From Verrucomicrobiales bacterium (GTDB taxonomy: Bacteria > Verrucomicrobiota > Verrucomicrobiia > Limisphaerales > UBA1100): 64,000 nt of DNA. The position numbers and the translations under genes are program-made. The notes beneath the pieces were generated by a model that saw only the letters and a program-made list of their open reading frames with translations, was not told the DNA's origin and did no database searches. The stretch is taken from positions 13,542-77,541 of the forward strand of contig SYLI01000053.1 of assembly GCA_005809105.1 (NCBI GenBank). The letters run 5' to 3'. Below, in pieces: positions 1 to 64,000 of the stretch (positions within the stretch are counted from its first letter, which is position 1; every line of letters begins with the position of its first letter).

Positions 1-307
1 CAATGAGCGAGGGGCAACCAATCACAACCATCTGGTCGATGAGCGTCTTGCAATAATCCAGCGCCGTCTGCTGCTCCTCTGCACTGCCGCGCAAATCGCG
101 ACCCGGCCCCATGCAGGCGCAGATGGAACCGCACTCCAGCCCGTGTTTGTCCAGCTCGTGCCGCACATGATGGGGGTCGATGTGCTCGGGTGCTTCCACG
201 GGGATTTCCACCGTTTGAAATCCCCACCGTTTGAACGTGGGAAACAAGGCCGTGCTTTCGTTGGTGAAAGGCGAGGTGAAAAGAAACGTGTTGATGCCAA
301 ATCTCAT
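1..307 (-). CDS. Sugar phosphate isomerase/epimerase (D-tagatose/psicose 3-epimerase-like), 3' end runs off the window
   Basis: Not in the ORF track. Manual translation from ATG at 307 gives MRFGINTFLFTSPFTNESTALFPTFKRWGFQTVEIPVEAPEHID...LRGSAEEQQTALDYCKTLIDQM, typical of this TIM-barrel family. Confidence 0.8.
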   Translation of the reverse strand, partial: MRFGINTFLFTSPFTNESTALFPTFKRWGFQTVEIPVEAPEHIDPHHVRHELDKHGLECGSICACMGPGRDLRGSAEEQQTALDYCKTLIDQMVVIGCPSLI

Positions 308-327
308 AGTCGCAGGATTCGCTGCGC

Positions 328-356
328 AGGCTAGTGAATCAACGCGCGCCGGTCAA
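328..356 (-). promoter_or_regulatory. Putative sigma70 promoter of the epimerase gene
   Basis: Minus strand reads TTGACC-N17-TAGCCT, about 20 bp upstream of the ATG. Confidence 0.45.
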
Positions 357-414
357 CCCCTTGCAGGGGGGCCATGAAGAGAATGGCCATTGCTGACCGC
401 AGGTCGCCGTGGGC

Positions 415-548
415 GTGCAACGCCCCTGCGGGGAGCAATAGGGCCCATGATCGCCCCGGCGCAGCCGTTGCACGGGAGTGAAACGCCCCTGCGGGGAGCA
501 ATAGGGCCCATGATTGCCCCGGCGCAGCCGTTGCACAGGAGTGAAACG
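415..548. repeat. Two tandem 63-bp palindromic (REP-like) units
   Basis: CGCCCCTGCGGGGAGCAATAGGGCCCATGAT(C/T)GCCCCGGCGCAGCCGTTGCAC(G/A)GGAGTGAAA starts at 421 and 484 with 2 mismatches. Internal inverted repeat GTGCAACG(415)/CGTTGCAC(466). Confidence 0.9.
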
Positions 549-642
549 ACCGTTCGTGAGTACATTCGTTGGTATCTTCAATGCTGCTTGGCGCAATTCC
601 ATTGCGACCGCGCCCAAGGCGGGTGTAAGTGCAGATGCTGTC

Positions 643-873
643 ATGAAAACCGCGCCCCCCCTTGCCCTTCTGTGGGTCGCAGCCACGCTGGCTTATGCCG
701 CGCCTCAGGTTGACAAGGAGTTGGCCGCGCTCGCTGCGTTGCCTGTGCCGGAGCTGCGCACGTCGGCTGAGAAAGGCAACGCCCAAGCCCAGTCTCTTCT
801 GGGTCGCCGCTATGCCTTGGGCGAAGGCATCGCGAGCATCGAAGGGAATCTCGGCCCGGAAGGCCGAGTTTGA
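643..873 (+). pseudogene. Truncated secreted Sel1-repeat protein
   Basis: Signal peptide MKTAPPLALLWVAATLAYA, then one partial Sel1 repeat (AEKGNAQAQSLLGRRYALGEGI), then an early stop. Confidence 0.55.
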
Positions 874-960
874 CCGCAAGGCCAACGCCCCCGGAGTGGG
901 GCAATTGAAATAAGCCTCCCCTTTTGCCCCACTGCAAGGGGCGCAGCACCCGGTCGGGGA

Positions 961-989
961 TTGAAATTGCTGGGGCGAACGGCTAAATC
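961..989 (+). promoter_or_regulatory. Putative sigma70 promoter
   Basis: TTGAAA-N17-TAAATC just upstream of ATG 996. Confidence 0.4.
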
Positions 990-995
990 CCTCCG

Positions 996-2006
996 ATGCA
1001 AAAGCCCCAACGCGGTGCCGCACGTTCCAAGCTCATCGCCGTGGTGGACTGGCGCCCCTCACCCGCCAGCCTCAATGACATCACCGTCGAGCGTCGCATC
1101 ATCGGCAAGGCCGCGCCCGTCCGGTATTTTCTGGCCAATGACGAGGGCGATTTCACGCCGGAGATCCTGGGCGCAAACATCGTGATCGTCTGGCACAACA
1201 CCGTGATTTCCTCCGCCACCATCGGGAGGCTGAAAGGATGCCGCGCCATCATTCGCAACGGCGTGGGCTACGACACCGTGGACGTCGCCGCCGCCGCGCG
1301 CCGCGGCATCGCCGTGTGCAATGTGCCCGACTACGGCACCGAGGAGGTGGCCGATCACGCCATCGCGCTCACGCTGGCACTCACCCGCCAGCTTTTCCCG
1401 CTGGACGCCGAGGCCAAGCGGCTGGGCTGGAAAATCCACCCGATGAAATCCCTGCGCCGCACCCGCACGCGCACCTTCGCCGTTCTGGGACTGGGCCGCA
1501 TCGGCACGGCCGCCGCACTGCGCGCCAAGGCGCTGGGATTCCGCGTCGTGTTTCACGATCCGTACCTTCCCAACGGCGTGCACAAAGCCGTGGGCATCGA
1601 GCGCGCCGCCACGCTGCCAGACCTGTTGCGCCAGGCCGATGTGCTGTCCATCCACTGTCCTTTGAGCGCCGCCACCCGGCATCTCATCGCCGAAAAAGAA
1701 CTGGCGCTGCTCAAACCCACCGCCTACGTGGTCAACACCGCCCGGGGTGCCATCATCAAGAAGACCGCGATTCTGGCCGCGCTGCGCGAAGGCCGCATTG
1801 CCGGCGCAGGTCTGGACGTCATCGAAGACGAACCGCTGCGGACGGCCGCGGAAGCCGCCACGCCCAACCTCATCGCCACCTGCCACGCCGCCTTCTGCAG
1901 CGTGGAGGGAATGATTGAGATGCGCAGCACCAGCGCGCGGATTGCCCGCGCGGGTGTGCTGGGAGAGCCCTTGGAGAATGTGGTGAATGGCGTCGCGGCG
2001 CAGTAG
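996..2006 (+). CDS. D-isomer-specific 2-hydroxyacid dehydrogenase (CtBP-like)
   Basis: Motifs RNGVGYDTVD, NVPDYGTEEVADH, GLGRIG, VNTARG, GAGLDV...EP and HAAF. Confidence 0.93.
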   Translation: MQKPQRGAARSKLIAVVDWRPSPASLNDITVERRIIGKAAPVRYFLANDEGDFTPEILGANIVIVWHNTVISSATIGRLKGCRAIIRNGVGYDTVDVAAAARRGIAVCNVPDYGTEEVADHAIALTLALTRQLFPLDAEAKRLGWKIHPMKSLRRTRTRTFAVLGLGRIGTAAALRAKALGFRVVFHDPYLPNGVHKAVGIERAATLPDLLRQADVLSIHCPLSAATRHLIAEKELALLKPTAYVVNTARGAIIKKTAILAALREGRIAGAGLDVIEDEPLRTAAEAATPNLIATCHAAFCSVEGMIEMRSTSARIARAGVLGEPLENVVNGVAAQ

Positions 2007-2063
2007 GCTCCCTTCGGGCCCATTTGCCTTGCCATCCATTTTGGGAATGCCAAGAGTGGCCTC

Positions 2064-2429
2064 ATGCTTGTGATCGCTCCCAAGTACGTTGCGTTGTTGA
2101 CACTGGCCGCCCTCGCCTTTGCCTGCGGCAATGGTCCCTCGCCGGACGGCCCCACGGCTCAAGAGGAATTTCCCAAGCTGATGGAGAAGGCGAAAGCGGG
2201 CGATGCCAAGGCGCAGTTTCAAGTGGGCGGCATGCTCAAGAGCGGTGACGGCTGCACGCGGGACCTCACGGAAGCCTACATGTGGTACCTGGCCGCAAAA
2301 GCCAACGGCGAGGATGCCGCTGCGGGCCCCATGATCAAAATGATGGAAGAGGGTGGCGAGCTGACTCCAGAACAGATCAAGTCTGCGACAGACAAGGCGG
2401 CCGCACTCTCCAAGCCCAAGGCCAAGTAG
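2064..2429 (+). CDS. Sel1-repeat lipoprotein
   Basis: Lipobox LAFAC; Sel1 repeat AKAGDAKAQFQVGGMLKSGDGCTRDLTEAYMWYLAA. Confidence 0.8.
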   Translation: MLVIAPKYVALLTLAALAFACGNGPSPDGPTAQEEFPKLMEKAKAGDAKAQFQVGGMLKSGDGCTRDLTEAYMWYLAAKANGEDAAAGPMIKMMEEGGELTPEQIKSATDKAAALSKPKAK

Positions 2430-2468
2430 GCCCCACCAGCCCCGAGCCATCGGCGGGCGCCGCTTGTG

Positions 2469-3323
2469 CTAGTGGACGTGGCTTTCGAGCACGGGCACCC
2501 TGCCGCGATTGGCATTGTTCATTTCCGGCACCATGTACACCGGATTGCGGCCTTCGGCCCGCGAGACCATGCCCACATGCCAATCGGCAAAGAGGACGAA
2601 GGACGCCGGCTTTGTGGCGCTGCCCTTGCCATCCTTGTAGCCCGTCTGGTGGCGGATGGACAGGACGTCGGGCGTGCAGACTTTCAAGTTGGCGTCGTAG
2701 CTCACCAAAAAGAAAGGGTCATTCACGGCGACGTTGGTGACGGTCTTGCCGGTGTCAATCCCCGTGTCCGGATCGTGGAGCCTGCCGGTCCAGCTCCAGC
2801 GGTAGCCGGTCGCAACATCGCTGCCGTCAGTAGCGTCGGTGCGCTCGTTGCGGTCAAGCTGACAGGCTTCCTCCACCACCACCGCCAGCCGATCCGGCGC
2901 AGCCTGATCGAATGGCTGCTCGGACAGGCCAGAGTTCATCGAGAAACTCCATTTGTAGCCTCGCTTTTGGAAAAAGGTGTCCGCGGGGTCGTGCAGCACC
3001 TTGTTCATGCTGTCGGCATCCACAAAGCCAATGTACGTGGCCAACTGGCTTTGTTTGACGTCTCCCCACCGAAGCCACTGCGGCAAGCCCCAGTTGCCAC
3101 CGTTGCGGGGGAATTTGCTGCCGTTTTCAGGGATGAAACCCGCCATGCCGTTGGCAATCTGCTTGAGATTGCTGACTCCAATCTTGTCGCTGGCCGCCGA
3201 TCGGGCCTTGCCCAAAACCGGGAACATCAAGCTGGCCAGGATGCCGATGATGGCGATCACGACGAGCAATTCGATCAGGGTGAATCCGGCCGGGGTGCCG
3301 GGACTGGCTTTAGTCGTTTTCAT
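2469..3323 (-). CDS. Prepilin-type N-terminal cleavage/methylation protein (PVC DUF1559/H-x9-DG-like)
   Basis: GFTLIELLVVIAIIGILASLMFPVL, SNLKQI, and C-terminal RH...FVLFADWHV. Start taken at ATG 3323. Confidence 0.88.
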   Translation of the reverse strand: MKTTKASPGTPAGFTLIELLVVIAIIGILASLMFPVLGKARSAASDKIGVSNLKQIANGMAGFIPENGSKFPRNGGNWGLPQWLRWGDVKQSQLATYIGFVDADSMNKVLHDPADTFFQKRGYKWSFSMNSGLSEQPFDQAAPDRLAVVVEEACQLDRNERTDATDGSDVATGYRWSWTGRLHDPDTGIDTGKTVTNVAVNDPFFLVSYDANLKVCTPDVLSIRHQTGYKDGKGSATKPASFVLFADWHVGMVSRAEGRNPVYMVPEMNNANRGRVPVLESHVH

Positions 3324-3491
3324 TTCTGACAAACCCTTTTTCTGTGATTCTAGCGTGAGAGGCACGCGCCCCGCGCTGGAACCACGCCCATCTTTCCAAA
3401 AAAACCGCTTGGATTGGCTTGCGAGAGAAGGAATTGCCGCCCCCCCCAGCTCGCCCTGGCTCTTTCTAGCACGTCAGGTGCCAAAGCCCAT

Positions 3492-4787
3492 TTAGGAGTA
3501 CCGAAGCGCCTCAATGGGATCCAGGTTGGCTGCGCGTCGGGCTGGATACACCCCGAATGCGATGCCGGTAGCCACGCTGATCCCCAAGGCCAGCAGCACC
3601 GACCACGGCGTGACGACGACCCTATATGCGTGGCCGGAAATGGCGTGGATGGCCCATGACAGAAAGTACGGGAAAAACACCCCCACCACGACGCCGATCA
3701 AGCCGCCGGCCACCGACAGCACCCCCGTCTCCATCAGGAATTGTTCGACGATCTGCCTCTTCTTGGCACCCAGCGCACGCCGCACGCCAATCTCGCGCGT
3801 GCGCTCCGTCACCGTGGCCAGCATGAGGTTCATGATGCCGATGCCGCCCACCAAGAGGCTGATGGCGGCGATGCTTCCCAGCACGAAACTAAAGAGCCGC
3901 TTGGTGGCCTCGAGTGCGCGCAGTTCGTCCAGCGGCACCTCCACCACGAAGTCTTGCTTCTTGTGAAGGTCCGCCAGCGCGTGGCGAATGAGCGGCGCGG
4001 CGCGCGCCACGTCGTTCTCGGAGGCAAATTCGATGGTCAGGAAACTCAACTGCACCCGCTCCACCTGAAATGAACCCGCCGACCGCCGCACGTTCTGCTC
4101 ACCCAAGTGCGTCCGAAACGTGTGCAGCGACACAAAGACGCGCCCTTCGCTGGCGGGCGCGCCACCCCCGGCGGCGGTATGGTAGACGCGGCTCAGCTCG
4201 CGCATCACCCCCACCACGGTGAAGGCCCGGTTGGCCACGCGAATTTCCTCCCCCAGCGGGCTCACATGGCCATAGAGCGTGCGGGCCAAATCCTCCGTCA
4301 GCACGCACACATTCTTCTGCTCGCGCTCGTCCCAGTCGGTCAGAAACCGGCCCTCCACCATCTCCGTGGAGGTCATCTCGCGATACAGCGGCGGCGTGCC
4401 CACCACCTCGCATTCGGCGTGCTTGGGAAAGCGCACGCGCTTGGGCTCAATGCGCTGCGGCAGGATGCGCACAATGCCCGGCACACTGCGCCGGATGCGC
4501 TCCATGTCGGCATACTTCAAGCCATAGTCGGCGATGTAGCTGCGCTTGGCACCACCAGCGGTGGCGTCGCCGGCCGGCTTTTTGCTCCGGAGAATGATGT
4601 TGCGTGCGCCCTTCTGCCGGATGCGTTCCTGCGCCTCAAACGAGGCGCCCTCGCCAATGGCCAGCATCGCGATGACCGAGCAGACGCCAAAGATGATGCC
4701 CAGCATCGTCAGCAGCGACCGGGTCTTGTGGAGCAGCAGGCTTGCGACCCCGGCGCGCGCTCCTCGCAGCAACATGGGGAGGTTCAT
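3492..4787 (-). CDS. MacB-family ABC permease (module 2)
   Basis: RSLLTMLGIIFGV, GGIGIMN, TERTREIGVRRALGA, YPARRAANLDPIEALRY. Confidence 0.93.
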   Translation of the reverse strand: MNLPMLLRGARAGVASLLLHKTRSLLTMLGIIFGVCSVIAMLAIGEGASFEAQERIRQKGARNIILRSKKPAGDATAGGAKRSYIADYGLKYADMERIRRSVPGIVRILPQRIEPKRVRFPKHAECEVVGTPPLYREMTSTEMVEGRFLTDWDEREQKNVCVLTEDLARTLYGHVSPLGEEIRVANRAFTVVGVMRELSRVYHTAAGGGAPASEGRVFVSLHTFRTHLGEQNVRRSAGSFQVERVQLSFLTIEFASENDVARAAPLIRHALADLHKKQDFVVEVPLDELRALEATKRLFSFVLGSIAAISLLVGGIGIMNLMLATVTERTREIGVRRALGAKKRQIVEQFLMETGVLSVAGGLIGVVVGVFFPYFLSWAIHAISGHAYRVVVTPWSVLLALGISVATGIAFGVYPARRAANLDPIEALRYS

Positions 4788-5497
4788 GCGCCCGCCATCT
4801 CCCTTTGCGCGCGGCTCACGTCGCGCACGATGCGCCCGTCGCTCATCTGCACCACGCGCGTGGCGCGCGCCGCCACCTCATCGCCGTGCGTCACCATCAC
4901 GATGGTCTTGCCTTGCGCGTGCAATTCGGAAAAGAGATCCAGGATTTCGCGGCCCGTGGAAGAGTCCAGATTGCCGGTGGGTTCGTCGGCCAGAATCATC
5001 ACGGGATCGTTGGCCAGCGAGCGCGCGAGGGCCACCCTCTGCTGCTGCCCTCCGGAGAGTTGTTTGGGACGGTGACCCAGGCGGTCGGACAATCCCACCC
5101 GATGCGCCAGCGCCTCACAACGGTCACGGCATTCGGAGAGCCCGAGGCCCTGGTAGGCCAGCGGCACGTGGATGTTTTCAACCACCGACAACTGGTCGAT
5201 GAGGTTGTATTGCTGGAAGACAAAGCCAATACGCTGGCCGCGCATGTCGGAGAGCTCGTCGTCACCCATGTCCGACACGTCCATCCCGGCCAGCACGTAG
5301 CGCCCGCTGGTGGGCCGGTCGAGGCAGCCCAGAATGTTGAGAAGCGTGGACTTGCCCGATCCAGACGCGCCCATGATGGCGACAAAGCTGCCCGGACTGA
5401 TGGAGAGCGAGAGCGAGCGCAGCACCGTCAACTGAACCTCACCCAAGTCGTAGGTCTTGGTGAGCTGCTCGATGCGGATGATGGCGCCAGAGGCCAT
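4784..5497 (-). CDS. ABC ATP-binding protein, MacB/LolD type (module 2)
   Basis: GASGSGKST, LSGGQQQRV, ILADEPTGNLD. Confidence 0.95.
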   Translation of the reverse strand: MASGAIIRIEQLTKTYDLGEVQLTVLRSLSLSISPGSFVAIMGASGSGKSTLLNILGCLDRPTSGRYVLAGMDVSDMGDDELSDMRGQRIGFVFQQYNLIDQLSVVENIHVPLAYQGLGLSECRDRCEALAHRVGLSDRLGHRPKQLSGGQQQRVALARSLANDPVMILADEPTGNLDSSTGREILDLFSELHAQGKTIVMVTHGDEVAARATRVVQMSDGRIVRDVSRAQREMAGA

Positions 5498-5519
5498 GCC
5501 AGAAACTCAAACTAGGCGG

Positions 5520-7022
5520 CTACTCATGCGCCGTCTCGGCGCTGCCATCGCCGGGATCCGAGGGCGGCGCCAGCGCCACCTCGTCCCCGTCCACAAGTCC
5601 CGACTTGATTTCGATGGTGGTTTCGTTCGACAGCCCCACCTCCACCCGCGTCCACACAGCTTTCCCGCCGCGGTGCACATAGCACCGGCTCTGCCCCCGG
5701 CGGCTGACGACGCACTGGATGGGGATGGTGGAGACGCCTTCGAGCTGAGCCACGAGGATTTCCGCATGGGCCGTGACCCCCGGCTTGAGGTCCTCGGGCA
5801 GCGGATTGGACGGGTCATTTTCGATCCACACCTCGGCATTATACACCTTGAGATCGGGCTCGTAATAGCGGCTGTTGGTGTCGGGCAGGGGCGCGATTTT
5901 TTTGACCACTCCGCGAAACTGGCGGTCGGGCAGCGATTCAATGCGCACCTGCGCGGGCATCCCCGGGCGCACCTGGCGCACGCGCGATTCGTGGATCTTG
6001 ATCTCCACCATCATCTGCGACATGTCCGGCAGTTCCAGCAAATCCTGCCCGGGCTTCACCTCCGTGCCCTTTTCCAAAGGGGCTGTGGAGCGCGCCGAGC
6101 TGTTGATGGTGTAGATGACCAGCCCCTCCTGCGGCGCGCGGATGAGGGTCTTTTCCTGCTGCTCCAGGAGTTTGGTGAGCACCCGCTGCTGCTCATCCAT
6201 CGTGGCGCGGCGCCGGTCCACAATGGCGGCGTACGCGGCCATCGAGGCCTCGGAGTTTCGCTTGGTGCTCTTCTCGCTCACGCGCTTGTGGTCGAGCAAT
6301 GCCTCAAACCGCTGCCGCTGCTTGGGCAGGTCGTAGCGTTGCAGCACCAAGAGCTCCATGTCGTTCTGCTGCACTTGCAGCTGCTTCTGCCGCTCGGTGA
6401 ATTCCTCCGCACGCACCTGCGCCTCGGTGGCGTAGCCCTTGGACTGCAGCGTCTTTGTAAGGCGGAGCTTTTCCTCGGCCCGTTTAAGCTCCTCCTCGGC
6501 AAGCGCCTTCTTGGATTTGAGCGCCAGTTCCTGCATGGGAAAGTCGCCCTCGATGTATTTCTTGAGATCGGACGCGGCGAAGAGCAGGTCAAATTCCGCC
6601 TGCTTGTCGGCCAGTGCCACCTCCTCGCGCTTGATGGCCAGGTCCTTGAGCGCGTTGGTCACCTCGCGCTGCGAATTGTCCATCGACACGCGCTGGTTGC
6701 TGATCTTTTCAACAATGGCCTCGTCGGCAAACTGCACCAGGAGCGCGCCCTTCTTCACGTACTCGCCCTCCGGCACGATGTGGACCACGGTGGCGGGCGA
6801 AGCCAGCTCGCTGGCGATCTTGATTTTTCGCGTGGAATCAATGGCGCCGCTTTCCACGAGCGTCACCCTGAAGGGCCCAGACTTCACCTTCTCCCACGCC
6901 ATGGCGTCGAGCGCCGCGTCATGAGACTCGCGCCAGCGCGCGCTCATGGTGAGCCCCACCAGCGCCAGCACCGCGACTCCCCATAATGGGTGCCGCAGGA
7001 TGAATTGCTTAACTCGGGCCAT
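5520..7022 (-). CDS. Efflux periplasmic adaptor (MFP/HlyD family, module 2)
   Basis: N-terminal TM, lipoyl half-motif VPEGEYVKKGALLVQF, long coiled coil, IRAPQEGLVIY, LKPGVTA. Confidence 0.9.
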   Translation of the reverse strand: MARVKQFILRHPLWGVAVLALVGLTMSARWRESHDAALDAMAWEKVKSGPFRVTLVESGAIDSTRKIKIASELASPATVVHIVPEGEYVKKGALLVQFADEAIVEKISNQRVSMDNSQREVTNALKDLAIKREEVALADKQAEFDLLFAASDLKKYIEGDFPMQELALKSKKALAEEELKRAEEKLRLTKTLQSKGYATEAQVRAEEFTERQKQLQVQQNDMELLVLQRYDLPKQRQRFEALLDHKRVSEKSTKRNSEASMAAYAAIVDRRRATMDEQQRVLTKLLEQQEKTLIRAPQEGLVIYTINSSARSTAPLEKGTEVKPGQDLLELPDMSQMMVEIKIHESRVRQVRPGMPAQVRIESLPDRQFRGVVKKIAPLPDTNSRYYEPDLKVYNAEVWIENDPSNPLPEDLKPGVTAHAEILVAQLEGVSTIPIQCVVSRRGQSRCYVHRGGKAVWTRVEVGLSNETTIEIKSGLVDGDEVALAPPSDPGDGSAETAHE

Positions 7023-7034
7023 CGTTATTCTTTT

Positions 7035-8777
7035 TCAGTTTCGGAAAATCTGATCCGGGGGCACCACCTCTGGCAGCGCCGCGCCTCCTCCGTTGACCGG
7101 GCCCTTGCCCTCCCCGGGAAGGCGCTGGGGCCGGAGCCAAAACTGGGTGCCTTCGACGTTAAGGGTCCCCAGCTCCTTCAACAAATTGAGGCGCGTCACG
7201 TGGTAGTCCACCATCGCCTCCGTCACGGCATTCTGCACGCGCACCAAGTCGGCCTGCGCCTCCAGCACGTCGCGGATGTCCGTGGTGGGATCCAGTTCCA
7301 CCTGGATGGGCATCACCTCCACCCGCTGGCGCGCCAGGACAAGCGCGTTCTGCTGGATGAGGTAGTTCTGTCGCGCCTGTTCCAGGCTGCGCACGTCGCG
7401 CCGGATGGACTCGCGCAGTCCGTCCAGTGCGGTGGAGAGCAAGCGCAACTGTATTTCAAACTGGATGCGCGCCGCGCGGTAGGCATTGCGCTCGGTCAAC
7501 CGATCCAGCGGCAGATCGAGCTTGATGCCCGCCGCCGCCGTGGCCTGCCCCGGGCGGATGGAGGAGTAGAATTGATTGGCGAGCTGGGCGTCGGCAATGA
7601 GTGTGAGATCCGGCAGCAGGCCATTGGAGGCGACGGCCACCTTGCGCTTGGAGTCCTCGAAACGGTCGATCGTGTTGAGAAAATCCAGCCGGTTCCCGAT
7701 GGCCGCAAGGTAGCCTTCGCGCTCATCGAGCACCACGGGCTTGAGTCCCAACTGTTGCACCTCTGCCAATGCGGTGGGATCGAGCTCCACGCGCTCGCCC
7801 AGCGGCAGGCCCAGCAGCTGCTTGAACTCATCGAGTCCGGTGCGGTAGCTCTCCACGCTGGCCAGGTATTGTTCGCGCGCGCCAAATTCCTTCTGCCGGG
7901 CCTGATCCACCTGATAGCGGGGCAGCTGCTGCGCCTCGCCCATCGCCTCGGCGCGCCGGCGCACCTCGGTAAGATTGCGGTAGTTGGTGTAGCTGTTGCG
8001 CACGGCGTCCTGCGACTGCAAGAGGCGCAGGTAATCCGTCACCACGCCGACGGCAAAGGTCTTCTGGTACTGGCTGAATTCGCGAATGCTGTAGACGACT
8101 TCGCGCTCGGCCTGCGTCAGCAACTCGGCCGCCATTTCCGAGCCGGCGCCGCGCAGCAGGGGCTGGGTGAGCGCCAGGGTGAGGCTGGGAATCTTGGGCT
8201 TGCCGTTGAAATAAAGCACGAGGTCATTGGCCAGCGTGGAGGTGATGGTGGCGCCGCTCTTGAGCAGCCGGGTGAATTCCAAGTCCAGCGACGCGTCGCC
8301 GGAGAGCCCGCCGTCCTCCGCGCGATTACCCGTGGCGCCCAAACTCGAGCCGGTGGCGCGAAAGGCGAACTCGTGGCGCGTCGCCGTCAGTTCCAGTGCC
8401 ACGAGATAGAGCTGCTCGCGTTGCATTTGCAGCGGCCGGTTGTTGGCCGTCGCCATGCCCAGCGCGTTGGCCAGCGTCAACTTGCGTTGGCTGTCGGTGA
8501 AACGGTCGCGGATGATTTCCTCGGGCGCGATGGCCTTGGGATCTCGTGCGGAATAGGCCGTGTCCACGCGAAAGAGGCTGCTGCGCCCCAGCACCTGCGT
8601 CTCGCTCTCGGCCAGAATCCGGTACACCTCGCCGTCGGCGGCGGCGTGGTGGTGCGCGGCACTGCACGCCGCCAGCCCCAATGCGGCGATGCCACCCAAA
8701 ACCGGGCCTGGATGAAAATGCGATGCGTTCAAAAAACCGCGCTTCCCTTTGTTGATCTGGTCAAAAATCCTCCCCAT
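7035..8777 (-). CDS. TolC-family outer membrane lipoprotein (module 2)
   Basis: Lipobox LAAC, LTQPLLRGAG, DVLEAQADL. Start uncertain; the longer ORF overlaps the upstream gene. Confidence 0.85.
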   Translation of the reverse strand: MGRIFDQINKGKRGFLNASHFHPGPVLGGIAALGLAACSAAHHHAAADGEVYRILAESETQVLGRSSLFRVDTAYSARDPKAIAPEEIIRDRFTDSQRKLTLANALGMATANNRPLQMQREQLYLVALELTATRHEFAFRATGSSLGATGNRAEDGGLSGDASLDLEFTRLLKSGATITSTLANDLVLYFNGKPKIPSLTLALTQPLLRGAGSEMAAELLTQAEREVVYSIREFSQYQKTFAVGVVTDYLRLLQSQDAVRNSYTNYRNLTEVRRRAEAMGEAQQLPRYQVDQARQKEFGAREQYLASVESYRTGLDEFKQLLGLPLGERVELDPTALAEVQQLGLKPVVLDEREGYLAAIGNRLDFLNTIDRFEDSKRKVAVASNGLLPDLTLIADAQLANQFYSSIRPGQATAAAGIKLDLPLDRLTERNAYRAARIQFEIQLRLLSTALDGLRESIRRDVRSLEQARQNYLIQQNALVLARQRVEVMPIQVELDPTTDIRDVLEAQADLVRVQNAVTEAMVDYHVTRLNLLKELGTLNVEGTQFWLRPQRLPGEGKGPVNGGGAALPEVVPPDQIFRN

Positions 8778-8821
8778 TCTGACGCCCGCAAGGGCCGCGC
8801 CATCAATGTTTTTGTGGGAAA

Positions 8822-10108
8822 CTACGAGTGCCGCAGCGCCTCGATGGGGTCCAACGCCGCGGCACGGCGCGCCGGATAGAGACCGAACACCAGGCCCACG
8901 GCGAGCGACAGGCCAAAGGCCGCGAGCACCGACCATTCGGTGACAATGGTGGTGAGATGGAACCAGTGTTCGCGGGCCCATGCAAAGCCCCAGCCCCCCC
9001 CCACTCCGGCCAGTCCGCCGATGAGGCAAAGGATGAGCGTCTCGACCAGGAACTGCAGGATGATGTCACCGCGCGTGGCGCCCAGTGCGCGGCGCACGCC
9101 AATCTCACGCGTGCGCTCGGTCACGGTGGCGAGCATGATGTTCATGATGCCGATGCCGCCCACCAAGAGCGAAATGCACGCGATGTAGAGCAGCATGCGG
9201 GTGTCCCGCGCGCGCTGTGCCTTGATGGCATTGAGGATGTTGAGCGGCACGATGAGTTCGTAGTCCTTCTTCTTGCGGTCCTTCTCCATGGCCGCCTTGA
9301 TGAGGGGGATGGACGGCTCCACCAAATCGACCGAGGCGAACTCCAGCCGCACCTGGGTGAGCTCCACGCGCTCGAGCTTGAATGAGCCGGCGCGCGAATC
9401 CATGTCCATCTCGCCGAAGCGTGCGCGCAGCGTGGAGAGCGGCATGTACACGTTGGAATCGAGCGGCTTGCCTTCGGGCTCGTTGCCCTGAGGGCGCTGC
9501 TCCACCCCGGACATCTCGCGCAAGAGTCCAATGACGCGAAAGTACTGGTCCTCCACGCGCACCTGCGACTCGAGCGGATCCTGATGGCCAAAGAGCCGCA
9601 GCGCTAGGCTCTCGGTCAGCACGCAGACATTGTTGCGGTGCAGTTCGTCAAACTCGGTGAGAAACCGCCCCCGTACCACAAGTGCCTTGGTGAAGTCGGG
9701 ATAAAAGGGGTAGGTGCCCACAATCTGGCAGTCCTGCTGGAAACGGTCGTAGTACACCGGGCGCCGCTGCACCATCTCGGGCAGCACGCGCTTGAGGCCC
9801 GGCAGCGTGGCCTGAAGGCGGCTGGCGTCGTGGTAGGTGATGCCGTACTCGGAGACGAAATTGCGGGTGGATGACGCGCCGGATTTTTCTTCCGCCGGCT
9901 CGATGCTTCGGATGAGGATATTGTGTGCGCCCAGCCGCTTGATGGCCTCCTGCGCGTCGTGGCTGGCACCTTCGCCAATGGCCACCAGCGTGATGACGGC
10001 CCACACGCCGATCACCATGCCCAGCATCGTGAGCCCGCTGCGCAGCTTGTGAAGGCGAAGGCTTTTAAACCCAAGCTGGATGATGCGAATGAGCGAGAAC
10101 CCGTTCAT
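8822..10108 (-). CDS. MacB-family ABC permease (module 1)
   Basis: KLRSGLTMLGMVIGV, GGIGIMNIMLATVTERTREIG, LDPIEALRH. Confidence 0.93.
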   Translation of the reverse strand: MNGFSLIRIIQLGFKSLRLHKLRSGLTMLGMVIGVWAVITLVAIGEGASHDAQEAIKRLGAHNILIRSIEPAEEKSGASSTRNFVSEYGITYHDASRLQATLPGLKRVLPEMVQRRPVYYDRFQQDCQIVGTYPFYPDFTKALVVRGRFLTEFDELHRNNVCVLTESLALRLFGHQDPLESQVRVEDQYFRVIGLLREMSGVEQRPQGNEPEGKPLDSNVYMPLSTLRARFGEMDMDSRAGSFKLERVELTQVRLEFASVDLVEPSIPLIKAAMEKDRKKKDYELIVPLNILNAIKAQRARDTRMLLYIACISLLVGGIGIMNIMLATVTERTREIGVRRALGATRGDIILQFLVETLILCLIGGLAGVGGGWGFAWAREHWFHLTTIVTEWSVLAAFGLSLAVGLVFGLYPARRAAALDPIEALRHS

Positions 10109-10842
10109 GACGCCCGGCCCTTGGCGCCGTTTGCCGCGGCGACCATGCTGCGTTCATGGTGCTCCACGCGATCCACCAAGCCGTCCATGAGGTGAATCAC
10201 CCGCTCGGCGCGAAGCGCCACTTTGGGGTCGTGGGTGACGATGATGATGGTCCGCCCATCGGCGTGCAGTTCGTCGAGCAGCGCGAGAATTTCCTCGCCC
10301 GTGGTGGAGTCCAGGTTGCCCGTCGGCTCGTCGGCCAGCACCATGAGCGGATTGTTGGCCAGCGAACGCGCCACGGCCACGCGCTGCTGCTGCCCGCCGG
10401 AGAGCTGCATGGGCCGGTGATCGAGCCGCCCGCGCAGCCCCACCTTGAGCGCGAGGCCAGCGCAGTGGTCGTAGCAGGAGCGGATATCGCGCCCCTGATA
10501 GAACAGCGGCACGTGGATGTTCTCCACCACGTTGAGCTGCGGAATGAGGTTGTACGATTGGAAGATGAACCCGATGCGCTGACCGCGGATCTGCGAGAGC
10601 TGCCGGTCGCTCATCGCCGAAACGTCCTCGCCGCCCAGCCGGTACACGCCCCCGGTGGGGCGATCCAGACAGCCCAGAATGTTGAGCAGCGTGGACTTGC
10701 CCGACCCCGACGGGCCCATGAGCGCCACATAGCTGCCTTCCAAGACCTCAATGTTCACGCCATTCAAGGCGGGCACCTTGACCTGACCAAGGTTATACAC
10801 CTTGGTCAGCGCCCGGATATCAATGATGGCCTTGTTGCTCAT
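10105..10842 (-). CDS. ABC ATP-binding protein (module 1)
   Basis: GPSGSGKST, LSGGQQQRV, LADEPTGNLD. Start MSNKAII at 10842. Confidence 0.95.
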   Translation of the reverse strand: MSNKAIIDIRALTKVYNLGQVKVPALNGVNIEVLEGSYVALMGPSGSGKSTLLNILGCLDRPTGGVYRLGGEDVSAMSDRQLSQIRGQRIGFIFQSYNLIPQLNVVENIHVPLFYQGRDIRSCYDHCAGLALKVGLRGRLDHRPMQLSGGQQQRVAVARSLANNPLMVLADEPTGNLDSTTGEEILALLDELHADGRTIIIVTHDPKVALRAERVIHLMDGLVDRVEHHERSMVAAANGAKGRAS

Positions 10843-10874
10843 CGGGAGTGCGAAAAGCATCGCGCCGCGCCAAC

Positions 10875-13040
10875 CTACGGGCCGCCGCCCTTGGGTCCAC
10901 CTGCGCCCCCGCCAAAGCCTCCGCCGCCTCCCTGAAACTGCTGGCGCATCTGCGCTTCCAGCTCCTCGTATTTCTGCACCTGCTCGGCTTTGAGGAAGCC
11001 CTTGATTTCCTCGGCAAACTCCTCGCGCGGCTTCTGCATCGCTGCCATCATTTCCTCCCGCGCAACACCACTGGTGAAGACCTCCCGGATTTTCTGGGTG
11101 AGCTTTTGCTGCGCGGCCTCGAACTTGGGCTTTTGCTCCTCGGTGAGATTAAGCTGGGCCGTATCCACACCCCCGCGCCGGCCGCCACCACCACCGGCTC
11201 CTCCAAATCCACTGCCGCCGCCACCGCCGGGCGGCCCCTTCATGCCGTCGCCGCCGGGCGCAGGCTGTGCGGGGCCCGGCCCGCCGGTCTTCGCCACGCC
11301 GCCGTTGGGAGCGGGCACGGGGGCCGCCTTGCTCGCCTCCTGACCGGCCGCAGCCTTGTCCTGAATCACGCTCCCTTCGATGTTGAGCGCCGCACCCGCA
11401 CTCGACGGCGAGAGCATCACCAGTTCTCCCTCATCCAGTCCCTTTTTAATCTCGATGAATTTCTGGTCGTAGAAACCCACTTCCACCTCGCGCGCCTCCG
11501 GGCCCTTGGCGCCCTGGACGAAGCAGAGTGTGCGCCCCTGAACGGTGATGACGCACTGCACCGGAACCTTGACGACGTCGACGAGCTGTTTCACCACGAT
11601 TTCGGCCGACGCAGAAAGGCCCGTGCTGATGCCCTCGGGCAGGGCTTCCTCGATCCAGACTTCAGAATTAAACACCTTGACGTTGGCTTGGAAGCGGCTG
11701 GTGGAATCGGGCACGGGCGCCACGCGCTTGAGCACGGCCTTAAGGGGCTTGCCGGGCACGGAGTCGATCTTCACGTAGGCGCGCATGCCTTCGCGCACCA
11801 TGCGTCGCACCGATTCGTGAATCTTCACCTCGACCATCAGCGAGTCGGTGCGCGGCAGCCGGATGAGTTCCTGGCCGCGGCGCGTGGTTTCGCCCTGGCG
11901 AATCAACGAGGAGGAGGCGCCAAAGCGCCCGGCATCAACCGCGTAAACCACCAGCCCCTCCTGGGGCGCGAAGATGCGGCTCTTGCCGAGCTGATCTTCC
12001 AGCTCCGCCAGCTTTTGTTGCTCGAGCTTGAGGGTTTTATCGGCCGTGCGCACGCTGATCTGGCTCGACGCCAGATTGGCAGCCGACTTCTGCTCGGTGC
12101 TCAGCTTGTCAATCTCGCGCTGCTCCACGCGCATGGCCATTTCGCGCTCCTTGATCGGGAAATCGAACAGGTCATACGCGCTCATGCTCGCACGCAGCAT
12201 CTTGATGTCGTGCTGCGAGCGGGCAACGTTGGCCTCCTCGCGTTTGACCTCCATGGTGGAGGCAAAACCCGCCCTCTCCAGCTCGGCGTAGGCCACCAGC
12301 TTGGTTTGCGCCAGATCAATTTCCTTCTGGTTCACGGAAATCTTGCCGCTGTAATCCTGACGCTGAGTGGGCGCGTCGCTGCTGCGAAACTTCTCCAGCT
12401 CGGCCACGGCGTTGGTGAGCGCGATGGACGCCGCCTTGTTGGTGGCGGCCGTGGAGAGCTTCACGATGTCCAGCTCTTGCATGGCATTGGTGACGCTCTG
12501 CTGGGCTTTGGTAACAACGATGTCCTGACTGGCAATCCGCTCGGCCAGCGTGTTGGGGTCGAGTTTGACCAACAGGTCGCCGGGCAGAGTGATGACGCTG
12601 CCCGATGCCAGCTTGTCCCAGTCCACCGTGCGGTTGAGGCGCCGCAGCACCTCCTCGAATTCGAGCACCGGCATCTGCAGCCCCGCCGTGCTGTTGTTGC
12701 AGAACCGCTGTGCAAGCCCGCTCAACGTGTCGCCTGAGGCCACCGTCTGGGAGCGCGGCCCCTTGACCTGCGTGCCCTCGGCGATGATCTCCACGATCGT
12801 GGAGGCCCCTTCCATTTCATTCACCAGCGTGAGCTTGCTGGTGGAGGCCAGCGTGCCGGCCTCCACGACCGTGACGAGGAAGTCGCCACGCCCGACCTTG
12901 TGGTACTCAATGCCCGGCGCAGCGCTGGTTTCAGCGCGGAAATAACCGCAGCCGCTCCACGCGGTCGCCGCCACGATCCCCGCGACCAACAGGCCCCAGA
13001 AGCCTGCGTGCGCCGATCTGGCCGGTGATGTCGTTCTCAT
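10875..13040 (-). CDS. Efflux periplasmic adaptor (MFP) with inserted LysM-like domain and Gly-rich/LTxxQ tail (module 1)
   Basis: MFP motifs (IFAPQEGLVVY, VKIHES); insert TVASGDTLSGLAQRF...LRRLN...LASGSVITLP; tail LNLTEEQK. Confidence 0.88.
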   Translation of the reverse strand: MRTTSPARSAHAGFWGLLVAGIVAATAWSGCGYFRAETSAAPGIEYHKVGRGDFLVTVVEAGTLASTSKLTLVNEMEGASTIVEIIAEGTQVKGPRSQTVASGDTLSGLAQRFCNNSTAGLQMPVLEFEEVLRRLNRTVDWDKLASGSVITLPGDLLVKLDPNTLAERIASQDIVVTKAQQSVTNAMQELDIVKLSTAATNKAASIALTNAVAELEKFRSSDAPTQRQDYSGKISVNQKEIDLAQTKLVAYAELERAGFASTMEVKREEANVARSQHDIKMLRASMSAYDLFDFPIKEREMAMRVEQREIDKLSTEQKSAANLASSQISVRTADKTLKLEQQKLAELEDQLGKSRIFAPQEGLVVYAVDAGRFGASSSLIRQGETTRRGQELIRLPRTDSLMVEVKIHESVRRMVREGMRAYVKIDSVPGKPLKAVLKRVAPVPDSTSRFQANVKVFNSEVWIEEALPEGISTGLSASAEIVVKQLVDVVKVPVQCVITVQGRTLCFVQGAKGPEAREVEVGFYDQKFIEIKKGLDEGELVMLSPSSAGAALNIEGSVIQDKAAAGQEASKAAPVPAPNGGVAKTGGPGPAQPAPGGDGMKGPPGGGGGSGFGGAGGGGGRRGGVDTAQLNLTEEQKPKFEAAQQKLTQKIREVFTSGVAREEMMAAMQKPREEFAEEIKGFLKAEQVQKYEELEAQMRQQFQGGGGGFGGGAGGPKGGGP

Positions 13041-13043
13041 GAT

Positions 13044-14735
13044 TCAGGGCCCCAGAACCTGGTCGGGCGGCACGACTTCCTGCTGCTGCACCGGCGGCGC
13101 CGCGATGAGCGGTGCCAGCGGCAACAGCGGATCGCGCAGCCAAAAGTCGTCGCCCGTAGTCTGCAGGATGCCGACGTCCTTGAGCAGATTCAAGCGCGTT
13201 GTGTGGTAGTCCACCACGGCCGTAGTGACGGCCAGCTGCGCGCGCAGGAGGGCATCTTGGGCGGTGATGATGTCGCTCGTACGCACGCCCTGAAATCCGG
13301 CGCGCAGACGCAGCTGCGTGGCCAGCAAGTTGCGCCGGGCATTCTCCAGCGCCGCCAACTGCGTGGCGTAGTTTTGCCCCTGCCGATCCAGATTGCGCAG
13401 CCCCTGTCGCACTTCGTCACGAAGCTGATCGAGCGTGGTGGCCAGCGTGCGCATCTGCCGCTCAAAGTTGATCTCCGACTGGCGCAGCGCGTTGCGCTCG
13501 GTGAGCTGATCGAGCGGAAGGTCCAGCTTCAATCCCGCGTTGGCCCGGTACTGGTCGGGACTGAAGGAGGAGTAGAACTGATCCTTCAACTCCATGTCGG
13601 CCACGATGGAAAGGCCGGGTTTGAGGTCGTTGCGGGCGACGAACACCTTGCGCTTGGAATCCTCGAACTTGTCAATCTGGTTGATGACATCGAGCCGGTT
13701 GGTGATGGCCATGCGGTAGGCGGTCTGGTCGTCGAATGGCACGGGGGGCAGGCCGGCGGTTTCGATTCGGGAGAGCAGCGAGCGATCCAGCCCCACGCGC
13801 TCGCCCAGCGGCAGGCTCAGCTGCTGCTTGTAGTCGTCGAGCTGGTTCTGATACGTCTCCACGCCTCGGATGTAATCGAGCTTCGCGCGGTATTCGCTCT
13901 CCAGCGACTGCTCGCGCTCAAACTCCGCGCTGAGCCCGGCGCGCACGCGCGTTTCCATCTCGCGGCGGAAAACGATGCGTGACTGGTAGTTGGTGTAGTA
14001 CTGGCGGACATTTTCCGCCTGCCTCAAAAGCGAGTAGTAGTCGCGGATGATATCCACGGCGAACTGCTTCTGGTAATGGCTGAAGCTGCGAATCTCGTAC
14101 ACCACATCGCGTTCGGCCTGTGTCAGCACTTCGGCGGCGATGTCGGCCCCGGCGCCGCGAAGCAGCGGCTGGGTGAGGCTCAGCGTAATGCTGGGCACCT
14201 TGGGTTTGGTGCCGTCAAAGAAGAACACCAGATCGTTGGCCAGCGTGGCACCGAGTTGGCCACCGGCCAGCAGCGCCTTCTTCAAGGTCGCGTCGGCGTC
14301 GCCATCCAAGGTGGTCTTGCCCGTGGTGGAGGATCGATCCGCGCCTGCGTCCACCGTGGCCTTGGTGAACTTGAGGGCGAACTGATGGCGCGTGCCCGTG
14401 AGTGAGAGCGCCTGCAGATAGAGCTTCTCGCGATTGAACTGATAGGTTCGGTTGTGCCGGACGGCCGTGCGCATGGCCTCGGCCAGCGGCAGGACACGCT
14501 GGCCACCTTGATACCGGTCCAACACTACATCGGTGCCGTTGACGTCCTCAGGGGCGCGCGCGGTGACCGGGGTGTCGATGCGAAACCGGTTGGTGTCGCC
14601 TAGGAGTTGCGCCCGCCGGGCGTCCAGAATTCCGTAAACCTCGGAGTCGGCCTGCGCATGATACCGGTCGGCGCTGCACCCCGTCCACGAGAGGGTGCCC
14701 AAGACCGCAACGGTGGCTGCAAGGCGCCACATCAT
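13044..14735 (-). CDS. TolC-family outer membrane lipoprotein (module 1)
   Basis: MMWRLAATVAVLGTLSWTGC lipobox; LTQPLLRGAG; clear paralogue of 7035-8777. Confidence 0.87.
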   Translation of the reverse strand: MMWRLAATVAVLGTLSWTGCSADRYHAQADSEVYGILDARRAQLLGDTNRFRIDTPVTARAPEDVNGTDVVLDRYQGGQRVLPLAEAMRTAVRHNRTYQFNREKLYLQALSLTGTRHQFALKFTKATVDAGADRSSTTGKTTLDGDADATLKKALLAGGQLGATLANDLVFFFDGTKPKVPSITLSLTQPLLRGAGADIAAEVLTQAERDVVYEIRSFSHYQKQFAVDIIRDYYSLLRQAENVRQYYTNYQSRIVFRREMETRVRAGLSAEFEREQSLESEYRAKLDYIRGVETYQNQLDDYKQQLSLPLGERVGLDRSLLSRIETAGLPPVPFDDQTAYRMAITNRLDVINQIDKFEDSKRKVFVARNDLKPGLSIVADMELKDQFYSSFSPDQYRANAGLKLDLPLDQLTERNALRQSEINFERQMRTLATTLDQLRDEVRQGLRNLDRQGQNYATQLAALENARRNLLATQLRLRAGFQGVRTSDIITAQDALLRAQLAVTTAVVDYHTTRLNLLKDVGILQTTGDDFWLRDPLLPLAPLIAAPPVQQQEVVPPDQVLGP

Positions 14736-15059
14736 CGCGGTCGGTTTTGATCCATTTTCCAAGCCATTCCTCGGTGTGCGGCAGCTCAAATAGACGCTCG
14801 CTGCGCCCAAAATGCTACCGCACCGTGAGCTCGACTTTGAGAAATCGCTTACGGTGCGAGTGCAGATTCTCACTAGTAAGTCGCCAGAAATCGCCGCGAC
14901 TTTACCCCAAATCCACTGCCCTCCCCGAGCCCATTACCTCAGGAATCCTTCCGAAATGCCAGCCTAAAGCTCCCCTGACGCGCCCCCGCTTGACACGGCT
15001 GATAAGCTCCACGCTCCGATTTTGTCAGCCCCAGCCAGGGAAGGTTTGAGAAAAAGAGA

Positions 15060-15896
15060 ATGACAGGAAAGTTTGGAGATTATCAGCTGCACGAATTGCT
15101 CAACAGCGGCGGCATGACGGAGATTTGGTCGGCCACCGATGCCCGGGGCCGGTTGGTGGCACTGCGCCGCCTTCAGACGGGCTCCCTGCGGGGATCGGCG
15201 CCAAAGCTCTTTAAACATGGACGCGAGGTGCTGGAAAAACTGGCGCGGCACCCACACATCGCCGGCATGCTCGACCACGGCAAGGTGGACGGCATTCCCT
15301 TCATGGCGCTCGAACTCATCCGCGGCGCCAACCTGCGCCAATGGACCCTGCGCGAGGATTCCATCATCGACGAGAATGTGTCCGACGTCATCGTCGGCAT
15401 GGCCGATGCCCTCGATCACCTGCACTCCCACGGCTGGATGCACTTGGATGTGAAGCCGGAGAACGTGATGGTGGACCTTCGCGGCCACACCTATCTCATC
15501 GATTTTGACACCGCCCGGAAGATTCCCCGCAAGCCCAAGGAATTTGATGTGGCATCGGGCACGCCTGCCTACATGCCGCCCGAACAGCTCCTGGGCCGCC
15601 CGCTCGACCATCGTGCCGACATCTACGCCTTCGGAGTCACGGTGTTCGAGCTGCTCACACGGCGCAAGCCCTTCGAAGGCGACCGGCCCGATCTCACCCG
15701 GCAGAACCAGCTCAACGAACGCTTCCCCGTGCCGAACGCCAGTCAGTTCAACCCCGCCGTTCCCGCGCGCCTCAACGCCATCCTGCGGAGCTGCCTAGAA
15801 TACCAGGCGGAGAAGCGCTACCCCAACATGACTGTCCTTAACGCCCAGCTTCACACCGTGCTGGGAGTGGAAAACGTGCGCGACAAAGCCCGCTAG
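15060..15896 (+). CDS. Stand-alone Hanks-type Ser/Thr kinase domain (atypical motifs)
   Basis: SGGMTEIW, HLDVKPEN, GTPAYMPPEQ, DIYAFG. VALRR replaces VAIK and DFD replaces DFG. Confidence 0.88.
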   Translation: MTGKFGDYQLHELLNSGGMTEIWSATDARGRLVALRRLQTGSLRGSAPKLFKHGREVLEKLARHPHIAGMLDHGKVDGIPFMALELIRGANLRQWTLREDSIIDENVSDVIVGMADALDHLHSHGWMHLDVKPENVMVDLRGHTYLIDFDTARKIPRKPKEFDVASGTPAYMPPEQLLGRPLDHRADIYAFGVTVFELLTRRKPFEGDRPDLTRQNQLNERFPVPNASQFNPAVPARLNAILRSCLEYQAEKRYPNMTVLNAQLHTVLGVENVRDKAR

Positions 15897-17809
15897 CCGG
15901 CCAATGCCGCCATGCCGCCGGCCGTGATGCCCTGGCGCCGGGCCATGCGGGCAAAGACCCCATCACGACGCAGCAGCTCCTCGAATGCCCCCTGCTCGAT
16001 CACCCGCCCCTCCTCCAGCACGATGATCTGATCCATGCCGCGCAGTGTGGACAGGCGGTGCGCGACGCAAATCACCGTGCGTCCCTCTTCCAACTTTTCG
16101 AGGGCCGCCTGCACCTCCGCCTCCGCGTTCGAGTCCAGCGACGCCGTGGCCTCGTCCAGAATGAGGATGGGTGCCTGCCTCACAAACGCGCGCGCGATGG
16201 CGCTGCGCTGGCGCTGCCCGCCCGAGAGCCGCGTGCCCTGCTCGCCCAGCCGCGTGTCGTACCCCTGCGGCAGCTGCATGATAAATTCGTGCGCGTGGGC
16301 CGACCGCGCCGCCGCGATGATTTCCTCGCGCGAGGCCTCGAGCCTGCCGCAGGCGATGTTTTCCGCCACCGTCTGGTCGAACACCACCACCTCCTGGCTC
16401 ACCAGCGCCATCTGGCCGCGCACGCTGGCAAAGCTCGCATCGCGCAGGTCCACGCCGTCCACCGTGATGCGCCCGGACTGCGGGTCGTAGAGCCGCAGCA
16501 GCAGGCTCGCCAGCGTGCTCTTGCCCGTGCCGCTCTCGCCGGCCACGCCCAGCCGCGTGCCCTTGCGAACCACCAGGTCCAGCCCGCGCAGCACCGGCTC
16601 GCGCTCGTAGGCAAAGCCGACCCGCTCCATCGCAAGCTCACGCGCCAGCGGGGGGATGGCCAGCGCGCCGGCCTTCTCCCTCACCGTGGGCTCCGCCGAG
16701 AAAAGCCGCTGGAGCATGCCCACGCCCACCGAGGCCTCCTGATAGTAGGTGTTGATGTGCGCGAGCTTCTTGAGCGGCTGGTAGAGCATGAGCAGGCCCG
16801 TCAGGAAACCCACGAGCTCGGGCACCGTCTTGCCGGTGTAAAACACGAACACCACCACCGCGCCCAGTCCCGCCACGCCGATGAACTCGATGAGCGGGTT
16901 CTGCAACGACCGCGCCTGCATCTGCTTCAAGCCCACCCGCGCCAGCCTTCCGTAGAGATCCGCGAACCGGCCCAGCTGCCAGCGTTCCAGCCCGTAGGCC
17001 TTCACGGTCTTGGGGTTGCCGTACACCTCCACCATCAGGCTGTCCTGCCCCGCGCCCGCCTCGTAGCCGCGCACGGCCACGCGCCGCAGCTTGCGCGCGA
17101 TGCGCCCGATGGGCAGCAGGCTCAGCGGCAGAAACAGCAGGCCCAGCAGTGCGAGCTGCCAGTCCAGCACGATCAGCGCCACCGCGATGCTGAGAAGCGT
17201 GCACGGCTCCTTGACGGCGTCGCTCACGCCATAGCGCATGCACGTGTTGAGCGCGCCGACGCCGGTGTTGAGGATCATCGTGTGGTCGCCGATCTTCCGC
17301 GCCGTGAAGTAATCCAGCGAGAGGCGCTGCAATTGCCGGTGGGCCGCCAGCTTGAGGTCGCGGACGGCGTGTACGCTGGCCCACTCCAGACAGTACGCAT
17401 TGCCGTAGCTCATGGCGCCGCGCAAGCCCACCAAGAGCGGCAAAAGCAGCAGGCCGCCCAGCGCCTGCGGCCAATCCAGCTTGCGCCCGGCGCGGGGAAG
17501 CCACTCATCGAGCCACGATTTAACCTCCAGGTTAAGCTGCGCCAGTCTCTCGGGCGCGGGGGTTGCTGCAGCGACATTGGCCGCTGAATGCGCTTGGGGT
17601 GATTCCAGCCGTTCAAAGAGGGTCTTGGTGCCCCAGACGAAGCTGGCGTTGATGAGGCCAAAGGCCACGCCAAAGGCCACGCCCAGCGCCATGCGCACGC
17701 GGTAGGGGCGGAAGAAGGGCCACGCGAAACGGAAGACGCCGCGCAGTCGCTGCAAAAACGTCTCGCTCGTTTCGGGGCGCGCGGGGGCGTTGGGTGGGAG
17801 CGCATCCAC
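15893..17809 (-). CDS. MsbA-like ABC exporter (TMD+NBD fusion)
   Basis: TM domain followed by GESGTGKST, LSGGQRQR, ILDEATASLD, AHRLST. Confidence 0.9.
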   Translation of the reverse strand: MDALPPNAPARPETSETFLQRLRGVFRFAWPFFRPYRVRMALGVAFGVAFGLINASFVWGTKTLFERLESPQAHSAANVAAATPAPERLAQLNLEVKSWLDEWLPRAGRKLDWPQALGGLLLLPLLVGLRGAMSYGNAYCLEWASVHAVRDLKLAAHRQLQRLSLDYFTARKIGDHTMILNTGVGALNTCMRYGVSDAVKEPCTLLSIAVALIVLDWQLALLGLLFLPLSLLPIGRIARKLRRVAVRGYEAGAGQDSLMVEVYGNPKTVKAYGLERWQLGRFADLYGRLARVGLKQMQARSLQNPLIEFIGVAGLGAVVVFVFYTGKTVPELVGFLTGLLMLYQPLKKLAHINTYYQEASVGVGMLQRLFSAEPTVREKAGALAIPPLARELAMERVGFAYEREPVLRGLDLVVRKGTRLGVAGESGTGKSTLASLLLRLYDPQSGRITVDGVDLRDASFASVRGQMALVSQEVVVFDQTVAENIACGRLEASREEIIAAARSAHAHEFIMQLPQGYDTRLGEQGTRLSGGQRQRSAIARAFVRQAPILILDEATASLDSNAEAEVQAALEKLEEGRTVICVAHRLSTLRGMDQIIVLEEGRVIEQGAFEELLRRDGVFARMARRQGITAGGMAALAG

Positions 17810-17904
17810 GCGCCTTGCCTAGCACGCCACGCGGCGGTTGGCCAACGCCAAAACCGGAGGAGAAAACGGTTGTCATTGCGGGCCACATCCGCACAATCCA
17901 CCCC

Positions 17905-19770
17905 GTGAATCCCGCGCGGTTTAAGCCCCTGCTGTTTTTGCCGCTGTGCCTGTGCCTCTGCGCCCTGAAGGGCCGCGCGGCGGTGCTGCAGGTGCGGCCC
18001 GGTGCCGTCAATCAGGTGTCGGTGGTGCAGGAGGGACAGGTGCTGGCGGTGTATGGCGGCCCCGCCACGGCGGAGTGGCTGCTCATGACCGACGCCCGGC
18101 GCGACGCAGGCTGGTCGCTGCCCCGGGGCGCACAGACGCGCGTGGCCGCGCCGCAGGCGGCGCGCGAGCACATCGAGAAGCCCGACCAATTCTGGGCGGC
18201 GTTTGTCACCAACCGTTTTCATGACTACGCGCAGCAAACCACCAAGGTGCTGGCCGAGCCGGCGGCCGTGGCGCGGTGGGTGAAAGAGGGCGACGTCATC
18301 GAATGGCGCGGGTTGAGCTGGCGTGTGCTCGACACCCCGGGGTTTGCGCGCGGCAGCGTGTCCTACGTCGCGCTGCTGGAGGGAAAGACGACCGTGTTCA
18401 CCGGCGACCTCATTTACAGCGATGGAAAAATTCTGGACCTCTACAGCCTGCAGGACGCCATTCCCGAGGCGAAGGTGGGGGGCTATCACGGCTACGGCGG
18501 GCGGTTGGGCGATCTCATCCAAAGCCTGCGCAAGATTCGCGCATTGAAGCCCGATCAGCTGGTGCCCGCGCGCGGCCCGGTCATTCTGGATCCGCTGCCG
18601 GCGATTGACCGCCTCATCGCCCGCTTGCAGGCGTTGTACAAGAACTACCTCTCCACCAACGCGCTGCACTGGTATTTCAAGGAGGAGCGGATGCGGCTCT
18701 GCGGAGAGCGCGTGCTGGGGGACGGCGCGGCGGTGGAACTGATGCCCTACTCGCTCAACATCCCCGCACCCGACTGGGTGTTTAATCATTCCACGAGCCG
18801 CCTCTTGATTTCCGACGACGGCCACGGCTTCCTGCTGGACTGCGGCTACCAGCGCGTCATCGACGCCGTGAAGGATCTTCAGGCCAAGAATCTGGTGAAG
18901 AAGGTCGAGGGCATCTTTGTCACCCACGCGCACGACGACCACAGCGACATGGTTCAGAAGGCCTCCGAGGTGTTTGGCTGTCCCATCTACGCGACGGAGG
19001 AGTACGCCGACGTACTCACGAATCCGGGCGCGTACCACCTGCCCGCACTCTCCTTCAATGCCATGAAAAACCTGCGCGCCATGAAGGACGGTCAGAAGCT
19101 GGCGTGGCGTGGGCTGAACCTCACCTTCCACTATTACCCCGGCCAGATGCTCCACCACGGCGCCCTGCTCGTTGAAAAGAAGGGCCACGCGCCCATCTTT
19201 TTCATCGGTGATTCCTTCGCGCCTTCCGGACTGGACGACTACTGTCTGCAGAACCGCAACCTGCTTCACGAAAACTCGGGCTATCTATACTGCCTCAAAA
19301 AACTCGGCCAGTTGCCCGAAGGCTGCTGGCTCATGAATGAGCACATCGCGCCGCTGTTCCGATTCAGCGACAAGGAGCGCGCCCATCTGGAGAAACGCTA
19401 TCGCGAGCGCATCGCCCTCCAGCGCGATCTCTATCCTTGGGATGACCCCAACTACGGCGTGGACGAGCAGTGGGCGGTGTTTTACCCGCGCGTGGCCACC
19501 GCCGGAACCGACCGCCTCGCCACGGTGGAGTTGCGCGTCACCAACCACTCGCCCAAGAGCCGCACCTTCCAACTCACCCCGCGCGCGTGGAATGGGGCCG
19601 CCGTGGTCGGCGCGTGCGATCCCCTCACAGTGGTGTCGCGCCAGACTGGCGTTCGTCGCGTCACGGTGCGGCTGCCTGCCGGCATCGCGCGTGCCTTGGT
19701 GACGGCGGGCGTGCAGTCGCCGGGCATGGAATTTCGCGACTGGGTCGAGGCGCTCGTCGTGGCTCCGTGA
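17905..19770 (+). CDS. Secreted tandem metallo-beta-lactamase-fold hydrolase
   Basis: Signal peptide; first MBL domain degenerate (TDARRD, DTPGFA, FTGDL); second has THAHDDHSD and IGDSF. GTG start at 17905 inferred. Confidence 0.8.
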   Translation: MNPARFKPLLFLPLCLCLCALKGRAAVLQVRPGAVNQVSVVQEGQVLAVYGGPATAEWLLMTDARRDAGWSLPRGAQTRVAAPQAAREHIEKPDQFWAAFVTNRFHDYAQQTTKVLAEPAAVARWVKEGDVIEWRGLSWRVLDTPGFARGSVSYVALLEGKTTVFTGDLIYSDGKILDLYSLQDAIPEAKVGGYHGYGGRLGDLIQSLRKIRALKPDQLVPARGPVILDPLPAIDRLIARLQALYKNYLSTNALHWYFKEERMRLCGERVLGDGAAVELMPYSLNIPAPDWVFNHSTSRLLISDDGHGFLLDCGYQRVIDAVKDLQAKNLVKKVEGIFVTHAHDDHSDMVQKASEVFGCPIYATEEYADVLTNPGAYHLPALSFNAMKNLRAMKDGQKLAWRGLNLTFHYYPGQMLHHGALLVEKKGHAPIFFIGDSFAPSGLDDYCLQNRNLLHENSGYLYCLKKLGQLPEGCWLMNEHIAPLFRFSDKERAHLEKRYRERIALQRDLYPWDDPNYGVDEQWAVFYPRVATAGTDRLATVELRVTNHSPKSRTFQLTPRAWNGAAVVGACDPLTVVSRQTGVRRVTVRLPAGIARALVTAGVQSPGMEFRDWVEALVVAP

Positions 19771-21401
19771 AGCGACGGCCCGTCAAAACCCTGATTCGGG
19801 AGGCCATTGCGCTCTTGGGGGCGATCCTGGCCGCCGCCGCACCCTTCGCCGCCGCCCATCCCATCTCCATGAGCACCGCCACGGTGAACGTGCGCGAGAC
19901 CGAGGTGCTGGTGGAGCTGCGCATCATGGCCGAGGACCTGGTGTTGCAATACAAGCTCAAGCCCGACGCGGAGCCGCGCTACACGCCCGCCGATCTCAAC
20001 CGCACGGCGCATGCCCATCAGGATTTTCTGCTTCGACATTTCACGGTGCGCAATGCCCAGGGCGAGGCGCTGGCCGGCACGGTGCTGCGCATGGACACCG
20101 AGCAGGTGGCCCAAGGCGCGCTCTTGACCGAACTCATGGCCCGCAACGTGGTGTACTTGATGCGCTATCCGGTGGGCGCGCCGCCGCCCTTTCTCACGTT
20201 CACGCAGAATCTGGGCGGTGCCAAGGCCGGGGCGCCTTCGGTGATGGACCTTCTCGTGCTGCAGAAGGGCGTGTGGCTGGACACGCCCTTTCAGGTGCTG
20301 GCCGGCCAACCCCATACCGTACGGCTGACGTGGGGTGCCGGGCCCATCGAGCCTCCGAAGAACTGGCGCGAACTCAAGGCGCGCCGGGAGGAGGAGTTTC
20401 GCCAGCGCCTCGGCATCACCAGCTACGCGGGCATCTACTCGTACCTCTACCTCACGGCCCACGAGGTGCGCCACGAAATCCTCGTGCCCGCGCTTACGTT
20501 TGAACACTGGGTGCCGCTGACCCGCCGTCACCCTGATTTTCTCGACGTGGATGAGCAGCAGGCGGCGCGTGCCCGCATCGAGGCCTATTTTCGCGATCGC
20601 CACCCCGCCACACTGGACGGCCTCACCGTCAAGGCCACGCTGGCGCGCGTGGACTTCTTCGGGCTGGACATCAACGATTTTGCAACCCAGGCGCCGCCGC
20701 GCCGCGTGGGCATGCACCAGGCGCGTCTGGGGATCATCCTGAGCTACCCTGCCACGCAGGCGCCGCGCAATGTGGAGGTGCGCTGGGACGCCTTCCACAA
20801 GCACGTCGCCTTCCTGCGCAGCACCGTCTATGTGTACGACCAGCCGCCGCGCGAGCACTTCTTCATCGAGGACAAGCCCGTGTTCCAATGGACGGCGCCC
20901 GTGGGAACGCGCCCGCCCCCGCCACCGCGGCCCGTCCTCCACCAACTCGACGTGCGGCAGCCCGCGCCCCGCGATGCGGCGCTCATCTTCACCGCGCTGC
21001 ACCGAAACCTCTACCGCGCCTTCGACCAGCGCGGCGACCGCGACATTTACGACGCGCTGGCCGCCAGCGTGGACGGGCCATTGCTGAGGCAGCTCTACCT
21101 GCAATTCCAGCGCAGCCTGTTGATGGAGGAACAGGGCGGTGCCGTCTCGCGCGTGCAATCGGTGCGCATCCAGGAGGGCGCGGCGCGGGCCACGCGAGCG
21201 GGCGCGGGCTTCGAGTATCCCTGCCGATGGCGCGTCACCGGCACCGTCGAACACTGGGGGCACATCCACACGCGTGAGAACGAGTACGAGGGCACCTTCA
21301 CTCTCGCGCCCACGCCCGGGGGCTGGCGCGTCACCGACTACGAGTTGACGGGCCAGAAGCGGGTTGGATTTCAGACGGGCCTGCGCGCCCCCCCGCCGTA
21401 G
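19767..21401 (+). CDS. Secreted hypothetical protein with N-terminal His after the signal peptide
   Basis: GTGA overlap with the upstream stop; signal ends AAA|HPISMS; C-terminal GTVEHWGHIHTRENEY. Confidence 0.7.
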   Translation: MKRRPVKTLIREAIALLGAILAAAAPFAAAHPISMSTATVNVRETEVLVELRIMAEDLVLQYKLKPDAEPRYTPADLNRTAHAHQDFLLRHFTVRNAQGEALAGTVLRMDTEQVAQGALLTELMARNVVYLMRYPVGAPPPFLTFTQNLGGAKAGAPSVMDLLVLQKGVWLDTPFQVLAGQPHTVRLTWGAGPIEPPKNWRELKARREEEFRQRLGITSYAGIYSYLYLTAHEVRHEILVPALTFEHWVPLTRRHPDFLDVDEQQAARARIEAYFRDRHPATLDGLTVKATLARVDFFGLDINDFATQAPPRRVGMHQARLGIILSYPATQAPRNVEVRWDAFHKHVAFLRSTVYVYDQPPREHFFIEDKPVFQWTAPVGTRPPPPPRPVLHQLDVRQPAPRDAALIFTALHRNLYRAFDQRGDRDIYDALAASVDGPLLRQLYLQFQRSLLMEEQGGAVSRVQSVRIQEGAARATRAGAGFEYPCRWRVTGTVEHWGHIHTRENEYEGTFTLAPTPGGWRVTDYELTGQKRVGFQTGLRAPPP

Positions 21402-21405
21402 TCGC

Positions 21406-22071
21406 ATGGAAATCCGAGTGCAGAATCTCGAGTTTGGCTACGCCGGTGCGCCCGGATTTAACCTGCGCGTGGCGCGGTGGGAACTGTCCTCCGGCCAGTG
21501 CGTCGCCCTCACCGGCCCAAGCGGCTCGGGCAAGACCACGCTCCTGCGCCTGCTCGCCGGCATGCTCGTCCCCCAGCGCGGACACATCCACGCCGACGCC
21601 CAGCCGCTGGCCGCACTCTCCGACGCCCAGCGCCGCGCCTTTCGCATCCGGCGCGTCGGCTTCGTGTTCCAGGATTTCCGCCTGCTCGACTATCTCGACG
21701 TGCGCCAGAATCTGCTGCTGCCCTATCGCATCAACGACGCCCTTCCCATGGATGAGGCCGTGCATGCGCGATTGGAGACACTGGCTCACCATCTGGGAAT
21801 CGCGCACCGGCTTGGCCACAACGCGCGGGACCTCTCGCACGGCGAAAAGCAGCGCGCCGCCGTCGCACGCGCCCTGCTGCCTGGGCCGCGCCTGCTGCTG
21901 GCCGACGAGCCCACCGGAAGCCTCGATCCGGACAACGCCGGCCGCCTCGCCAGCCTTCTGCTGGAGCACGCCCGCGAGAGCGGCGCCACGCTCGTCGCCG
22001 CCACTCATGATCCAGAGCTGGCCCGCCGATTTGATGGCGCGGTCAGCGTCAACACCCTCGCCGCCCTCTGA
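21406..22071 (+). CDS. ABC ATP-binding protein (LolD-like)
   Basis: GPSGSGKTT, LSHGEKQR, LLADEPTGSLD. Confidence 0.92.
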   Translation: MEIRVQNLEFGYAGAPGFNLRVARWELSSGQCVALTGPSGSGKTTLLRLLAGMLVPQRGHIHADAQPLAALSDAQRRAFRIRRVGFVFQDFRLLDYLDVRQNLLLPYRINDALPMDEAVHARLETLAHHLGIAHRLGHNARDLSHGEKQRAAVARALLPGPRLLLADEPTGSLDPDNAGRLASLLLEHARESGATLVAATHDPELARRFDGAVSVNTLAAL

Positions 22072-22073
22072 CC

Positions 22074-23276
22074 ATGCGGCACCGACTTTTCCTCGCATGG
22101 CTTCACCTGCGGCACCATCGTGTGCGCTCCGCCATCCTGCTGGCGTGCCTGACGCTCAGCTTCTGCCTGCCGCTGGCCAGCCACTGGCTGGTGCGCGAGT
22201 TTGACCACCGCCTGAGCGGGCGCGCCCAGATTGGCCGCGCCACGCCCCTCATCGTGGGGGCGCGCGGCAGCCGGTTTGACCTGGTGCTGCATGCGCTCCA
22301 TTTCCGGCCGCTCGCGGGAGGCGGCGTGTTTGACGCCTCGGAACTGGCGCGTCTGCGCGCCGCGCAGACTGCCACGCCCGTGCCACTCTGCCTGCTCGAT
22401 TTCAAAAGCCGCCGCGGGCGCGCCTTCCCCATCGTTGGCACCACGCTGGATTATTTTGAACTGCGACGGCTGGTCGTGGCCTCCGGCGAGGGGTTGACGA
22501 TGCTGGGCGACTGTGTGCTGGGCGCGGGCGCCGCCGACGCGCTGGGCGTTGCGCCCGGCGGCACCCTGACGCCCGATCCGCGCAGCCTTTCGGATTTGTC
22601 CAGCCTGCCGCTCAAACTGTCGGTGGCTGGGGTTCTCGCGCCAACGCGCACGGCGGATGACGACGCCATCTTTGTGGACATCAAGACGGCGTGGGTGCTG
22701 GCCGGACTGGGCCACGGGCATGACCCTGCCACGGCCGATCCGGCAGTGCGCCTGCCGGGGGCTCCGACCAATCAGGTGGTGTTTAACGACGCCCTGCCCG
22801 TGGCGGGGTTGATCCAGCCTGAGAATCTCGCCTCCTTCCATTTCCACGGCGACCTTTCGCGGCGCCCGCTGACGGCCATTCTAGCTCTGCCGCACAGCGA
22901 GCGCGACTCGGTGCTGCTGCAGGGCGACCGCGCCTACCTCTCGGGTGCGGGCCCCCTGCAAGCGCTGGTGCCCGCGCAGGTCGCCGGACAGATGGTGGAG
23001 ATGGCGCTGCGCGTGAAGCGCTATGTGGACGCGCATGATGTGGTGGTCGCGGTGGGCACGGTGCTGTTTCTCTCGCTGATGGTGCTGCTCTCACTGCGAC
23101 TGCGGCGCGAGGAAATGGAAACCCTCTTTGCGCTGGGATGCAGCCGCGGAACGATGTTCGCGCTGCAGGCGTTGGAGCTGCTGATGCTTTTGGCGGCGAG
23201 CGCCGCGCTGGCGGCCGCACTGGCGTGGGCATTTGCCGCGCAGGCCGACCGTTGGATGCGGGGGGCGGGACTGTGA
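22074..23276 (+). CDS. FtsX/MacB-type ABC permease with His-rich periplasmic motifs
   Basis: One TM, a large periplasmic region (GLGHGHD, FHFHGD), then C-terminal TMs with RREEMETLFALGCSR. Confidence 0.8.
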   Translation: MRHRLFLAWLHLRHHRVRSAILLACLTLSFCLPLASHWLVREFDHRLSGRAQIGRATPLIVGARGSRFDLVLHALHFRPLAGGGVFDASELARLRAAQTATPVPLCLLDFKSRRGRAFPIVGTTLDYFELRRLVVASGEGLTMLGDCVLGAGAADALGVAPGGTLTPDPRSLSDLSSLPLKLSVAGVLAPTRTADDDAIFVDIKTAWVLAGLGHGHDPATADPAVRLPGAPTNQVVFNDALPVAGLIQPENLASFHFHGDLSRRPLTAILALPHSERDSVLLQGDRAYLSGAGPLQALVPAQVAGQMVEMALRVKRYVDAHDVVVAVGTVLFLSLMVLLSLRLRREEMETLFALGCSRGTMFALQALELLMLLAASAALAAALAWAFAAQADRWMRGAGL

Positions 23277-24235
23277 AGCGCCCGCGCTTGGAATTGCTGA
23301 CCTTTGCTGCGCTGGCGGCGCTGCTATTGGCAATGGCCGGCTGCCCCGCACCGCCAATACGGCCGACGCCTGCCGCATCGGGGACAGGCCCGTTGCGGAT
23401 TCTCGCTGCCAATCACCCGCTGCAATACTTTGCAGGGCGCATCGCGGGCACGGCTGCTGTGGTGACGCAACCGGCACCCGCGGGCGAGGACCCGGCCGAC
23501 TGGCATCCGCTGCCCGCTCAGATTCGGACGTTCATTCACGAATGCCAGAAGGCCGACCTCATGTTGCTCAACACCCCCGGCTACAGCCGCTGGCTGGATT
23601 GGGGGTCGTGGGCGGAAGCAAGGATGGTTCACACGACGGGCACTTTCACCGACCACCTGTTGCGGCTTGAGGAACCATCTCAGGCGGGCACCCACCGGCA
23701 TGGCAACGGCACGGCGCACGGCCACGGTGAATGGGCGGGCACTGTCTGGCTGGATCCGCAGCTTGCGTTGCGCCAAGCGCAGGCCACTGCCGCGGCGCTT
23801 GCCCGACTGCGCCCGACGCAGGCGGCCGAGTTTGATGCCAATCTGCGTGGGCTGGAGAACGACCTTCAGGCGTTGCACCGCGACTGGACACAGTTGCTCC
23901 AGGGGCACGAGGAGTTGCCGCTGCTCGCCTCGCATCCGGTCTATCAATACTTCCAAAAGCGGTACCGGCTGAATCTGCGGAGCGTCCACTGGGAGCCTGA
24001 CCAGATGCCCGACGAGGCGCAATGGGCGGAGCTTGAAGCGCTGCGGCAGAAACATCCGGCGCGCCTGATGCTCTGGGAGGGAACGCCCCTGCCGGCGGTT
24101 GGCGAACGGCTGCGCGAGATGGGGATTGCCGTGGTGGTGGTCTCGCCCGGGTTCGCCGCGCCGCAAAAGGGCGACCATCTGGATTTAATGCGGAGGAATG
24201 TGGCGGCGATGCGAGCTGCACTCTCCGAACCCTGA
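23273..24235 (+). CDS. ZnuA-family metal-binding lipoprotein
   Basis: Lipobox MAGC, NHPLQYFA, His loop THRHGNGTAHGHGE, VWLDP, SHPVYQYF. GTG start overlaps the upstream stop. Confidence 0.88.
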   Translation: MKRPRLELLTFAALAALLLAMAGCPAPPIRPTPAASGTGPLRILAANHPLQYFAGRIAGTAAVVTQPAPAGEDPADWHPLPAQIRTFIHECQKADLMLLNTPGYSRWLDWGSWAEARMVHTTGTFTDHLLRLEEPSQAGTHRHGNGTAHGHGEWAGTVWLDPQLALRQAQATAAALARLRPTQAAEFDANLRGLENDLQALHRDWTQLLQGHEELPLLASHPVYQYFQKRYRLNLRSVHWEPDQMPDEAQWAELEALRQKHPARLMLWEGTPLPAVGERLREMGIAVVVVSPGFAAPQKGDHLDLMRRNVAAMRAALSEP

Positions 24236-24376
24236 AGCTGCGGTGAGGTTGTTCACACGCCCCGAAAGGCGCGCCAGCAAGTTTGTGTTGGCCAGAGATT
24301 TCGCGCTCGCATAATTGCCCTCCAAGAGGAGGAGAAACCCATTCGGAGGAGGGGAGCCATCGACATCCTGCGCCAA

Positions 24377-27300
24377 TTGAGCTGCGCGTGGCGCCAGCCC
24401 ACGCAACCGGGAGGGTTCCCTCGCGTCTTGTCCCGCTGGGCATGGAGCAGTCTGGCTGCGGCCTGCCTGTGGCTGGGAGTTGCCCCCGTGGAGGCCTTCG
24501 TGCTCATCGGCCCCATGGAAACCAACCGGCTGACGACCACCAACGTCGGCACCACCATCGACCTCAATTACTGGGACGATCTGGGTGGGCCCAAGGAGGC
24601 AAAGAATTTCTACCGGTGGAACATGCCCAAGCTGACGTACGCATTTGACGCCAGCTTCATCAACTACTTCGGGTTGGAAGGCCGGTTCGCGGTGAACGAG
24701 GCCGTCGCGGTGCTCAACGACTTCTTCAATAACGAGGACTACACGGGGGTAAGCGCACTGCGCATCGCCGATTCCAAGCACGGGTTTCTCGGCAACTACA
24801 ACACGACGTGGGTCAACACCACGGCGCGCAACTCGCAGGTGCTCGACATCAAATCGCTGACGCTGGGGCTGCTGCTCAACCATCTGGGAGTGGGCAACCC
24901 GCACCGCTGGGCCTTCAGCATCCATGACGCGACGACCAATCAGGCCAACACGATGGTGAACTTCCGCGTGCGCCTGCGAAATTACGACCCGCTCACCTAC
25001 CGCCCCACCGACTTCATCAACGGCGTGCAATACAGCTACCGGCTGGTGCACGACGGCACCAATTCTCCGGGACTGAACAACGGCCCGGCCTTCATCATGC
25101 CGACCTTTGCCGACATGGAGGAGTTCACCACCGACATCAGCGGCAATGCGTGGTCGGCCGTGGCTGGCATTGGCGACGCCTTCTACGGCAACTCGCTGGT
25201 GTATTGGACCGACAAGCCCACGCTCTTTGACTTTGGCGTGTATTTCGATGGCAAGAATGCGATGGGCGGCAAGCGCCAGCCGCGCCACGCGCTGACGTAC
25301 GATGACGCGGGTGGGCTCAAGTACCTCTACCGCACCAACAATTTTGTGTTCGAAACACTGCCGCTGGACGTCGTGCTGGTCGTGCCCTCGCAACTGCTGC
25401 CCCTGACAGCCGTGCCGGTCTTTCCCGGGCCCACGGGCCGGCTCTTCCCCGACACGCTGGGCGGCAATCAAGGCTTCATCCCTCGGCGCAACACCGCCTT
25501 CATTCCTGCGCTGCCCATCACCTCGGTGCTGCCCGCGCAGGGTCCGCCGCCGTTTTACGATCTGGCCATGCGGGGCGGCGTGGACCAAATGCAGCTCATC
25601 GAGCAGCCCTTCGACTCGCTTTTGGGCATCACGTTCACGGCCACCAACATCATCTGGACCGACACCTTTATCACCACCAACGGCCAGACGGTACTGGGCC
25701 GCAACAACACCTTCCCGGGATCGGAGCTTTATCTCGGCGTCCCCACACTGCGATTTGCCACGCAGACGGTCGGCCGACCGGTGTTCCAGCCCGACATCAT
25801 CTTTGTGGCCGACGATCTGGGTTTATCGCCCGACGGCGTGCCCATCGGCTGGAACCGCACGGACTCGCTGGGCTGGATCGACAATTTCACGAACAACCTG
25901 GGGCCCACGGTGACGTTTGAGACCAACATGGGGCCGGGCGTCATCATCGGCCCCATTCAATTCACCTACCACAAGGTGCACGAGGACTTTGAGGTGCTCT
26001 GGTCTGGGCAGGCCAGTGTGGTGGGCAACACGCAGTCCTACTCGCTGTGGGGCCACCTGCAGGGCCCGGGCCCCGACGACATCGTGCTCTTCCCGCGCGA
26101 CGTGCGCATGTCCATCGTGGAGAATGCCGTGGCACCGGCCACGAGCGTGCCGCTGATTTCCAAGGTGTCGGACAACGGCGAGAAGACCAGCGAGGGTTTC
26201 ACCCTCAGGCGCACCGAGGAAAAACTCACGCTGCTGGGCAGCCTGCTCGCGTCGGTGACCGCCATCGAGGTGCTTAACGGCAACGTCGTCGTGCAGACCA
26301 TCGTGCCGGCCACGCGCTACATCGTCTCCGATCAGCGCATGGACATCCCCCCCGGCGTCATCAGCGACGCCGCCGAGGGCGTGGCGCGGTCGTTCCGCGT
26401 CTGGAACACGGTGGGTGTGAGCGAGAAGGCGACCGACACGTTTACCATCGAGTCCGGGCGGCCCGTCATCACCGGCACCTCGGCCGACGATGCGGTGCAT
26501 GACCGCGCCCAAGAGCTGACCCTGCGCGGCTATGGCTTTAAGAGCACCGAGAGCGGCGCACTGAAAATCGCCTACCTGCGCGTGGACAGCGGCACCGGGC
26601 TGGCCATCACGCCCTCGGATGGCAACGTGACGGCCGTCACCATCGATGTCTTGAGCGACACGCTGGCTGTCGTGCCGGTCAACGGCATCAGCAGCCTGGC
26701 CGACGGCAGCAACCGGCGCGTGCGGGTTTCACGCAAATATCCCACCCTCACCGCCCCCGCGGAGACCGTGCTCAGCCCCACCAACAACGTGCGACTGATG
26801 ACGGCCATCACGGCCAGGCCGGTCATCGCCGCCTACCAGGCGTTCGGCCAGAGCGCGCTGGGGGGCGAGTTTAGGCGCGACACGCTCATGGAAGTCAACG
26901 GCACCGGCCTCAACACGGCCATCCGCATCGAACTTGTGGACGGCAGCGGCAGTGCCTTGGGCACTCCGGTCGCCGTGGATCTGCCCCACGCGGCCATCCA
27001 TGTGGAGGACAAGGGCACGCGCATCCAGATTGCCGCGGATGCCTTTCTGAGCCCCGAAGCCGATGGCAATCACTCCACGCTGCTGCGGCAGTTCAAGGTG
27101 TTTAATGCCGTGGGCAACACCGCCAGCAACAGCTCGCTTCGGTTCAACGTCAACGTGCAACCCCGCGTGGACTCGCTGGCGGCGTTCAACACGTCGGGCG
27201 CGTGGAATCGCGACAATGCCACCGGCGACAAGATCACCATCACCGGCTACGGACTGGGCGCGGTGGGCCGCATCGAGGTTCAGACCTATGAGGGTGCCGA

Positions 27301-28237
27301 ACTGGTGCCACAGCCTTTTCTCGAACTCACCCCCAACATGCCCGGCGTGGTCGTGACCGATGCCGCCATCACGATCGACCCACAGAAGCTGGGCGACATC
27401 GCCGCGGCAGGCTTTCACGGCGCGACGAGTGCCGACTCCACATCGGCGAACACCTACCGCGTTTTCAAGCTCTTGAGCGCGCGCGCCCCTGTGAGGTCGT
27501 CCTCGGCCCAGCGTTTCATCGTGGGAGTGCCCCCCACCTTTAGCTCCCTGAATGGAACCACTGCCAACAACTACCGTCGTGACGCCGACACGCTGCTCAT
27601 TAACGGCGGCGGGATGGGCATGGCCACGCGCGTGGAACTGGTGGACGCTGCCGGGATTGCCATCGCAGGGACGCACGCGCTGGACACCTCGGGTGGATTG
27701 TCCGCCCCGTCCACGACGCAGCTCTCCATCGCCGCGAAGGCCACCGGCTGGAGCAATATCGCACATCTTCTGGACTCGCCGGCCGACCTAGGCCGCCGCG
27801 TCCGCGTCACCACGCCCTTTGGTGTGGTGACCAGCCCTGCCAACAGCGCGGGTGCCTTCACGGTCTCGGCCACGCCGGCGTTCGGCCCCACGGCGCAGAA
27901 CACCTTCTCGGGTGGCGGCTATGACGGCAGCAGCGGCAATGGAACCTATGACTTAAGCGATGGCAATCTCATGGTGACCGGGCAGAATTTCCGGGGCGTC
28001 AAGCGCGTGTTCCTGGAGGACAGCAATGGCACGTCCTACGCCAGCGTGCCGCTCAATCCCGCGGCACCCCCCAATGGCATCGCCTTCAACGCCGAGGGCA
28101 CGCAGATGGTGATTACGTCGGGCTTTGCGGGCTTTAGCAACTGGGCCACACAGAACGCGACCAATCCCAAGTTCGTGACGGTCTTGAGCGCGGCGAACAT
28201 CAACGCCACATCGCCCGTCATCCTGACGCGGCCCTAA
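24377..28237 (+). CDS. Large secreted protein: degenerate matrixin-like N-domain plus IPT/TIG-like beta repeats
   Basis: Signal peptide ending VEA|F; RWNMPKLTYAFD and LTYDDAGGLKYLY; repeated P-x-I...(L/I)T(L/I)xGxG(F/L) units. Start uncertain. Confidence 0.75.
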   Translation: MSCAWRQPTQPGGFPRVLSRWAWSSLAAACLWLGVAPVEAFVLIGPMETNRLTTTNVGTTIDLNYWDDLGGPKEAKNFYRWNMPKLTYAFDASFINYFGLEGRFAVNEAVAVLNDFFNNEDYTGVSALRIADSKHGFLGNYNTTWVNTTARNSQVLDIKSLTLGLLLNHLGVGNPHRWAFSIHDATTNQANTMVNFRVRLRNYDPLTYRPTDFINGVQYSYRLVHDGTNSPGLNNGPAFIMPTFADMEEFTTDISGNAWSAVAGIGDAFYGNSLVYWTDKPTLFDFGVYFDGKNAMGGKRQPRHALTYDDAGGLKYLYRTNNFVFETLPLDVVLVVPSQLLPLTAVPVFPGPTGRLFPDTLGGNQGFIPRRNTAFIPALPITSVLPAQGPPPFYDLAMRGGVDQMQLIEQPFDSLLGITFTATNIIWTDTFITTNGQTVLGRNNTFPGSELYLGVPTLRFATQTVGRPVFQPDIIFVADDLGLSPDGVPIGWNRTDSLGWIDNFTNNLGPTVTFETNMGPGVIIGPIQFTYHKVHEDFEVLWSGQASVVGNTQSYSLWGHLQGPGPDDIVLFPRDVRMSIVENAVAPATSVPLISKVSDNGEKTSEGFTLRRTEEKLTLLGSLLASVTAIEVLNGNVVVQTIVPATRYIVSDQRMDIPPGVISDAAEGVARSFRVWNTVGVSEKATDTFTIESGRPVITGTSADDAVHDRAQELTLRGYGFKSTESGALKIAYLRVDSGTGLAITPSDGNVTAVTIDVLSDTLAVVPVNGISSLADGSNRRVRVSRKYPTLTAPAETVLSPTNNVRLMTAITARPVIAAYQAFGQSALGGEFRRDTLMEVNGTGLNTAIRIELVDGSGSALGTPVAVDLPHAAIHVEDKGTRIQIAADAFLSPEADGNHSTLLRQFKVFNAVGNTASNSSLRFNVNVQPRVDSLAAFNTSGAWNRDNATGDKITITGYGLGAVGRIEVQTYEGAELVPQPFLELTPNMPGVVVTDAAITIDPQKLGDIAAAGFHGATSADSTSANTYRVFKLLSARAPVRSSSAQRFIVGVPPTFSSLNGTTANNYRRDADTLLINGGGMGMATRVELVDAAGIAIAGTHALDTSGGLSAPSTTQLSIAAKATGWSNIAHLLDSPADLGRRVRVTTPFGVVTSPANSAGAFTVSATPAFGPTAQNTFSGGGYDGSSGNGTYDLSDGNLMVTGQNFRGVKRVFLEDSNGTSYASVPLNPAAPPNGIAFNAEGTQMVITSGFAGFSNWATQNATNPKFVTVLSAANINATSPVILTRP

Positions 28238-28249
28238 GCTGGATGCGGG

Positions 28250-30199
28250 CTACTCCGGCGCCGACGCGGGGGGCGCGAAGGGCGTGTACTCGGGCACCAT
28301 CTCCTGGAGCGCGGACTTGAGTTCTGAATCGGACGCGCCATCCAGCCGCCCTTCCAGCGCCTCCATCCGTGCCCGCAGCAGCGACAGCGTCGGCGCGTCG
28401 CCCTCCATGCTGCGAATCTTGGGATGAGCCGTGTGCGCCAGCCGCTCGCCCTCCAACTGCAGTTCCTCAAAGAGTTTCTCCCCGTGCCGCAGCCCGGTGT
28501 ACACGATGGGGATGTCCACCTCCGCGCGCAAACCGCTCAGCTCAATCATGAGCGCCGCCAGTTCGGCGATCTTCACCGGCGCGCCCATGTCGAGGACGAA
28601 CACCTCCCCTCCGCGGCCCATCGTGGCGCTTTGCAGCACCAGTCCCACCGCCTCGCTCGTCAGCATGAAGTAGCGCTTCATGTCCGGATGGGTCACCGTC
28701 ACCGGGCCGCCCAAGGCAATCTGCTTGGCGAAGGTGGGCACCACGCTCCCGGAGGAGCCCAGCACGTTGCCAAAGCGCACGGCCAGAAACCGCGTCGGCC
28801 CCGGCTGCGACGCTTGGAGCGACTGCAGGCAGAGTTCGGCCAGCCGCTTGCTCGCCCCCATCACGCTCGTGGGATTGACGGCCGTGTCGGTGGAGATGAG
28901 CACAAACCGCCCCACTCCCTGCGCTCGCGCCAGCTCTGCCAGCTTCAAGGTTCCGAATGAATTATTGCGCAGCGCCTCCGCGGGCTGCGATTCCATGAGC
29001 GGTACGTGCTTGTGCGCCGCCGCGTGGAAGATCACCTCGGGCGCCGCCTCGTCCAGCAGGCGCCGCATGCGCGCCACGTCGGTGATGTCCGTCACGGCCG
29101 CGCGCAGCACCGGGGCATTGGGCGTGCCGGCCAGCTCCTGCGCAATGGCGAACATTTGCACCTCCGAGCGGTCCACCAGCGTGAGCTGCGCGGGTTGGTG
29201 CCCGAGGATCTGTCGGCACAGCTCCGAGCCGATGCTGCCGCCTGCGCCTGTGACCATCACGCGACGCCCGCACAGCAGCGAGGTGATTTCAGCCGTCCCA
29301 AGCTCGACGCGCTGGCGGCCCAGCAGGTCTTCGATGGCCACAGGCCGCAGCTCGGTCACCTTGCCGCGCCCTGCCGCCAGCTGTTCCAGCGAGGGCACGG
29401 TGCGATGCGGCAGACGAGCCTCACGCAGCAACCCCACCACTGCGCGGATCCGTTGCGACGGCGCCGAAGGCATGGCGATTAAAAGCTCGTCAATCTCCCA
29501 TCCGTCCAGACCGGCGGCGCGATCCAGCGCTCCGGCCACGGGGATGCCGTGGATGTTGGCGCCGCGCTTGCCGGGGTCATCGTCAAAGAAAACGACCGGC
29601 TTTAATCCCAATCGCGGCTTGGCCATCAGCTCGCGCGCCAGACTCGCACCCACTTCGCCTGCTCCAAGAATCGCCACCCGAACGAGCCCGTCGGCGCCCT
29701 TGGCCGGCAGGAAGCGACGCTCGCGGATGAGGCGGAACATCAGCCGTGCGGAAATCAGTCCGGCGAGGGACAGCATGGCGTCCACCAGCAACACTCCGCG
29801 CGGAACGGCGGGCGGCGTGAGGGCGGAATTGAGCGGTGCCCAGCCCAAGTGCCAGAGCGCCAGCAGTGCCGCCGAGGGCAACGCCACGGCCAGCGCCACG
29901 CGCCGCAGGTCGGGGATGCTAAAGTAGCTGAGCAGCGATGCGAACTGTCCGCACGCCAGCAGGCAGAGCAACTTGACCGCCAGCACCCATGGCCAGATGC
30001 GAACGCAGTGCCGGTGGTAGGCTTCCGGCACGGCGAATTCGAACCGGATCTGGTAGGCCATCCACGCACTGGCTGCGAGCACGCCCGAGTAGAGCAGCAG
30101 CAGAATGATCCACCGCTCCAGCCGGCTGATTTTGATCGAGTGCAAGGCCATGGACAGGGGCGCCAAGGCCAGCGTAGGGAAAAGGGGCGCGCCACTCAA
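28250..30199 (-). CDS. CapD/PglF-like membrane-bound UDP-GlcNAc 4,6-dehydratase
   Basis: Four TMs, GAGEVG, TGAGGSIGSE, HAAAHKHVP, VRFGNVLGSSGSV. Start TTG 30199 or ATG 30151. Confidence 0.92.
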   Translation of the reverse strand: MSGAPLFPTLALAPLSMALHSIKISRLERWIILLLLYSGVLAASAWMAYQIRFEFAVPEAYHRHCVRIWPWVLAVKLLCLLACGQFASLLSYFSIPDLRRVALAVALPSAALLALWHLGWAPLNSALTPPAVPRGVLLVDAMLSLAGLISARLMFRLIRERRFLPAKGADGLVRVAILGAGEVGASLARELMAKPRLGLKPVVFFDDDPGKRGANIHGIPVAGALDRAAGLDGWEIDELLIAMPSAPSQRIRAVVGLLREARLPHRTVPSLEQLAAGRGKVTELRPVAIEDLLGRQRVELGTAEITSLLCGRRVMVTGAGGSIGSELCRQILGHQPAQLTLVDRSEVQMFAIAQELAGTPNAPVLRAAVTDITDVARMRRLLDEAAPEVIFHAAAHKHVPLMESQPAEALRNNSFGTLKLAELARAQGVGRFVLISTDTAVNPTSVMGASKRLAELCLQSLQASQPGPTRFLAVRFGNVLGSSGSVVPTFAKQIALGGPVTVTHPDMKRYFMLTSEAVGLVLQSATMGRGGEVFVLDMGAPVKIAELAALMIELSGLRAEVDIPIVYTGLRHGEKLFEELQLEGERLAHTAHPKIRSMEGDAPTLSLLRARMEALEGRLDGASDSELKSALQEMVPEYTPFAPPASAPE

Positions 30200-30942
30200 G
30201 GCGCCTTCGCCGCCCCCAAGTCAACACCCACCACCTGCGACATGCCCGGCGGCGGATGCGGCACCAGCGTGCCTTTTCGGCCGGCGGCGGCGCACACCTC
30301 GGGCGCAGCACCCAGAGAGGCCACTAGTTTTTCCAGCCGATCCAACGCCGACCGCCGGTTCACCAGAGTCAGCGCCGTCAACCCCAGCAGCTGCAGATCC
30401 AACCCCACCGAAGCGTGGCTCACGTAGAGCAGTCCCAGCCGTGATTTCCACGGGCGGATGAGTTGGTTGTAGGCCAAGTCCGGATCGGCGCTGCCGCGCA
30501 GCACGTCGGATTCGTCGGCAAACGCGATGGAGGCCATGTCGGTGATGCCCGGCCGTGCATCGAGCAGATGGCGCTCCTGCGGCGTGTAGGCGCGCACCTC
30601 GCTCTCCACGTTGGGCCGCGGGCCCACCAGACTCATGTCGCCGATCAACACGTTAAAAAGCTGCGGCAGCTCGTCGAGCTTGAAGCGCCGGATCACATGG
30701 CCCAGCCGCGTGATGCGCCGGTCATCCCCTGCGGTGGAACTCACTCCGGTGGCGTCGGCACGAATCACCATCGAGCGCAGCTTGAACATCCGGAACCGGC
30801 CGCCGCCACGCGCCACGCGCCACGGGATGTACAGGGGCGAATGAAAATCCTGAAGCCAGACCAGCAGCGCGGCCAGAGCCATGAACGGCCCGGTCACCGC
30901 CAGACCGCAGAGCGCGCCCGCGATGTCCAGCAGCCGCTTCAC
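30196..30942 (-). CDS. Initiating polyprenyl-phosphate sugar-phosphotransferase (PglC-like)
   Basis: KRLLDI, KLRSM, FKLDELPQLFNVLIGDMSLVGPRP, RPGIT. GTG start at 30942. Confidence 0.92.
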   Translation of the reverse strand: MKRLLDIAGALCGLAVTGPFMALAALLVWLQDFHSPLYIPWRVARGGGRFRMFKLRSMVIRADATGVSSTAGDDRRITRLGHVIRRFKLDELPQLFNVLIGDMSLVGPRPNVESEVRAYTPQERHLLDARPGITDMASIAFADESDVLRGSADPDLAYNQLIRPWKSRLGLLYVSHASVGLDLQLLGLTALTLVNRRSALDRLEKLVASLGAAPEVCAAAGRKGTLVPHPPPGMSQVVGVDLGAAKAP

Positions 30943-31919
30943 CGTGTCAGTTCCCGCGCCCGCTCGGCGAGGGTTTCCGCCGTGGGATAATACGCCCGCT
31001 CCAGCCGGCCATTGGTGGGCGCAGGCGCCGGCGGCAGCGTGAGCCTGGCCGGCGCTGACTTCCATGCGGTGGGCGGCAGGGTCTCGGCGGCCAGCGCCAC
31101 CAGCTCGGCTGAGAAACCGCAGGCGGCCCAACCGCCATCCACCGCAAGCAGTCGGCCCGTACGCCGCACCGAATCGCATAGCACTCTTGCCGCTCCATCC
31201 GTCACGGGGCCGGGCACGGGGATGTCGATCACCTCCGCCGACACATTCTGGCGGGCCAGCAGCTCCGCAGCCTTTCCGCACAGGTGCGCGCTATGGCCCG
31301 TGCCCACAAGCGTGATGTCATGGCCTGCGCGTCTCACGCGCGGCAGCACGTCGCGCAGCGACACGGCCGCCATGGAGGTGTCGGCCTCCGACACGTCGTA
31401 GAGAGCGCGGTCATCAAGGTACACGACCGGATCATCGCAGAGCACACTGGCCACAAGCAGATCGCGCGCGTCCGCCGGCGTCGAAGGCATCACCACGCGC
31501 AGACCGGGCACGTGCGCAAACCATGCGTGCAGCGCCTGCGAGTGTTGCGCGCCCTGCTCGCCACCGCGGTTGATGATGGCCCGCACCGTCAGGGGCACCG
31601 GGATGCCGCCGCCAAACATGTGATTCCAGTTGGCGGCCTGATTGACGATGGCATCCAGCGCCAGCACGGCAAAGTCCACTCGGGGATGCACCACGATGGG
31701 CCGGTAGCCACCCAGTGCCGCACCCAGTGCCGCGGCAGTGGTGGCCGCCTCGGAGACCGGGCTGTCAATCACCCGCGCCGTGCCAAATTCCTTCTCCAGA
31801 TCGCGCATGGTATTGCCCACATACCACGGGCTCCACAGTCCCTGCCCGATGCAGAAGCATTCACGATGCTCGCGCAGCAGGTGCCGCAGGGCGACTAGGA
31901 TGCCATCGGCGTAGGTCAT
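30939..31919 (-). CDS. ThDP-dependent E1 beta subunit (transketolase C-terminal-like)
   Basis: DSPVSE, QGAQHSQ, VPGLRVVMPSTP. ATGA coupling on both sides. Confidence 0.9.
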   Translation of the reverse strand: MTYADGILVALRHLLREHRECFCIGQGLWSPWYVGNTMRDLEKEFGTARVIDSPVSEAATTAAALGAALGGYRPIVVHPRVDFAVLALDAIVNQAANWNHMFGGGIPVPLTVRAIINRGGEQGAQHSQALHAWFAHVPGLRVVMPSTPADARDLLVASVLCDDPVVYLDDRALYDVSEADTSMAAVSLRDVLPRVRRAGHDITLVGTGHSAHLCGKAAELLARQNVSAEVIDIPVPGPVTDGAARVLCDSVRRTGRLLAVDGGWAACGFSAELVALAAETLPPTAWKSAPARLTLPPAPAPTNGRLERAYYPTAETLAERARELTR

Positions 31920-32962
31920 GGGGCCGAGAAGACGCGTCCTTGCAGCGCCGCCTGCGGGGGATCGGGTGCCGCCTGCGCCGCATCCCAAGCCTGGGCGACG
32001 GCCGCGCGTGCATGCGCCTGGGCTTCGCTGAGCGCAGCGGCGGAAAGATGGCCGGCCTGCTCAAGCGCCGCCGCCAAACGCCCGATGGGATCGCGCAGCT
32101 TCCACTGCGCCAGGTCGTCCTTGCGTTTCACGCCCACGTCCACGTCCTCGCTCGGGCCCACGTGGCCACGCCACCGGTAGGTGAGGGCCTCGATGTAAAA
32201 AGGCCCCGCGCCTGAGCGGGCGTGGTCCGCCGCCTGCCGCATCGCCGCCACCACCGCGGGCAGATCGTTGCCTTCCACGCGCAGAAAGGGAATGCAATGA
32301 GCCACGGCATGGCGGCAGGTGGAATCGGCCGGCTGGCGCAGCCCGATGTGGAGGTGGCTTGAGTAGAGATTGTTTTCGCAGAAAAAAACGACCGGCAGGC
32401 GCAGCGTGGCAGCAAGGTTGAGCGACTCATGGAAGACGCCTTCTTCCGTGGCTCCATCGCCAAAGCAGGTGACGGCCAGCGCGCCCCTGCCGTCCATCTG
32501 GGCCGCCAGCGCCGCGCCTGTGGCAATGGGAATGGTGGCGCCGACGATGGGCACCGAACCCCAAAACTGGTGCGCCACATCGCGAAGGTGCATCGAGCCG
32601 CCCATGCCGCGCGAGCAACCGGTATCGCGTCCCAACACTTCATCCAAGAGCTGGCGGGGGCTCCCGCCCAACGCCAGAAAGTGCGCATGCGATCGGTGCG
32701 CACCAAAGACGCGATCGTGCGGCTGGATTTGCGAAGCCATGCCGACGGCAGCCGCCTCTTGGCCGATGGCCAGATGGCACGGGCACCGGATGGTCCCGGC
32801 GCGGACACCCTCGCCGATGCACACCTCCACCGCGCGAATGAGCAGCAGCGTGTCCAGCGCGGTAATCGCCTTGGCCGGCGGCAGGTCTCGCAGATCCACT
32901 GGCTCGTGGTACTGCGCGGGATCCGCCAGTGCGCCCAGTGTGGCCGGATCAGGCGACGCCAT
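31916..32962 (-). CDS. ThDP-dependent E1 alpha subunit
   Basis: HLAIGQEA, GMGGSMH, GDGATEEG...CENN, TYRWRGH. Confidence 0.92.
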   Translation of the reverse strand: MASPDPATLGALADPAQYHEPVDLRDLPPAKAITALDTLLLIRAVEVCIGEGVRAGTIRCPCHLAIGQEAAAVGMASQIQPHDRVFGAHRSHAHFLALGGSPRQLLDEVLGRDTGCSRGMGGSMHLRDVAHQFWGSVPIVGATIPIATGAALAAQMDGRGALAVTCFGDGATEEGVFHESLNLAATLRLPVVFFCENNLYSSHLHIGLRQPADSTCRHAVAHCIPFLRVEGNDLPAVVAAMRQAADHARSGAGPFYIEALTYRWRGHVGPSEDVDVGVKRKDDLAQWKLRDPIGRLAAALEQAGHLSAAALSEAQAHARAAVAQAWDAAQAAPDPPQAALQGRVFSAP

Positions 32963-34064
32963 AGAATTTCCGGATCGCACCACAAATGAAATCCACCTCG
33001 TCGTCGGTGAGCGAGGTGTTCATCGGCAGCAGGAAGCAGCGCTTAAAGAGGCGATCGGTGTGCGGCAGATGGACTTGGTCAAAGCCAAGGCCGCTCAGCC
33101 TGTGGACGGGTTTGCCTCCCCACTGCACGAGCGTGCCCACGCCCTGCTCCAAGAGGTGCGCCCTCAGCGCGTCGCGACGGCCCGATTCCACTTCGTAGTT
33201 TTGATAGACATCATAACGGCCGTTCTCGTCAGGCCCGGGCGGCAGTGTTAGATCCTCCAGCATGGACAGCCCAGCGCGGTAGCGGGCGGCGAGCGCGCGC
33301 CGGCGTTCCATTTCCGCCGGGTAATGCTTGAGCTTGGCCAGCAGCACCGCCGCCTGCACGGTGTCCAGCCGCGAGTTAAATCCCCACGTCACCACCTCGC
33401 CTAGTTCGTTGCGCCCGTGGTCACGCAGCAGGCGCACGCGGCGGGCCATGTCGTCATCGTTGGTCATTACCAAGCCGCCGTCACCCAGGCAGCCGAGCAA
33501 CTTGGCGGGGTAGAGGCTGATCATCCCTGCCAGACCGAAAGTGCCAGCGCAACGGCCCTGAAAGCGTGCGCCCAGCGCCTGCGCGGCGTCCTCGATGAGC
33601 AGCAGACCATGCCGCTGCGCCAGCGCCGAGAGCGCCTCCATGTCGCAGACACGGCCATTGAGCTGCGTGGGCAGCAGCGCGCGCGTGCGCGACGTGATGG
33701 CGGCCTCCACCGCCCGCGCGTCGATGAGGTGATCCGCGCCGCATTCCACCAGCACGGGTTTGGCGCCGTTGAAGTGCACGGCAGCGGCCGTCGCAACGTA
33801 GGTGTGTGACGCGAGAATGACTTCATCACCGGGGCCGACGCCCGCAGCGCGCAGGGCGATAATGAGCCCGTCGGTTCCGTTGGCCACGCCCACGACATGG
33901 CGCGCGCCCGTGAGCTTCGCGATGCCCTCCTCGAACTGGCGCACCTCGTCCTGCAGGATGTACGCGCCTCGTTCCATGGTGAGAAGCATCGCCGACATCA
34001 CTTCTTCGCGGTGCTGCGCAAAGACGTGCGGGTAGCGGAAAAAAGGGATCTTGAGCGCCGCCAT
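32949..34064 (-). CDS. DegT/DnrJ/EryC1/StrS sugar aminotransferase
   Basis: ANGTDGL, EDAAQA, SLYPAKLLGCLGDGG, NSRLD. Confidence 0.92.
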   Translation of the reverse strand: MAALKIPFFRYPHVFAQHREEVMSAMLLTMERGAYILQDEVRQFEEGIAKLTGARHVVGVANGTDGLIIALRAAGVGPGDEVILASHTYVATAAAVHFNGAKPVLVECGADHLIDARAVEAAITSRTRALLPTQLNGRVCDMEALSALAQRHGLLLIEDAAQALGARFQGRCAGTFGLAGMISLYPAKLLGCLGDGGLVMTNDDDMARRVRLLRDHGRNELGEVVTWGFNSRLDTVQAAVLLAKLKHYPAEMERRRALAARYRAGLSMLEDLTLPPGPDENGRYDVYQNYEVESGRRDALRAHLLEQGVGTLVQWGGKPVHRLSGLGFDQVHLPHTDRLFKRCFLLPMNTSLTDDEVDFICGAIRKFYGVA

Positions 34065-34135
34065 AAAGCGAAACCGCGCCGAGCGTAGAGGCGCGCGGCG
34101 CGGCTGCAAATCCCAATCTCTTAACAAGCCTGCCG

Positions 34136-34903
34136 TCAGCCGGGCTTGCGCGAATGGACGACGATTTTGAAGGCCCACTCGCGCAGGCGCCCGCGCGGCT
34201 CGCGCGCCTCAACCCAGCACCCGGCTTGGCGCCCATCGCACCAGAGCCGCAGCAGCGGCAGCAGAAACGCCAGCACGTCGAAGTGCTCCACCTGCGTTCC
34301 GGGAAAGCGCTCGCTCCACTGTGCCAGCCAGCGCCTGTTGGGAATGCGCCGATTCACCATTGCGGTGCGCCGCCCGCGCAGTCGGTGCAGCCACCGGTTG
34401 AAGCGGTAGATGGGACTGTGGTTATACGAGTCCACCGCCACGAACCAGCCGCCGGGCCGCAGCACGCGAAAGATTTCGTCGCGCACCCGCTGCCAGTCGC
34501 CGTACGAAAGTCCGCCTGCGCACGTCACGCCGCCGAACGCGCCATCCTCGAAGGGAAGCTGTTCGCAGTCGCCCTGCACCCAGTGCATCCTTTCGTGCAG
34601 TGCCTCCGGAGTGCGCCTGGCCGCAAGCACGAGCGCCCTGTCGGAAAAGTCCAGCCCGGTCACTCGCGCGCCCACCGACGCCGCCACGAAGCTGAACTGC
34701 CCGTCGCCACAGCACAAGTCCAGCACAGCGTCACCGGGCTTGTTGAGGCTGCATACGAGGGATGCAAATCGCAGATATGGCCGGCGCAATTCCTCCGGAA
34801 TCCCATCCGCCCCGAGGGGTGCCAGCGGGTTCGGCGCGGCAAGCGACTGCGCGGCGCGGTCGTCGTACCGTCTGCGCTCGGTCTCTTTATCGGCCTGCGT
34901 CAT
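34136..34903 (-). CDS. Class I SAM-dependent methyltransferase
   Basis: VLDLCCGDG, GDCEQLPFEDGAF, RVLRPGG. Confidence 0.88.
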   Translation of the reverse strand: MTQADKETERRRYDDRAAQSLAAPNPLAPLGADGIPEELRRPYLRFASLVCSLNKPGDAVLDLCCGDGQFSFVAASVGARVTGLDFSDRALVLAARRTPEALHERMHWVQGDCEQLPFEDGAFGGVTCAGGLSYGDWQRVRDEIFRVLRPGGWFVAVDSYNHSPIYRFNRWLHRLRGRRTAMVNRRIPNRRWLAQWSERFPGTQVEHFDVLAFLLPLLRLWCDGRQAGCWVEAREPRGRLREWAFKIVVHSRKPG

Positions 34904-35981
34904 CTGGAGTTGCCTGCGGGAGTGGAGGCCATGCGCGGAATCGCCCCGCCCCCGGCCAGGGCTCGCGGATGCTTTGCACCGGCGCCGTGCCCGTCAGCAG
35001 CCGCAGCAGTCCCGCCAGCACACCCACTCCATGCAGGAAATGAAACAGGAAGAAGGCGAAGGGCAGGACGAGAATGTGCCGCGGATCGCGATAGCGCGCC
35101 GCTTGTTGGGCACCGGCCACGATTGCCAGCGTCGCATACAGAACCATGGCGGCGCCAAAGCCCCATCCAATCCATGGCCAATGCGGAGTCAGTGCCGCCC
35201 CACCAATGACCCCAAGGGCGAACACGCCGGTGATGGCGTGGCGCGGCGCAAACGCGTAGGGCGCCAGATACCACATATACGCATTGTAGGGCGCCTCCCA
35301 CCGGAGCTGTTTTATGAGGAAGCCCCAAAATGAAGCCTGGTTGTAATAGGCAGAAACGATGGCCGGGTTCAGCCACACCTTGGCTCCCGCGGCGATGGCG
35401 CGGCGGTTGAACTCGTAGTCTTGGGCGCGAACAAGGCGCTCATCAAAACGACCCGCGCGTTCAAACACCGAGCGGCGATAGAGTGCAAAGGGGACGGTGT
35501 CGGCCGGCCCTTCCTCTGCTCCCGTGCGGAAGCCCGACCCTCCCACACCAAAGCGATGCGTGGTCAATGCCTGCACGACGGCCGCCCCGTATCCCGGGCC
35601 GCCGACGCGCGTCTCCAACACACCGCCCACAATGTCCGCCGAGGTGCGCCGGGCGGTCTCAAGCAGGAGCGACAAGTAATCGGCCGGATACTCCGCATGG
35701 GCACCAAGCCACAACAGGAATTCACCGGGCTTCGCGTCCAGCGCTTGGTTGAGCGCTGCGGCCTGCCGTCGCATGGGGTTGAGAAAATACCGGACGCGCG
35801 GCTCACGTGCGCCCCAATCTTGGATGACTTTGGCTGTGCGATCCTCGGACGCGCCGTCAAACACCCAGACCTGCCAAGAGACGGCCTCCAAGCCGGTGAA
35901 TTGGAGGATGGATTCCAGACACGGCCCGATGCGCGATTCCTCGTTGCGCACCGCGATGACGACGGTGACCGATTCAGGCAT
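34887..35981 (-). CDS. GT2 glycosyltransferase with C-terminal TMs
   Basis: VIAVRNEE, DGASED, GRFDERLVRAQDYE. Confidence 0.9.
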   Translation of the reverse strand: MPESVTVVIAVRNEESRIGPCLESILQFTGLEAVSWQVWVFDGASEDRTAKVIQDWGAREPRVRYFLNPMRRQAAALNQALDAKPGEFLLWLGAHAEYPADYLSLLLETARRTSADIVGGVLETRVGGPGYGAAVVQALTTHRFGVGGSGFRTGAEEGPADTVPFALYRRSVFERAGRFDERLVRAQDYEFNRRAIAAGAKVWLNPAIVSAYYNQASFWGFLIKQLRWEAPYNAYMWYLAPYAFAPRHAITGVFALGVIGGAALTPHWPWIGWGFGAAMVLYATLAIVAGAQQAARYRDPRHILVLPFAFFLFHFLHGVGVLAGLLRLLTGTAPVQSIREPWPGAGRFRAWPPLPQATPDDAGR

Positions 35982-37053
35982 GGTCCGCCAGGATGCGCAC
36001 TATTTCCTCAGCCGCCCGGCCATCGCCGTAGGGCAGTTGGTTTACCGGCGGCAATGCGCTCCCGCGCGCGGACGCCACGGCATGGACAATGGCATCGGCA
36101 TCGGCGGGATTGGCGAGGCGGTTCCATCCGCCCTCGACAAGTTCCACCCATTCGGTTTCGGTGCGCACCGTCACACATGGCACACCATGGAACGCGGCCT
36201 CCTTTTGCACGCCGCCCGAGTCGGTGAGAATGACGGCGGCCGATTGCTCAAGGCGCTGCATGTGCAAATAGCCGACCGGACTCTCCATCCGCACGGCCGG
36301 ATTGATGCCCGCGAGCGCCAGCTCTTTCCTTGTGCGAGGATGCACGGGCCAAATCACCGGGAGGTTCAGGTTGATTCGTTCGAGGGCCGAAACGATGGCA
36401 CCGAGCCGGGCGGCGCAGTCGGCGTTTTCCGCGCGGTGAATTGTGGCGAGCAGGTAGCCCTTCTCTTTCAGCCCCCAGTCTTGAAGAATCTGGGATTGGC
36501 TGCGGGCCAGCGCCCCATAGTGCAGTGTCGCGTCGTACATCACATCACCCACCTGATGGACGGAAGGGCCAGCGATGCCCTCCCGGGCAAGATTCTGAAC
36601 AGCCTGCTGGGTTGGAGCAAAAAGCAGGCTCGAAAGATGGTCTGCGACGACGCGGTTGAGCTCCTCGGGCATGGCTCGATTGTAGGAACGCAAACCAGCC
36701 TCCACATGCGCGACCGGCACGCGCAACTTGGCCGCCGCCAGTGCGCCTGCTAAGGTCGAGTTGGTGTCGCCATAGACGACCACCCACTGCGGCTTTTGCT
36801 CGAGGATGACCCGCTCGAGTGCCGAGAGCATCCGGCCAGTCTGGTCGCCATTGAGCCCGGAGCCGATTCCCAGATTGTATTTCGGCCTTGGGATCTCCAA
36901 CTCGCGGAAGAACACCTCCGACATCGTCTCGTCGTAGTGTTGCCCCGTGTGGACACAGACTTCATGAAGCCGCCCGTGCCGCGCGATGACGCGGGAAACC
37001 ATGGCGGCCTTGATGAATTGCGGCCGAGCCCCAACAATGGTGAGGAGGGTCAC
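35974..37053 (-). CDS. wecB: UDP-GlcNAc 2-epimerase, non-hydrolysing (WecB/WbpI-like)
   Basis: GARPQFIK, HTGQHYD, GDTNST, HVEAGLRS, TDSGGVQKEA. Confidence 0.93.
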   Translation of the reverse strand: MTLLTIVGARPQFIKAAMVSRVIARHGRLHEVCVHTGQHYDETMSEVFFRELEIPRPKYNLGIGSGLNGDQTGRMLSALERVILEQKPQWVVVYGDTNSTLAGALAAAKLRVPVAHVEAGLRSYNRAMPEELNRVVADHLSSLLFAPTQQAVQNLAREGIAGPSVHQVGDVMYDATLHYGALARSQSQILQDWGLKEKGYLLATIHRAENADCAARLGAIVSALERINLNLPVIWPVHPRTRKELALAGINPAVRMESPVGYLHMQRLEQSAAVILTDSGGVQKEAAFHGVPCVTVRTETEWVELVEGGWNRLANPADADAIVHAVASARGSALPPVNQLPYGDGRAAEEIVRILADHA

Positions 37054-37092
37054 TTTCGCTTGCCGTTGCCCTGTGTTTTAAATGAAGGGCTT

Positions 37093-38391
37093 CTAACCGT
37101 AGAGTCGCTGCTTGAGCAGCGTTACCCGCAATAGATTGCCGACGGCAGTGGGCAGCATCCTCCAAATCTGCCTCCGCAATCGCAGGTACAAACTATCACC
37201 GGCCCTCAGGGAGCTTTGGCTGTGGCGCCCCAGCATGGCGCCCCATTCCGAAGCGCCAAACCCCTCCGCGGGATGCGCGCCACGCTTCTCCCACTCTCGA
37301 TTCAAATCTTCGTCAATGTCCTTGATGAAGGATCGGTATGAAAACTTGCCACTTTCGACAATTTCCCGCCTTGTCCGATCCGCCAACTCCTGTAGAAATG
37401 CATCATCGCGCAGTTTGGAAACCACTGCAGCCATGTTGGAATGATCCTTCGCCAAGGGGATGTAATGACGATCCGCCGCCAATACGCCTGAGTAGGCTCC
37501 CGGGTACATGATCATCGCAGTGCCGAAAGCCGCTGACTCAAAGCAGCGAGGCGAGATGGCAAACAAGGGCACATTGCCATCCTCACGGAGCAACTCCCCG
37601 GGAACGTCCTCGAATCTGGCGAAGGGATGGAAGGCCTGGAAACGATCCAGCCGATATTCAATCTTGCCCGTAAAATCCACCAGGCTCGTTCCGCTTTCGG
37701 TGCCCAGCGTCGCCCGGCAATTGGCAAGAAACTTAAACCAATGCTCACCGTACAGACGGTCGCGCTCCTTCGATGAAATGTCACACCGCAATCCAAAGGC
37801 GGGTGCGGCCCTATCAAATTTTTCTCCTATCCAGGCCTTCTCCATCGCGTGTCTCCCCAACCAATACGGGCACTTCCGTGCTCGATACCCCACGTCAATG
37901 GGCCTGCCTTTGATGGGCTGAAGCACAACGCGCTCCATCGCTTCAGGCACGAATCCAGTCAGAGTGGAACGAAGCTGAACTTGGTTCCCAAGTCGGCCCC
38001 CATAGATTTGCCTCATGACGGGCTCTGGCGCGACGGAATAGAGCAGATCGATTCCCAAGCTCTGGATACTCGCACAGAGCCGGTCAACCCGCCGGTATTC
38101 ATCCTGCACAAAGAGGATCTTGAGCCCGCGGTACCGGGCGATTCTCAAGGCCGTTTCCCGGGGAAGATAAGTCTCTTGGAACACCGGAATGGAATAGTGA
38201 ATCACTAAAGCATCGAATCGCCCCAGATCCAATTCCTCCGGAATCCCCTTTACCGACGACCATTCGCAGACTTGGTGGGACGAATACCTGCGAAACGAAT
38301 CGATGTGGTCAATGATGGTGCCGGCGTTGCTGCCATCCTTGGGCCGGTTGCAAAGAAGGAGGATGTGCCGCTTGGGTTTTTCGGGAGTCAT
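37093..38391 (-). CDS. Glycosyltransferase-like hypothetical protein
   Basis: ATGA coupling to the upstream gene; QDEYR, IDVGYRAR, ISPRCFESAAFGT (GT-B-like C-terminal segment). Confidence 0.6.
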   Translation of the reverse strand: MTPEKPKRHILLLCNRPKDGSNAGTIIDHIDSFRRYSSHQVCEWSSVKGIPEELDLGRFDALVIHYSIPVFQETYLPRETALRIARYRGLKILFVQDEYRRVDRLCASIQSLGIDLLYSVAPEPVMRQIYGGRLGNQVQLRSTLTGFVPEAMERVVLQPIKGRPIDVGYRARKCPYWLGRHAMEKAWIGEKFDRAAPAFGLRCDISSKERDRLYGEHWFKFLANCRATLGTESGTSLVDFTGKIEYRLDRFQAFHPFARFEDVPGELLREDGNVPLFAISPRCFESAAFGTAMIMYPGAYSGVLAADRHYIPLAKDHSNMAAVVSKLRDDAFLQELADRTRREIVESGKFSYRSFIKDIDEDLNREWEKRGAHPAEGFGASEWGAMLGRHSQSSLRAGDSLYLRLRRQIWRMLPTAVGNLLRVTLLKQRLYG

Positions 38392-39440
38392 GAACCCATG
38401 GCTGCTGCCATCTGAGTGCGGTGTTTGTTCATCACACTGCGAATGGTTTCGCGGTTGGCTTGAGTCCATGTCACCGTCCGGGCCAATCCTTCCTCAAGCG
38501 GGATGGCGGCTTCAAATCCCAGCGCCTCCCTAGACTTCGTCGTGGATCCAAAGCGCCGTCCTGAACGATCCCAATCGCGAGCGGGCCTTAGGTCCACGGG
38601 CGTCGTGTTCCCCGTAAGCCTGTTGATGATTGCGGCCAAATCCCCAATCGAAGTCTCCATGCCCGACGCGAGGTTGTAGGCTTCCCCCGGGGTTCCTTTA
38701 AGCGCGCACGCCACCAAGCCCCGGACAAGGTCGCCGACATAGATGAAGTCACGGCTGGCAAGACCGCCGTTGTCGAGCGGCAGCGCCTCTGCGTGGATGG
38801 ATTTCCAGATGAACGTCGGCACCACATTGCGCCAGACCGTGTGGGGCGTCCCCCTCCAGGAACCCGCGCCTAGGATTTCCCGGGGGCCGTACACGTTCTG
38901 GAAGCGCGCCTTCACAAAGGGCAGACCAAATCGCTGGAAGTAGTAATTGCCATACATTTCCCCGACGAGCTTGGAGATCGAATATGGGCTGTCATGAAAC
39001 AGCGAGACCGGCGCGTCCTCGGGCGTGGCCAGCGCTTGACCGAAAGTCTTTTCCGCCACAGCGCAACCCGCAGCGGCATACACCACTTTTTTTAGCCGCC
39101 CCATCGCCTTGAGCCGCTCGAAGAGTTTGAGCGAGGTCAGCAGGTTGTTGTCGTGATCGGCCAAGGGATCGGCGATGGAAGACTGGTTGCCATGAAAGCA
39201 CGCCAGATGAAACACGACATCCAGATCTCCGGGCAGCTCCCGCAAGATTCGATCCTCCGTGATGGATCCACACAGGAATCGCACCCGCGCATCGTCTGGG
39301 ACATTGGCGCGCTCGGAGGAAAGCAGGTTGTCCACCACCAGTATTTCCTGAGGGACGTGACTCTCCAGCAGGTGATGGCAAAGGTTGCTGCCCACAAACC
39401 CTGCGCCGCCCACCACGAGCACTTTGGAATGATTAAACAT
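38388..39440 (-). CDS. SDR epimerase, WbmF-like
   Basis: GGAGFVGSN, HGNQSSIADPLADHDNN, PYSISK and GAGSWRGTPHTVWRNV match recalled Bordetella WbmF. Confidence 0.85.
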   Translation of the reverse strand: MFNHSKVLVVGGAGFVGSNLCHHLLESHVPQEILVVDNLLSSERANVPDDARVRFLCGSITEDRILRELPGDLDVVFHLACFHGNQSSIADPLADHDNNLLTSLKLFERLKAMGRLKKVVYAAAGCAVAEKTFGQALATPEDAPVSLFHDSPYSISKLVGEMYGNYYFQRFGLPFVKARFQNVYGPREILGAGSWRGTPHTVWRNVVPTFIWKSIHAEALPLDNGGLASRDFIYVGDLVRGLVACALKGTPGEAYNLASGMETSIGDLAAIINRLTGNTTPVDLRPARDWDRSGRRFGSTTKSREALGFEAAIPLEEGLARTVTWTQANRETIRSVMNKHRTQMAAAMGS

Positions 39441-39466
39441 GCCGGTCGAGTCGGAGGGAAAACGCT

Positions 39467-40402
39467 TCAGGCCTTGGGCGCACTCAAGTGGGAGTAGACG
39501 GCTGCGACGCCATTCGAGTCGTACCACTGCAATTGGCGCGCCATGGTTTGCGCAAACGAAACGCGGGGACGCCAGCCGAATGCGTCGCTCGTCCGGCTCG
39601 GATCAAGGACCGTTTCCCGCACATCATCAGGCCCGGGCTCGACTTCCAGAGGAGGCGCAGGCACCAATCCTAAGTGGGACGCCACCGCTTCGAATACATC
39701 CCTAATGCCATGACCCTCTCCGGTGGACACGTTGAAGATTCCACAAGGGGCGTCCACTTCGAGCACCAGGTCCATCAAGGAAAGGAAATCGCTCATGTCC
39801 AGAAAGTCCCGCACGGTCTTGCTGCAAAAGCAGCTCTTCCCCTCCTTGAGGCGCCGATAGAAGGTTGGGATGGGGCCGATGGAAAGCCGCGGGCCGCAGA
39901 TGTTGGCCAGCCGCAACGAGACGGCCGACAAGCCCGACTGCATCAGGTACGCCTCGCCCGCCACCTTCGAGATGCCATAGCTGGTGAAGGGCGCCACCGG
40001 GTGATCCACCGGAATGGGCAGGCGCGTCGCGCGGCCGTAGCACAGCGCCGTCTGAAAATGGACCAGCCGAGAGACCCCGTGCCGCCTGGCCGCCCTCGCC
40101 ACATGAAGGGTGCCGACGACGTTGGTGGCGATATCCTCGTGCCAATCGTTGGGATCCTTGTATGCCGCCGCGCTGTGGATCACGTGCGTGGGTGCGAACT
40201 GGTCAAACGTGCGGTTCACGAGCTCGCCATCGGCAATCGTTCCTTCCACCACCGGGTGCGGGGAAAACTGCGGGATGAGCTGCCGGCTGCTGGTGGCAAA
40301 GTTGTCCATCACGCAGATCGCATGCCCCTGGGCGGAATAGTGTTCAACCAGGTTCGAGCCCAGACATCCCGCCCCGCCCGTGATGAGGATTCGCTTGCCC
40401 AT
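39467..40402 (-). CDS. SDR epimerase/reductase, WbmG-like
   Basis: GGAGCLGSNL, HSAAAYKDP, FQTALCYG, FTSYGISK, C-terminal SHLSAPK. Confidence 0.85.
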   Translation of the reverse strand: MGKRILITGGAGCLGSNLVEHYSAQGHAICVMDNFATSSRQLIPQFSPHPVVEGTIADGELVNRTFDQFAPTHVIHSAAAYKDPNDWHEDIATNVVGTLHVARAARRHGVSRLVHFQTALCYGRATRLPIPVDHPVAPFTSYGISKVAGEAYLMQSGLSAVSLRLANICGPRLSIGPIPTFYRRLKEGKSCFCSKTVRDFLDMSDFLSLMDLVLEVDAPCGIFNVSTGEGHGIRDVFEAVASHLGLVPAPPLEVEPGPDDVRETVLDPSRTSDAFGWRPRVSFAQTMARQLQWYDSNGVAAVYSHLSAPKA

Positions 40403-41343
40403 CAGGTTTCCTTCTGGCCGTGGCGCAAATGGGTGTATTCGCCCAGCGTCCCGTGCTTTCGGAAATAGTCGACGGCGGCGGCCACCGTGATTTCCAAGGG
40501 GGTGAATTCAATCTTCCCAAAGTCCGCGAACGTGCGCGAAGGATCCAGGAGGATGGACGCCACGTCGTCGGGCCCCAGCTCGCGGATCTCGGGCTCGGGG
40601 CATGGGGCAATCCCCATGGCGTTTACGACGGCGGCGTAGAGATCCTGGATGGCGATATCCGTTCCCGAGGAGAAGTGATAGGCGCCATTTCCCACTCCGT
40701 CACAGGCGCGGAGAACGACGCGCGCCAGATCCTTCACAAAGACAAAATCGCGCCGCGCCTTGGTGACAAAGCACCGCTTCCCATCCTTAAGGCGCTGGTA
40801 GAAGATGGGGAGCGGCCCGGCCACATTGCGCGGGCCCACCACGTTGGCCAGCCGGAAGGTGACGTAGTCAAGCCCGCTCAGCTCCAGATAGTATTCATTG
40901 GTGGTTTTGGAGATCGCGTAGCTGCTGCCCGCCGGATGACGGGGATGATCCAGACGCACGGGTTGTTGGGTCGGCTTGAGGCCGTAGCAAAGCGCGGTCT
41001 GGAAGTAGACAAATCGCCTCACGCCGTGCCGCCGGGCGGCCAAGATGACGTTGGCTGCACCCACGCAGTTGGTAAGGGCGTCGTTATACCAATCGTCCGG
41101 ATCCTTGTAGGAAGCTGCCGCATGGACTACGGCGTCCGGCCTGAACTCCGAGAACAGGCAGTCCACCGCGGCCTTGTCGGCGATGGTGCCAATCACCATC
41201 TTGAGGCGGGGATGATCGGCCAGATGCTCGCGGCGGCCCGTCGCCAGGTTGTCGATCACCAGAACCTCATCGCCGCGCTCCACCATCATCTCGGCAACGT
41301 GAGATCCGATCTGCCCAAGCCCACCGGTGATGACTACTTTCAT
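40402..41343 (-). CDS. SDR epimerase/reductase, WbmH-like
   Basis: GQIGSH, ASYKDPDDWYND, SSYAISK, CFVTKARRDFVFVKDLAR. Confidence 0.85.
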   Translation of the reverse strand: MKVVITGGLGQIGSHVAEMMVERGDEVLVIDNLATGRREHLADHPRLKMVIGTIADKAAVDCLFSEFRPDAVVHAAASYKDPDDWYNDALTNCVGAANVILAARRHGVRRFVYFQTALCYGLKPTQQPVRLDHPRHPAGSSYAISKTTNEYYLELSGLDYVTFRLANVVGPRNVAGPLPIFYQRLKDGKRCFVTKARRDFVFVKDLARVVLRACDGVGNGAYHFSSGTDIAIQDLYAAVVNAMGIAPCPEPEIRELGPDDVASILLDPSRTFADFGKIEFTPLEITVAAAVDYFRKHGTLGEYTHLRHGQKET

Positions 41344-41398
41344 TTTCCTTTTCCTTGTTGAGATAAGAGCCGTGTCAGGAAACTGCCATGGGCACGCC

Positions 41399-42226
41399 TC
41401 ATTTTTCGAGTCTGCAATACAGATCCAACCCCACCACGGGTCCCAACAACAATCGGATTCTTCTGGGAATGAAGAAGAGGTGGCGTGCTCCTCCGATGTT
41501 CTTTTTCCAGATTCTGCAGCGCGCAAACGCACGACACAGATGCCCAAGCTCGGCCTTGGTGACGAATTCGGTCGCGGGCGCGCCCTTTCCTGATGAGTCG
41601 CGGTCGTACAGGTTCGTCATCTGAGTATTCGCATGGGAGTTGGCATAGGCTTTCTTATCCGAAAAGACCTGCCTGAGCGTGACTCGCGGCTGGAGGATCC
41701 ATTGCCGGTAAGAAGCCGCGTTATACACCATGATAAGCGCATGGCCTCCGGGCCTCAGCAGTGAATGTACATTCTCGATGGCGGCGGCGAGATTGCCGGT
41801 GTGGTGCAGACAGCCGATGGAAACAATCCAGTCGAAGGACCCGGGCTGGAACGGAGGTGCGAGGATGCTCCCTTGGCGGACATCCCCGCGCAGTCCCATC
41901 TGCTCCAGGCGCTGGGCGGCCATCGCCACAGGGCCCGCGGCGATGTCCAGCCCGTGGAAGCGGCAACCCGCCGCTGCCAGCCTTTGCGAGAGGCTCCCGT
42001 ATCCAAGGCCAATTTCGAGGACGTCCTTTGTGGCCAACCCGTCCATGGGAAGGAAGGGAAGCAGGTAGGGATAGTAATCAAAAAACCACGCGTCGAATCG
42101 AGCCAGGCTTTCCGGTGAGTGATCCTTGATCCCAAGCTGCTTGGCGTGATGTGTCCCGCACAACTTATCCCAGAATTGGGCGTTTTTTTGATCGACCCTG
42201 GGTTGCGCAGGACTGCTTTGGTTCAT
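41399..42226 (-). CDS. Class I SAM-dependent methyltransferase
   Basis: VLEIGLGYG, SIGCLHHTG, LLRPGG. Start at 42226 or 42295. Confidence 0.87.
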   Translation of the reverse strand: MNQSSPAQPRVDQKNAQFWDKLCGTHHAKQLGIKDHSPESLARFDAWFFDYYPYLLPFLPMDGLATKDVLEIGLGYGSLSQRLAAAGCRFHGLDIAAGPVAMAAQRLEQMGLRGDVRQGSILAPPFQPGSFDWIVSIGCLHHTGNLAAAIENVHSLLRPGGHALIMVYNAASYRQWILQPRVTLRQVFSDKKAYANSHANTQMTNLYDRDSSGKGAPATEFVTKAELGHLCRAFARCRIWKKNIGGARHLFFIPRRIRLLLGPVVGLDLYCRLEK

Positions 42227-42251
42227 GGCTGGCTCCTCTTGCCTTTGCTGG

Positions 42252-44174
42252 TTACTGGCTTGCGATTTTCCTGCGCCATTCCGTGGCACGGTCATGGAAG
42301 GCCTGATACCAAAGCTCCAGGCTCAACAGGCCCCAAGTCTTGCGCGAGAATCGGGCTTCACTTCCAACGTTCTCAAGCACGGCCTTGGCGTTCACGAAGG
42401 GGCGGTGCTTGCTGGCCATGTGGTGAAACGTATCCCGCACAAATTCCTTCAGATCACCGTCGCACCATTCCTTGAGCGGAACGGGAAAGCCCATCTTGTC
42501 GCGCCGGTTGAGGATCTCGGCGGGGAGGTCGACTGCGAAGGCCGACTTGATGAGGTGTTTTAGGTTGCCGTCTTTGAACTTCACGTTGGCAGGGATGGTC
42601 GCGGCAAACTCCACCAAGGGATGATCCAGAAGCGGCACGCGGCTCTCCAGCCCATGAGCCATGCTCATGCGATCCTCCACTTGCAGCAAGGCTGGCAACA
42701 GGCACTTGAAATCGAAGTGGGTCATCGTGTCGAAATAAGCTTCCTTCTCAACATTGGCCGGGTTGTTGAAGATGGCGGCAAAGTCCTCAAAGACCTGCTT
42801 GCGGTCGAGCGCCGTCCAATCAATTTCGTCCTCCATGTCGGTGGAACGATCCACGAGCCTGAAGTAGCGCTGATCCATGGGGTCGAAAAGCCCGCTCCGC
42901 CAAAACTCCTTCATGAGCGGCTTGTATTCCCGGAGGAGGCCCAGGTTAGGCACGATGGACTCGATGGTGACGACGTAGTTTTGGTTGTTCTTGTAGTTGC
43001 CCTCGATGGCAGCCTTCATACATTGCTCGAAGTAGGCCACCACATAGCGGGCGTAGCCCCCAAAGATTTCGTCGCCCCCCTGGCCGCCCAAGACCACCTT
43101 GAGGTGGCTGGCCGCCAGTTTTGAGACCATGTATTGGGGGAACGAGCCGGGCCCGGCCACCGGGAAGTCCAGATGGTAAATGACATCGCGGATATGCGTC
43201 CGGAAATCCTGAGCGCGGATGTCGGCGATATGGAGCTTGCCGCCGGCGCAATCGGCCGCCGCTTGCGCGTATCGGCTTTCGTCGTAGCCTGGGAATTCGG
43301 TGAAGCGTCCGTGGAAACCCGGAGAGTCGGAGGTGCCATCGCGGTTGGCCAGAAGGTGAATGAGGCTGGAATCGATGCCCCCGGAGACGTAGCTTCCCAC
43401 ACTGACGTCGCTGCGCAGGTGCAAGCTGAGCGATTCTTCCACAAGCTCGCGCAGGCGGCGGCGAAAATAGGCCGGACTGTGGTCCCAGTCGATTTGGAAG
43501 CGGACGTCCCAGTACCTCCAAATCCTCACCTTGCCGTTCTCGATCGAGAGCGCCTGTCCGGGAAGCAGCTGGTGAACCCCGTCAAAGAGCGTCTTTTCGC
43601 CAAGGGTATACTGGAAGGTGAGGTATTCCGCCAACGCGCTCGGGTTGGTGTCGATGGAGGGCAAGAAAGGCAGCAGGGCTTTGGCCTCGGAGGCGAAATA
43701 AAACACCCCGTCCACCTGGGCATAATAGAAGGGCTTGATCCCGAATCGGTCTCGTGCGCAGAAGAGGCGCTGCCGAGACTCGTCCCAGATTGCGAACGCA
43801 AACATCCCGCGCAGGTGGCCGACGCAGGCGTCGCCATGCCGCACATATGCGGCGAGAATACATTCGGTGTCGGAATGGCTCCGAAACGCCCACGAGCCAG
43901 CCAGAGATTCACGCAGCTCGCGGTAATTGTAGATCTCCCCGTTGAAGGAGATGACCGCCCCATTCTCCCCATGCATGGGTTGGGCGGCCGCTTCCGAAAG
44001 GTCGATGATGGCAAGCCGCCGATGCACGAGCCCGACACTCCGGTCCTGCCGTTGCCATTGGCCAAACCCATCAGGCCCGCGATGGGAGATGAGTGTGCCC
44101 ATGGCCTCGAGTGCCTCCGGCAGCCGCTCTACAGGGCCGGAATTGGTATTAACGATACCTGCTATGCCACACAT
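42252..44174 (-). CDS. asnB: Asparagine synthase-family glutamine amidotransferase (probable uronamide formation)
   Basis: MCGIAG, HRRLAIIDLS, NGEIYN, RDRFGIKP, SGGIDSS, GQGGDEIFGGY, DRMSMAHGLESRVP. Confidence 0.93.
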   Translation of the reverse strand: MCGIAGIVNTNSGPVERLPEALEAMGTLISHRGPDGFGQWQRQDRSVGLVHRRLAIIDLSEAAAQPMHGENGAVISFNGEIYNYRELRESLAGSWAFRSHSDTECILAAYVRHGDACVGHLRGMFAFAIWDESRQRLFCARDRFGIKPFYYAQVDGVFYFASEAKALLPFLPSIDTNPSALAEYLTFQYTLGEKTLFDGVHQLLPGQALSIENGKVRIWRYWDVRFQIDWDHSPAYFRRRLRELVEESLSLHLRSDVSVGSYVSGGIDSSLIHLLANRDGTSDSPGFHGRFTEFPGYDESRYAQAAADCAGGKLHIADIRAQDFRTHIRDVIYHLDFPVAGPGSFPQYMVSKLAASHLKVVLGGQGGDEIFGGYARYVVAYFEQCMKAAIEGNYKNNQNYVVTIESIVPNLGLLREYKPLMKEFWRSGLFDPMDQRYFRLVDRSTDMEDEIDWTALDRKQVFEDFAAIFNNPANVEKEAYFDTMTHFDFKCLLPALLQVEDRMSMAHGLESRVPLLDHPLVEFAATIPANVKFKDGNLKHLIKSAFAVDLPAEILNRRDKMGFPVPLKEWCDGDLKEFVRDTFHHMASKHRPFVNAKAVLENVGSEARFSRKTWGLLSLELWYQAFHDRATEWRRKIASQ

Positions 44175-44330
44175 TCGTGCGCCTCCCCCTTCTAAAGATG
44201 ACCCTGCCGCAATAACTTTGCCCGCACATGGCGTCCTCTCCGGCGCGACGCCACTAAACGCACCCCGGCGAGGTCCACGGAAGTGCGGGCATCCACTACG
44301 TCGATTATCTCCGCCCTGCTCAGATTCCCC

Positions 44331-45203
44331 CTAGCGCTTCTGCACCACCACGTTAATTTCGACCGAGTGCACTACCCTCTCGAGCAACTTGCGGTGCAGT
44401 GGGCGGGACATTTTCCGGAAGAGCCCGAGCAATTTCTTGTGCAAGAAATCCCAGCCACGGACGGGAATCGGATACTTGAGTAGGCTATAGGAATAGAGGT
44501 AGAGCCCCGAACTGAATTCGAGCACTTTCTCGCGAAAGATGCGCGTGAACAGGAGCTCGAGCGAGTTGCAGTCAAACGCCCTGAGGTGCGCGTACTCGTA
44601 CGGGTAGTCGCGCTGAAGATACTTGCCAAGATTCTCCCGGTTGGGGACGCGCACGATCAAGTAGCCTCCCGGTTTCACCACGGACAAGCAGTTCCGTACA
44701 CACAGGTTCAAGTCGAGGACGTGTTCCAAGACGTCGGTGCAGGTAACGATGTCGAAGTAGCCCTTTTGGTAGGGGATGTCTTCGATTCTCGACATCACCA
44801 CGTTGATCCCCTGCTCCCGGGCGCGCTTGAGGTAAGGAAGGGCGATGTCCATTCCGTGAAGCTCGGCTTTAGTACCGGCGAGGCCGGCTTCGATCTTCTT
44901 GAGCAGCCTGCCAAGCCCCACCCCGATGTCCAACAATCTCAGGGTGCCTTGGGGCCCGGCATGCCTCGCATACTTCAAGGCTAGCCCAAGGGTTCCTTCC
45001 TCCATTTCAAGCCAGTCTTCCTCATCGATCCAAGGGTTGTCCCTTGTTGCAGTCATGCCCTGAATGTGATCAGTCGCGATCTTGAAATAGTTGTCCACGT
45101 AACTGTCGACCTCCGAGAACATAGGAATGCCATCGATCTCCTTCAGTGGCTCGCGTGCGAATGGACTTGATGCCGCCGTTCCGATGCCATTCATGATGTT
45201 CAT
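44331..45203 (-). CDS. Class I SAM-dependent methyltransferase
   Basis: LLDIGVGLG, TDVLEHV, KPGGYLIVRVPN. Confidence 0.87.
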   Translation of the reverse strand: MNIMNGIGTAASSPFAREPLKEIDGIPMFSEVDSYVDNYFKIATDHIQGMTATRDNPWIDEEDWLEMEEGTLGLALKYARHAGPQGTLRLLDIGVGLGRLLKKIEAGLAGTKAELHGMDIALPYLKRAREQGINVVMSRIEDIPYQKGYFDIVTCTDVLEHVLDLNLCVRNCLSVVKPGGYLIVRVPNRENLGKYLQRDYPYEYAHLRAFDCNSLELLFTRIFREKVLEFSSGLYLYSYSLLKYPIPVRGWDFLHKKLLGLFRKMSRPLHRKLLERVVHSVEINVVVQKR

Positions 45204-45269
45204 GTTAAAATCCGGTAGAGGCCACCTTGGTCGCCTTGGCACGTCTTCGGGAACGAATTCCTGTCGTGC

Positions 45270-46730
45270 TCATGCAGCCTTCGCCTTCACCTTGAGCAAG
45301 GAAGGGAAGGAGCCGACAAGCCGGACTTGCCAGTACGCAAAGGCTGTCAGGCCGGCACAGAGCAAGATGGAGAATGTGATGGACCAGATCAGCCGATCAG
45401 GCACCAGCAGCAGCGAAGCTGCAGCAGTGCCCAAGTAGGTCAGGGCGGGGATTGCGAGCCTGCGCCAAGGATAGTCGATTGCCACGTAGTCCCGCTTACG
45501 ATGTTGATTCCAGAGCCATTGTGAAAGGGGCAGGAAGGTACTGGATACGGTTAGGGCTAGCCCCGCCCCGAAGAGTCCCCAGTGCGTGACCATGATAAAT
45601 CCCAGGGGCAGCGAGACCATTGCCGAGATTCCCTGCCACAGGCTGACGAACCGGACCTCCTTCTGAAAATACATCCCTGGAGCCAGGAGGCTGAAGAGGC
45701 CGACCAAGAACTGTGACATAGCCGAGAATCCCACGACCAAGTAGGCTTGATGGAATGGGGGCTTCGTCAGCAGGAGTATCATCGGGTGGGCGAGGATGAA
45801 GAAAAGCACGGTGATACCCCCGACGATGATGACGTAGTAGTAGGTGATAACTCCAAAGGTTCGCCGCGCGTCCTCCGGCTTGTCGATGTACGACATGAAA
45901 AACGGGTACCACGCCTGTGTGACGCCGCCGACCACGATGGTCATCACCATGCCTATGTTGAACCCAATGGAGTAGATTCCCACCTGATCCAGCCCTTCGA
46001 GCCATTGCAGGATGTACCGGTTCCCCTGAAGTAGGATGAAAATGAATGCAAAGCCCGGGACGAGCGGGATGCCAAGCCTAAGCAATTCGGCGCCGATTGG
46101 CTTGGCGTAGGCGATGGCAGTCCCTCGCGCGCCCGCGGCCAAGAACATCAGGAAATTCAGTGCCTGCCCGACCGCCTGCGCCGCAATCATGCCTTTCACG
46201 CCCCATCCCATGTGGGCCACTGCGACGACGCTTAGCGCGGTGGACAAAAGCGCGCCCAAGAGGGTGATGCGCACAAACTCCCTAGTCTTGCGGTCAAATT
46301 GCATCCGCATGGTGAACGGAGTCGCTAGGATTCCGAAGACGGTGCCCGTGAGCGTGAGGGAAACCAGCAGGCTGTGTTCATCCGTTCTTGTCACCAGCCT
46401 GCTGAGCGGCGCGGGCACCGCCCAAGCAAGCACCAGAAGCACGCAACTGCTGGCCAGCAAAAGCAAGAAGGCAGTCCAGACCGTCGCCGACTTCCTATTG
46501 GGATCATTCCCCTGAAAATAAGCGGGCCCCATGGCTGCGCCCATTCCCAGCCCGAATACCGGCTGCGCGACCATCGCCAGCAGAGCCAGCATCGCCATAA
46601 TCCCATAGTCTGCGGGCGCGAGGTAAGCGGTGAAGAGCGGAAGCAGCAAGAGGCTGATGAATCGCGAAACCATGGAGCCGATCCCATAGATCAGCGTATC
46701 CTTTCCCAGACCTAAAATCGCCTCCTTCAT
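45270..46730 (-). CDS. wzx: Wzx-type oligosaccharide flippase (MOP family)
   Basis: Many TMs; IYGIGS..SRFISLLLLPLFTAYLAPADYG; VGIYS. Confidence 0.85.
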   Translation of the reverse strand: MKEAILGLGKDTLIYGIGSMVSRFISLLLLPLFTAYLAPADYGIMAMLALLAMVAQPVFGLGMGAAMGPAYFQGNDPNRKSATVWTAFLLLLASSCVLLVLAWAVPAPLSRLVTRTDEHSLLVSLTLTGTVFGILATPFTMRMQFDRKTREFVRITLLGALLSTALSVVAVAHMGWGVKGMIAAQAVGQALNFLMFLAAGARGTAIAYAKPIGAELLRLGIPLVPGFAFIFILLQGNRYILQWLEGLDQVGIYSIGFNIGMVMTIVVGGVTQAWYPFFMSYIDKPEDARRTFGVITYYYVIIVGGITVLFFILAHPMILLLTKPPFHQAYLVVGFSAMSQFLVGLFSLLAPGMYFQKEVRFVSLWQGISAMVSLPLGFIMVTHWGLFGAGLALTVSSTFLPLSQWLWNQHRKRDYVAIDYPWRRLAIPALTYLGTAAASLLLVPDRLIWSITFSILLCAGLTAFAYWQVRLVGSFPSLLKVKAKAA

Positions 46731-47716
46731 GCCGCGGTCGCTGTCTGTTTCGGTTCGGCGACTCGTCTCAGCCGGGCGCGTACCAGCCTACCCAACCCCT
46801 CGTGTAGGCTGATTTCGGCGGCAAATCCCAGCTCTTGCGCGGCACGCCTAGGATCGCCGATGCGGTTGCGCACCAGGGTGGCCTGGCTGCGTGGCGCGTA
46901 GCGGATCGGCTTGTCGCTCGCCGTGAGTTCTTGCAGCAACTCCGCCAGCTCCTTGAGCGAGGTGCGCTTGCCAGTGCCCACGTTGTAGAAACGATCGGTG
47001 GTGGTCGCCTTCATGGCGCAGACGTTGGCCCGGGCGCAGTCCTCCACCGCCACAAAGTCGAACGCCTCCGAGCCGTCACCCAAAATGGTCGGCGCTTCGC
47101 CCCTGTCGATGGCGTCGCGCATCTTCAGGATCACGGCGATGTCGGCGCCCTGATAGTCCTGTCGCGGCCCGTACACGTTCATGTACCGCAGGCCCACATA
47201 GTCCAGACCGTAACGGTGGTGGAACGCGCGCAGCATGGCCTCGCCGGCGATCTTGGTGGCGCCGTAGAAATTCTTGTTGTTAAACGGATGGCCCTCGTCC
47301 ATGGGCTCCTTCACCGCGTCGCCGTAAACAGAAGCCGACGAGGAGTACACCAGCCGTTTCACACCCTGCTTCACGCACGCCTCCATCACATTAAACGTGC
47401 CGCGAATGTTCACATCGAACGCGCTGCGCGGAAATTCGTGACATTGCAACAGCCACAAGGCCGCGAAGTGGAACACGCCGTCCACACCGTCCATCGCCGA
47501 CTCCAGAATGTCGGTTTGCAGGATGTCGCCGCCGGCGTCCCAGATTTTCACGCGCGGGTCGGTCAAGGCTCCGCGCAGATTTTCGGCGCGTCCTCGCACA
47601 AAATTGTCGTAGACCCGGATTTCGCGGGTGTTTTCCCGGATGAGCTGATCCACCGTGTGCGAGCCAATGAGGCCCGCACCCCCGACGACGAGCAGTGTGG
47701 AGCCTTCCAGTTTCAT
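46727..47716 (-). CDS. NAD-dependent epimerase/dehydratase
   Basis: GGAGLIGSH, SSSASVYG, YGATK, LRYMNVYGPRQ. Confidence 0.9.
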   Translation of the reverse strand: MKLEGSTLLVVGGAGLIGSHTVDQLIRENTREIRVYDNFVRGRAENLRGALTDPRVKIWDAGGDILQTDILESAMDGVDGVFHFAALWLLQCHEFPRSAFDVNIRGTFNVMEACVKQGVKRLVYSSSASVYGDAVKEPMDEGHPFNNKNFYGATKIAGEAMLRAFHHRYGLDYVGLRYMNVYGPRQDYQGADIAVILKMRDAIDRGEAPTILGDGSEAFDFVAVEDCARANVCAMKATTTDRFYNVGTGKRTSLKELAELLQELTASDKPIRYAPRSQATLVRNRIGDPRRAAQELGFAAEISLHEGLGRLVRARLRRVAEPKQTATAA

Positions 47717-48828
47717 GCCCGATGCGGTTCGTCCGCGCGGCTCAGCGCCGCCACGACAGCCCTCTGGTCTTCTTCGCTCACATACGCGCTCATGGGGAGG
47801 CTTAAACACTGTGAGGCCACGCGCTCGGTGACAGGAAAGTCGCCGCGCTGATGTCCCAGCGCGCCGAACACCGGCTGCAAGTGCAGGGGCACGGCGTAAT
47901 AAGCCACCGAGGGAATGCCCGCCGCCTGAAGGCGGGCCTGCAACGCGTCGCGTTCCGGGGAGAGCACCGTGTATTGCGCATAGACGGAAGTGCAGCCGGA
48001 TGCCACGTGAGGCAGCGTGAGGCCCGGGACGTGGCTGGACTTGAGCCCTTGGTCGTAGCGCGCACCGATCTCCTGGCGCAGCCGAACCTCGTCGGGGAAT
48101 TGTTCAAACGCCGCCAGCAACATCGCAGCCTGGAGCGTGTCCAGCCGGCCATTGATGCCCAGCAGCGGATGATGGTGCTTGCGGGCCTGACCGTGGACGC
48201 GAATTTGTCTGAACTTCTCCGACAGCGCGTCGTCGTCGGTAAAGAGCGCGCCGCCGTCCCCAAATCCGCCCAAGGGCTTGGAGGGAAAAAAGGACGTGCT
48301 GCCAATGAGCGAGAGCCCGCAGGAACGGCGGCCGTGGTAGCAGGCCCCAAAACTCTGGGCGGCGTCCTCGATGACGGGCAGTCCGTGGCGCGCCGCGATG
48401 GCGTTGATGGCGTCCATGTCCGGCGGCTGACCGTAGATGCCCACGGGCAGGATCGCCTTGGTGCGCGGCGTGATGGCGGCTTCCAGAAGGTCCGGATTCA
48501 AGTTCCACGTCTGCGGATGGATGTCCACAAACACGGGCTTGGCGCCGAGCAAGGCCACGACCTCCGCCGTGGAAATCCACGTGTAAGGCACGGTGACCAC
48601 CTCGTCGCCCCGGCCGATGCCCAGCGCCATGAGCGCGACGAGCAGCGTGTCCGTGCCGCTGGACATCCCCACGCAATGCTTTACGCCCACGTACGCGGCC
48701 AGCCGCTGCTCCAGCTCCGCCACCTCGGGCCCAAGGATGTACTGGCCGTGATCCAGCACCGCGCCGATGCGAGCCTCAAGCGAGCCGCGCAGGCGCGCCA
48801 CGCGCGTGGCAAGGTCAATAAATTGCAT
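47713..48828 (-). CDS. WbpE/WlbC-like sugar aminotransferase
   Basis: MQFIDL, HGQYILGPEV, EDAAQSFGA, TSFFPSKPLG, GINGRLDTLQAA. Confidence 0.9.
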   Translation of the reverse strand: MQFIDLATRVARLRGSLEARIGAVLDHGQYILGPEVAELEQRLAAYVGVKHCVGMSSGTDTLLVALMALGIGRGDEVVTVPYTWISTAEVVALLGAKPVFVDIHPQTWNLNPDLLEAAITPRTKAILPVGIYGQPPDMDAINAIAARHGLPVIEDAAQSFGACYHGRRSCGLSLIGSTSFFPSKPLGGFGDGGALFTDDDALSEKFRQIRVHGQARKHHHPLLGINGRLDTLQAAMLLAAFEQFPDEVRLRQEIGARYDQGLKSSHVPGLTLPHVASGCTSVYAQYTVLSPERDALQARLQAAGIPSVAYYAVPLHLQPVFGALGHQRGDFPVTERVASQCLSLPMSAYVSEEDQRAVVAALSRADEPHRA

Positions 48829-48829
48829 G

Positions 48830-49495
48830 CTAGGAAGGCTGGGACTGTTTGAATTGGCGATAGGCGACCGCCCCCACCGCCAGCGTTGCGGGCAATGGCG
48901 CATCTTCGGCCACATCCACGCCGCGCACCACGCCCTCCGCAAGCCGGTAGCGCAGTTTGGACTCGGGGCAGAGGGCCTCTCCTTGGGCCGTGAAATGGAG
49001 CGCATGCCCGTGCCGGCTCATCCAGCCGCGCTGCCGCGCCGGAGTGCCCATCATGAGCGCGTAGTCGGGCACATCGCGCGTCACCACCGCACCCGCCGCG
49101 ATGAACGCATAGCGGCCGATGGTGATGCCGCAGACAATCGTGGCGTTGGCGCCGATGGTCGCACCGCGACGCACGAGGGTCTTCTCGTACAGCGCGCGGC
49201 GCGCCACCTGCGAGCGCGGATTGCTGACGTTGGTCAGCACGCAGGAGGGCCCCAGAAACACATCCTCCTCCAGCGTCACCCCATCGTAGATGGCGACATT
49301 GTTCTGCACCTTCACGCGGTCGCCCAGCACCGCCGTGGGGGCGACATAGACATTCTGCGCCAGACTGCAGTGCGCGCCGATGCGCGCCCCCGCGCAGACA
49401 TGCGCGAAGTGCCAGAGGCGCGTGCCCTCCCCGATGAAACAGGGCTCATCGATGACGGCCGTCGGATGAGCGGTGAATGCAGCCGGAGCGCTCAT
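48830..49495 (-). CDS. WbpD/WlbB-like hexapeptide N-acetyltransferase
   Basis: WHFAHV, VKVQNNV, TNVSNPRS, GATIGANAT, RGWMSRHG. Confidence 0.9.
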   Translation of the reverse strand: MSAPAAFTAHPTAVIDEPCFIGEGTRLWHFAHVCAGARIGAHCSLAQNVYVAPTAVLGDRVKVQNNVAIYDGVTLEEDVFLGPSCVLTNVSNPRSQVARRALYEKTLVRRGATIGANATIVCGITIGRYAFIAAGAVVTRDVPDYALMMGTPARQRGWMSRHGHALHFTAQGEALCPESKLRYRLAEGVVRGVDVAEDAPLPATLAVGAVAYRQFKQSQPS

Positions 49496-50496
49496 TCCAC
49501 CTTCACGGGCTGGCCATTGAGTTGCAATGAAGCCTGACACGCCTCCAGCACCTGCAGCACGCGCACACCCGACGCGCCATCGGTGAGCGGCGGCTGGCGG
49601 TCCTCAAGACGCGCCAGAAAATGTTCGCACTCGGCGCGCAGCGGCTCCACGCCTGCGGGCAGCGGCACAGGCGTGTGCCCGTTCTTATGTAGCACCGGCT
49701 GCCTGCCTTGGAAATCCACGCGCTGATCAAATAGTACGAGCTTGTCGGTGGCAGCCACATCGTCAAACACCGCCATGCGCTTCTCTCCCATCACCACCAG
49801 CCGCTGCTCCTTGAAGGGGTTGAGCCAGCTCACAAAAATGTGCGCGCGCATTCCTGAGCGGAACAGCAGCGTGGACACCGTGACATCGGCGAGGTTTGAG
49901 GTGATGTAGCTTCCGCCCGCGCAGGTCACCTCTTGGGGCAGCTCGCCGGCAAGTCGCAGGATCACCGCCACGTCATGTGGCGCGAAACTCCAGAGCGCAT
50001 TTTCTTCCGTGCGGATTTTCCCGAAGTTGAGCCGGTGCGAATAGATGTAATTGACGCGGCCCATCTGGCCCTCCTGCAGCAGTTCACGCAGGCGCAACAC
50101 CGCCGGATGATATTCGAGCAGGTGCCCCACCATCAGCACCCGCTGGCCTTGGGCCGCCTGCTGCACCAGCAGCCGCCCCTCCGCAGCGCACAGCGTCAGC
50201 GGCTTCTCCACCAGCACATCCTTGCCGGCGGCCAGAGCCTGCTGGACGAGGCCAAAGTGGGTTTCCGCGGGCGTGGCAATCACCACGGCGTCGATGTCCT
50301 CACGCTGGAACGCCGACCCGAAGTCCGTGCTCACTTCCACCCCCGGCGCGGCCGCCTGCGCGGCAGCACCTGCCTGCGGCGCCGGATCGCAAATGAGCCG
50401 CAGCGCGCCCAACTGGTGGAACACCCTCGCGAGGTTGCGCCCCCAGTAGCCGCAGCCCATGAGGGCCACGCGAGGTGTCGACGGGTTGCCGCTCAC
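49492..50496 (-). CDS. Gfo/Idh/MocA oxidoreductase (WbpB/WlbA position)
   Basis: GCGYWG, IATP, VEKPL, SFAPHD. GTG start overlaps the upstream stop. Confidence 0.88.
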   Translation of the reverse strand: MSGNPSTPRVALMGCGYWGRNLARVFHQLGALRLICDPAPQAGAAAQAAAPGVEVSTDFGSAFQREDIDAVVIATPAETHFGLVQQALAAGKDVLVEKPLTLCAAEGRLLVQQAAQGQRVLMVGHLLEYHPAVLRLRELLQEGQMGRVNYIYSHRLNFGKIRTEENALWSFAPHDVAVILRLAGELPQEVTCAGGSYITSNLADVTVSTLLFRSGMRAHIFVSWLNPFKEQRLVVMGEKRMAVFDDVAATDKLVLFDQRVDFQGRQPVLHKNGHTPVPLPAGVEPLRAECEHFLARLEDRQPPLTDGASGVRVLQVLEACQASLQLNGQPVKVE

Positions 50497-51800
50497 GCCT
50501 TCCACACTTTCGCCCTGCACGAACCCACGGCCGCCATCGCATTGCGCGTGTCCACGATGGCGGGCACGCATTGGCCGAGCAGCGCGCAGTCCACGCCTTG
50601 GTGGGCCGTGACGATCACGGCCAGATGGTGGCGGCGCAGGTTCGCCTCGGTCCACGCCACCGACGCCTTGCCCGCCCAGTGAGCGTGTTCGCGCGTGACG
50701 GGGACGAGCGGAATGTGCGGGTCGTGGTATTCCACCTCGGCACCCCGTTCGCGCAGCGCGTCCATGATGACGAAGCTGGGCGACTCGCGGCAGTCGTCCA
50801 CATTGGCTTTATAGGCCAGGCCAACCACCAGCACGCGGCTGCCGCGCAGCGCGCGCCCCGCCGCATTGAGCGCCTCGGCGGCGCGGTCCACCACGCGCAG
50901 GGGCATGGCGGTGTTGATCTCGCCGGCGAGCTCGATGAACCGGGTGTTTAAGCCGTGCGCCCGCGCCTTCCACGCCAGGTAGAAGGGGTCGATGGGGATG
51001 CAATGGCCGCCCAGCCCGGGCCCCGGATAGAAGGGCATGTAACCAAAGGGCTTGGTCTTGGCCGCCTCGACGACCTCCCAGATGTCAATGCCCATGCGCT
51101 CGTAGATCACCTTGAGCTCGTTGACGAGCGCGATGTTGACCCCGCGAAAGATGTTCTCCAGCAGCTTGGCCGCCTCGGCCACGCGGCAGGAGGACACCGG
51201 CACCACGCGGCCCACGGCGCGTGAGTAGAGCGCCACGGCTTGGTCGCGACACGAGGGCGTGAGACCTCCGACGATCTTGGGGATGTCGCCGATGCGACTC
51301 TGCGGGTTGCCGGGATCTTCGCGCTCAGGCGAGAACGCCAGATGGAAGTCCACGCCTGCCTTGAGGCCCGAACCGGCCTCCAGCACCGGCAGCAGTTCCT
51401 CCTCCGTCGTGCCCGGATAGGTGGTGGACTCAAGCACCACCAACATGCCGCGCGCAAGGTGTGGCGCAATGGCGCGGCCGGTATTAAGCACGTACGACAG
51501 GTCGGGCTCGCGGTGCGCCGTGAGCGGCGTGGGCACGCAGATGAGCACGGCCTGCGTCTGGGCCACCTTGGAAAAGTCCACGCTGGCCTCCAGAAGCCCG
51601 GCGTGCCTTTGCGCGGCGATGGCCTCGGCGGGGATGTGCCGAAGGTAACTCTCCCCGCGGTTGACGCACCCCACCTTGGCCGCGTCCACGTCCAGCCCCA
51701 CCACAGCCACTCCGGCCTTGGCAAACTGAATGGCCAAGGGCAGGCCCACGTAGCCTAAGCCAACGATGGCGATTTTCGCAGAGGGCGAGGGTGGCGTCAT
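50493..51800 (-). CDS. UDP-GlcNAc 6-dehydrogenase (WbpA-like)
   Basis: GLGYVGLP, CVPTP, ESTTYPGTT, KLLENIFR, GPGLGGHCIPIDPFYL. Confidence 0.93.
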   Translation of the reverse strand: MTPPSPSAKIAIVGLGYVGLPLAIQFAKAGVAVVGLDVDAAKVGCVNRGESYLRHIPAEAIAAQRHAGLLEASVDFSKVAQTQAVLICVPTPLTAHREPDLSYVLNTGRAIAPHLARGMLVVLESTTYPGTTEEELLPVLEAGSGLKAGVDFHLAFSPEREDPGNPQSRIGDIPKIVGGLTPSCRDQAVALYSRAVGRVVPVSSCRVAEAAKLLENIFRGVNIALVNELKVIYERMGIDIWEVVEAAKTKPFGYMPFYPGPGLGGHCIPIDPFYLAWKARAHGLNTRFIELAGEINTAMPLRVVDRAAEALNAAGRALRGSRVLVVGLAYKANVDDCRESPSFVIMDALRERGAEVEYHDPHIPLVPVTREHAHWAGKASVAWTEANLRRHHLAVIVTAHQGVDCALLGQCVPAIVDTRNAMAAVGSCRAKVWKA

Positions 51801-51806
51801 GGCGTG

Positions 51807-52319
51807 TTAGGAGAAAATCCGTTCCGCCAAAGGCAGCAGCATCTTGATGCGCGATTGGATGGCGCGCAGGCGTGTGAGCCTCTCCACGATGAGCGCGTGT
51901 TCCTCCGGCGAGTAGCTCTCTTTCTCGGCCTCAATCTTGGCGAGCATTTCGTTCATGTGCGCGTCGGCATTTTGCAGCCGCGACTTAAAAAGGTTTTCAT
52001 AGGCGCGCCGCGCCAGTTCGCCCAGTTCCACCACGGCTTCGTAGCCATCCTTCCTTGCCGCGCGTACAAACACCCTTCGGGCGGCGCCCAGCGAAACCAG
52101 TTGGCGCGCACCGGTGCTCACGCTGGCCTTGCTCAAGCCCAGGCATTGGGCGATCTCATCGAGCGTCATGGGGCGCGGCGCCAGATAGAGAAGGCCGTAG
52201 ATTTCTCCCACCGACCGGGCGATTCCCAGCGACTGGGCGAACCGGCCGCAAGCCTCCACCATGTCCAACCGCGCGGCGGGCAAGCCTGGCAGGGCTTTGG
52301 ATAAGGCGGATTCTTCCAT
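51807..52319 (-). CDS. GbsR/MarR-family transcriptional regulator
   Basis: LGIARSVGEIYGLLYL...MTLDEIAQCLGLSKASVSTGARQL. Confidence 0.85.
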   Translation of the reverse strand: MEESALSKALPGLPAARLDMVEACGRFAQSLGIARSVGEIYGLLYLAPRPMTLDEIAQCLGLSKASVSTGARQLVSLGAARRVFVRAARKDGYEAVVELGELARRAYENLFKSRLQNADAHMNEMLAKIEAEKESYSPEEHALIVERLTRLRAIQSRIKMLLPLAERIFS

Positions 52320-52489
52320 CGCACTACGCACGGATACGACGATCACCGGGAACTGGGAACGGCAGCCACGCCACAAGACAAAACCCACGAGAAGAGTCGG
52401 GAGGCCGAATGGCCTTGAGACACTCCGTGCCCGTCACTTCGCACCCATGGCGCACTTCACAGAACCAAAATCCAATCAAATGATCGGAA

Positions 52490-52509
52490 CGTTCAGTTCA
52501 AACTGAACG
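52490..52509. promoter_or_regulatory. Palindromic operator upstream of the GbsR/MarR gene
   Basis: Perfect 9-bp inverted repeat CGTTCAGTT-CA-AACTGAACG. Confidence 0.7.
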
Positions 52510-52510
52510 A

Positions 52511-52538
52511 ACTGTACCAGACTTTCATGGAATTGCAA
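52511..52538 (-). promoter_or_regulatory. Putative sigma70 promoter of the glycan operon
   Basis: Minus strand TTGCAA-N16-TACAGT with an extended TG, directly abutting the operator. Confidence 0.5.
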
Positions 52539-52540
52539 TC

Positions 52541-52559
52541 AAAACCCCTTGCAGGGGGT
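52541..52559 (-). terminator. Possible weak intrinsic terminator after the NusG paralogue
   Basis: Minus strand ACCCC-CTGCAA-GGGGT followed by a short T run, immediately after the stop codon. Confidence 0.35.
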
Positions 52560-52560
52560 G

Positions 52561-53064
52561 CTAAATCAGAATCAGGTCGGCGGCGTCCATCTTGATGGCG
52601 GCGGCTTTGGAGATGAAATCGAGCCGCAGCAAGACCGTGGTGGGGCCTTGCCGGGTCTCAACCCAGCCCTCGATTCCCTTGAGTGGGCCTCGCTTGATTC
52701 GCACCATCGCACCCTCTGAGATGATGGGAGAGAGTTGAATCTCGTAGCCCATTTCCATGGCGGCGACAATGGCGGCAAGCTGGCGAAGGAACAGAGGCTC
52801 ATCATCCACCTCGAGCAAATGGACGAGGCAATGGCTCTCCCACAAGAGCCTGCGCGCTGCCGGTGTCGCGTGGACGAAGAGATAGCCTGGGAAGAGCGGC
52901 TTGTGGAAGGTGAGCGTCTTGCCGCGGTAACGCTTCACCGACCGGTAGCACACCAACTCATGCACCAGGGCGTGTTGGGTGCAGTGTCGGGAGAGCTTCT
53001 TCTCGCACCGCGGGCGCGTGTGGGCCACCCACCAACGCAAGTTGCAGCCGTCCACGCCTGGCAT
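52561..53064 (-). CDS. NusG-paralogue antiterminator (RfaH/UpxY-like)
   Basis: WWVAHTRPRCEKK, KPLFPGYLFV, KOW motif VRIKRGPLKGIEG. Confidence 0.88.
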   Translation of the reverse strand: MPGVDGCNLRWWVAHTRPRCEKKLSRHCTQHALVHELVCYRSVKRYRGKTLTFHKPLFPGYLFVHATPAARRLLWESHCLVHLLEVDDEPLFLRQLAAIVAAMEMGYEIQLSPIISEGAMVRIKRGPLKGIEGWVETRQGPTTVLLRLDFISKAAAIKMDAADLILI

Positions 53065-53070
53065 GGATGC

Positions 53071-53400
53071 CTAAGGCGACTTGAGTTGAACCAGGCCTCC
53101 GCGGGCCTGGGATTTAAGGAATACGTCCGGGTGCTTGGTGATGAGGTTGCTGACGTTGGATGAGGCAATCCCGGTTCGCAACGCGATGTCTTTGACACGC
53201 GCACCCTTGCGGCCGACGGCCTGCCGGATCCGATCCAGATTGGAATCACGATGCCTTCCGCGAGCCCTCGTGGCCGAGGCTGCCTTGCCTGCCGCCCCGG
53301 CGGCGGCCGTCAGTTCCCGGCCAAAATCGTTGAGCCACTGTTCCAGCAGCCTCGCCAGTCCCCGGGACAACACCCGATTCGCCCGTCCAAGCCCTTGCAT
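53071..53400 (-). CDS. Small basic protein with a putative C-terminal winged HTH
   Basis: GARVKDIALRTGIASSNVSNLI; ends 6 bp before the NusG paralogue. Confidence 0.55.
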   Translation of the reverse strand: MQGLGRANRVLSRGLARLLEQWLNDFGRELTAAAGAAGKAASATRARGRHRDSNLDRIRQAVGRKGARVKDIALRTGIASSNVSNLITKHPDVFLKSQARGGLVQLKSP

Positions 53401-53545
53401 CGTCAATACGCCCTCTTAAGATATTACTATCGACTCTGGATACTAGCGCGCTTTCCCATGCCGGCGCAATGACCAACTGGGCTTTCGTGAATTTCTTTTG
53501 CTTTTAAGCGCCACGCCACTCGCGCAGTCTTGAGAGCGCGTCGTC

Positions 53546-56500
53546 ATGCCTGCCGCCCACGCCAGCCGCGAAGACCTCGGAAAGGATGCCCCCCGGGCGA
53601 ATTTCCCCGAGCCGTCGCTCTGGGGTGTATGGGCACTGGTGCTCATCGCGTGGTGCTTTGGCGTCTTCACGAGGCTCTACTGGATTGAGGAATCCAAGCT
53701 GCCCGAAAAACAGGCCGACTACCATTGGCAGGGCGAGTTGCTGCCCAACACGCACGACAGCTACTTCTTCGGGGCCATCATCCAGAAGGCGCACCTGGGC
53801 GTGCATCAGCAGAACAAAGAGATTCCCGACGCCTACAAGTACGGCCCCATCACGCTCTTTTCAGCCAAGGTCTTGGATGTGTACAACGCGCCGGTCTATC
53901 GAAGGCTGAGACTCTCGCAGGCGCAATTGGACACGGCCGCCCAGGCGCTGGAAGCCCAGAGCCAAGCTTCGCACGACACGAGCAATGCGACGATGGCTGC
54001 GATGCAAGCTCTGCGCGACGCCCGGAAGGCGTTGGCGGGCCCCTTCCTTGTTCCCAAAATGCTGCGTGACACGGCGCGAGCCTCCGCCGAGACCGCGCGC
54101 CAGGTGGCCCAGCGGATTTCCGATGGCAACGGCACCGCCTCGTCACCTCACTTGGCGGCGGCCACCGCAGCCTTGGTGCGCGCGGAAGATTCCGCCGTCG
54201 CCGCCAGCCGACGCTCGATGCTTTCGGTCGAACAGATCATGGTGTATTCGCCCGCCCTTGTGGGCAGCCTGCTGGTGGTGCCGCTGGTATTGATCGGCCG
54301 GCTCTACCAACTCACCCTCTGGGGTTTCCTTGCCGCGCTCATGGCCGTGAGCGCCAACAGCTATTACAACCGTACGATGGCGGGCTATTTCGACACCGAC
54401 ATGTTTTCGGTGCCGATACCCGCGGCCATCCTGTACTGGCTCTTGCGCGCCGTCCGCTTGGGCAGTCTGGGCTCGGCGATAACGGGTGCGCTTTTGATCA
54501 TGGCCTACCCGTTTTTTTACCGCTCCAGCATGCCCATCGCTGCCGCGATGGGGCTGGCCTTTATCGGCCACCAGGCCGTGTTCCGATTCCGCGACACCAC
54601 CGCATGGCAGACCATTGCACCCGTGGCGATGGCCGTGTTGTTTGTCGATGCGGCGTTTCCCTTCATGGACGCCACGGGCTCGCGCACGGGCCCGGCGCTG
54701 ATTTGGCTGGCGAAGATATTGGCGCTCGTGGGCTCAGCACTGCTGATGCGCCGGCTGACCGCGCCGCCCATCCCCGAAGCCGGGGCAACGGCCGCCCCCT
54801 CATCCCTTCCAAGACTGCGTTGGGCCGCGGCGCTCGCGCTGGTGCTGGTGGTGCTCTTCTCCTCCCCGTTCAGTCTCGTCACCCAAAAGATTCTCCAGTA
54901 CCTGCCCTCCTCCGAGCGCACCTCCGTGGTTGAAACGGCGCAGAACCTCCAATTCAAGAATGTCATCAGCACCATTCAGGAGGCGCGCGAAATCCCCGGG
55001 CGCGAAGTGGGCCTGCGCATCGCCGGCACCGTGGTGGGCTGCATCATTGCACTCTTTGGATACGCGCTCTTGGCGGGGCGTCATCCGGAGTTTCTGCTGG
55101 CCGCCCCCTTGGTGGGCATTGGTGTGTTTACACTCTGGGGCGGACTGCGCTTTACCATTCACGCCGTCGCCATTGCCGGGCTGTCGTTCGCCTACCCGTT
55201 CTTCTGGCGCAGCGACTCGCCTCTGGCGCGTGCGGCGATGCGCACGGCCCTCTTTGCCGCACTGGGGGCCATCGCATGGAGCTGGCTGGTCAATTTCACG
55301 GGCGCACCCGTGCCATGGTTTTTCCTGCCACTGGCCGCACTCGCCGGGTGGGGGATTGCTCATGCCGCCGATGAAGAAGAGGTGAAATGGCACAGCGCTC
55401 TGGCCGGCGTGGCCGCCATCGGCATGGTGCTGCTCGGATGCCTCATCCGATCTGAATACGAAACCCGCTACTCGGGCATCTGGAGCGACCGCTATGGCGC
55501 CCTGGCCCGGCCCCTTTACAGTGTTGCCGTGTTGTCCGCGGCCCTGGCCGCCATCACCGCCACCCTCACGCGCGGCACAGCCGCCGCATCGACACTGGTG
55601 GCGTTGCGCGTTGCGCTGGGTGTGATGGCGCTGACGTGGTTCGTTGGGGCCGCAATCACCTTCCGGTCACTCGCAGGCGAACTCTTCACCGGCGTGGGTT
55701 GGGAAGATCTGCCCACGTGGCTCGTGGGATTGCAATGGGCCCAAGTCATCCTCGCGGGCGCCGTGGCAGGGTGGGCGGTTCATTTCACGAGTTTGGTACA
55801 TTCGAGGGCACAACGCTTGCAATGGGGTGCCATCGCAGGCGCCGTGGCTGCACTGGGTTGCGGTCTGGGGTTGTCGGGGTTCAACGTGTCAGTGTACTGG
55901 GCGAATTCGCAGTGGCTGCCCGTTTGCGCAGCCATACTCCTCTCGGCCGCGCTGTGCGCACGTCTTGGGGGTATGCATTTGCTGCCGTCAAGGATTGGCC
56001 AACTGCGTCCCGCTGCACCCGCGATGGCGGCCTGCGCCGCGGCCTTGGCAGCGGGTGTGGCGTGGGCGCTTCTGGCACAGGCGCTCAATGAACCGCTGCC
56101 GCATGACGCGCTGAGCTTCCGCCCCTTGCCCGAGCCGCTTAGTTTTGGCCCCTGGGCCATCGGGTTGGTTGCTGGCATTGCCGCCACCTATACCGCCAAA
56201 GAGGCGGCTGCGGGCCCGCGGGGATGGATTGCCGCGGTGTCGGCTCTCTTGGGGCTCATTGCCGGAGTGTTGGTGATGGGCCGGTATTTGGATGCCTCGG
56301 CGGGAGAGATCTTCTCCCTTGGCGACGCGGCCCCAGCGCCACGCCATGCACCGTGGCCGCTGGCCCTCATGGCCATCATGGCCGCGACCACCGCAGGCGT
56401 GCTGCCCGGCCTGCTGCGCGGAGCGGCCCATTCCATCGTCACGGCGTGCGCGGTGGCCTGCGCCAGCGTCCTGTGCTTCCTCACCCCCAACCTGCTTCAT

Positions 56501-58420
56501 GCACGCGATCAAAGCCGCGGCATTCCGCCGGTGCTGGAGCAACCCTCTGTGGAAATCCTGGATGTGCTTCGCGCGCATGCGAAGCCCGGGGACTTCGTGC
56601 TGACGTGGTGGGACTACGGCGGCGCCACCTGGTACCACGCAGGCTGCAACGTCCTCTGCCATCCAGGAAATCAAACCGAGGACATCTATGTTCTGGCCCG
56701 CGCGTTTAGCGCCACCAACAAGCTGGAGGTGGCGAACCTGGGCCGGCTGGCCGTGGAGGCCTACGCACAGAAAGGGCCCCTGGCCGTGCATCAACTCTTC
56801 AAAGGCGAGCTGGGGCCCGGCGAAGATGGGGACCACGACTTGCGTGATGACTGGAGCGGCCTTCCGGCGACGGCGCAGGTCGGCCCGCGTGGCATCATTC
56901 GCGCGCTCAACAGCACCAACTACCGGCCACCGCTGCCCACTCGCGACATCTATTTCTACCTGCCCAAAAAACTGCTGCCCATCCTTCAGGTGATGCGGCA
57001 GTTTAGCGAGCGAGACCTGTGGCCCTTGCAGCGCGAGTTCCAGACGGGCCTCAACTTCCAAACCGGCGTCGGCGCGCCCGGCGGCAAGCCCGACCCGGCT
57101 GTGGCCATCGACTGGTTTACCGTGGCGGCGGAGAAGGGACACGCGGAGGCGCAATTCCGCCTGGCGGGGCTTCTTCGTGATGAGTACCTCAAGACCCTGC
57201 CGCCCCCGGTGGCCGCCCGGGTGAATGAATCGCTCAAGAAGGGCGAGGCCGGGCGGGAGGAACTGGCCGCCCTGCACCGTGGCCAGCAGCAGCGAGGGCA
57301 GGCCGCGGGCATCGAGAGCGCGTTCCGCTGGGCCGCTCGCGCGGCCAGCGCAGGCCCCGCCGCTTTCTCACGGCCCGCAATCGGCAGCACCGGCGACGCC
57401 TTTGCCGCGCAGGATCCAGACCGGCTCCTTGCCTTGGCGGTGGCCTTGCGCGACCAGATTGGGCAGTTGCTGCCGGTGGATCTGGCCAGCGCCCTGCGAT
57501 CGCAGGCCGAACAATTTGTGCCGCGCGATGCCGAGCTTCCCATCCCCACCTTCTTCCCCACCACCATCCGCGTCACCCAGTCGATGCCTGCGCAGACCGA
57601 GGCCATCTTCCTCGCCGATCGCTACCTTCTGGATCGGGCGGATCTGCGGATGTACGAAAGCATGCGCGATCAGGGATTTGAGCCCGCACGCGTCGAGCAT
57701 GGCATTGGACTCATTCGCCGGCTCATGGCCCGGATGAGCCGTGCGGAGGGGGCTGCCAACACCGAAGCCATCGCGCAACAAGCCGGCGAGGCGCTGCGGA
57801 TGATTCATCCGCAGATCGCGCTTACACCGCAGCTGCTTGCCGCGCCGCTGCAGCGCCGCGATCCGGCGGCGTTTGGCGACTTTGCGTTGCAGGCGCTGCG
57901 CCACTGGTTCCCCGGCGCAGACAAACAGCTCGGAGCCCAGTTGCTCGATGGGCGCGTGGTGATTGGCGCGGTGGAGGAAATCACGCTGGAGCACATCACG
58001 CTGGTGGGAGAGAAGGTGGTGCCCGGGCCCTCGCCCAAACCGGGCGAGGTGGCGCGCCAGTCCGTGCCTGTCACCATTCCCTGGCGGATGATCCACACCT
58101 TGTATCGCCCCAGCACCTGGCTCAACCAACTCTTCATCACGTCGCTGGGGCCTGCGCCCGCGAAGCTTCCCTCGGGCACCACGGTGGAAGGGGAGCTGCT
58201 GCGCCGCCGCCAGATTGGCCTCACGCCCGGCAGCCAGGCCTCGGATTTGTTTCTGGTGATCGCCAATGACCTCAACGTGGCCTATCTGATGCACCGCGAC
58301 GTCTTTCATTCCAATATCGTGCAGATGCTCCTCATGGGTGTGTACGACGACCAGCGGTTTGAACTCATCTTCCACAACCGCGAGGGCAAGCTCATCCGGT
58401 TCCGGCGTTCGACGCCCTGA
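53546..58420 (+). CDS. Giant STT3/PglB-family oligosaccharyltransferase
   Basis: THDSY, SYYNRTMAGYFDTD, TIQE, GLRFTI, WWDYG, RDIYFYLP, plus large insertions and a Sel1-like repeat. Confidence 0.9.
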   Translation: MPAAHASREDLGKDAPRANFPEPSLWGVWALVLIAWCFGVFTRLYWIEESKLPEKQADYHWQGELLPNTHDSYFFGAIIQKAHLGVHQQNKEIPDAYKYGPITLFSAKVLDVYNAPVYRRLRLSQAQLDTAAQALEAQSQASHDTSNATMAAMQALRDARKALAGPFLVPKMLRDTARASAETARQVAQRISDGNGTASSPHLAAATAALVRAEDSAVAASRRSMLSVEQIMVYSPALVGSLLVVPLVLIGRLYQLTLWGFLAALMAVSANSYYNRTMAGYFDTDMFSVPIPAAILYWLLRAVRLGSLGSAITGALLIMAYPFFYRSSMPIAAAMGLAFIGHQAVFRFRDTTAWQTIAPVAMAVLFVDAAFPFMDATGSRTGPALIWLAKILALVGSALLMRRLTAPPIPEAGATAAPSSLPRLRWAAALALVLVVLFSSPFSLVTQKILQYLPSSERTSVVETAQNLQFKNVISTIQEAREIPGREVGLRIAGTVVGCIIALFGYALLAGRHPEFLLAAPLVGIGVFTLWGGLRFTIHAVAIAGLSFAYPFFWRSDSPLARAAMRTALFAALGAIAWSWLVNFTGAPVPWFFLPLAALAGWGIAHAADEEEVKWHSALAGVAAIGMVLLGCLIRSEYETRYSGIWSDRYGALARPLYSVAVLSAALAAITATLTRGTAAASTLVALRVALGVMALTWFVGAAITFRSLAGELFTGVGWEDLPTWLVGLQWAQVILAGAVAGWAVHFTSLVHSRAQRLQWGAIAGAVAALGCGLGLSGFNVSVYWANSQWLPVCAAILLSAALCARLGGMHLLPSRIGQLRPAAPAMAACAAALAAGVAWALLAQALNEPLPHDALSFRPLPEPLSFGPWAIGLVAGIAATYTAKEAAAGPRGWIAAVSALLGLIAGVLVMGRYLDASAGEIFSLGDAAPAPRHAPWPLALMAIMAATTAGVLPGLLRGAAHSIVTACAVACASVLCFLTPNLLHARDQSRGIPPVLEQPSVEILDVLRAHAKPGDFVLTWWDYGGATWYHAGCNVLCHPGNQTEDIYVLARAFSATNKLEVANLGRLAVEAYAQKGPLAVHQLFKGELGPGEDGDHDLRDDWSGLPATAQVGPRGIIRALNSTNYRPPLPTRDIYFYLPKKLLPILQVMRQFSERDLWPLQREFQTGLNFQTGVGAPGGKPDPAVAIDWFTVAAEKGHAEAQFRLAGLLRDEYLKTLPPPVAARVNESLKKGEAGREELAALHRGQQQRGQAAGIESAFRWAARAASAGPAAFSRPAIGSTGDAFAAQDPDRLLALAVALRDQIGQLLPVDLASALRSQAEQFVPRDAELPIPTFFPTTIRVTQSMPAQTEAIFLADRYLLDRADLRMYESMRDQGFEPARVEHGIGLIRRLMARMSRAEGAANTEAIAQQAGEALRMIHPQIALTPQLLAAPLQRRDPAAFGDFALQALRHWFPGADKQLGAQLLDGRVVIGAVEEITLEHITLVGEKVVPGPSPKPGEVARQSVPVTIPWRMIHTLYRPSTWLNQLFITSLGPAPAKLPSGTTVEGELLRRRQIGLTPGSQASDLFLVIANDLNVAYLMHRDVFHSNIVQMLLMGVYDDQRFELIFHNREGKLIRFRRSTP

Positions 58421-58486
58421 CGCGGCGCGCGACGAGGGGCTTGCGGTGCGTCGCCGTTCTGTTATCGTCCGCCCCGCTTTCAGGAT

Positions 58487-58571
58487 GCGCCTATGGCGGA
58501 ATTGGTAGACGCGCTACTTTGAGGTGGTAGTCTCGAAAGGGGTAGAGGTTCGAATCCTCTTAGGCGCACCA
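58487..58571 (+). tRNA. tRNA-Leu(GAG)
   Basis: Cloverleaf GCGCCTA...TAGGCGC-A-CCA; anticodon loop TTGAGGT; long variable arm. Confidence 0.95.
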
Positions 58572-58625
58572 TTGGCTTTGCCCTTGCCACGGCCCAAGTC
58601 GGACCGTAAGAAAAGGGCCGGGGTT

Positions 58626-58701
58626 GGGGTCATAGCTCAGTTGGTAGAGCGTCTCGTGCGCAATGAGAAGGTCTGGGGTTCGAATCCCCATGGCTCCACC
58701 A
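58626..58701 (+). tRNA. tRNA-Ala(CGC)
   Basis: 76 nt, G3:U70 identity pair, CCA end; anticodon loop TGCGCAA has G in place of U33. Confidence 0.88.
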
Positions 58702-58729
58702 TGCTCTCTCTCGTCGGCTTCATTCAGGC

Positions 58730-59467
58730 CTAGCGGCGCCCACCGATGGGTTCGATGAACTCCCATTTGGTGGCGTCGGGATCCAGAACGAGCACGCGAA
58801 AATCCCACGTCTTGCCCGCTTCCACCCACGGCGCGTAGTCCTGCGAGTTGCCCAGCGCGGCGCCGGCACCATCGGAGAGCCGGAACCTGACCGTCACGTC
58901 ATAGAACACATCGCGCGCCGAGGTGTTCTTCACCGAGCCCACGATGTAATTAAAATCGCCCTCCTGTTTCAAGCTGGGCGCAGAGGCGAAAACCAGCGTG
59001 CCCTTGTCGGGTGGCAGCACAGCCGCCGGCACCGGCGTGGCGGTTTGGTTGCCTTCGCCCGCGCCCGAGGACGCCGCCTGTGCCACGGGAGTTTTTCCAC
59101 CAAATCCCAGCTTCGCGGAGAGCGCCGCGCGCGTGGCCGGCGTCATGCCATCCCAGCGCAAGGCCGCGTAGGCCAGCTCGAGCAGCACCACCGCCAAGGC
59201 CCCGACGCGCAGCCATGGGATGGCCCGGGGCATGCGAAAGCCGCATTGGATGCAAAGCACATCCGCCTCGTCCATGGGCGCCCGGCACTGGGGACACACC
59301 ACAGCGGAAACCGTCTTGGCCTTTGCCCGGCCCGGTCCAGCGGGCTGCAGCACTGTGGCCTTTCCACAATGCGGACAGTCGGCGCTCTGACCACGCCACT
59401 CGGCGGGGAAGACAATGTGCCCGCGGCAGTGACTGCAGGCTCCCTTCATTTCTGTTCCGGCATCCAT
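58730..59467 (-). CDS. Double zinc-ribbon membrane protein with FxLYD-like C-terminal domain
   Basis: CSHC/CPHC and CPQC/CIQC pairs, one TM, YIVGSVKNTS...VTVRFRLSDGAG. Start at 59467 or 59449. Confidence 0.72.
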   Translation of the reverse strand: MDAGTEMKGACSHCRGHIVFPAEWRGQSADCPHCGKATVLQPAGPGRAKAKTVSAVVCPQCRAPMDEADVLCIQCGFRMPRAIPWLRVGALAVVLLELAYAALRWDGMTPATRAALSAKLGFGGKTPVAQAASSGAGEGNQTATPVPAAVLPPDKGTLVFASAPSLKQEGDFNYIVGSVKNTSARDVFYDVTVRFRLSDGAGAALGNSQDYAPWVEAGKTWDFRVLVLDPDATKWEFIEPIGGRR

Positions 59468-59581
59468 CGCTTCCAATTGGTTTTTAGCAATCAACCCCAG
59501 CCCCGCCGTGGATTCAAGGCCCAACTGCCTCGTGAAAATCGTTGCCGCCACCGGAGGGCTGCGCCACTGTTGCGCGCGGAC

Positions 59582-59671
59582 GGAGAGGTGGCTGAGTGGT
59601 TTAAGGCACGCGCTTGGAGAGCGTGAGTAGGCTAAACCCTACCGGGGGTTCGAATCACTCCCTCTCCGCCA
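59582..59671 (+). tRNA. tRNA-Ser(GGA)
   Basis: GGAGAGG...CCTCTCC-G-CCA; anticodon loop TTGGAGA; long variable arm; one T-stem mismatch. Confidence 0.9.
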
Positions 59672-59751
59672 TCGCATCGACATCCTCCCGGGTGATTTCC
59701 CTCCAGCCAGATTGCATTTGCCTGCCGCCCCGGCGCAGGCGATAAGCAGTC

Positions 59752-61278
59752 ATGCTCGCCAAAGTCCATTCCGCGGCGTTGCATGGCATTGATGCCCACC
59801 CCGTCGAAGTGGAAGTCCATCTGGGATCGGGCGACCTTCGCTTCGTGATCGTCGGGCTGCCCGACGCGGCCGTGCGCGAATCCCAGGATCGGGTGCGCGC
59901 GGCGCTGACCCATTCGGGATTCGCCGTCCCGCAAGGCCACATCACCGTCAATCTGGCGCCGGCGGAGTTGCGCAAGGAGGGGCCCAGCTTTGACCTTCCC
60001 ATCGCGCTGGGCCTGCTGGCGGCCAGCGACCAGCTCCGCGCGCCGGGCCTTGCGGACTTTGTCATGCTGGGCGAACTGGCGCTTAACGGTATGTTGCGAC
60101 CGGTGCGAGGCGTGCTGCCCGTCGCTCTGCGAGCCGCCGGCGACCATCGCGCGGCACTCATCGTTCCCACGGGCAATGCTGCCGAAGCGGCCGTGGTGCG
60201 CGACATCAAGGTCTATGCCGTCGGAAGCCTGCGCGAGGCGGCGGACCTGCTGGAGGGGCGGATCCAACCCTCGCCTCACACCGTGGACACGCACCGCCTC
60301 TTTGACCACAGCGACGACGGCGCCCCGGACATGGCGGAGGTCAAGGGGCAGGAATCGGCCAAGCGCGCACTGGAGATTGCGGCGGCCGGCGGGCACAATC
60401 TGTTGCTCATCGGCCCGCCGGGCACCGGCAAGTCGATGCTCGCCAAACGGCTGCCGGCCATCCTGCCGCCGCTCACACTGGGCGAGGCGCTTGAAACCAC
60501 ACGGATCCACAGCGTCGCAGGACTCTTGGAAACGGGCCATGCGCTGGTAACACGCCGCCCGTTTCGCTCGCCCCACCACACGTCAAGCGACGCGGGACTT
60601 CTGGGCGGCAACGCGCAGCCTTCGCCCGGCGAAATCTCGCTGGCCCACAATGGCGTGCTCTTCCTTGACGAGCTGCCCGAGTTTCGGCGCAGCGTGCTGG
60701 AAACGCTGCGTCAGCCGCTGGAGGACGGGCGCGTCACCATCTCGCGCGCGGCCGGCACCATGACTTTTCCTGCGCGCTTCATGCTGGTGGCCGCGATGAA
60801 TCCCACTCCCGACGGGAAGATGCCGACCGAGTCGGCCAGCTCTCCGCGTGACATCCAGAACTATCTGGGCCGCATCTCCGGGCCGCTGCTCGACCGGATT
60901 GACCTGCATCTGGAATTGGCTCCGGTGAAGTTCCGCGACCTCTCTGCCGCGGCCGCAGGCGAATCCTCAGAGTCCATTCGCGACCGCGTGATCGCGGCAC
61001 GCACGCGCCAGCTGGCCCGGTTTCGTTCCTCGGCCAGCGTGGTGTGCAACGCGCACATGGGGCCGCGCGAGCTGCGCGCGTGCTGCGCTCTGGATGCCGC
61101 CGCGGCGGGCCTGTTGCAGGCAGCGATGGAAGAGCTGCGTTTAAGCGCGCGCGCGCACGACAGGATCCTGAAAGTCGCTCGCACGATCGCCGATCTGGCT
61201 GACGCCGAAAACCTGTCTGCCGACGACGTGGCGGAGGCCGTTCAGTATCGTTCGCTGGACCGCCAGATCTGGAGCTGA
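59752..61278 (+). CDS. comM: YifB/ComM Mg-chelatase-like AAA+ ATPase
   Basis: IVGLPDAAVRES, NLAPAELRKEG, GPPGTGKSMLA, PFRSPHHT, LFLDELPEF, SGPLLDRID. Confidence 0.93.
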   Translation: MLAKVHSAALHGIDAHPVEVEVHLGSGDLRFVIVGLPDAAVRESQDRVRAALTHSGFAVPQGHITVNLAPAELRKEGPSFDLPIALGLLAASDQLRAPGLADFVMLGELALNGMLRPVRGVLPVALRAAGDHRAALIVPTGNAAEAAVVRDIKVYAVGSLREAADLLEGRIQPSPHTVDTHRLFDHSDDGAPDMAEVKGQESAKRALEIAAAGGHNLLLIGPPGTGKSMLAKRLPAILPPLTLGEALETTRIHSVAGLLETGHALVTRRPFRSPHHTSSDAGLLGGNAQPSPGEISLAHNGVLFLDELPEFRRSVLETLRQPLEDGRVTISRAAGTMTFPARFMLVAAMNPTPDGKMPTESASSPRDIQNYLGRISGPLLDRIDLHLELAPVKFRDLSAAAAGESSESIRDRVIAARTRQLARFRSSASVVCNAHMGPRELRACCALDAAAAGLLQAAMEELRLSARAHDRILKVARTIADLADAENLSADDVAEAVQYRSLDRQIWS

Positions 61279-61285
61279 CGATTTC

Positions 61286-61990
61286 TTAGCCGCCCAAGTA
61301 CGCGCTCTTCACCTGCGGATTGGCCCGCAGTGCGGCGGAGTCATCCGAGAGAACCACGCGGCCGGTCTCCAGAACGCAGCCGCGGTGTGCAACGGCCAGC
61401 GCGAGGTTGGCGTTCTGCTCCACCAGCAGGATGGTGATGCCCTGCGTGTGATTGATCTCCACGATTTTTTCGAAGATGGCGCGCACCAGCAGTGGTGCGA
61501 TTCCCAGCGAGGGTTCATCCAGCAGCAGGCACTTGGGCCGGCCCATGAGGGCGCGCCCGATGGCCAACATCTGCTGCTCGCCTCCTGAGAGCGTGCCCGC
61601 CACCTGCGCCTGCCGCTCCTGCAACCGGGGGAATGTCTGGAAGACCCGTTCGCGTTGCTCGGCCGCCTGGGCCTCGCCCAAAAGGTAGGCGCCCATCAGG
61701 AGGTTTTCCACCACGGTAAGGTTGGCAAAAATCATGCGCCCCTCGGGGACATGGCCCAAGCCGCGCCGGACAATTTCGTGCGGCGGCATACGGGTGATGT
61801 CACATCCCTCAAAGCTCACCGTGCCCGACACCGCGCGTTGCAGGCCGGAGATGGCGCGAAGGGTCGTGGTCTTTCCGGCGCCGTTGGCGCCCAGCAAGGT
61901 GACGATTTCGCCCGCCTTCACCGAGAGCGACACGCCGTGCAGCGCGGTGACTGCGCCGTACCGGACGGTAAGGTCTTTGATCTCAAGCAT
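61286..61990 (-). CDS. livF: Branched-chain amino acid ABC ATPase
   Basis: GANGAGKTT, VPEGR, LSGGEQQMLA, LDEPSLG, VEQNA. Confidence 0.93.
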   Translation of the reverse strand: MLEIKDLTVRYGAVTALHGVSLSVKAGEIVTLLGANGAGKTTTLRAISGLQRAVSGTVSFEGCDITRMPPHEIVRRGLGHVPEGRMIFANLTVVENLLMGAYLLGEAQAAEQRERVFQTFPRLQERQAQVAGTLSGGEQQMLAIGRALMGRPKCLLLDEPSLGIAPLLVRAIFEKIVEINHTQGITILLVEQNANLALAVAHRGCVLETGRVVLSDDSAALRANPQVKSAYLGG

Positions 61991-62762
61991 GCGCCGGCTC
62001 CGCGCCCAGATAGGCTTCGATGACCTGGGGATGGACGCGCACCTGCGCGGGCGTCCCCTCGGCAATTTTGACGCCGTGGTCGAGCACCACGATGCGCTCG
62101 CATAGCCCCATCACCACCGGCATGTCGTGTTCCACCAGCAGCACCGCGAGCTGGAATTTCTGCCGGATAAACCGGATGAGCTCGGCGAGCGCAGCCTTCT
62201 CGGTGGGATTCATTCCGGCGGCAGGCGCGTCGAGCAGCAGCAGCCGTGGCCGCAGCGCCGGCGCGCGCGCGAGCTCCAGCCGGCGCTGGTCGCCGTAGGG
62301 CAGACCGCTGGCGAGCGTGGCGCTTTGCCGCTCCAGCCCGAAGAGCGAGAGCAAGTCCATGGCCTCAACCTCCGCCGCGCGTTCGCCTGCGTGAAATGCC
62401 CTCCCGCGCCAAAGCGCGTTCCAGAAGCCACCGTGCTGGCGCGATGCCACGGCCACACGCACATTATCCAGCACCGACAGGCTGCCAAAGAGGCGGATGT
62501 TTTGAAACGTGCGCGCGATGCCGCGAGAGGCGAGCTCGTGCGGCAACAGCCCCACCGTGGACTGGCCTGCCAGCCGGATGTCGCCCTCGCCGGGCGCGTA
62601 CACCCCCGTCACGAGGTTGAACGCGCTGGTCGTGCCCGCGCCATTGGGGCCGATGAGGCCGAGGATTTCGCCCTCCTCCACGCGCAGGTCCAACCCGGCC
62701 AGCGCCATGAGTCCGCCAAACCGCAGCGTCACGCCGTCCATCTGGAGCAGGGGCTTTTTCAA
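61983..62762 (-). CDS. livG: Branched-chain amino acid ABC ATPase (Walker motifs altered)
   Basis: RTFQNIRLF, LPYGDQRRLELARA, VEHDM, VIEAYLG. Walker A reads GAGTT and Walker B reads DAP. Confidence 0.88.
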   Translation of the reverse strand: MKKPLLQMDGVTLRFGGLMALAGLDLRVEEGEILGLIGPNGAGTTSAFNLVTGVYAPGEGDIRLAGQSTVGLLPHELASRGIARTFQNIRLFGSLSVLDNVRVAVASRQHGGFWNALWRGRAFHAGERAAEVEAMDLLSLFGLERQSATLASGLPYGDQRRLELARAPALRPRLLLLDAPAAGMNPTEKAALAELIRFIRQKFQLAVLLVEHDMPVVMGLCERIVVLDHGVKIAEGTPAQVRVHPQVIEAYLGAEPAHA

Positions 62763-62764
62763 GG

Positions 62765-63697
62765 TCAGGCGCGGGTGCTGGGCCCAAAGTTGAAAAGGCC
62801 CTGCGGCCGAAGCAGCATCAGCAGGATGATGAGCAGGGCGTAGAGGATCATGCGGTACTCGGCGAAGCCCCGCAGCAGCTCTGGAAGCAGTGTCAGCAGC
62901 ACCGCCGCCGCGACGACGCCCGCCGTGCGGCCCATCCCGCCCAGGATCACCATCACCACGATGTCGATGCTTTTAAGGAAGTCGAAGCCGGTGGGATTGA
63001 GCACGGTCTTGTGATGTGCATAGAGGCCGCCTGCCACGCCCGCGAAAAACGCGCCCACCACAAACGCACTCACCTTGTAGCGCACGGGATTGATGCCCGA
63101 GGCTGCCGCGGCCACCTCGTTGTCGCGCACCGCGGGGAAACCGCGGCCGTAGGTGGAGTCCACGACGCTGAGAATCGCGTACACCGTGAGCGCCGCGAAG
63201 CCGCAGGTCCAACCCAGATGCGTCCAGTTGGGAATGCCGGTAAGCCCGGTGGCGGCGCCAAAGAATTCGGAGTTCTGGAAGACAACCCGGATGATCTCTC
63301 CAAAACCCAGCGTGACGATGGCGAGGTAGTCGCCGCGCAATCGCAGGGTGGGCAGCCCCACGGCCAACCCCACCAGCGCCGCCAGCATGCCGCCGCAGAG
63401 CAGGCCGCCCAGGAAGAGTGCTGGCTGCGCCCAAGAGGGACAGCCGCCGCCCAGCACCAGCGTGAGCTTGGCCGCCGTGTACCCACCCACGGCCATGAAT
63501 CCGGCGTGGCCCAGACTAAACTGGCCCGTGTGTCCGTTGATAAGGTTGAGGCTCACGGCGAGGATGACGTTGATGCCGGCATCCACGGCCACCCCGAGGT
63601 AGTAGCGGTTAAAATCCCAGCGCACCGCGCACCACTGCAGTGCGAGGGCGGCCATCACCGCCGCGCAGAGCCAGCGTTTGCCACCCGCGCCGCTCAT
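62765..63697 (-). CDS. livM: Branched-chain amino acid ABC permease
   Basis: SLNLINGHTGQFSLGHAGF, LRLRGDYLAIVTLGFGEIIR, RPQGL. Confidence 0.92.
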   Translation of the reverse strand: MSGAGGKRWLCAAVMAALALQWCAVRWDFNRYYLGVAVDAGINVILAVSLNLINGHTGQFSLGHAGFMAVGGYTAAKLTLVLGGGCPSWAQPALFLGGLLCGGMLAALVGLAVGLPTLRLRGDYLAIVTLGFGEIIRVVFQNSEFFGAATGLTGIPNWTHLGWTCGFAALTVYAILSVVDSTYGRGFPAVRDNEVAAAASGINPVRYKVSAFVVGAFFAGVAGGLYAHHKTVLNPTGFDFLKSIDIVVMVILGGMGRTAGVVAAAVLLTLLPELLRGFAEYRMILYALLIILLMLLRPQGLFNFGPSTRA

Positions 63698-64000
63698 ACT
63701 TTTTCGGGCTGCTCGCGCCCCAAGAGTCCGGCCGGGCGCAGAATCAGAATGATAATCAGCAGCGCGAAGGCGATCGCATCGCGATAATTGGAAAGCTGTT
63801 TGAGCCCGCCCGCGAAGGTCTCGATGAGGCCGAGCAAGAGCCCGCCCAGAACCGCGCCAGGCAGGTTGCCAATGCCTCCCAGCACGGCGGCGATAAACGC
63901 CTTGATGCCCGGCTGCACTCCCATGAGCGGCTCGATGCCCGGCGCACGCAGCGCATAGGCGATGCCGGCCACCGCGGCCAGGGCTGAGCCCAACGCGAAG
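63694..64000 (-). CDS. livH: Branched-chain amino acid ABC permease, 5' end outside the window
   Basis: KAFIAAVLGGIGNLPGAVLGG, RPAGLLG...EKV. Confidence 0.9.
   Translation of the reverse strand, partial: FALGSALAAVAGIAYALRAPGIEPLMGVQPGIKAFIAAVLGGIGNLPGAVLGGLLLGLIETFAGGLKQLSNYRDAIAFALLIIILILRPAGLLGREQPEKV

Follow-up and report, generated by a model that had tools for sequence, protein, structure and literature searches.

Bacterial N-linked protein glycosylation of the PglB type has been described in Campylobacterota and Desulfobacterota. In most organisms with a pgl system, N-glycosylation is limited to a few proteins. PglB prefers Thr at the +2 position of its sequon, and the C. jejuni enzyme also releases free periplasmic oligosaccharides from the lipid-linked glycan. 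Enzymes of related kinds are found in loci for surface polysaccharides: the Wbp pathway of Pseudomonas aeruginosa O5 feeds a Wzy-polymerised O-antigen that is ligated by WaaL, and O-antigen and capsule loci typically show NusG-paralogue-headed operons, Wzx, and PglF/WbpM-like end genes. The minus-two rule of Campylobacter PglB is described in PMC12229607, where a relaxed -2 requirement is also described for several Desulfobacterota homologues. A literature search, which excluded supplements, found no paper on PglB-type N-glycosylation in Verrucomicrobiota or the PVC group; the supplementary trees of Lombard 2016 might contain PVC STT3 sequences.

Does a verrucomicrobium glycosylate its exported proteins in this way? 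The window analyzed here, a stretch of 64,000 nucleotides, belongs to a Verrucomicrobiales genome (G000) that is 95.9% complete. It probably encodes a bacterial pgl system, built on a PglB-type enzyme, for general N-glycosylation of proteins. A look-up of sequencing runs listed three DNA runs from one study labelled freshwater metagenome, and none of RNA. A gapless minus-strand operon of 23 ORFs (28250-53064, 24.8 kb), with an extra small ORF before it, lies head-to-head with a giant oligosaccharyltransferase (OST) gene. Headed by a NusG paralogue, the operon codes for about 15 enzymes that modify sugars, besides its PglF-like, PglC-like, Wzx, GT2, and GT-like proteins (Table 1). All 23 ORFs were scanned with Pfam, and transmembrane (TM) segments were taken from a crude hydropathy count. 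A preliminary description had placed a PglB-like gene head-to-head with a ~24 kb locus for initiation, flipping, and modification of a glycan, and every gene that it named lies at the position given.

Table 1. Features of the OST gene, the divergent glycan operon, and the adjoining flank, in order from the OST
Feature	Position	Strand	Evidence
Giant PglB-type oligosaccharyltransferase (OST), 1624 aa	53546..58420	+	Pfam STT3 and STT3-PglB_core
Small ORF, 111 aa, HTH-like C-terminal stretch; possible first operon gene	53071..53406	-	Between OST and NusG-like gene
Specialised NusG paralogue (UpxY/LoaP/RfaH-like antiterminator)	52561..53064	-	Pfam NusG, E 4.3e-7
Terminator-like hairpin and T-run directly after NusG-like stop codon	52544..52559	-	Consensus scan
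MarR-like winged-helix regulator	51807..52388	-	Pfam MarR_2, E 9.7e-6, below cut-off
UDP-N-acetylhexosamine 6-dehydrogenase (WbpA/WecC/TviB-like)	50493..51800	-	Three UDPG_MGDP_dh domains; NCBIfam NDP-sugar dehydrogenase, 406 bits, above cut-off
GFO/IDH/MocA oxidoreductase (WbpB-like 3-dehydrogenase)	49492..50655	-	Pfam; NCBIfam UDP-GlcNAc 3-dehydrogenase below cut-off
Hexapeptide N-acetyltransferase (WbpD/PglD/NeuD family)	48830..49540	-	Pfam Hexapep; NCBIfam NeuD/PglB/VioB below cut-off
DegT-family sugar aminotransferase (WbpE-like)	47713..49005	-	Pfam DegT_DnrJ_EryC1, E 2.7e-113
SDR sugar epimerase/dehydratase	46727..47809	-	Pfam Epimerase, E 1.6e-50
Wzx-type flippase, ~11 TM segments	45270..46730	-	Pfam Polysacc_synt, E 1.5e-16
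SAM-dependent methyltransferase	44331..45242	-	Pfam
AsnB-type glutamine amidotransferase	42252..44174	-	Pfam Asn_synthase, E 1e-86; NCBIfam TIGR01536, 497 bits, above cut-off
SAM-dependent methyltransferase	41399..42295	-	Pfam
SDR epimerase/dehydratase/reductase, three consecutive	40402-41547, 39467-40402, 38388-39527	-	Pfam Epimerase, E 2e-38 to 2e-40
458-aa soluble protein, no clear family, possibly glycosyltransferase	37093..38469	-	Weak Glyco_trans_1_2, E 0.0026; no TM segment
Non-hydrolysing UDP-N-acetylhexosamine 2-epimerase (WecB/WbpI-like)	35974..37053	-	Pfam Epimerase_2, E 6.8e-107; NCBIfam wecB, 309.7 bits, above cut-off
GT2 glycosyltransferase	34887..35981	-	Pfam Glycos_transf_2, E 6.7e-23
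SAM-dependent methyltransferase	34136..34903	-	Pfam
Second DegT-family aminotransferase (PglE/PseC-like)	32949..34178	-	Pfam, E 2.4e-92
TPP-dependent E1 alpha (31916-32983) and E1 beta (30939-31988)	30939..32983	-	Pfam E1_dh, Transket_pyr, Transketolase_C
Small PglC-type polyprenyl-phosphate sugar-phosphate transferase, one TM segment	30196..31281	-	Pfam Bac_transf, E 4.2e-45
PglF/WbpM-type membrane UDP-GlcNAc 4,6-dehydratase, 649 aa	28250..30199	-	Pfam Polysacc_synt_2, E 2e-107, and CoA_binding_3
Exported protein ORF1286, 1286 aa; conserved flank, outside machinery	24377..28237	+	Translation; no Pfam match

Judged by its sequence, the OST is a genuine member of the PglB clade with intact catalytic and sequon-binding motifs. 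It matches the Pfam families STT3 (E 3.9e-14; PF02516, 53.4 bits, cut-off 24.5) and STT3-PglB_core (E 3.2e-18; PF21436, 67 bits, cut-off 23). Residues 17-712 of C. lari PglB (PDB 5ogl/3rce) are collinear with it (E 9e-41), five stretches matching 5ogl_A. The segments THDSYFF, YFDTDMF, and STIQE align to the catalytic motifs of PglB, namely the EL1 Asp (D56), the EL2 D-x-D (D154/D156), and the EL5 T-I-x-E (E319), and the motif that binds Ser/Thr at +2 of the sequon is TWWDYGG (residues 1020-1026). R491 aligns with C. lari R331, the residue that imposes D/E at -2. The stretch corresponding to the MI motif (M-x-x-I) reads K-L-L-P-I, retaining the Ile but with Leu in place of Met, and relatives read M/L-x-x-I/F. 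Among 52 PglB-like proteins, D71, R276, D283, D285, E479, and R535 (OST numbering) are invariant, W-W-D-x-G is nearly so, and R491 is conserved in at least 90%; these motifs are also kept throughout the verrucomicrobial clade. A quick tree places the OST in a clade of Verrucomicrobiota, Planctomycetota, and Parcubacteria, beside the Campylobacterota PglBs and far from archaeal AglB. The STT3 models and the tree thus bear out the PglB-type assignment of the preliminary description, and the tree supports the verrucomicrobial host that it had proposed.

The enzyme is unusually large. Its 1624 aa (over double the length of PglB) and its ~18 hydrophobic segments by crude count depart from the canonical ~700-720 aa and 13 TM helices. 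Relative to C. lari PglB it carries three large insertions: residues 91-226 in loop EL1; residues 552-996 (~440 residues), which contain extra TM helices and follow the catalytic TM core, ahead of the periplasmic domain; and residues 1156-1567, which are periplasmic with Sel1-like repeats. Comparison of G000 with its congener G001 (both genus g1) shows the insertions to be about as conserved as the core (66-67% identity in both halves). ESM Atlas look-alikes of the 552-996 insertion are STT3 fragments and DUF2298, all with scores <0.9. Among the best 150 of 405 library relatives, only three exceed 1500 aa, and the NCBIfam model ProtGlycPglB (NF050801) scores the OST at 213 bits, under its equivalog cut-off of 1300.

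What glycan would such an enzyme receive? Family-level matches and known pathways suggest that the operon makes modified UDP-sugars. The PglF-like dehydratase and an aminotransferase would yield a reducing-end sugar of the 2-acetamido-4-amino-trideoxyhexose type, and the WbpA/B/E/D/I-like set with the AsnB-like amidotransferase would yield a 2,3-diacetamido-uronic acid or its amide, amidation of the uronic acid being the likely role of the AsnB-type protein. Further decorations may come from the three methyltransferases and the TPP-dependent E1 pair; the latter, matched by NCBIfam PDH E1 models below their cut-offs and not found in any relative's locus examined, probably supplies two-carbon units with which a sugar is decorated in an unusual way. 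The PglC-like transferase would start the glycan on undecaprenyl phosphate, the GT2 and GT-like proteins would extend it to a short oligosaccharide, Wzx would flip it, and the OST would transfer it en bloc to Asn in D/E-X-N-X-S/T of exported proteins. The 458-aa GT-like protein has no NCBIfam match and only the weak Pfam glycosyltransferase match of Table 1. Many modifying enzymes agree with the "short, heavily decorated" glycan of the preliminary description as far as decoration goes; its shortness is suggested only by how few glycosyltransferases the locus has.

The NusG paralogue, the MarR-like protein, and the small HTH-like ORF probably control the 25-kb transcript and ensure that it is read through to its end. 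The paralogue scores 55.6 bits against the NCBIfam UpxY family (cut-off 100), and its LoaP and RfaH matches are likewise below cut-off. The small ORF has no Pfam family and aligns with the corresponding intergenic region of G001 with a coding-like pattern. The hairpin after the NusG-like gene is a pattern match only, since the scan gave three sites where 1.5 were expected.

How does this locus compare with described systems? Like the pgl systems of C. jejuni and C. lari, it has a single-subunit OST collinear with PglB, with equivalents of D56, D154/D156, E319, R331, R375, and WWDYG, and a linked locus with a PglF-like dehydratase, an aminotransferase, and a PglC-like initiator. A PglF/PglE/PglD-type route to a 2-acetamido reducing-end sugar, with a PglC-type initiator, is represented by the PglF-like and DegT proteins, one hexapeptide acetyltransferase that might serve this sugar or another, and the small Bac_transf protein. 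The acidic -2 sequon is a further likeness, implied by the R331 equivalent together with the proteome footprint described below. In contrast to the 713-aa PglB, the OST has 1624 aa and three insertions, and it is divergent from the operon rather than inside it, with NusG-like and MarR-like regulators at the operon head. Neither the PglK ABC flippase nor the PglA/J/H/I GT4 set was found in the window locus, their places being taken by Wzx and by the GT2 and GT-like proteins, whereas the locus of a relative (G013) holds a PglK-like ABC exporter. The host is a verrucomicrobium, and the OST is 29-38% identical to Campylobacterota PglBs. The PglB homologues of Desulfobacterota (Desulfovibrio) are likewise single-subunit bacterial OSTs outside Campylobacterota; however, two "Deltaproteobacteria" entries fall on a branch separate from the verrucomicrobial clade in the quick tree, and here the footprint points to use of an acidic residue (D/E) at -2.

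The sugar-modifying genes have their closest counterpart in the Wbp pathway of P. aeruginosa O5 (B-band), which uses these enzyme families too and whose chemical steps run in the same order: 6-dehydrogenase, 3-dehydrogenase, aminotransferase, N-acetyltransferase, and 2-epimerase (WbpA/B/E/D/I), plus a PglF/WbpM-type dehydratase. Unlike that pathway, the locus has no Wzy or Wzz, and its conserved neighbor is an OST. The UpxY-headed capsule loci of Bacteroides also begin a long glycan operon with a specialised NusG paralogue, and UpxY is the best NCBIfam match here, but the match is below cut-off and the partner is MarR-like instead of UpxZ. By gene content the glycan is not a capsule, because the locus lacks Wza, Wzc, and Wzy.

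Linkage of the OST to the operon is conserved. Of 19 verrucomicrobial loci, 14 have the OST running divergently from a NusG-like/MarR-like pair with sugar genes behind it, the synteny that the preliminary description had looked to. In G013 the flanks are the same, with an ORF1286 homolog and PglF at one end and the NusG-like gene and OST at the other, and the middle differs: alongside the ABC exporter, it contains three clear GT1-family matches and a weak fourth. The ABC exporter at 15893-17809 of the window, 10 kb outside the locus, is a possible PglK equivalent; it is only 32% identical to the in-locus exporter of G013, with most of the similarity confined to the ATPase portion.

No other pathway that could supply the OST with a donor was found in G000. 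Genome searches gave one Bac_transf gene, the PglC-like gene of the locus, and one clear Wzx, the locus flippase; the sole Glycos_transf_4 gene is MraY, between MurF and MurD. Neither the Pfam scan of the 23 locus ORFs (no Wzy_C, Wzz, Poly_export, or ABC exporter match) nor the crude hydropathy count (no polytopic protein other than Wzx) reveals a polymerase or exporter, in agreement with the preliminary description. The possibility that a polytopic protein without annotation is in fact a Wzy was weighed for the window and G013 loci and rejected, as the sole proteins without a family are soluble. In the genome at large, Wzz and Poly_export are absent (0 each), and there is one Wzy_C-family gene (G000:C56, 457 aa), on a different contig and unlinked to the locus, whose neighbors are sulfatase, SGL, and RCC1-repeat genes. 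The Wzy_C family does not distinguish a ligase from a polymerase or an O-OTase. G001 has only a sub-threshold Wzy_C match, and in genus g4 Wzy_C is matched in none of nine genomes, four of which have the OST core.

If the OST is active on many targets, its preference might be recorded in the exported proteome. Using proteome classes based on crude home-made heuristics for gene and signal-peptide calls, we found D/E at -2 of N-x-S/T in 191/965 exported sites (0.198) versus 104/1051 cytoplasmic sites (0.099) in G000 (OR 2.25, p 3e-10), a footprint of about 100 excess sites. Neighboring positions have D/E at 0.08-0.09, and the controls N-x-nonS/T and Q-x-S/T are flat. D and E are each raised ~2.1-fold, and the frequency is higher at N-x-T (0.242) than at N-x-S (0.139). 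The excess persists in proteins of <=600 aa, in sites without G at +3, with one protein per paralogue cluster, and in singleton clusters (73/361, 0.202). A calcium-binding loop as its cause was rejected, given that E is enriched too and that the subset without G at +3 retains the excess. Some of the sequon-rich proteins of G000 are FG-GAP/LamG repeat giants, and the highest sequon contents include those of YidC and a periplasmic PPIase. Predicted targets are a DUF4340/PPIase protein (contig C9), YidC (C61), ORF1286, and an FG-GAP giant (C63).

The congener G001 repeats the footprint (exported 42/192, cytoplasmic 10/100), and it was not seen in the OST-less relative G037 (14/195). Partial samples of other OST-bearing genera gave no significant excess: 20/153 versus 14/150 in G005, 12/146 versus 20/169 in G010, and 8/73 versus 7/77 in G003, where the sample was 190 kb at GC 0.50 and ORF calling was weak. 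Therefore, the footprint tracks genus g1 and not OST presence as such. A further control, G033 (GC 0.42), left only 76 ORFs past the GC3 filter and was uninformative. Conservation was assessed in 208 reciprocal best pairs from G000 and a 397-kb sample of G001. In this underpowered test of 29 extended sequons, 18 were fully kept and D/E at -2 was kept at 0.76 versus a background of 0.85; extended sequons were not better conserved than plain sequons or background D/E.

Could the glycan be destined for the cell surface instead? It might be a semi-rough LPS O-unit of a single repeat, or another surface glycan, ligated to lipid A-core by the lone Wzy_C protein, with an OST that is merely syntenic and has another donor or few targets. 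The presence of one Wzy_C gene in G000, the NusG-headed operon with Wzx and a PglF/WbpM-like end gene, and a locus whose middle, in the manner of O-antigen loci, changes from genus to genus between conserved flanks all suit this explanation. Nonetheless, we consider it rather improbable: G000 has no other initiating transferase or flippase to feed the OST, the Wzy_C gene sits unlinked among sulfatase, SGL, and RCC1-repeat genes, genus g4 has the OST and the locus but no Wzy_C match in nine genomes, the G001 match is sub-threshold, and the footprint requires an N-OST that works on many proteins. A minority possibility, to be taken more seriously, is dual use, in which the same lipid-linked glycan also reaches lipid A-core through this Wzy_C-family protein; its gene elsewhere in G000 is what makes an LPS destination possible. 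The OST, synteny, genome search, and footprint support the lipid-linked glycan for N-glycosylation proposed in the preliminary description; its qualification "rather than an O-antigen" is weakened by the lone Wzy_C protein, which could ligate this glycan to lipid A-core.

The footprint, too, might have another source. Were it an artefact of the crude way in which ORFs and signal peptides were called, or a structural motif (e.g., a calcium-binding loop) common in the secreted proteins of this genus, any N-glycosylation might be limited to few proteins. The heuristic classes, the lack of excess in G005, G010, and G003, the sites without extra conservation, and the repeat giants among the sequon-rich proteins lend this some color, but E is up as much as D, the excess survives every subset examined for G at +3, protein length, singletons, and clustering, it is seen only at -2 and only with S/T at +2, cytoplasmic proteins of G000 lack it, and its Thr bias at +2 matches the known preference of PglB; we hold such an origin to be distinctly unlikely. 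Less probable still is a giant OST that is inactive on proteins or acts chiefly as a hydrolase, turning the lipid-linked glycan into free periplasmic oligosaccharides. Its three large insertions, one of which sets the periplasmic domain ~440 residues apart from the catalytic TM core, its score below the PglB equivalog cut-off, and the Met to Leu change in the MI motif would fit, yet all catalytic and peptide-binding residues are kept, including the R331 equivalent, which is relevant only to peptide acceptors, the insertions are about as conserved as the core, and the footprint occurs in exactly the genus with the giant enzyme.

General N-glycosylation by the OST remains our preferred reading. 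If true, pgl-type N-glycosylation also occurs in the PVC group, in one of its free-living members, a separate PglB clade is defined, and an OST architecture without a described counterpart is added. Furthermore, a compartment-specific D/E footprint at -2 would provide a purely genomic screen for active N-glycosylation, and new OSTs that accept uronic-acid-rich, heavily modified glycans would be of interest for glycoengineering. Why does the footprint appear in only one genus? A speculative and, in our view, unlikely answer is that the OST of genus g1 is a roughly 21-helix machine docked to the export and folding apparatus through its extra membrane bundle and Sel1-type repeats, a single-chain analogue of the eukaryotic translocon-coupled multi-subunit OST that gives the exported proteome a bacterial glycan coat; the many sequons of YidC and the periplasmic PPIase are notable in this light. 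Translocon coupling, if real, would explain a selected, proteome-wide D/E-X-N-X-S/T footprint in genus g1 only. Within the window itself, ORF1286 is a candidate glycan acceptor, with 16 N-x-S/T sites, four of which have D/E at -2.

Sequence evidence points to a probable PglB-type N-glycosylation system in Verrucomicrobiota. The kind of system is known; new here are the verrucomicrobial host, a giant oligosaccharyltransferase (OST) and a Wzx-based locus headed by regulators. The N-glycosylation reading of the preliminary description is supported by intact OST motifs, a unique linked locus, synteny and a proteome footprint; this footprint, evidence beyond the reach of that description, strengthens the reading.

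The OST (P0001, 1624 aa) matches the Pfam families STT3 and STT3-PglB_core, in line with the original PglB-like assignment, and retains the PglB motifs. It aligns with the Campylobacter lari PglB structures (E 9e-41) in five collinear stretches spanning PglB residues 17-712. The catalytic motifs are kept as THDSYFF (D56 equivalent), YFDTDMF (D154/D156) and STIQE (E319), together with LRFTIH (R375), WWDYG and an Arg at the position of R331, by which PglB recognises an acidic residue at sequon position -2; the MI motif position reads L-L-P-I and is MI-like. Among 52 aligned PglB-like proteins, D71, R276, D283, D285, E479 and R535 show no variation, and conservation of R491 and W-W-D-x-G is at least 90%. 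At the sequence level, the PglB-type catalytic and sequon-binding apparatus is intact. Relative to PglB there are three insertions. The first (residues 91-226) falls in periplasmic loop 1; the second (552-996) contains many hydrophobic helices (about 10 segments versus two in PglB by a crude count); the third (1156-1567) belongs to the periplasmic domain and matches Sel1 repeats weakly. These insertions are partly shared with relatives of 2188-2397 aa and are about as conserved as the core in the congener G001, where both halves show 66-67% identity. The NCBI PglB equivalog model scores 213 bits, below its cut-off of 1300. The protein is classed here as a PglB-clade OST of aberrant architecture rather than a Campylobacter PglB orthologue.

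An unbroken minus-strand gene string lies divergent from the OST gene, as judged by ORF listing and a GC3 frame check. By Pfam, it encodes, in order, NusG-like and MarR-like proteins; a UDP-sugar 6-dehydrogenase, a GFO/MocA oxidoreductase, a hexapeptide acetyltransferase and a DegT aminotransferase; an SDR enzyme, Wzx, a methyltransferase, an AsnB-type amidotransferase and a methyltransferase; three SDR enzymes, a soluble protein of 458 aa that Pfam matches only weakly, to Glyco_trans_1_2 (E 0.0026), and a UDP-GlcNAc 2-epimerase; a GT2, a methyltransferase, a second DegT and a TPP-dependent E1 alpha/beta pair; and a small Bac_transf (PglC-like) and a PglF/WbpM-like Polysacc_synt_2 protein. Pfam scans of all window ORFs agree with the gene inventory first described, including its lack of polymerase and exporter: no ORF in the locus matches Wzy_C, Wzz, Poly_export or an ABC exporter. 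Wzx is the sole polytopic locus protein by a crude hydropathy count. Because ORF string, Pfam scans and hydropathy count all agree with it, the observation is confirmed.

What would this locus build? Family-level matches and the known Pgl/Wbp pathways point to a diNAcBac-like reducing-end sugar and a further 2,3-diacetamido-uronic acid or its amide; putative decorations are methyl groups and a two-carbon unit that depends on E1; the glycan would be moved en bloc to Asn. The E1 pair, pyruvate-dehydrogenase-like and absent from all relatives' loci compared by tblastn with window proteins, hints that this genome alone adds an uncommon two-carbon group to a sugar. The NusG paralogue, which NCBIfam places closest to the UpxY family (score below cut-off), may antiterminate the operon. 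Directly after its stop codon and before the MarR-like gene lies a G+C-rich hairpin with a T-run (pattern match only), which could be a terminator overridden by the paralogue. Between the OST and NusG-like genes is an ORF of 111 aa whose C-terminal part is HTH-like; it has no Pfam match and shows a coding-like conservation pattern in G001. Upstream of it, the motif AAGCAAAAGAAATTCAC recurs in G001 and, in looser form, in two relatives, G013 and G007.

Which enzymes could start or consume this glycan? The genome (2.99 Mb, 106 contigs, 95.9% complete) holds one Bac_transf match and one clear Polysacc_synt match, the PglC-like enzyme and Wzx of the locus, plus one weak Polysacc_synt match. The only Glycos_transf_4 match is MraY (TIGR00445, 325.7 bits versus a cut-off of 192), between MurF and MurD; therefore the genome has no WecA, and any undecaprenyl-linked glycan except lipid II must start at the window locus. 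The predicted assembly locus, with its initiator, flippase and few transferases, is unique in the genome. Extended genome-wide, the absence noted for the locus holds in part: family searches of this 95.9%-complete genome gave no Wzz or Poly_export, and both ABC2_membrane matches lie on contigs other than that of the window, but there is one isolated Wzy_C gene (457 aa; a WaaL, Wzy or O-OTase candidate), whose neighbours are sulfatase, SMP-30/SGL and RCC1-repeat genes. The OST and this lone protein are the only recognisable possible consumers, and the latter might share the locus glycan with LPS. Wzy_C matches number 0-2 per genome in family f1 (mostly 0 or 1) and 1-8 in other families of the order, with 3-8 in all of these except f9. 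None was found in nine genus g4 genomes (MAGs, 82-95% complete), four of which (G007, G010, G013, G023) have the OST core, all with an adjacent NusG-like locus start. Family f1, with genomes of about 3 Mb, appears to have lost the majority of its genes of the O-antigen-ligase family.

To examine linkage, the 27 proteins of the window were compared by tblastn with the loci of verrucomicrobial and other relatives. The proposed association of OST and glycan locus is kept in 14 of 19 verrucomicrobial loci (own, G001, G003, G005, G007, G009, G010, G013, G014, G023, L035, L041, L049 and L050), a count in which some L-numbered loci may duplicate G-numbered genomes. In these, the NusG-like/MarR-like pair and then the dehydrogenase, oxidoreductase, acetyltransferase and aminotransferase set lie divergent from the OST; the same search did not find this arrangement in G002 or G032, nor in three loci of Opitutia type (L039, L046 and L048). 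The predicted linkage is conserved at this level. The other flank, a zinc-ribbon protein and ComM-like ATPase after the OST, is kept in L004, L021, L049 and L050. In G013, the NusG-like to PglF block occupies about 29 kb, and a homologue of ORF1286 comes next, in the place that ORF1286 has in the window. This exported 1286-aa protein, convergent with the PglF-like gene and lacking a Pfam family, has D/E at -2 in 4 of 16 N-x-S/T sites and may be a dedicated surface glycoprotein. The middle of the G013 locus is unlike the window's: it has a PglK-like ABC exporter and WecA-like initiator in place of Wzx and the PglC-like enzyme, four proteins with GT1-family Pfam matches (three clear, one weak), a HisH/HisF-like pair, a carbamoyltransferase and a soluble protein with an SGGTDSS (PP-loop-like) motif and no Pfam family; no Wzy was found there by Pfam and hydropathy count. 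Therefore, two different assembly logics lie between the same kept flanks. A middle that varies inside conserved flanks is the pattern expected of a surface-glycan locus under diversifying selection.

Locations of the features discussed (own genome, G000, with the window at C36:13542-77541; relative, G013)
Feature	Location	Strand
Glycan gene string	window 28250-53064	-
OST P0001	window 53546-58420	+
E1 alpha/beta pair	window 30939-32983	-
Hairpin with T-run	window 52544-52559	-
111-aa ORF	window 53071-53406	-
ORF1286	window 24377-28237	+
Zinc-ribbon membrane protein (273 aa) and ComM/Mg-chelatase-like ATPase, after OST	window 58730-61278	
MacB-type sets and ABC ATPase/FtsX pair	window 3492-14873; 21364-23276	-; +
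MsbA/PglK-type half-transporter	window 15893-17809	-
Wzy_C gene	G000:C56:3833-5206 (L067)	-
DUF4340/PPIC-rotamase protein	G000:C9:23075-24856 (L191)	+
YidC	G000:C61:31057-32937 (L197)	-
PglK-like ABC exporter	G013, L059 4153-5934	+
WecA-like initiator	G013, L060 5572-6606	+
ORF1286 homologue	G013, L060 9440-9961	

Does the proteome carry a footprint of the enzyme? From 2061 ORFs of 100 aa or more (filtered by GC3, chosen greedily without overlap, 87% coding), a simple rule defined 554 exported proteins (N-terminal hydrophobic 12-mer, at most one later TM segment, first 40 residues dropped) and 1125 cytoplasmic ones (neither 12-mer nor TM segment). At N-x-S/T sites (x not Pro), D/E occupies -2 in 191/965 (0.198; protein bootstrap 95% CI 0.165-0.228) of exported versus 104/1051 (0.099; 0.081-0.119) of cytoplasmic sites (Fisher OR 2.25, p 3.2e-10). 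D and E each rise about 2.1-fold (107 and 84 of 965 versus 59 and 45 of 1051). In exported proteins, positions -6 to -3, -1, +1 and +3 to +6 give 0.078-0.094, and the controls N-x-nonS/T (0.107) and Q-x-S/T (0.069) show no excess. The -2 frequency is 89/486 in exported proteins of at most 600 aa, 162/856 after removing sites with G at +3, 73/361 (0.202) in singleton blastp clusters and 0.202 on average with one protein drawn per cluster; it is 134/554 (0.242) for N-x-T versus 57/411 (0.139) for N-x-S. By our own arithmetic, about 100 extended sequons (D/E-X-N-X-S/T) exceed a baseline of about 0.09. The excess fits the predicted OST specificity and lies in the right cell compartment. Candidate first targets for glycopeptide searches are a periplasmic DUF4340/PPIC-rotamase protein (D/E at -2 in 7 of 8 sites) and YidC (5 of 10); a vWA-like membrane protein has 4 of 4 and a 3847-aa FG-GAP/LamG protein 19 of 70.

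With a minimum ORF length of 120 aa, the same script was applied to partial samples of other genomes. G001 (OST 1604 aa), kin of G000 in genus g1 and not an independent replicate, gave 42/192 (0.219) exported versus 10/100 cytoplasmic (p 0.015). G037, of the same order and with no STT3 by protein or family search, gave 14/195 (0.072) versus 8/117; its exported class differs from that of G000 with p 1e-5. Thus, the footprint is genuine in genus g1 and missing from one relative without an OST. At these sample sizes, three other OST-bearing genera did not show it: 20/153 versus 14/150 (p 0.36) in G005 (genus g5, OST 938 aa), 12/146 versus 20/169 (p 0.35) in G010 (genus g4, 894 aa) and 8/73 versus 7/77 in G003 (genus g3, 2429 aa; GC 0.50, weak ORF calling). 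G033, without STT3, is uninformative at 76 ORFs (2/21 versus 12/78). Across 208 pairs of reciprocal best matches that link G000 with the G001 sample (median identity 76%), 18 of 29 extended sequons in exported proteins are fully kept, with D/E(-2) kept in 22/29 (0.76) versus 0.85 for other D/E, and N-x-S/T in 20/29 versus 56/87 plain sequons. This small test of 29 sites shows no excess conservation; provided that the footprint is selective in the first place, this points to selection for density with turnover of individual sites.

How widespread are such enzymes? Of the genomes sampled, 5 of 151 in the order, all from families f1 and f9, and 11 of 401 in the phylum score above the Pfam cut-off for STT3; both counts include G000. 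The N-terminal 585 OST residues matched 405 proteins at E<=0.001 (68 at E<=1e-30) in a library of 1.84 billion representatives; among the best 150 of the 405, only three exceed 1500 aa, and only these align through the EL1 insertion. A word-indexed search of 893-2842 aa proteins gave nine clusters, the window's own OST among them. After the verrucomicrobial OSTs, the next-nearest are Campylobacterota PglBs (29-38% identity). In a quick maximum-likelihood tree (short search, 43 rows x 700 columns, two archaeal rows as root), verrucomicrobial OSTs form one branch (SH-aLRT 91; several rows long-branched), joined by a Planctomycetota row (95) and then a Parcubacteria row (97). As the suggested kinship with PglB anticipated, this group stands beside the Campylobacterota clade (89) and a Deltaproteobacteria-labelled pair. 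Literature searches on PglB/STT3 OSTs in Verrucomicrobiota, on N-linked PglB glycosylation in Planctomycetes or the PVC superphylum, and on PglB more broadly found no treatment of the subject for these groups.

The window also holds two tandem MacB-type sets, each with an FtsX/MacB_PCD permease, ABC ATPase, HlyD-like adaptor and OEP outer-membrane factor, plus a further ABC ATPase/FtsX pair; these are tripartite efflux or lipoprotein-type exporters unrelated to glycosylation. An MsbA/PglK-type half-transporter (638 aa, ABC_membrane and ABC_tran), 10 kb from the locus, shares 32% identity, mainly in the ATPase half, with the ABC exporter within the G013 locus.

Follow-up and report, generated by a model that had tools for sequence, protein, structure and literature searches.

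What is a bacterial oligosaccharyltransferase (OST) doing with 1624 residues, when the usual enzyme has less than half that size? The question is raised by an open reading frame in a 64,000-nucleotide stretch of DNA from a Verrucomicrobiales bacterium (GCA_005809105.1; hereafter the window, from whose first letter all positions are counted). The host genome is 95.9% complete, holds a single STT3 copy and has a 'Pedosphaera sp.' MAG (Verrucomicrobiota) as its nearest named relative. The frame occupies 53546..58420 on the plus strand, stop codon included, starts with ATG and encodes 1624 aa, with no internal stop in its translation. Pfam placed it in the PglB/STT3 family (STT3, PF02516, 53.4 bits with a gathering cut-off of 24.5; STT3-PglB_core, PF21436, 67 bits with a cut-off of 23), and a phmmer search of the PDB aligned it to C. 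lari PglB (5ogl/3rce) in five collinear pieces with an E value of 9e-41. The NCBIfam equivalog model of Campylobacter PglB (NF050801, ProtGlycPglB) gave 213.3 bits, below its cut-off of 1300, so that by its sequence the protein is a homologue of PglB and not an equivalog. We consider it probable that the gene encodes a single-subunit PglB-type N-oligosaccharyltransferase (GT-C, STT3 family) with an intact core, a remodelled sugar pocket and three clade-specific inserts. A promoter and terminator scan yielded no signal above shuffles.

A first-pass annotation, made from the sequence alone, had described a PglB-type OST of 1624 aa with its catalytic motifs in PglB order, and the motifs were indeed recovered where it had placed them: THDSY at 53750 (aa 69, by a script run on the window), RTMAGYFDTD at 54371 (aa 276), TIQE at 54971 (T476-I-Q-E479), GLRF at 55142 (aa 533) and WWDYG at 56606 (W1021-W-D-Y-G1025). 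The arginine it had singled out at 55016, twelve residues past the TIQE glutamate, is R491. HMMER, which needs no gaps here to align the protein with C. lari PglB, equates E479 with E319, the glutamate of the TIXE/SVSE motif in external loop 5, and R491 with R331. The remaining catalytic and substrate-contact residues of PglB are likewise in place, D56 corresponding to D71, R147 to R276, D154 to D283, D156 to D285, Y196 to Y325, Y293 to Y452, R375 to R535 and I572 to I1146, in addition to WWDYG. No variation was seen among 35 sequences at D71, R276, D283, D285, Y325, E479, R491, R535 and W1021-W1022-D1023-G1025, nor at I1146 and Y452 in the 9-sequence family alignment. The acidic metal-binding (DXD-type) positions D71, D283 and D285 are therefore among the invariant ones, as are R535 (of GLRF) and Y325, the counterparts of R375 and Y196, which passages of PMC6215017 describe as contacts of the pyrophosphate of the lipid-linked oligosaccharide (LLO). 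The MxxI motif reads L1143-L-P-I1146, with the isoleucine (I572) kept and the methionine (M569) replaced by leucine.

The residues are distributed over four core parts, all on the plus strand. The first transmembrane (TM) helix and the start of external loop 1 (EL1; aa 20-91; 53603..53818) carry THDSY with D71, and residues 29-91 align with PglB 17-76 (pLDDT 85-96). The TM core (aa 226-554; 54221..55207), aligned to PglB 97-235 and 267-392, holds R276, D283, D285, Y325, Y452, E479, R491 and R535, all of them invariant or at least 90% conserved. The last TM helix and the first periplasmic part (aa 960-1156; 56423..57013) contain WWDYG (1021-1025), G1026, HPGN (1039-1042) and LLPI; residues 996-1156 align with PglB 438-582, and the part has pLDDT values of 72-94 and matches 3aag with Z 15 and rmsd 1.8 Å. 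Finally, the C-terminal strands (aa 1567-1624; 58244..58417), aligned to PglB 658-712, complete a PglB-type periplasmic domain. The superposition on C. lari PglB that the first-pass annotation had proposed was carried out with AlphaFold models and judged by Z, rmsd and aligned ranges; fold and residues agree with PglB. The model of aa 1-1200 (mean pLDDT 70.9; core above 85) superposed on 6gxc_A with Z 40.1 and rmsd 3.0 Å over 563 of 706 residues at 28% identity, on yeast and human STT3 with Z 22-26 and on AglB with Z 18-24, and its three best Foldseek matches were the three PglB entries. The periplasmic model (aa 990-1624; pLDDT 84.2) matched residues 435-711 of 5ogl over 264 residues (Z 25.6, rmsd 2.7 Å). 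As modelled, the protein is a GT-C enzyme with a multi-pass TM core and an extracytoplasmic globular domain.

An ORF of more than twice the usual OST length, on a contig from a MAG of 106 contigs, could be suspected of being an assembly or annotation artefact, i.e., a chimera or a fusion with neighbouring genes, but its homologues make this explanation highly improbable. P0003 (1549 aa) is 63% identical to it over 98% of the query, six more giants of 2188-2397 aa are found among the homologues, and all three inserts are collinear in eight further giants (1549-2412 aa). The collinear architecture is seen in P0003 (a cluster on 6 contigs) and in six clusters of 2188-2397 aa, and it recurs in L001 and L003, which come from other MAGs, and in G001 (an ORF of 1604 aa) and G003 (one of 2429 aa). 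Each insert can be aligned in P0003, P0004, P0005 and P0009, at identities (53-68% for P0003, 25-40% for the other three) below those of the core. Since size and inserts are both kept among the giants, the comparison of homologues suggested in the first-pass annotation argues against the chimera that it had allowed for. In addition, GC is even along the gene, the TM insert has no stand-alone homologue that we could find, and it is the last 58 aa of the chain that complete the periplasmic domain, which makes the periplasmic insert internal and not the product of an end-to-end fusion.

We reconstructed a phylogenetic tree from 738 core columns, in which the 9 giants occupy one side of a branch with an SH-aLRT support of 100 and thus form one clade, suggesting a single origin. 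They are nested among Verrucomicrobiota OSTs of 718-955 aa, and their sister group consists of proteins of 856-955 aa (support 99). The giants and the small OSTs of Verrucomicrobiota and Planctomycetota (28 rows) are split from 10 rows of Campylobacterota and Myxococcota with a support of 98. A search with the core (aa 226-560, E <= 1e-10) matched 0 of 400 other genomes sampled across the phylum, a patchy distribution that says nothing on function.

The size of the protein is explained by three inserts, namely an EL1 bundle, a TM array and a periplasmic module. Only the first had been recognized earlier, as an Ala-rich helical insert of about 100 aa in the first external loop; this insert is real and measures 134 aa, but of the ~900 residues in excess it supplies only ~130, and the remaining length lies in two inserts of ~400 aa each (aa ~555-959 and 1157-1566). 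Insert 1 (aa 92-225; 53819..54220, plus strand) is located between PglB residues 76 and 97 and is predicted by AlphaFold to form a four-helix bundle (helices 101-142, 147-163, 170-193 and 201-222; pLDDT 94-98). It contains 31 Ala but no Cys, carries the sequons TSN147AT and DGN195GT, is 63% identical to P0003 and 36% to P0004, and is covered by no BLAST HSP from ORFs shorter than 1200 aa. Its fold matches generic helical bundles only, the Csp proteins among them (Z 14, rmsd 2.5 Å, a level that chance matches between helical proteins can also attain). A copper-storage function of the Csp type was ruled out, because Cys is lacking and helical bundles attain such a Z by chance.

Insert 2 (aa ~555-959; 55208..56422, plus strand) is a hydrophobic array of ~10-11 helices, predicted from hydropathy, that separates the GLRF helix from the last TM helix. 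Its edges are defined by the last-TM profile of small OSTs, which splits there, with positions 1-34 on aa 521-554 and positions 68-98 on aa 960-990. It is helical in the AlphaFold model, with pLDDT values of only 26-61; a Pfam search gave no match, no stand-alone homologue was found among shorter proteins, and the best ESM Atlas score (aa 575-960) was 0.84, below the lead level of 0.9. The array includes two copies of a TM repeat module on the plus strand, copy 1 at aa 576-632 (55271..55441) and copy 2 at aa 837-908 (56054..56269), detected by single-sequence phmmer from a P0004 unit with i-E values of 0.0096 and 0.0023 and by an iterated profile with 5e-15 and 5.4e-15, respectively; the paralogous P0003 unit was reached at 2e-6. 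The iterated profile is circular by construction, and support comes from the single-sequence matches together with 0 profile matches in a 5x locally shuffled control. A BLAST self-comparison of the insert listed no off-diagonal matches, the repeats being seen only with phmmer and profiles. The copy number of the module varies among the giants, with two copies here versus six in the relatives of 2188-2397 aa. An origin of Insert 2 by tandem duplication of the last TM helices of the core was also considered and is unsupported, an independent profile of 17 small OSTs matching the true core positions only and none of the inserted repeats. BLAST hints of a TM duplication were seen between residues 523-634 of the 1624-aa protein (P0001) and 953-1063 of L003 (E 5e-6) and 1352-1465 of P0006 (E 3e-4).

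The periplasmic insert (410 aa; aa 1157-1566) was searched in a library of 1.84 billion representatives, and nearly all of the 3654 matches fell on its first ~120 aa. This part belongs to Insert 3a (aa 1157-1329; 57014..57532, plus strand), which appears to consist of Sel1/TPR-like helical repeats, as indicated by the library, by Pfam (Sel1, E 8e-5, below the cut-off), by Sel1-repeat proteins of the PDB (E 4e-4) and by fold matches to 4bwr (Z 11.5), AlgK 3e4b (Z 10.8) and 6ok3 (Z 10.4), although SLR/TPR matches of Z 10-11 are also within the chance range of helical proteins. Insert 3b (aa 1330-1566; 57533..58243, plus strand) is an alpha/beta region with strands and helices in the model (pLDDT mostly 80-95), covered only by P0003, P0004 and P0009 among the best 150 of the 3654 library matches; there was no fold match among the 50 listed, and the best ESM Atlas score (aa 1325-1566) was 0.76, again below 0.9. 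Part of Insert 3b must replace PglB 583-657, and the rest is confined to the giant clade. When the three inserts were submitted to Pfam separately, the result was a sub-threshold Sel1 match, chance-level matches for EL1 and none for the TM insert. Judged by fold class only, the inserts might serve in binding of partner or acceptor proteins and in membrane scaffolding. The small OSTs found in Verrucomicrobiota and Planctomycetota, at 718-955 aa (e.g., P0010-P0014, L004, L007 and L086-L090), belong to the same clade; none of their BLAST HSPs covers the EL1 or TM insert, and they have only ~65-165 aa in place of the periplasmic one. Within this branch, one lineage has thus enlarged its OST to 1549-2412 aa by inserts of folded modules, the catalytic residues being untouched.

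The small relatives do share the sugar pocket of the giant. An altered glycan-side pocket had been proposed earlier from the replacement of DGGK by HPGN, and the replacement is confirmed (H1039-P-G-N1042, from nt 56660, aligned to D481-G-G-K484); it is accompanied by a second one that had been missed, i.e., PglB Y468 is G1026 in the alignment. The alteration is, however, clade-wide and not peculiar to the giant: HPGN is nothing special, because all listed ORFs of Verrucomicrobiota, Planctomycetota and the relatives' genomes (21 of 21, including those of 718-955 aa) lack DGG[KRN] and have x-P-x-x-x there. Likewise, the position after WWD[YW]G is G, T or S in all listed rows from these groups, whereas the rows named as Campylobacterota and Myxococcota have Y; DGGK is found in the listed Campylobacterota rows, and DGGN and DGTK in two Myxococcota rows. 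Both Y468, whose role is described in PMC6215017, and DGGK are called essential or strictly conserved in Campylobacter PglB (excerpts of PMC6215017 and PMC8342417). An enzyme without them might be impaired or repurposed, serving as a scaffold, as an LLO hydrolase that releases free oligosaccharides or as a transferase to a non-protein acceptor. The presence of large non-catalytic additions would fit such a role, as would the LLO-hydrolase activity that OSTs possess according to a passage of PMC8342417. Yet both substitutions occur in all 21 listed ORFs, the small ones included, D71, D283, D285, E479, R535, WWD and the isoleucine of the +2 pocket are all invariant, and the gene is intact, single-copy and adjoins a complete glycan cluster. 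A clade-wide change of the pocket combined with invariant catalytic residues is what one would expect of an enzyme that still works and has a modified sugar pocket, not of one in decay, and we regard impairment or repurposing as unlikely. Because the pocket is remodelled in all Verrucomicrobiota and Planctomycetota OSTs examined, the glycan rules of this enzyme probably differ from those of Campylobacter PglB.

The acceptor side is less clear. From R491, the first-pass annotation had read a preference for D/E-x-N-x-S/T, i.e., the Campylobacter 'minus-two rule', and this reading did not hold up as established; we consider it possible but somewhat doubtful. In its favour, the gap-free alignment puts R491 opposite R331, none of the 35 sequences deviates at this residue, and I483 and L534 preserve hydrophobic side chains at I323 and L374, two of three such neighbours that PMC12229607 ties to the positive patch of ClPglB. 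However, the equivalent arginine is also retained in the naturally relaxed CcPglB, CuPglB and DgPglB (Ollis 2015, PMC4894442), and the preference at -2 therefore cannot be read from it. Relaxation has been linked to acidic or neutral residues around the arginine, such as E371 and D374 in DmPglB (PMC12229607), and E487 (D in P0003), four residues N-terminal of R491, occupies the V327 position at which DmPglB has E371. With E487 acidic but I483 and L534 hydrophobic, the prediction is ambiguous. The proteins' own sequons are similarly divided. Three conserved sequons of the six relatives of 2188-2397 aa are acidic at -2 in every carrier (EDNAT/DDNST in 6 of 6, EMN[AV]T in 5 of 6, [ED]GNAT in 4 of 6), and the EL1 insert of P0001 has one such sequon (DGN195GT); the giants are closely related, which makes this weak evidence. 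Against the rule, the EL1-loop sequon E/D-D-N-[AS]-T of the larger giants is TSNAT in the 1624-aa protein and ADNAT in P0003, and a neighbouring secreted-looking protein of 1286 aa (24377-28237) has D or E at -2 in only 4 of its 16 sequons.

Compared with C. lari and C. jejuni PglB (5OGL, 6GXC, 3RCE, 3AAG), the enzyme shares the GT-C fold, equivalents of the catalytic and substrate-contact residues named above and an adjoining glycan cluster with PglC-, PglF- and PglE-like genes; it differs in size (1624 versus ~712 aa), in having the three inserts, in the substitutions Y468 to Gly, DGGK to HPGN and M569 to Leu, and in its Verrucomicrobiota host. The Desulfovibrio PglBs are of ordinary size, unlike the 1624-aa protein. 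Like it, the relaxed DgPglB and DmPglB are single-subunit bacterial OSTs from outside the Campylobacterota that keep the R331-equivalent arginine (PMC4894442), and DmPglB has the acidic E371 in the position of E487 (PMC12229607). Unlike it, the enzymes of Desulfovibrio are described in PMC12229607 as retaining DGGR, with WWDWG as their tryptophan motif and NL instead of MI. In place of DGGK, a glycosylated DNXT motif is found in eukaryotic and TACK/Asgard enzymes (PMC8342417), and the sequon N1042-Q-T of the 1624-aa protein stands at just this position.

The multi-subunit OST of eukaryotes, with additional TM helices and, on the extracytoplasmic side, protein-binding modules around a catalytic STT3-type core, is comparable in its way of working only: the 1624-aa protein has its additions inserted into a single chain, a homology to accessory subunits was not found, and STT3 chains align via the shared core only (Z 22-26). 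TPR-bearing GT-C glycosyltransferases such as TMTC offer another analogy of this kind, a catalytic core with protein-binding modules. One may speculate that the giants are self-contained 'holo-OSTs', in which a single chain has gained the kinds of modules that the eukaryotic OST draws from accessory subunits (TM helices, helical-repeat protein binding and an EL1 bundle). Such an enzyme might glycosylate itself at conserved periplasmic sequons, namely in the EL1 loop and at the N-Q-T in place of DGGK, the latter reminiscent of the glycosylated DNXT of eukaryotic STT3. With Y468 and DGGK absent throughout the clade, the C2-N-acetyl requirement of Campylobacter PglB could be lifted, and E/D487 beside R491 could relax the minus-two rule in this genus, which would fit the fact that the conserved EL1 sequon of the protein itself has lost its acidic residue at -2. 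Taken jointly, these propositions seem rather unlikely to be all correct.

To our knowledge, nearly all work on N-glycosylation in bacteria concerns the Campylobacterota and Desulfovibrio, and we found no literature on a Verrucomicrobiota OST in open-access full text. The present enzymes form a whole Verrucomicrobiota/Planctomycetota branch of the PglB type with a different pocket for the reducing-end sugar, lacking Tyr468 and DGGK. For glycoengineering, OSTs without the residue that reads the C2 N-acetyl group are candidates for the transfer of glycans that PglB rejects, and for OST biology the inserts provide a natural test of the effects of accessory modules on a single-subunit enzyme.

Divergent from the OST, a glycan-assembly cluster of ~25 kb (28250..52388, minus strand; Pfam and NCBIfam) encodes sugar enzymes (an NDP-sugar dehydrogenase, a GFO/IDH/MocA oxidoreductase, two DegT aminotransferases, several SDR epimerases/dehydratases and a WecB 2-epimerase) together with a MarR-like protein, a Wzx-type flippase, two methyltransferases, an AsnB-like amidotransferase and a GT2. 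Within it, also on the minus strand, are a PglC-like phosphoglycosyltransferase (~30361-30939; Bac_transf match G000:C36:43902-44480) and a PglF-like 4,6-dehydratase (28250-30199; Pfam/NCBIfam). By homology with C. lari PglB, we infer the following course of catalysis. The divergent cluster would build a polyprenyl-pyrophosphate-linked glycan, which its Wzx-type flippase would flip; the pyrophosphate would be bound by R535 and Y325; D71, D283, D285 and E479 would coordinate the divalent cation and serve to activate the Asn of the acceptor; and in the N-x-S/T sequon, the Ser/Thr at +2 would be bound by WWDYG and I1146. The glycan would then be transferred en bloc to periplasmic or secreted proteins. 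The periplasmic four-helix bundle of EL1, the repeated TM modules and the Sel1/TPR-like plus alpha/beta module were joined to the core without disturbing it. At the head of the cluster and divergent from the OST lies a gene for a NusG-like antiterminator of the UpxY/LoaP/RfaH type (52561..53064, minus strand; Pfam NusG), which scores 55.6 bits with the NCBIfam model of UpxY and 49.5 bits with that of LoaP, both below their cut-offs. A divergent NusG-like gene in the same position, and sugar-modifying genes, also accompany the giants of L001 and L003 (both of the two examined).

The oligosaccharyltransferase (OST) gene at 53546-58420 on the plus strand is open throughout by ORF listing and translation, and its 1624-aa product exceeds the cut-offs of both Pfam STT3 and STT3-PglB_core. 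A script found the PglB motifs named in the first-pass annotation exactly where they had been placed: THDSY (53750), RTMAGYFDTD (54371), TIQE (54971), GLRF (55142), WWDYG (56606) and HPGN (56660), with an Arg at 55016 precisely 12 residues after the TIQE Glu. Among PDB sequences searched with phmmer, C. lari PglB was matched at E 9e-41, the alignment falling into five collinear pieces (query 29-91 to PglB 17-76, 226-364 to 97-235, 426-552 to 267-392, 996-1156 to 438-582, and 1567-1621 to 658-712). Counted on the ungapped blocks of this alignment, PglB D56 corresponds to D71, R147 to R276, D154/D156 to D283/D285, Y196 to Y325, Y293 to Y452, E319 to E479, R331 to R491, R375 to R535, W463-W464-D465 to W1021-W1022-D1023 and I572 to I1146; the differences are Y468 (G1026), D481-G-G-K484 (H1039-P-G-N1042) and M569 (L1143). 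Roles of Y468, D56, R375 and Y196 follow passages of PMC6215017, and those of the motif set passages of PMC8342417. D71, R276, D283, D285, Y325, E479, R491, R535 and WWD..G are invariant across 35 aligned sequences, which include the giant homologues (1549-2412 aa), small relatives and Campylobacter-type proteins.

A model of aa 1-1200 (mean pLDDT 70.9, pTM 0.72; high in the core and the insert of external loop 1, EL1, low in the transmembrane insert) superposed on C. lari PglB, the comparison proposed earlier, at Z 40.1 and 3.0 Å rmsd over 563 of 706 residues with 28% identity. Three PglB entries took Foldseek ranks 1-3, and other fold matches were far lower (STT3, Z 22-26; AglB, 18-24; ArnT, 17). 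The model of aa 990-1624 (pLDDT 84.2) aligned with residues 435-711 of 5ogl (Z 25.6, 2.7 Å, 264 residues). Superposition and residue conservation together suggest that these motifs come together as in the PglB active site. The protein is probably an active N-oligosaccharyltransferase, which would take the lipid-linked glycan made by the neighbouring cluster and catalyse by the PglB mechanism with a different reducing-end-sugar pocket; that it is a repurposed or impaired enzyme seems unlikely.

The altered glycan-side pocket proposed in the first-pass annotation is supported by HPGN and G1026, but the replacement of DGGK, although present, is not particular to the giant. All 21 listed ORFs from Verrucomicrobiota, Planctomycetota and relative genomes have Gly, Thr or Ser after WWD[YW]G, and the same 21 have x-P-x-x-x at the DGGK position (e.g., SPYNQ, TPINQ, HPGNQ, HPGDQ, APSKQ), whereas the named Campylobacterota sequences show WWDYGY with DGGK and two from Myxococcota show DGGN and DGTK. 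Both features were therefore inherited by this OST branch as a whole. DGGK was reportedly the subject of work by Barre in 2017.

The OST gene is divergent from a gene for a NusG-like antiterminator (UpxY/LoaP-type, below threshold) and a minus-strand cluster of about 25 kb, which encodes an NDP-sugar dehydrogenase, a GFO/IDH/MocA oxidoreductase, two DegT aminotransferases, several SDR enzymes, a WecB epimerase and a PglF-like 4,6-dehydratase, together with a Wzx-type flippase, a GT2, two methyltransferases, an AsnB-like amidotransferase and a PglC-like phosphoglycosyltransferase (Bac_transf, 30361-30939, minus strand; found by genome family search). A divergent NusG-like gene and sugar-modifying genes also lie beside both other giants examined (MAG loci L001 and L003), and L003 has an ABC transporter at a place fitting a PglK-type flippase. 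STT3 is single-copy in the 3.0-Mb genome (95.9% complete). A gene at 24377-28237 (plus strand) converges on the last part of the glycan cluster. Its 1286-aa product begins with a signal-peptide-like sequence, is 6.5% Asn and contains 16 N-x-S/T sequons, of which four have D/E at -2; it matched no family in Pfam or NCBIfam and is a candidate acceptor glycoprotein. A 458-aa ORF amid the cluster (37093-38469, minus strand) likewise had no Pfam or NCBIfam family, and GC content is locally lower around it (0.59-0.60 across 36-40 kb). The product of the convergent gene downstream of the OST (58730-59551, minus strand) is 273 aa long and carries an FxLYD domain at its C-terminus (41.6 bits in NCBIfam, cut-off 23); in L001 this position is taken by the gene of a 290-aa protein without family. 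Farther away, two adjoining tripartite-efflux-type sets (3492-14873, minus strand, and 15060-15896, plus strand; MacB/FtsX permease, ABC ATPase, HlyD-like adaptor and OEP outer-membrane factor) are followed by the gene of a Ser/Thr protein kinase.

From R491 a preference for D/E-x-N-x-S/T had been deduced. The Arg is present, but its equivalent is also kept in the relaxed CcPglB, CuPglB and DgPglB, according to passages of Ollis 2015, and parts of PMC12229607 ascribe relaxation to the surrounding residues (ClPglB I323, V327, L374 versus DmPglB L367, E371, D374, T418). The surroundings in the 1624-aa OST are mixed: the equivalents are I483, E487 and L534, L490 precedes the Arg, and position 487 is Asp in P0003 (the 1549-aa giant) and Thr or Ile in the larger giants. 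A strict minus-two rule is possible rather than probable, and in its favour, three sequons conserved among the six 2188-2397-aa giants, in an alignment of eight giants, show an acidic residue at -2 wherever they occur (EDNAT/DDNST in 6/6, EMN[AV]T in 5/6, [ED]GNAT in 4/6). A fourth, [ST]GN[NH][ST] (5/6), has Ser or Thr there, and the EL1-loop sequon is TSNAT in the 1624-aa OST and ADNAT in P0003. These patterns are consistent with a minus-two rule that holds for the larger giants and has been relaxed in the genus of the window's OST, a comparison drawn from two groups that are close kin and from putative self-glycosylation. Two sequons of the 1624-aa OST, TSN147AT (53984-53998, aa 147-151) and DGN195GT (54128-54142, aa 195-199), fall within the EL1 bundle's loops, and a third, N1042-Q-T (56669-56677, aa 1042-1044), at the DGGK position, where N-Q-[ST] occurs often, not always, among the listed Verrucomicrobiota, Planctomycetota and relative-genome ORFs. 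The EL1-loop sequon occupies one column in seven of the eight aligned giants and is two residues off in the window's protein. As judged from these sites, the OST may possibly glycosylate itself.

About 900 extra residues of the OST are held in three inserts, delimited by the gaps between the collinear PglB pieces and by a BLAST comparison with 23 ORFs of related loci, among which those below 1200 aa gave no HSPs over the inserts. The Ala-rich helical EL1 insert noticed earlier is real (aa 92-225; 134 aa, 31 Ala, no Cys), but the other two hold most of the additional length. AlphaFold predicts it as a four-helix bundle (pLDDT 94-98) with fold matches to generic helical bundles only. A last-TM-region profile built from 17 small OSTs is split by insert 2 (aa ~555-959), which places this insert after the GLRF helix and before the last transmembrane helix. 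The insert is hydrophobic, with some 10-11 helices in the model at a pLDDT of only 26-61, so that the model does not fix their number and topology. Insert 2 contains two copies of a transmembrane module of ~58 aa (aa 576-632 and 837-908); the 1549-aa relative likewise has two copies, and the six relatives of 2188-2397 aa have six apiece. In single-sequence phmmer, units other than the query itself scored i-E 1e-5 to 1e-6, and an iterated profile, circular by construction, gave 41 matches at i-E <= 0.01 in eight proteins and none in five-fold locally shuffled copies. An origin of insert 2 by duplication of core helices had BLAST-level hints but failed an independent profile test. Insert 3 (aa 1157-1566) lies within the periplasmic domain, the PglB fold of which is completed by the C-terminal 58 aa. 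This insert is Sel1/TPR-like over its first ~170 aa (Sel1 of Pfam below threshold; fold matches 4bwr, Z 11.5, and AlgK, Z 10.8); nearly all of 3654 library matches were restricted to the first ~120 aa, and among the best 150 only three giants (P0003, P0004, P0009) covered the alpha/beta remainder. Each insert can be aligned across the giants, at lower identity than the core (53-68% against 75-80% with P0003; 30-36% against 49-56% with P0004). The inserts would serve as accessory modules that bind partners or acceptors and organise the membrane.

In a word-indexed search of 5.8 billion proteins, nine matches passed E <= 0.001. One was the cluster of the window's own protein and one was P0003; a further six measured 2188-2397 aa, and the ninth was a 931-aa protein. 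An artefactual ORF is highly improbable, since P0003 is alignable at 63% identity over 98% of the query and was seen on six contigs. Large size and inserts are shared by P0003 and the larger giants, so the chimera that the first-pass annotation had allowed for was not borne out. A scan of species genomes found 118 relatives; the ORF of L001 ('Pedosphaera sp.' MAG) has 63% identity across query 16-1621, and that of L003 measures ~2412-2429 aa. A tree of 38 proteins was inferred from 738 core columns; a 60% fill rule removed the columns of the inserts, and five rows were omitted (three duplicates, two N-terminally cut ORFs). It is a midpoint-rooted quick search with 12 rows deviant in composition. 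A single branch (SH-aLRT 100) separates the nine giants from the other proteins, 856-955-aa Verrucomicrobiota proteins are sister to them (support 99), and 28 Verrucomicrobiota/Planctomycetota-type sequences split from 10 of Campylobacterota and Myxococcota (support 98). By sequence, the giant OST is a member of a clade and not a chimera. Open-access papers and preprints, searched in full text, yielded nothing on OSTs of Verrucomicrobia or Planctomycetes save a phylogeny paper citing 'a few bacterial homologues', which is not proof of absence.

Among 40 relatives (24 of the same family, 16 of other families of the order), the TM core was matched in 14 of the 24, one more having an N-terminal fragment only, and in one of the 16 (G032, 815 aa); several further matches were Sel1 proteins only. 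Same-family ORFs measure 755-998 aa (three genera), 1604 aa (G001, the sole same-genus genome) and 2429 aa (G003), and that of G009 is cut by the contig end, its alignment running through the EL1 insert. None of 400 further genomes sampled across the phylum matched the core (aa 226-560) at E <= 1e-10, so the OST is patchy in the phylum. One genus varies: the core was matched in G007, G010, G013 and G023 and unmatched in G004, G015, G017, G019 and G021, which are 85-95% complete; the missing matches do not prove absence. At G016:C9:71235-73853 the OST region matches several separate short open frames (125-682 aa), a pattern suggestive of a disrupted gene or of misassembly. Homologues of 1086-1117 aa were also found in Opitutia. 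A Myxococcota MAG (L072, ORF ~6599-12109) encodes an 1837-aa homologue with an STT3 core beginning at ~aa 1135, after an N-terminal extension of ~1100 aa with a weak GT1 match; this is an independent, different route to an enlarged bacterial OST.
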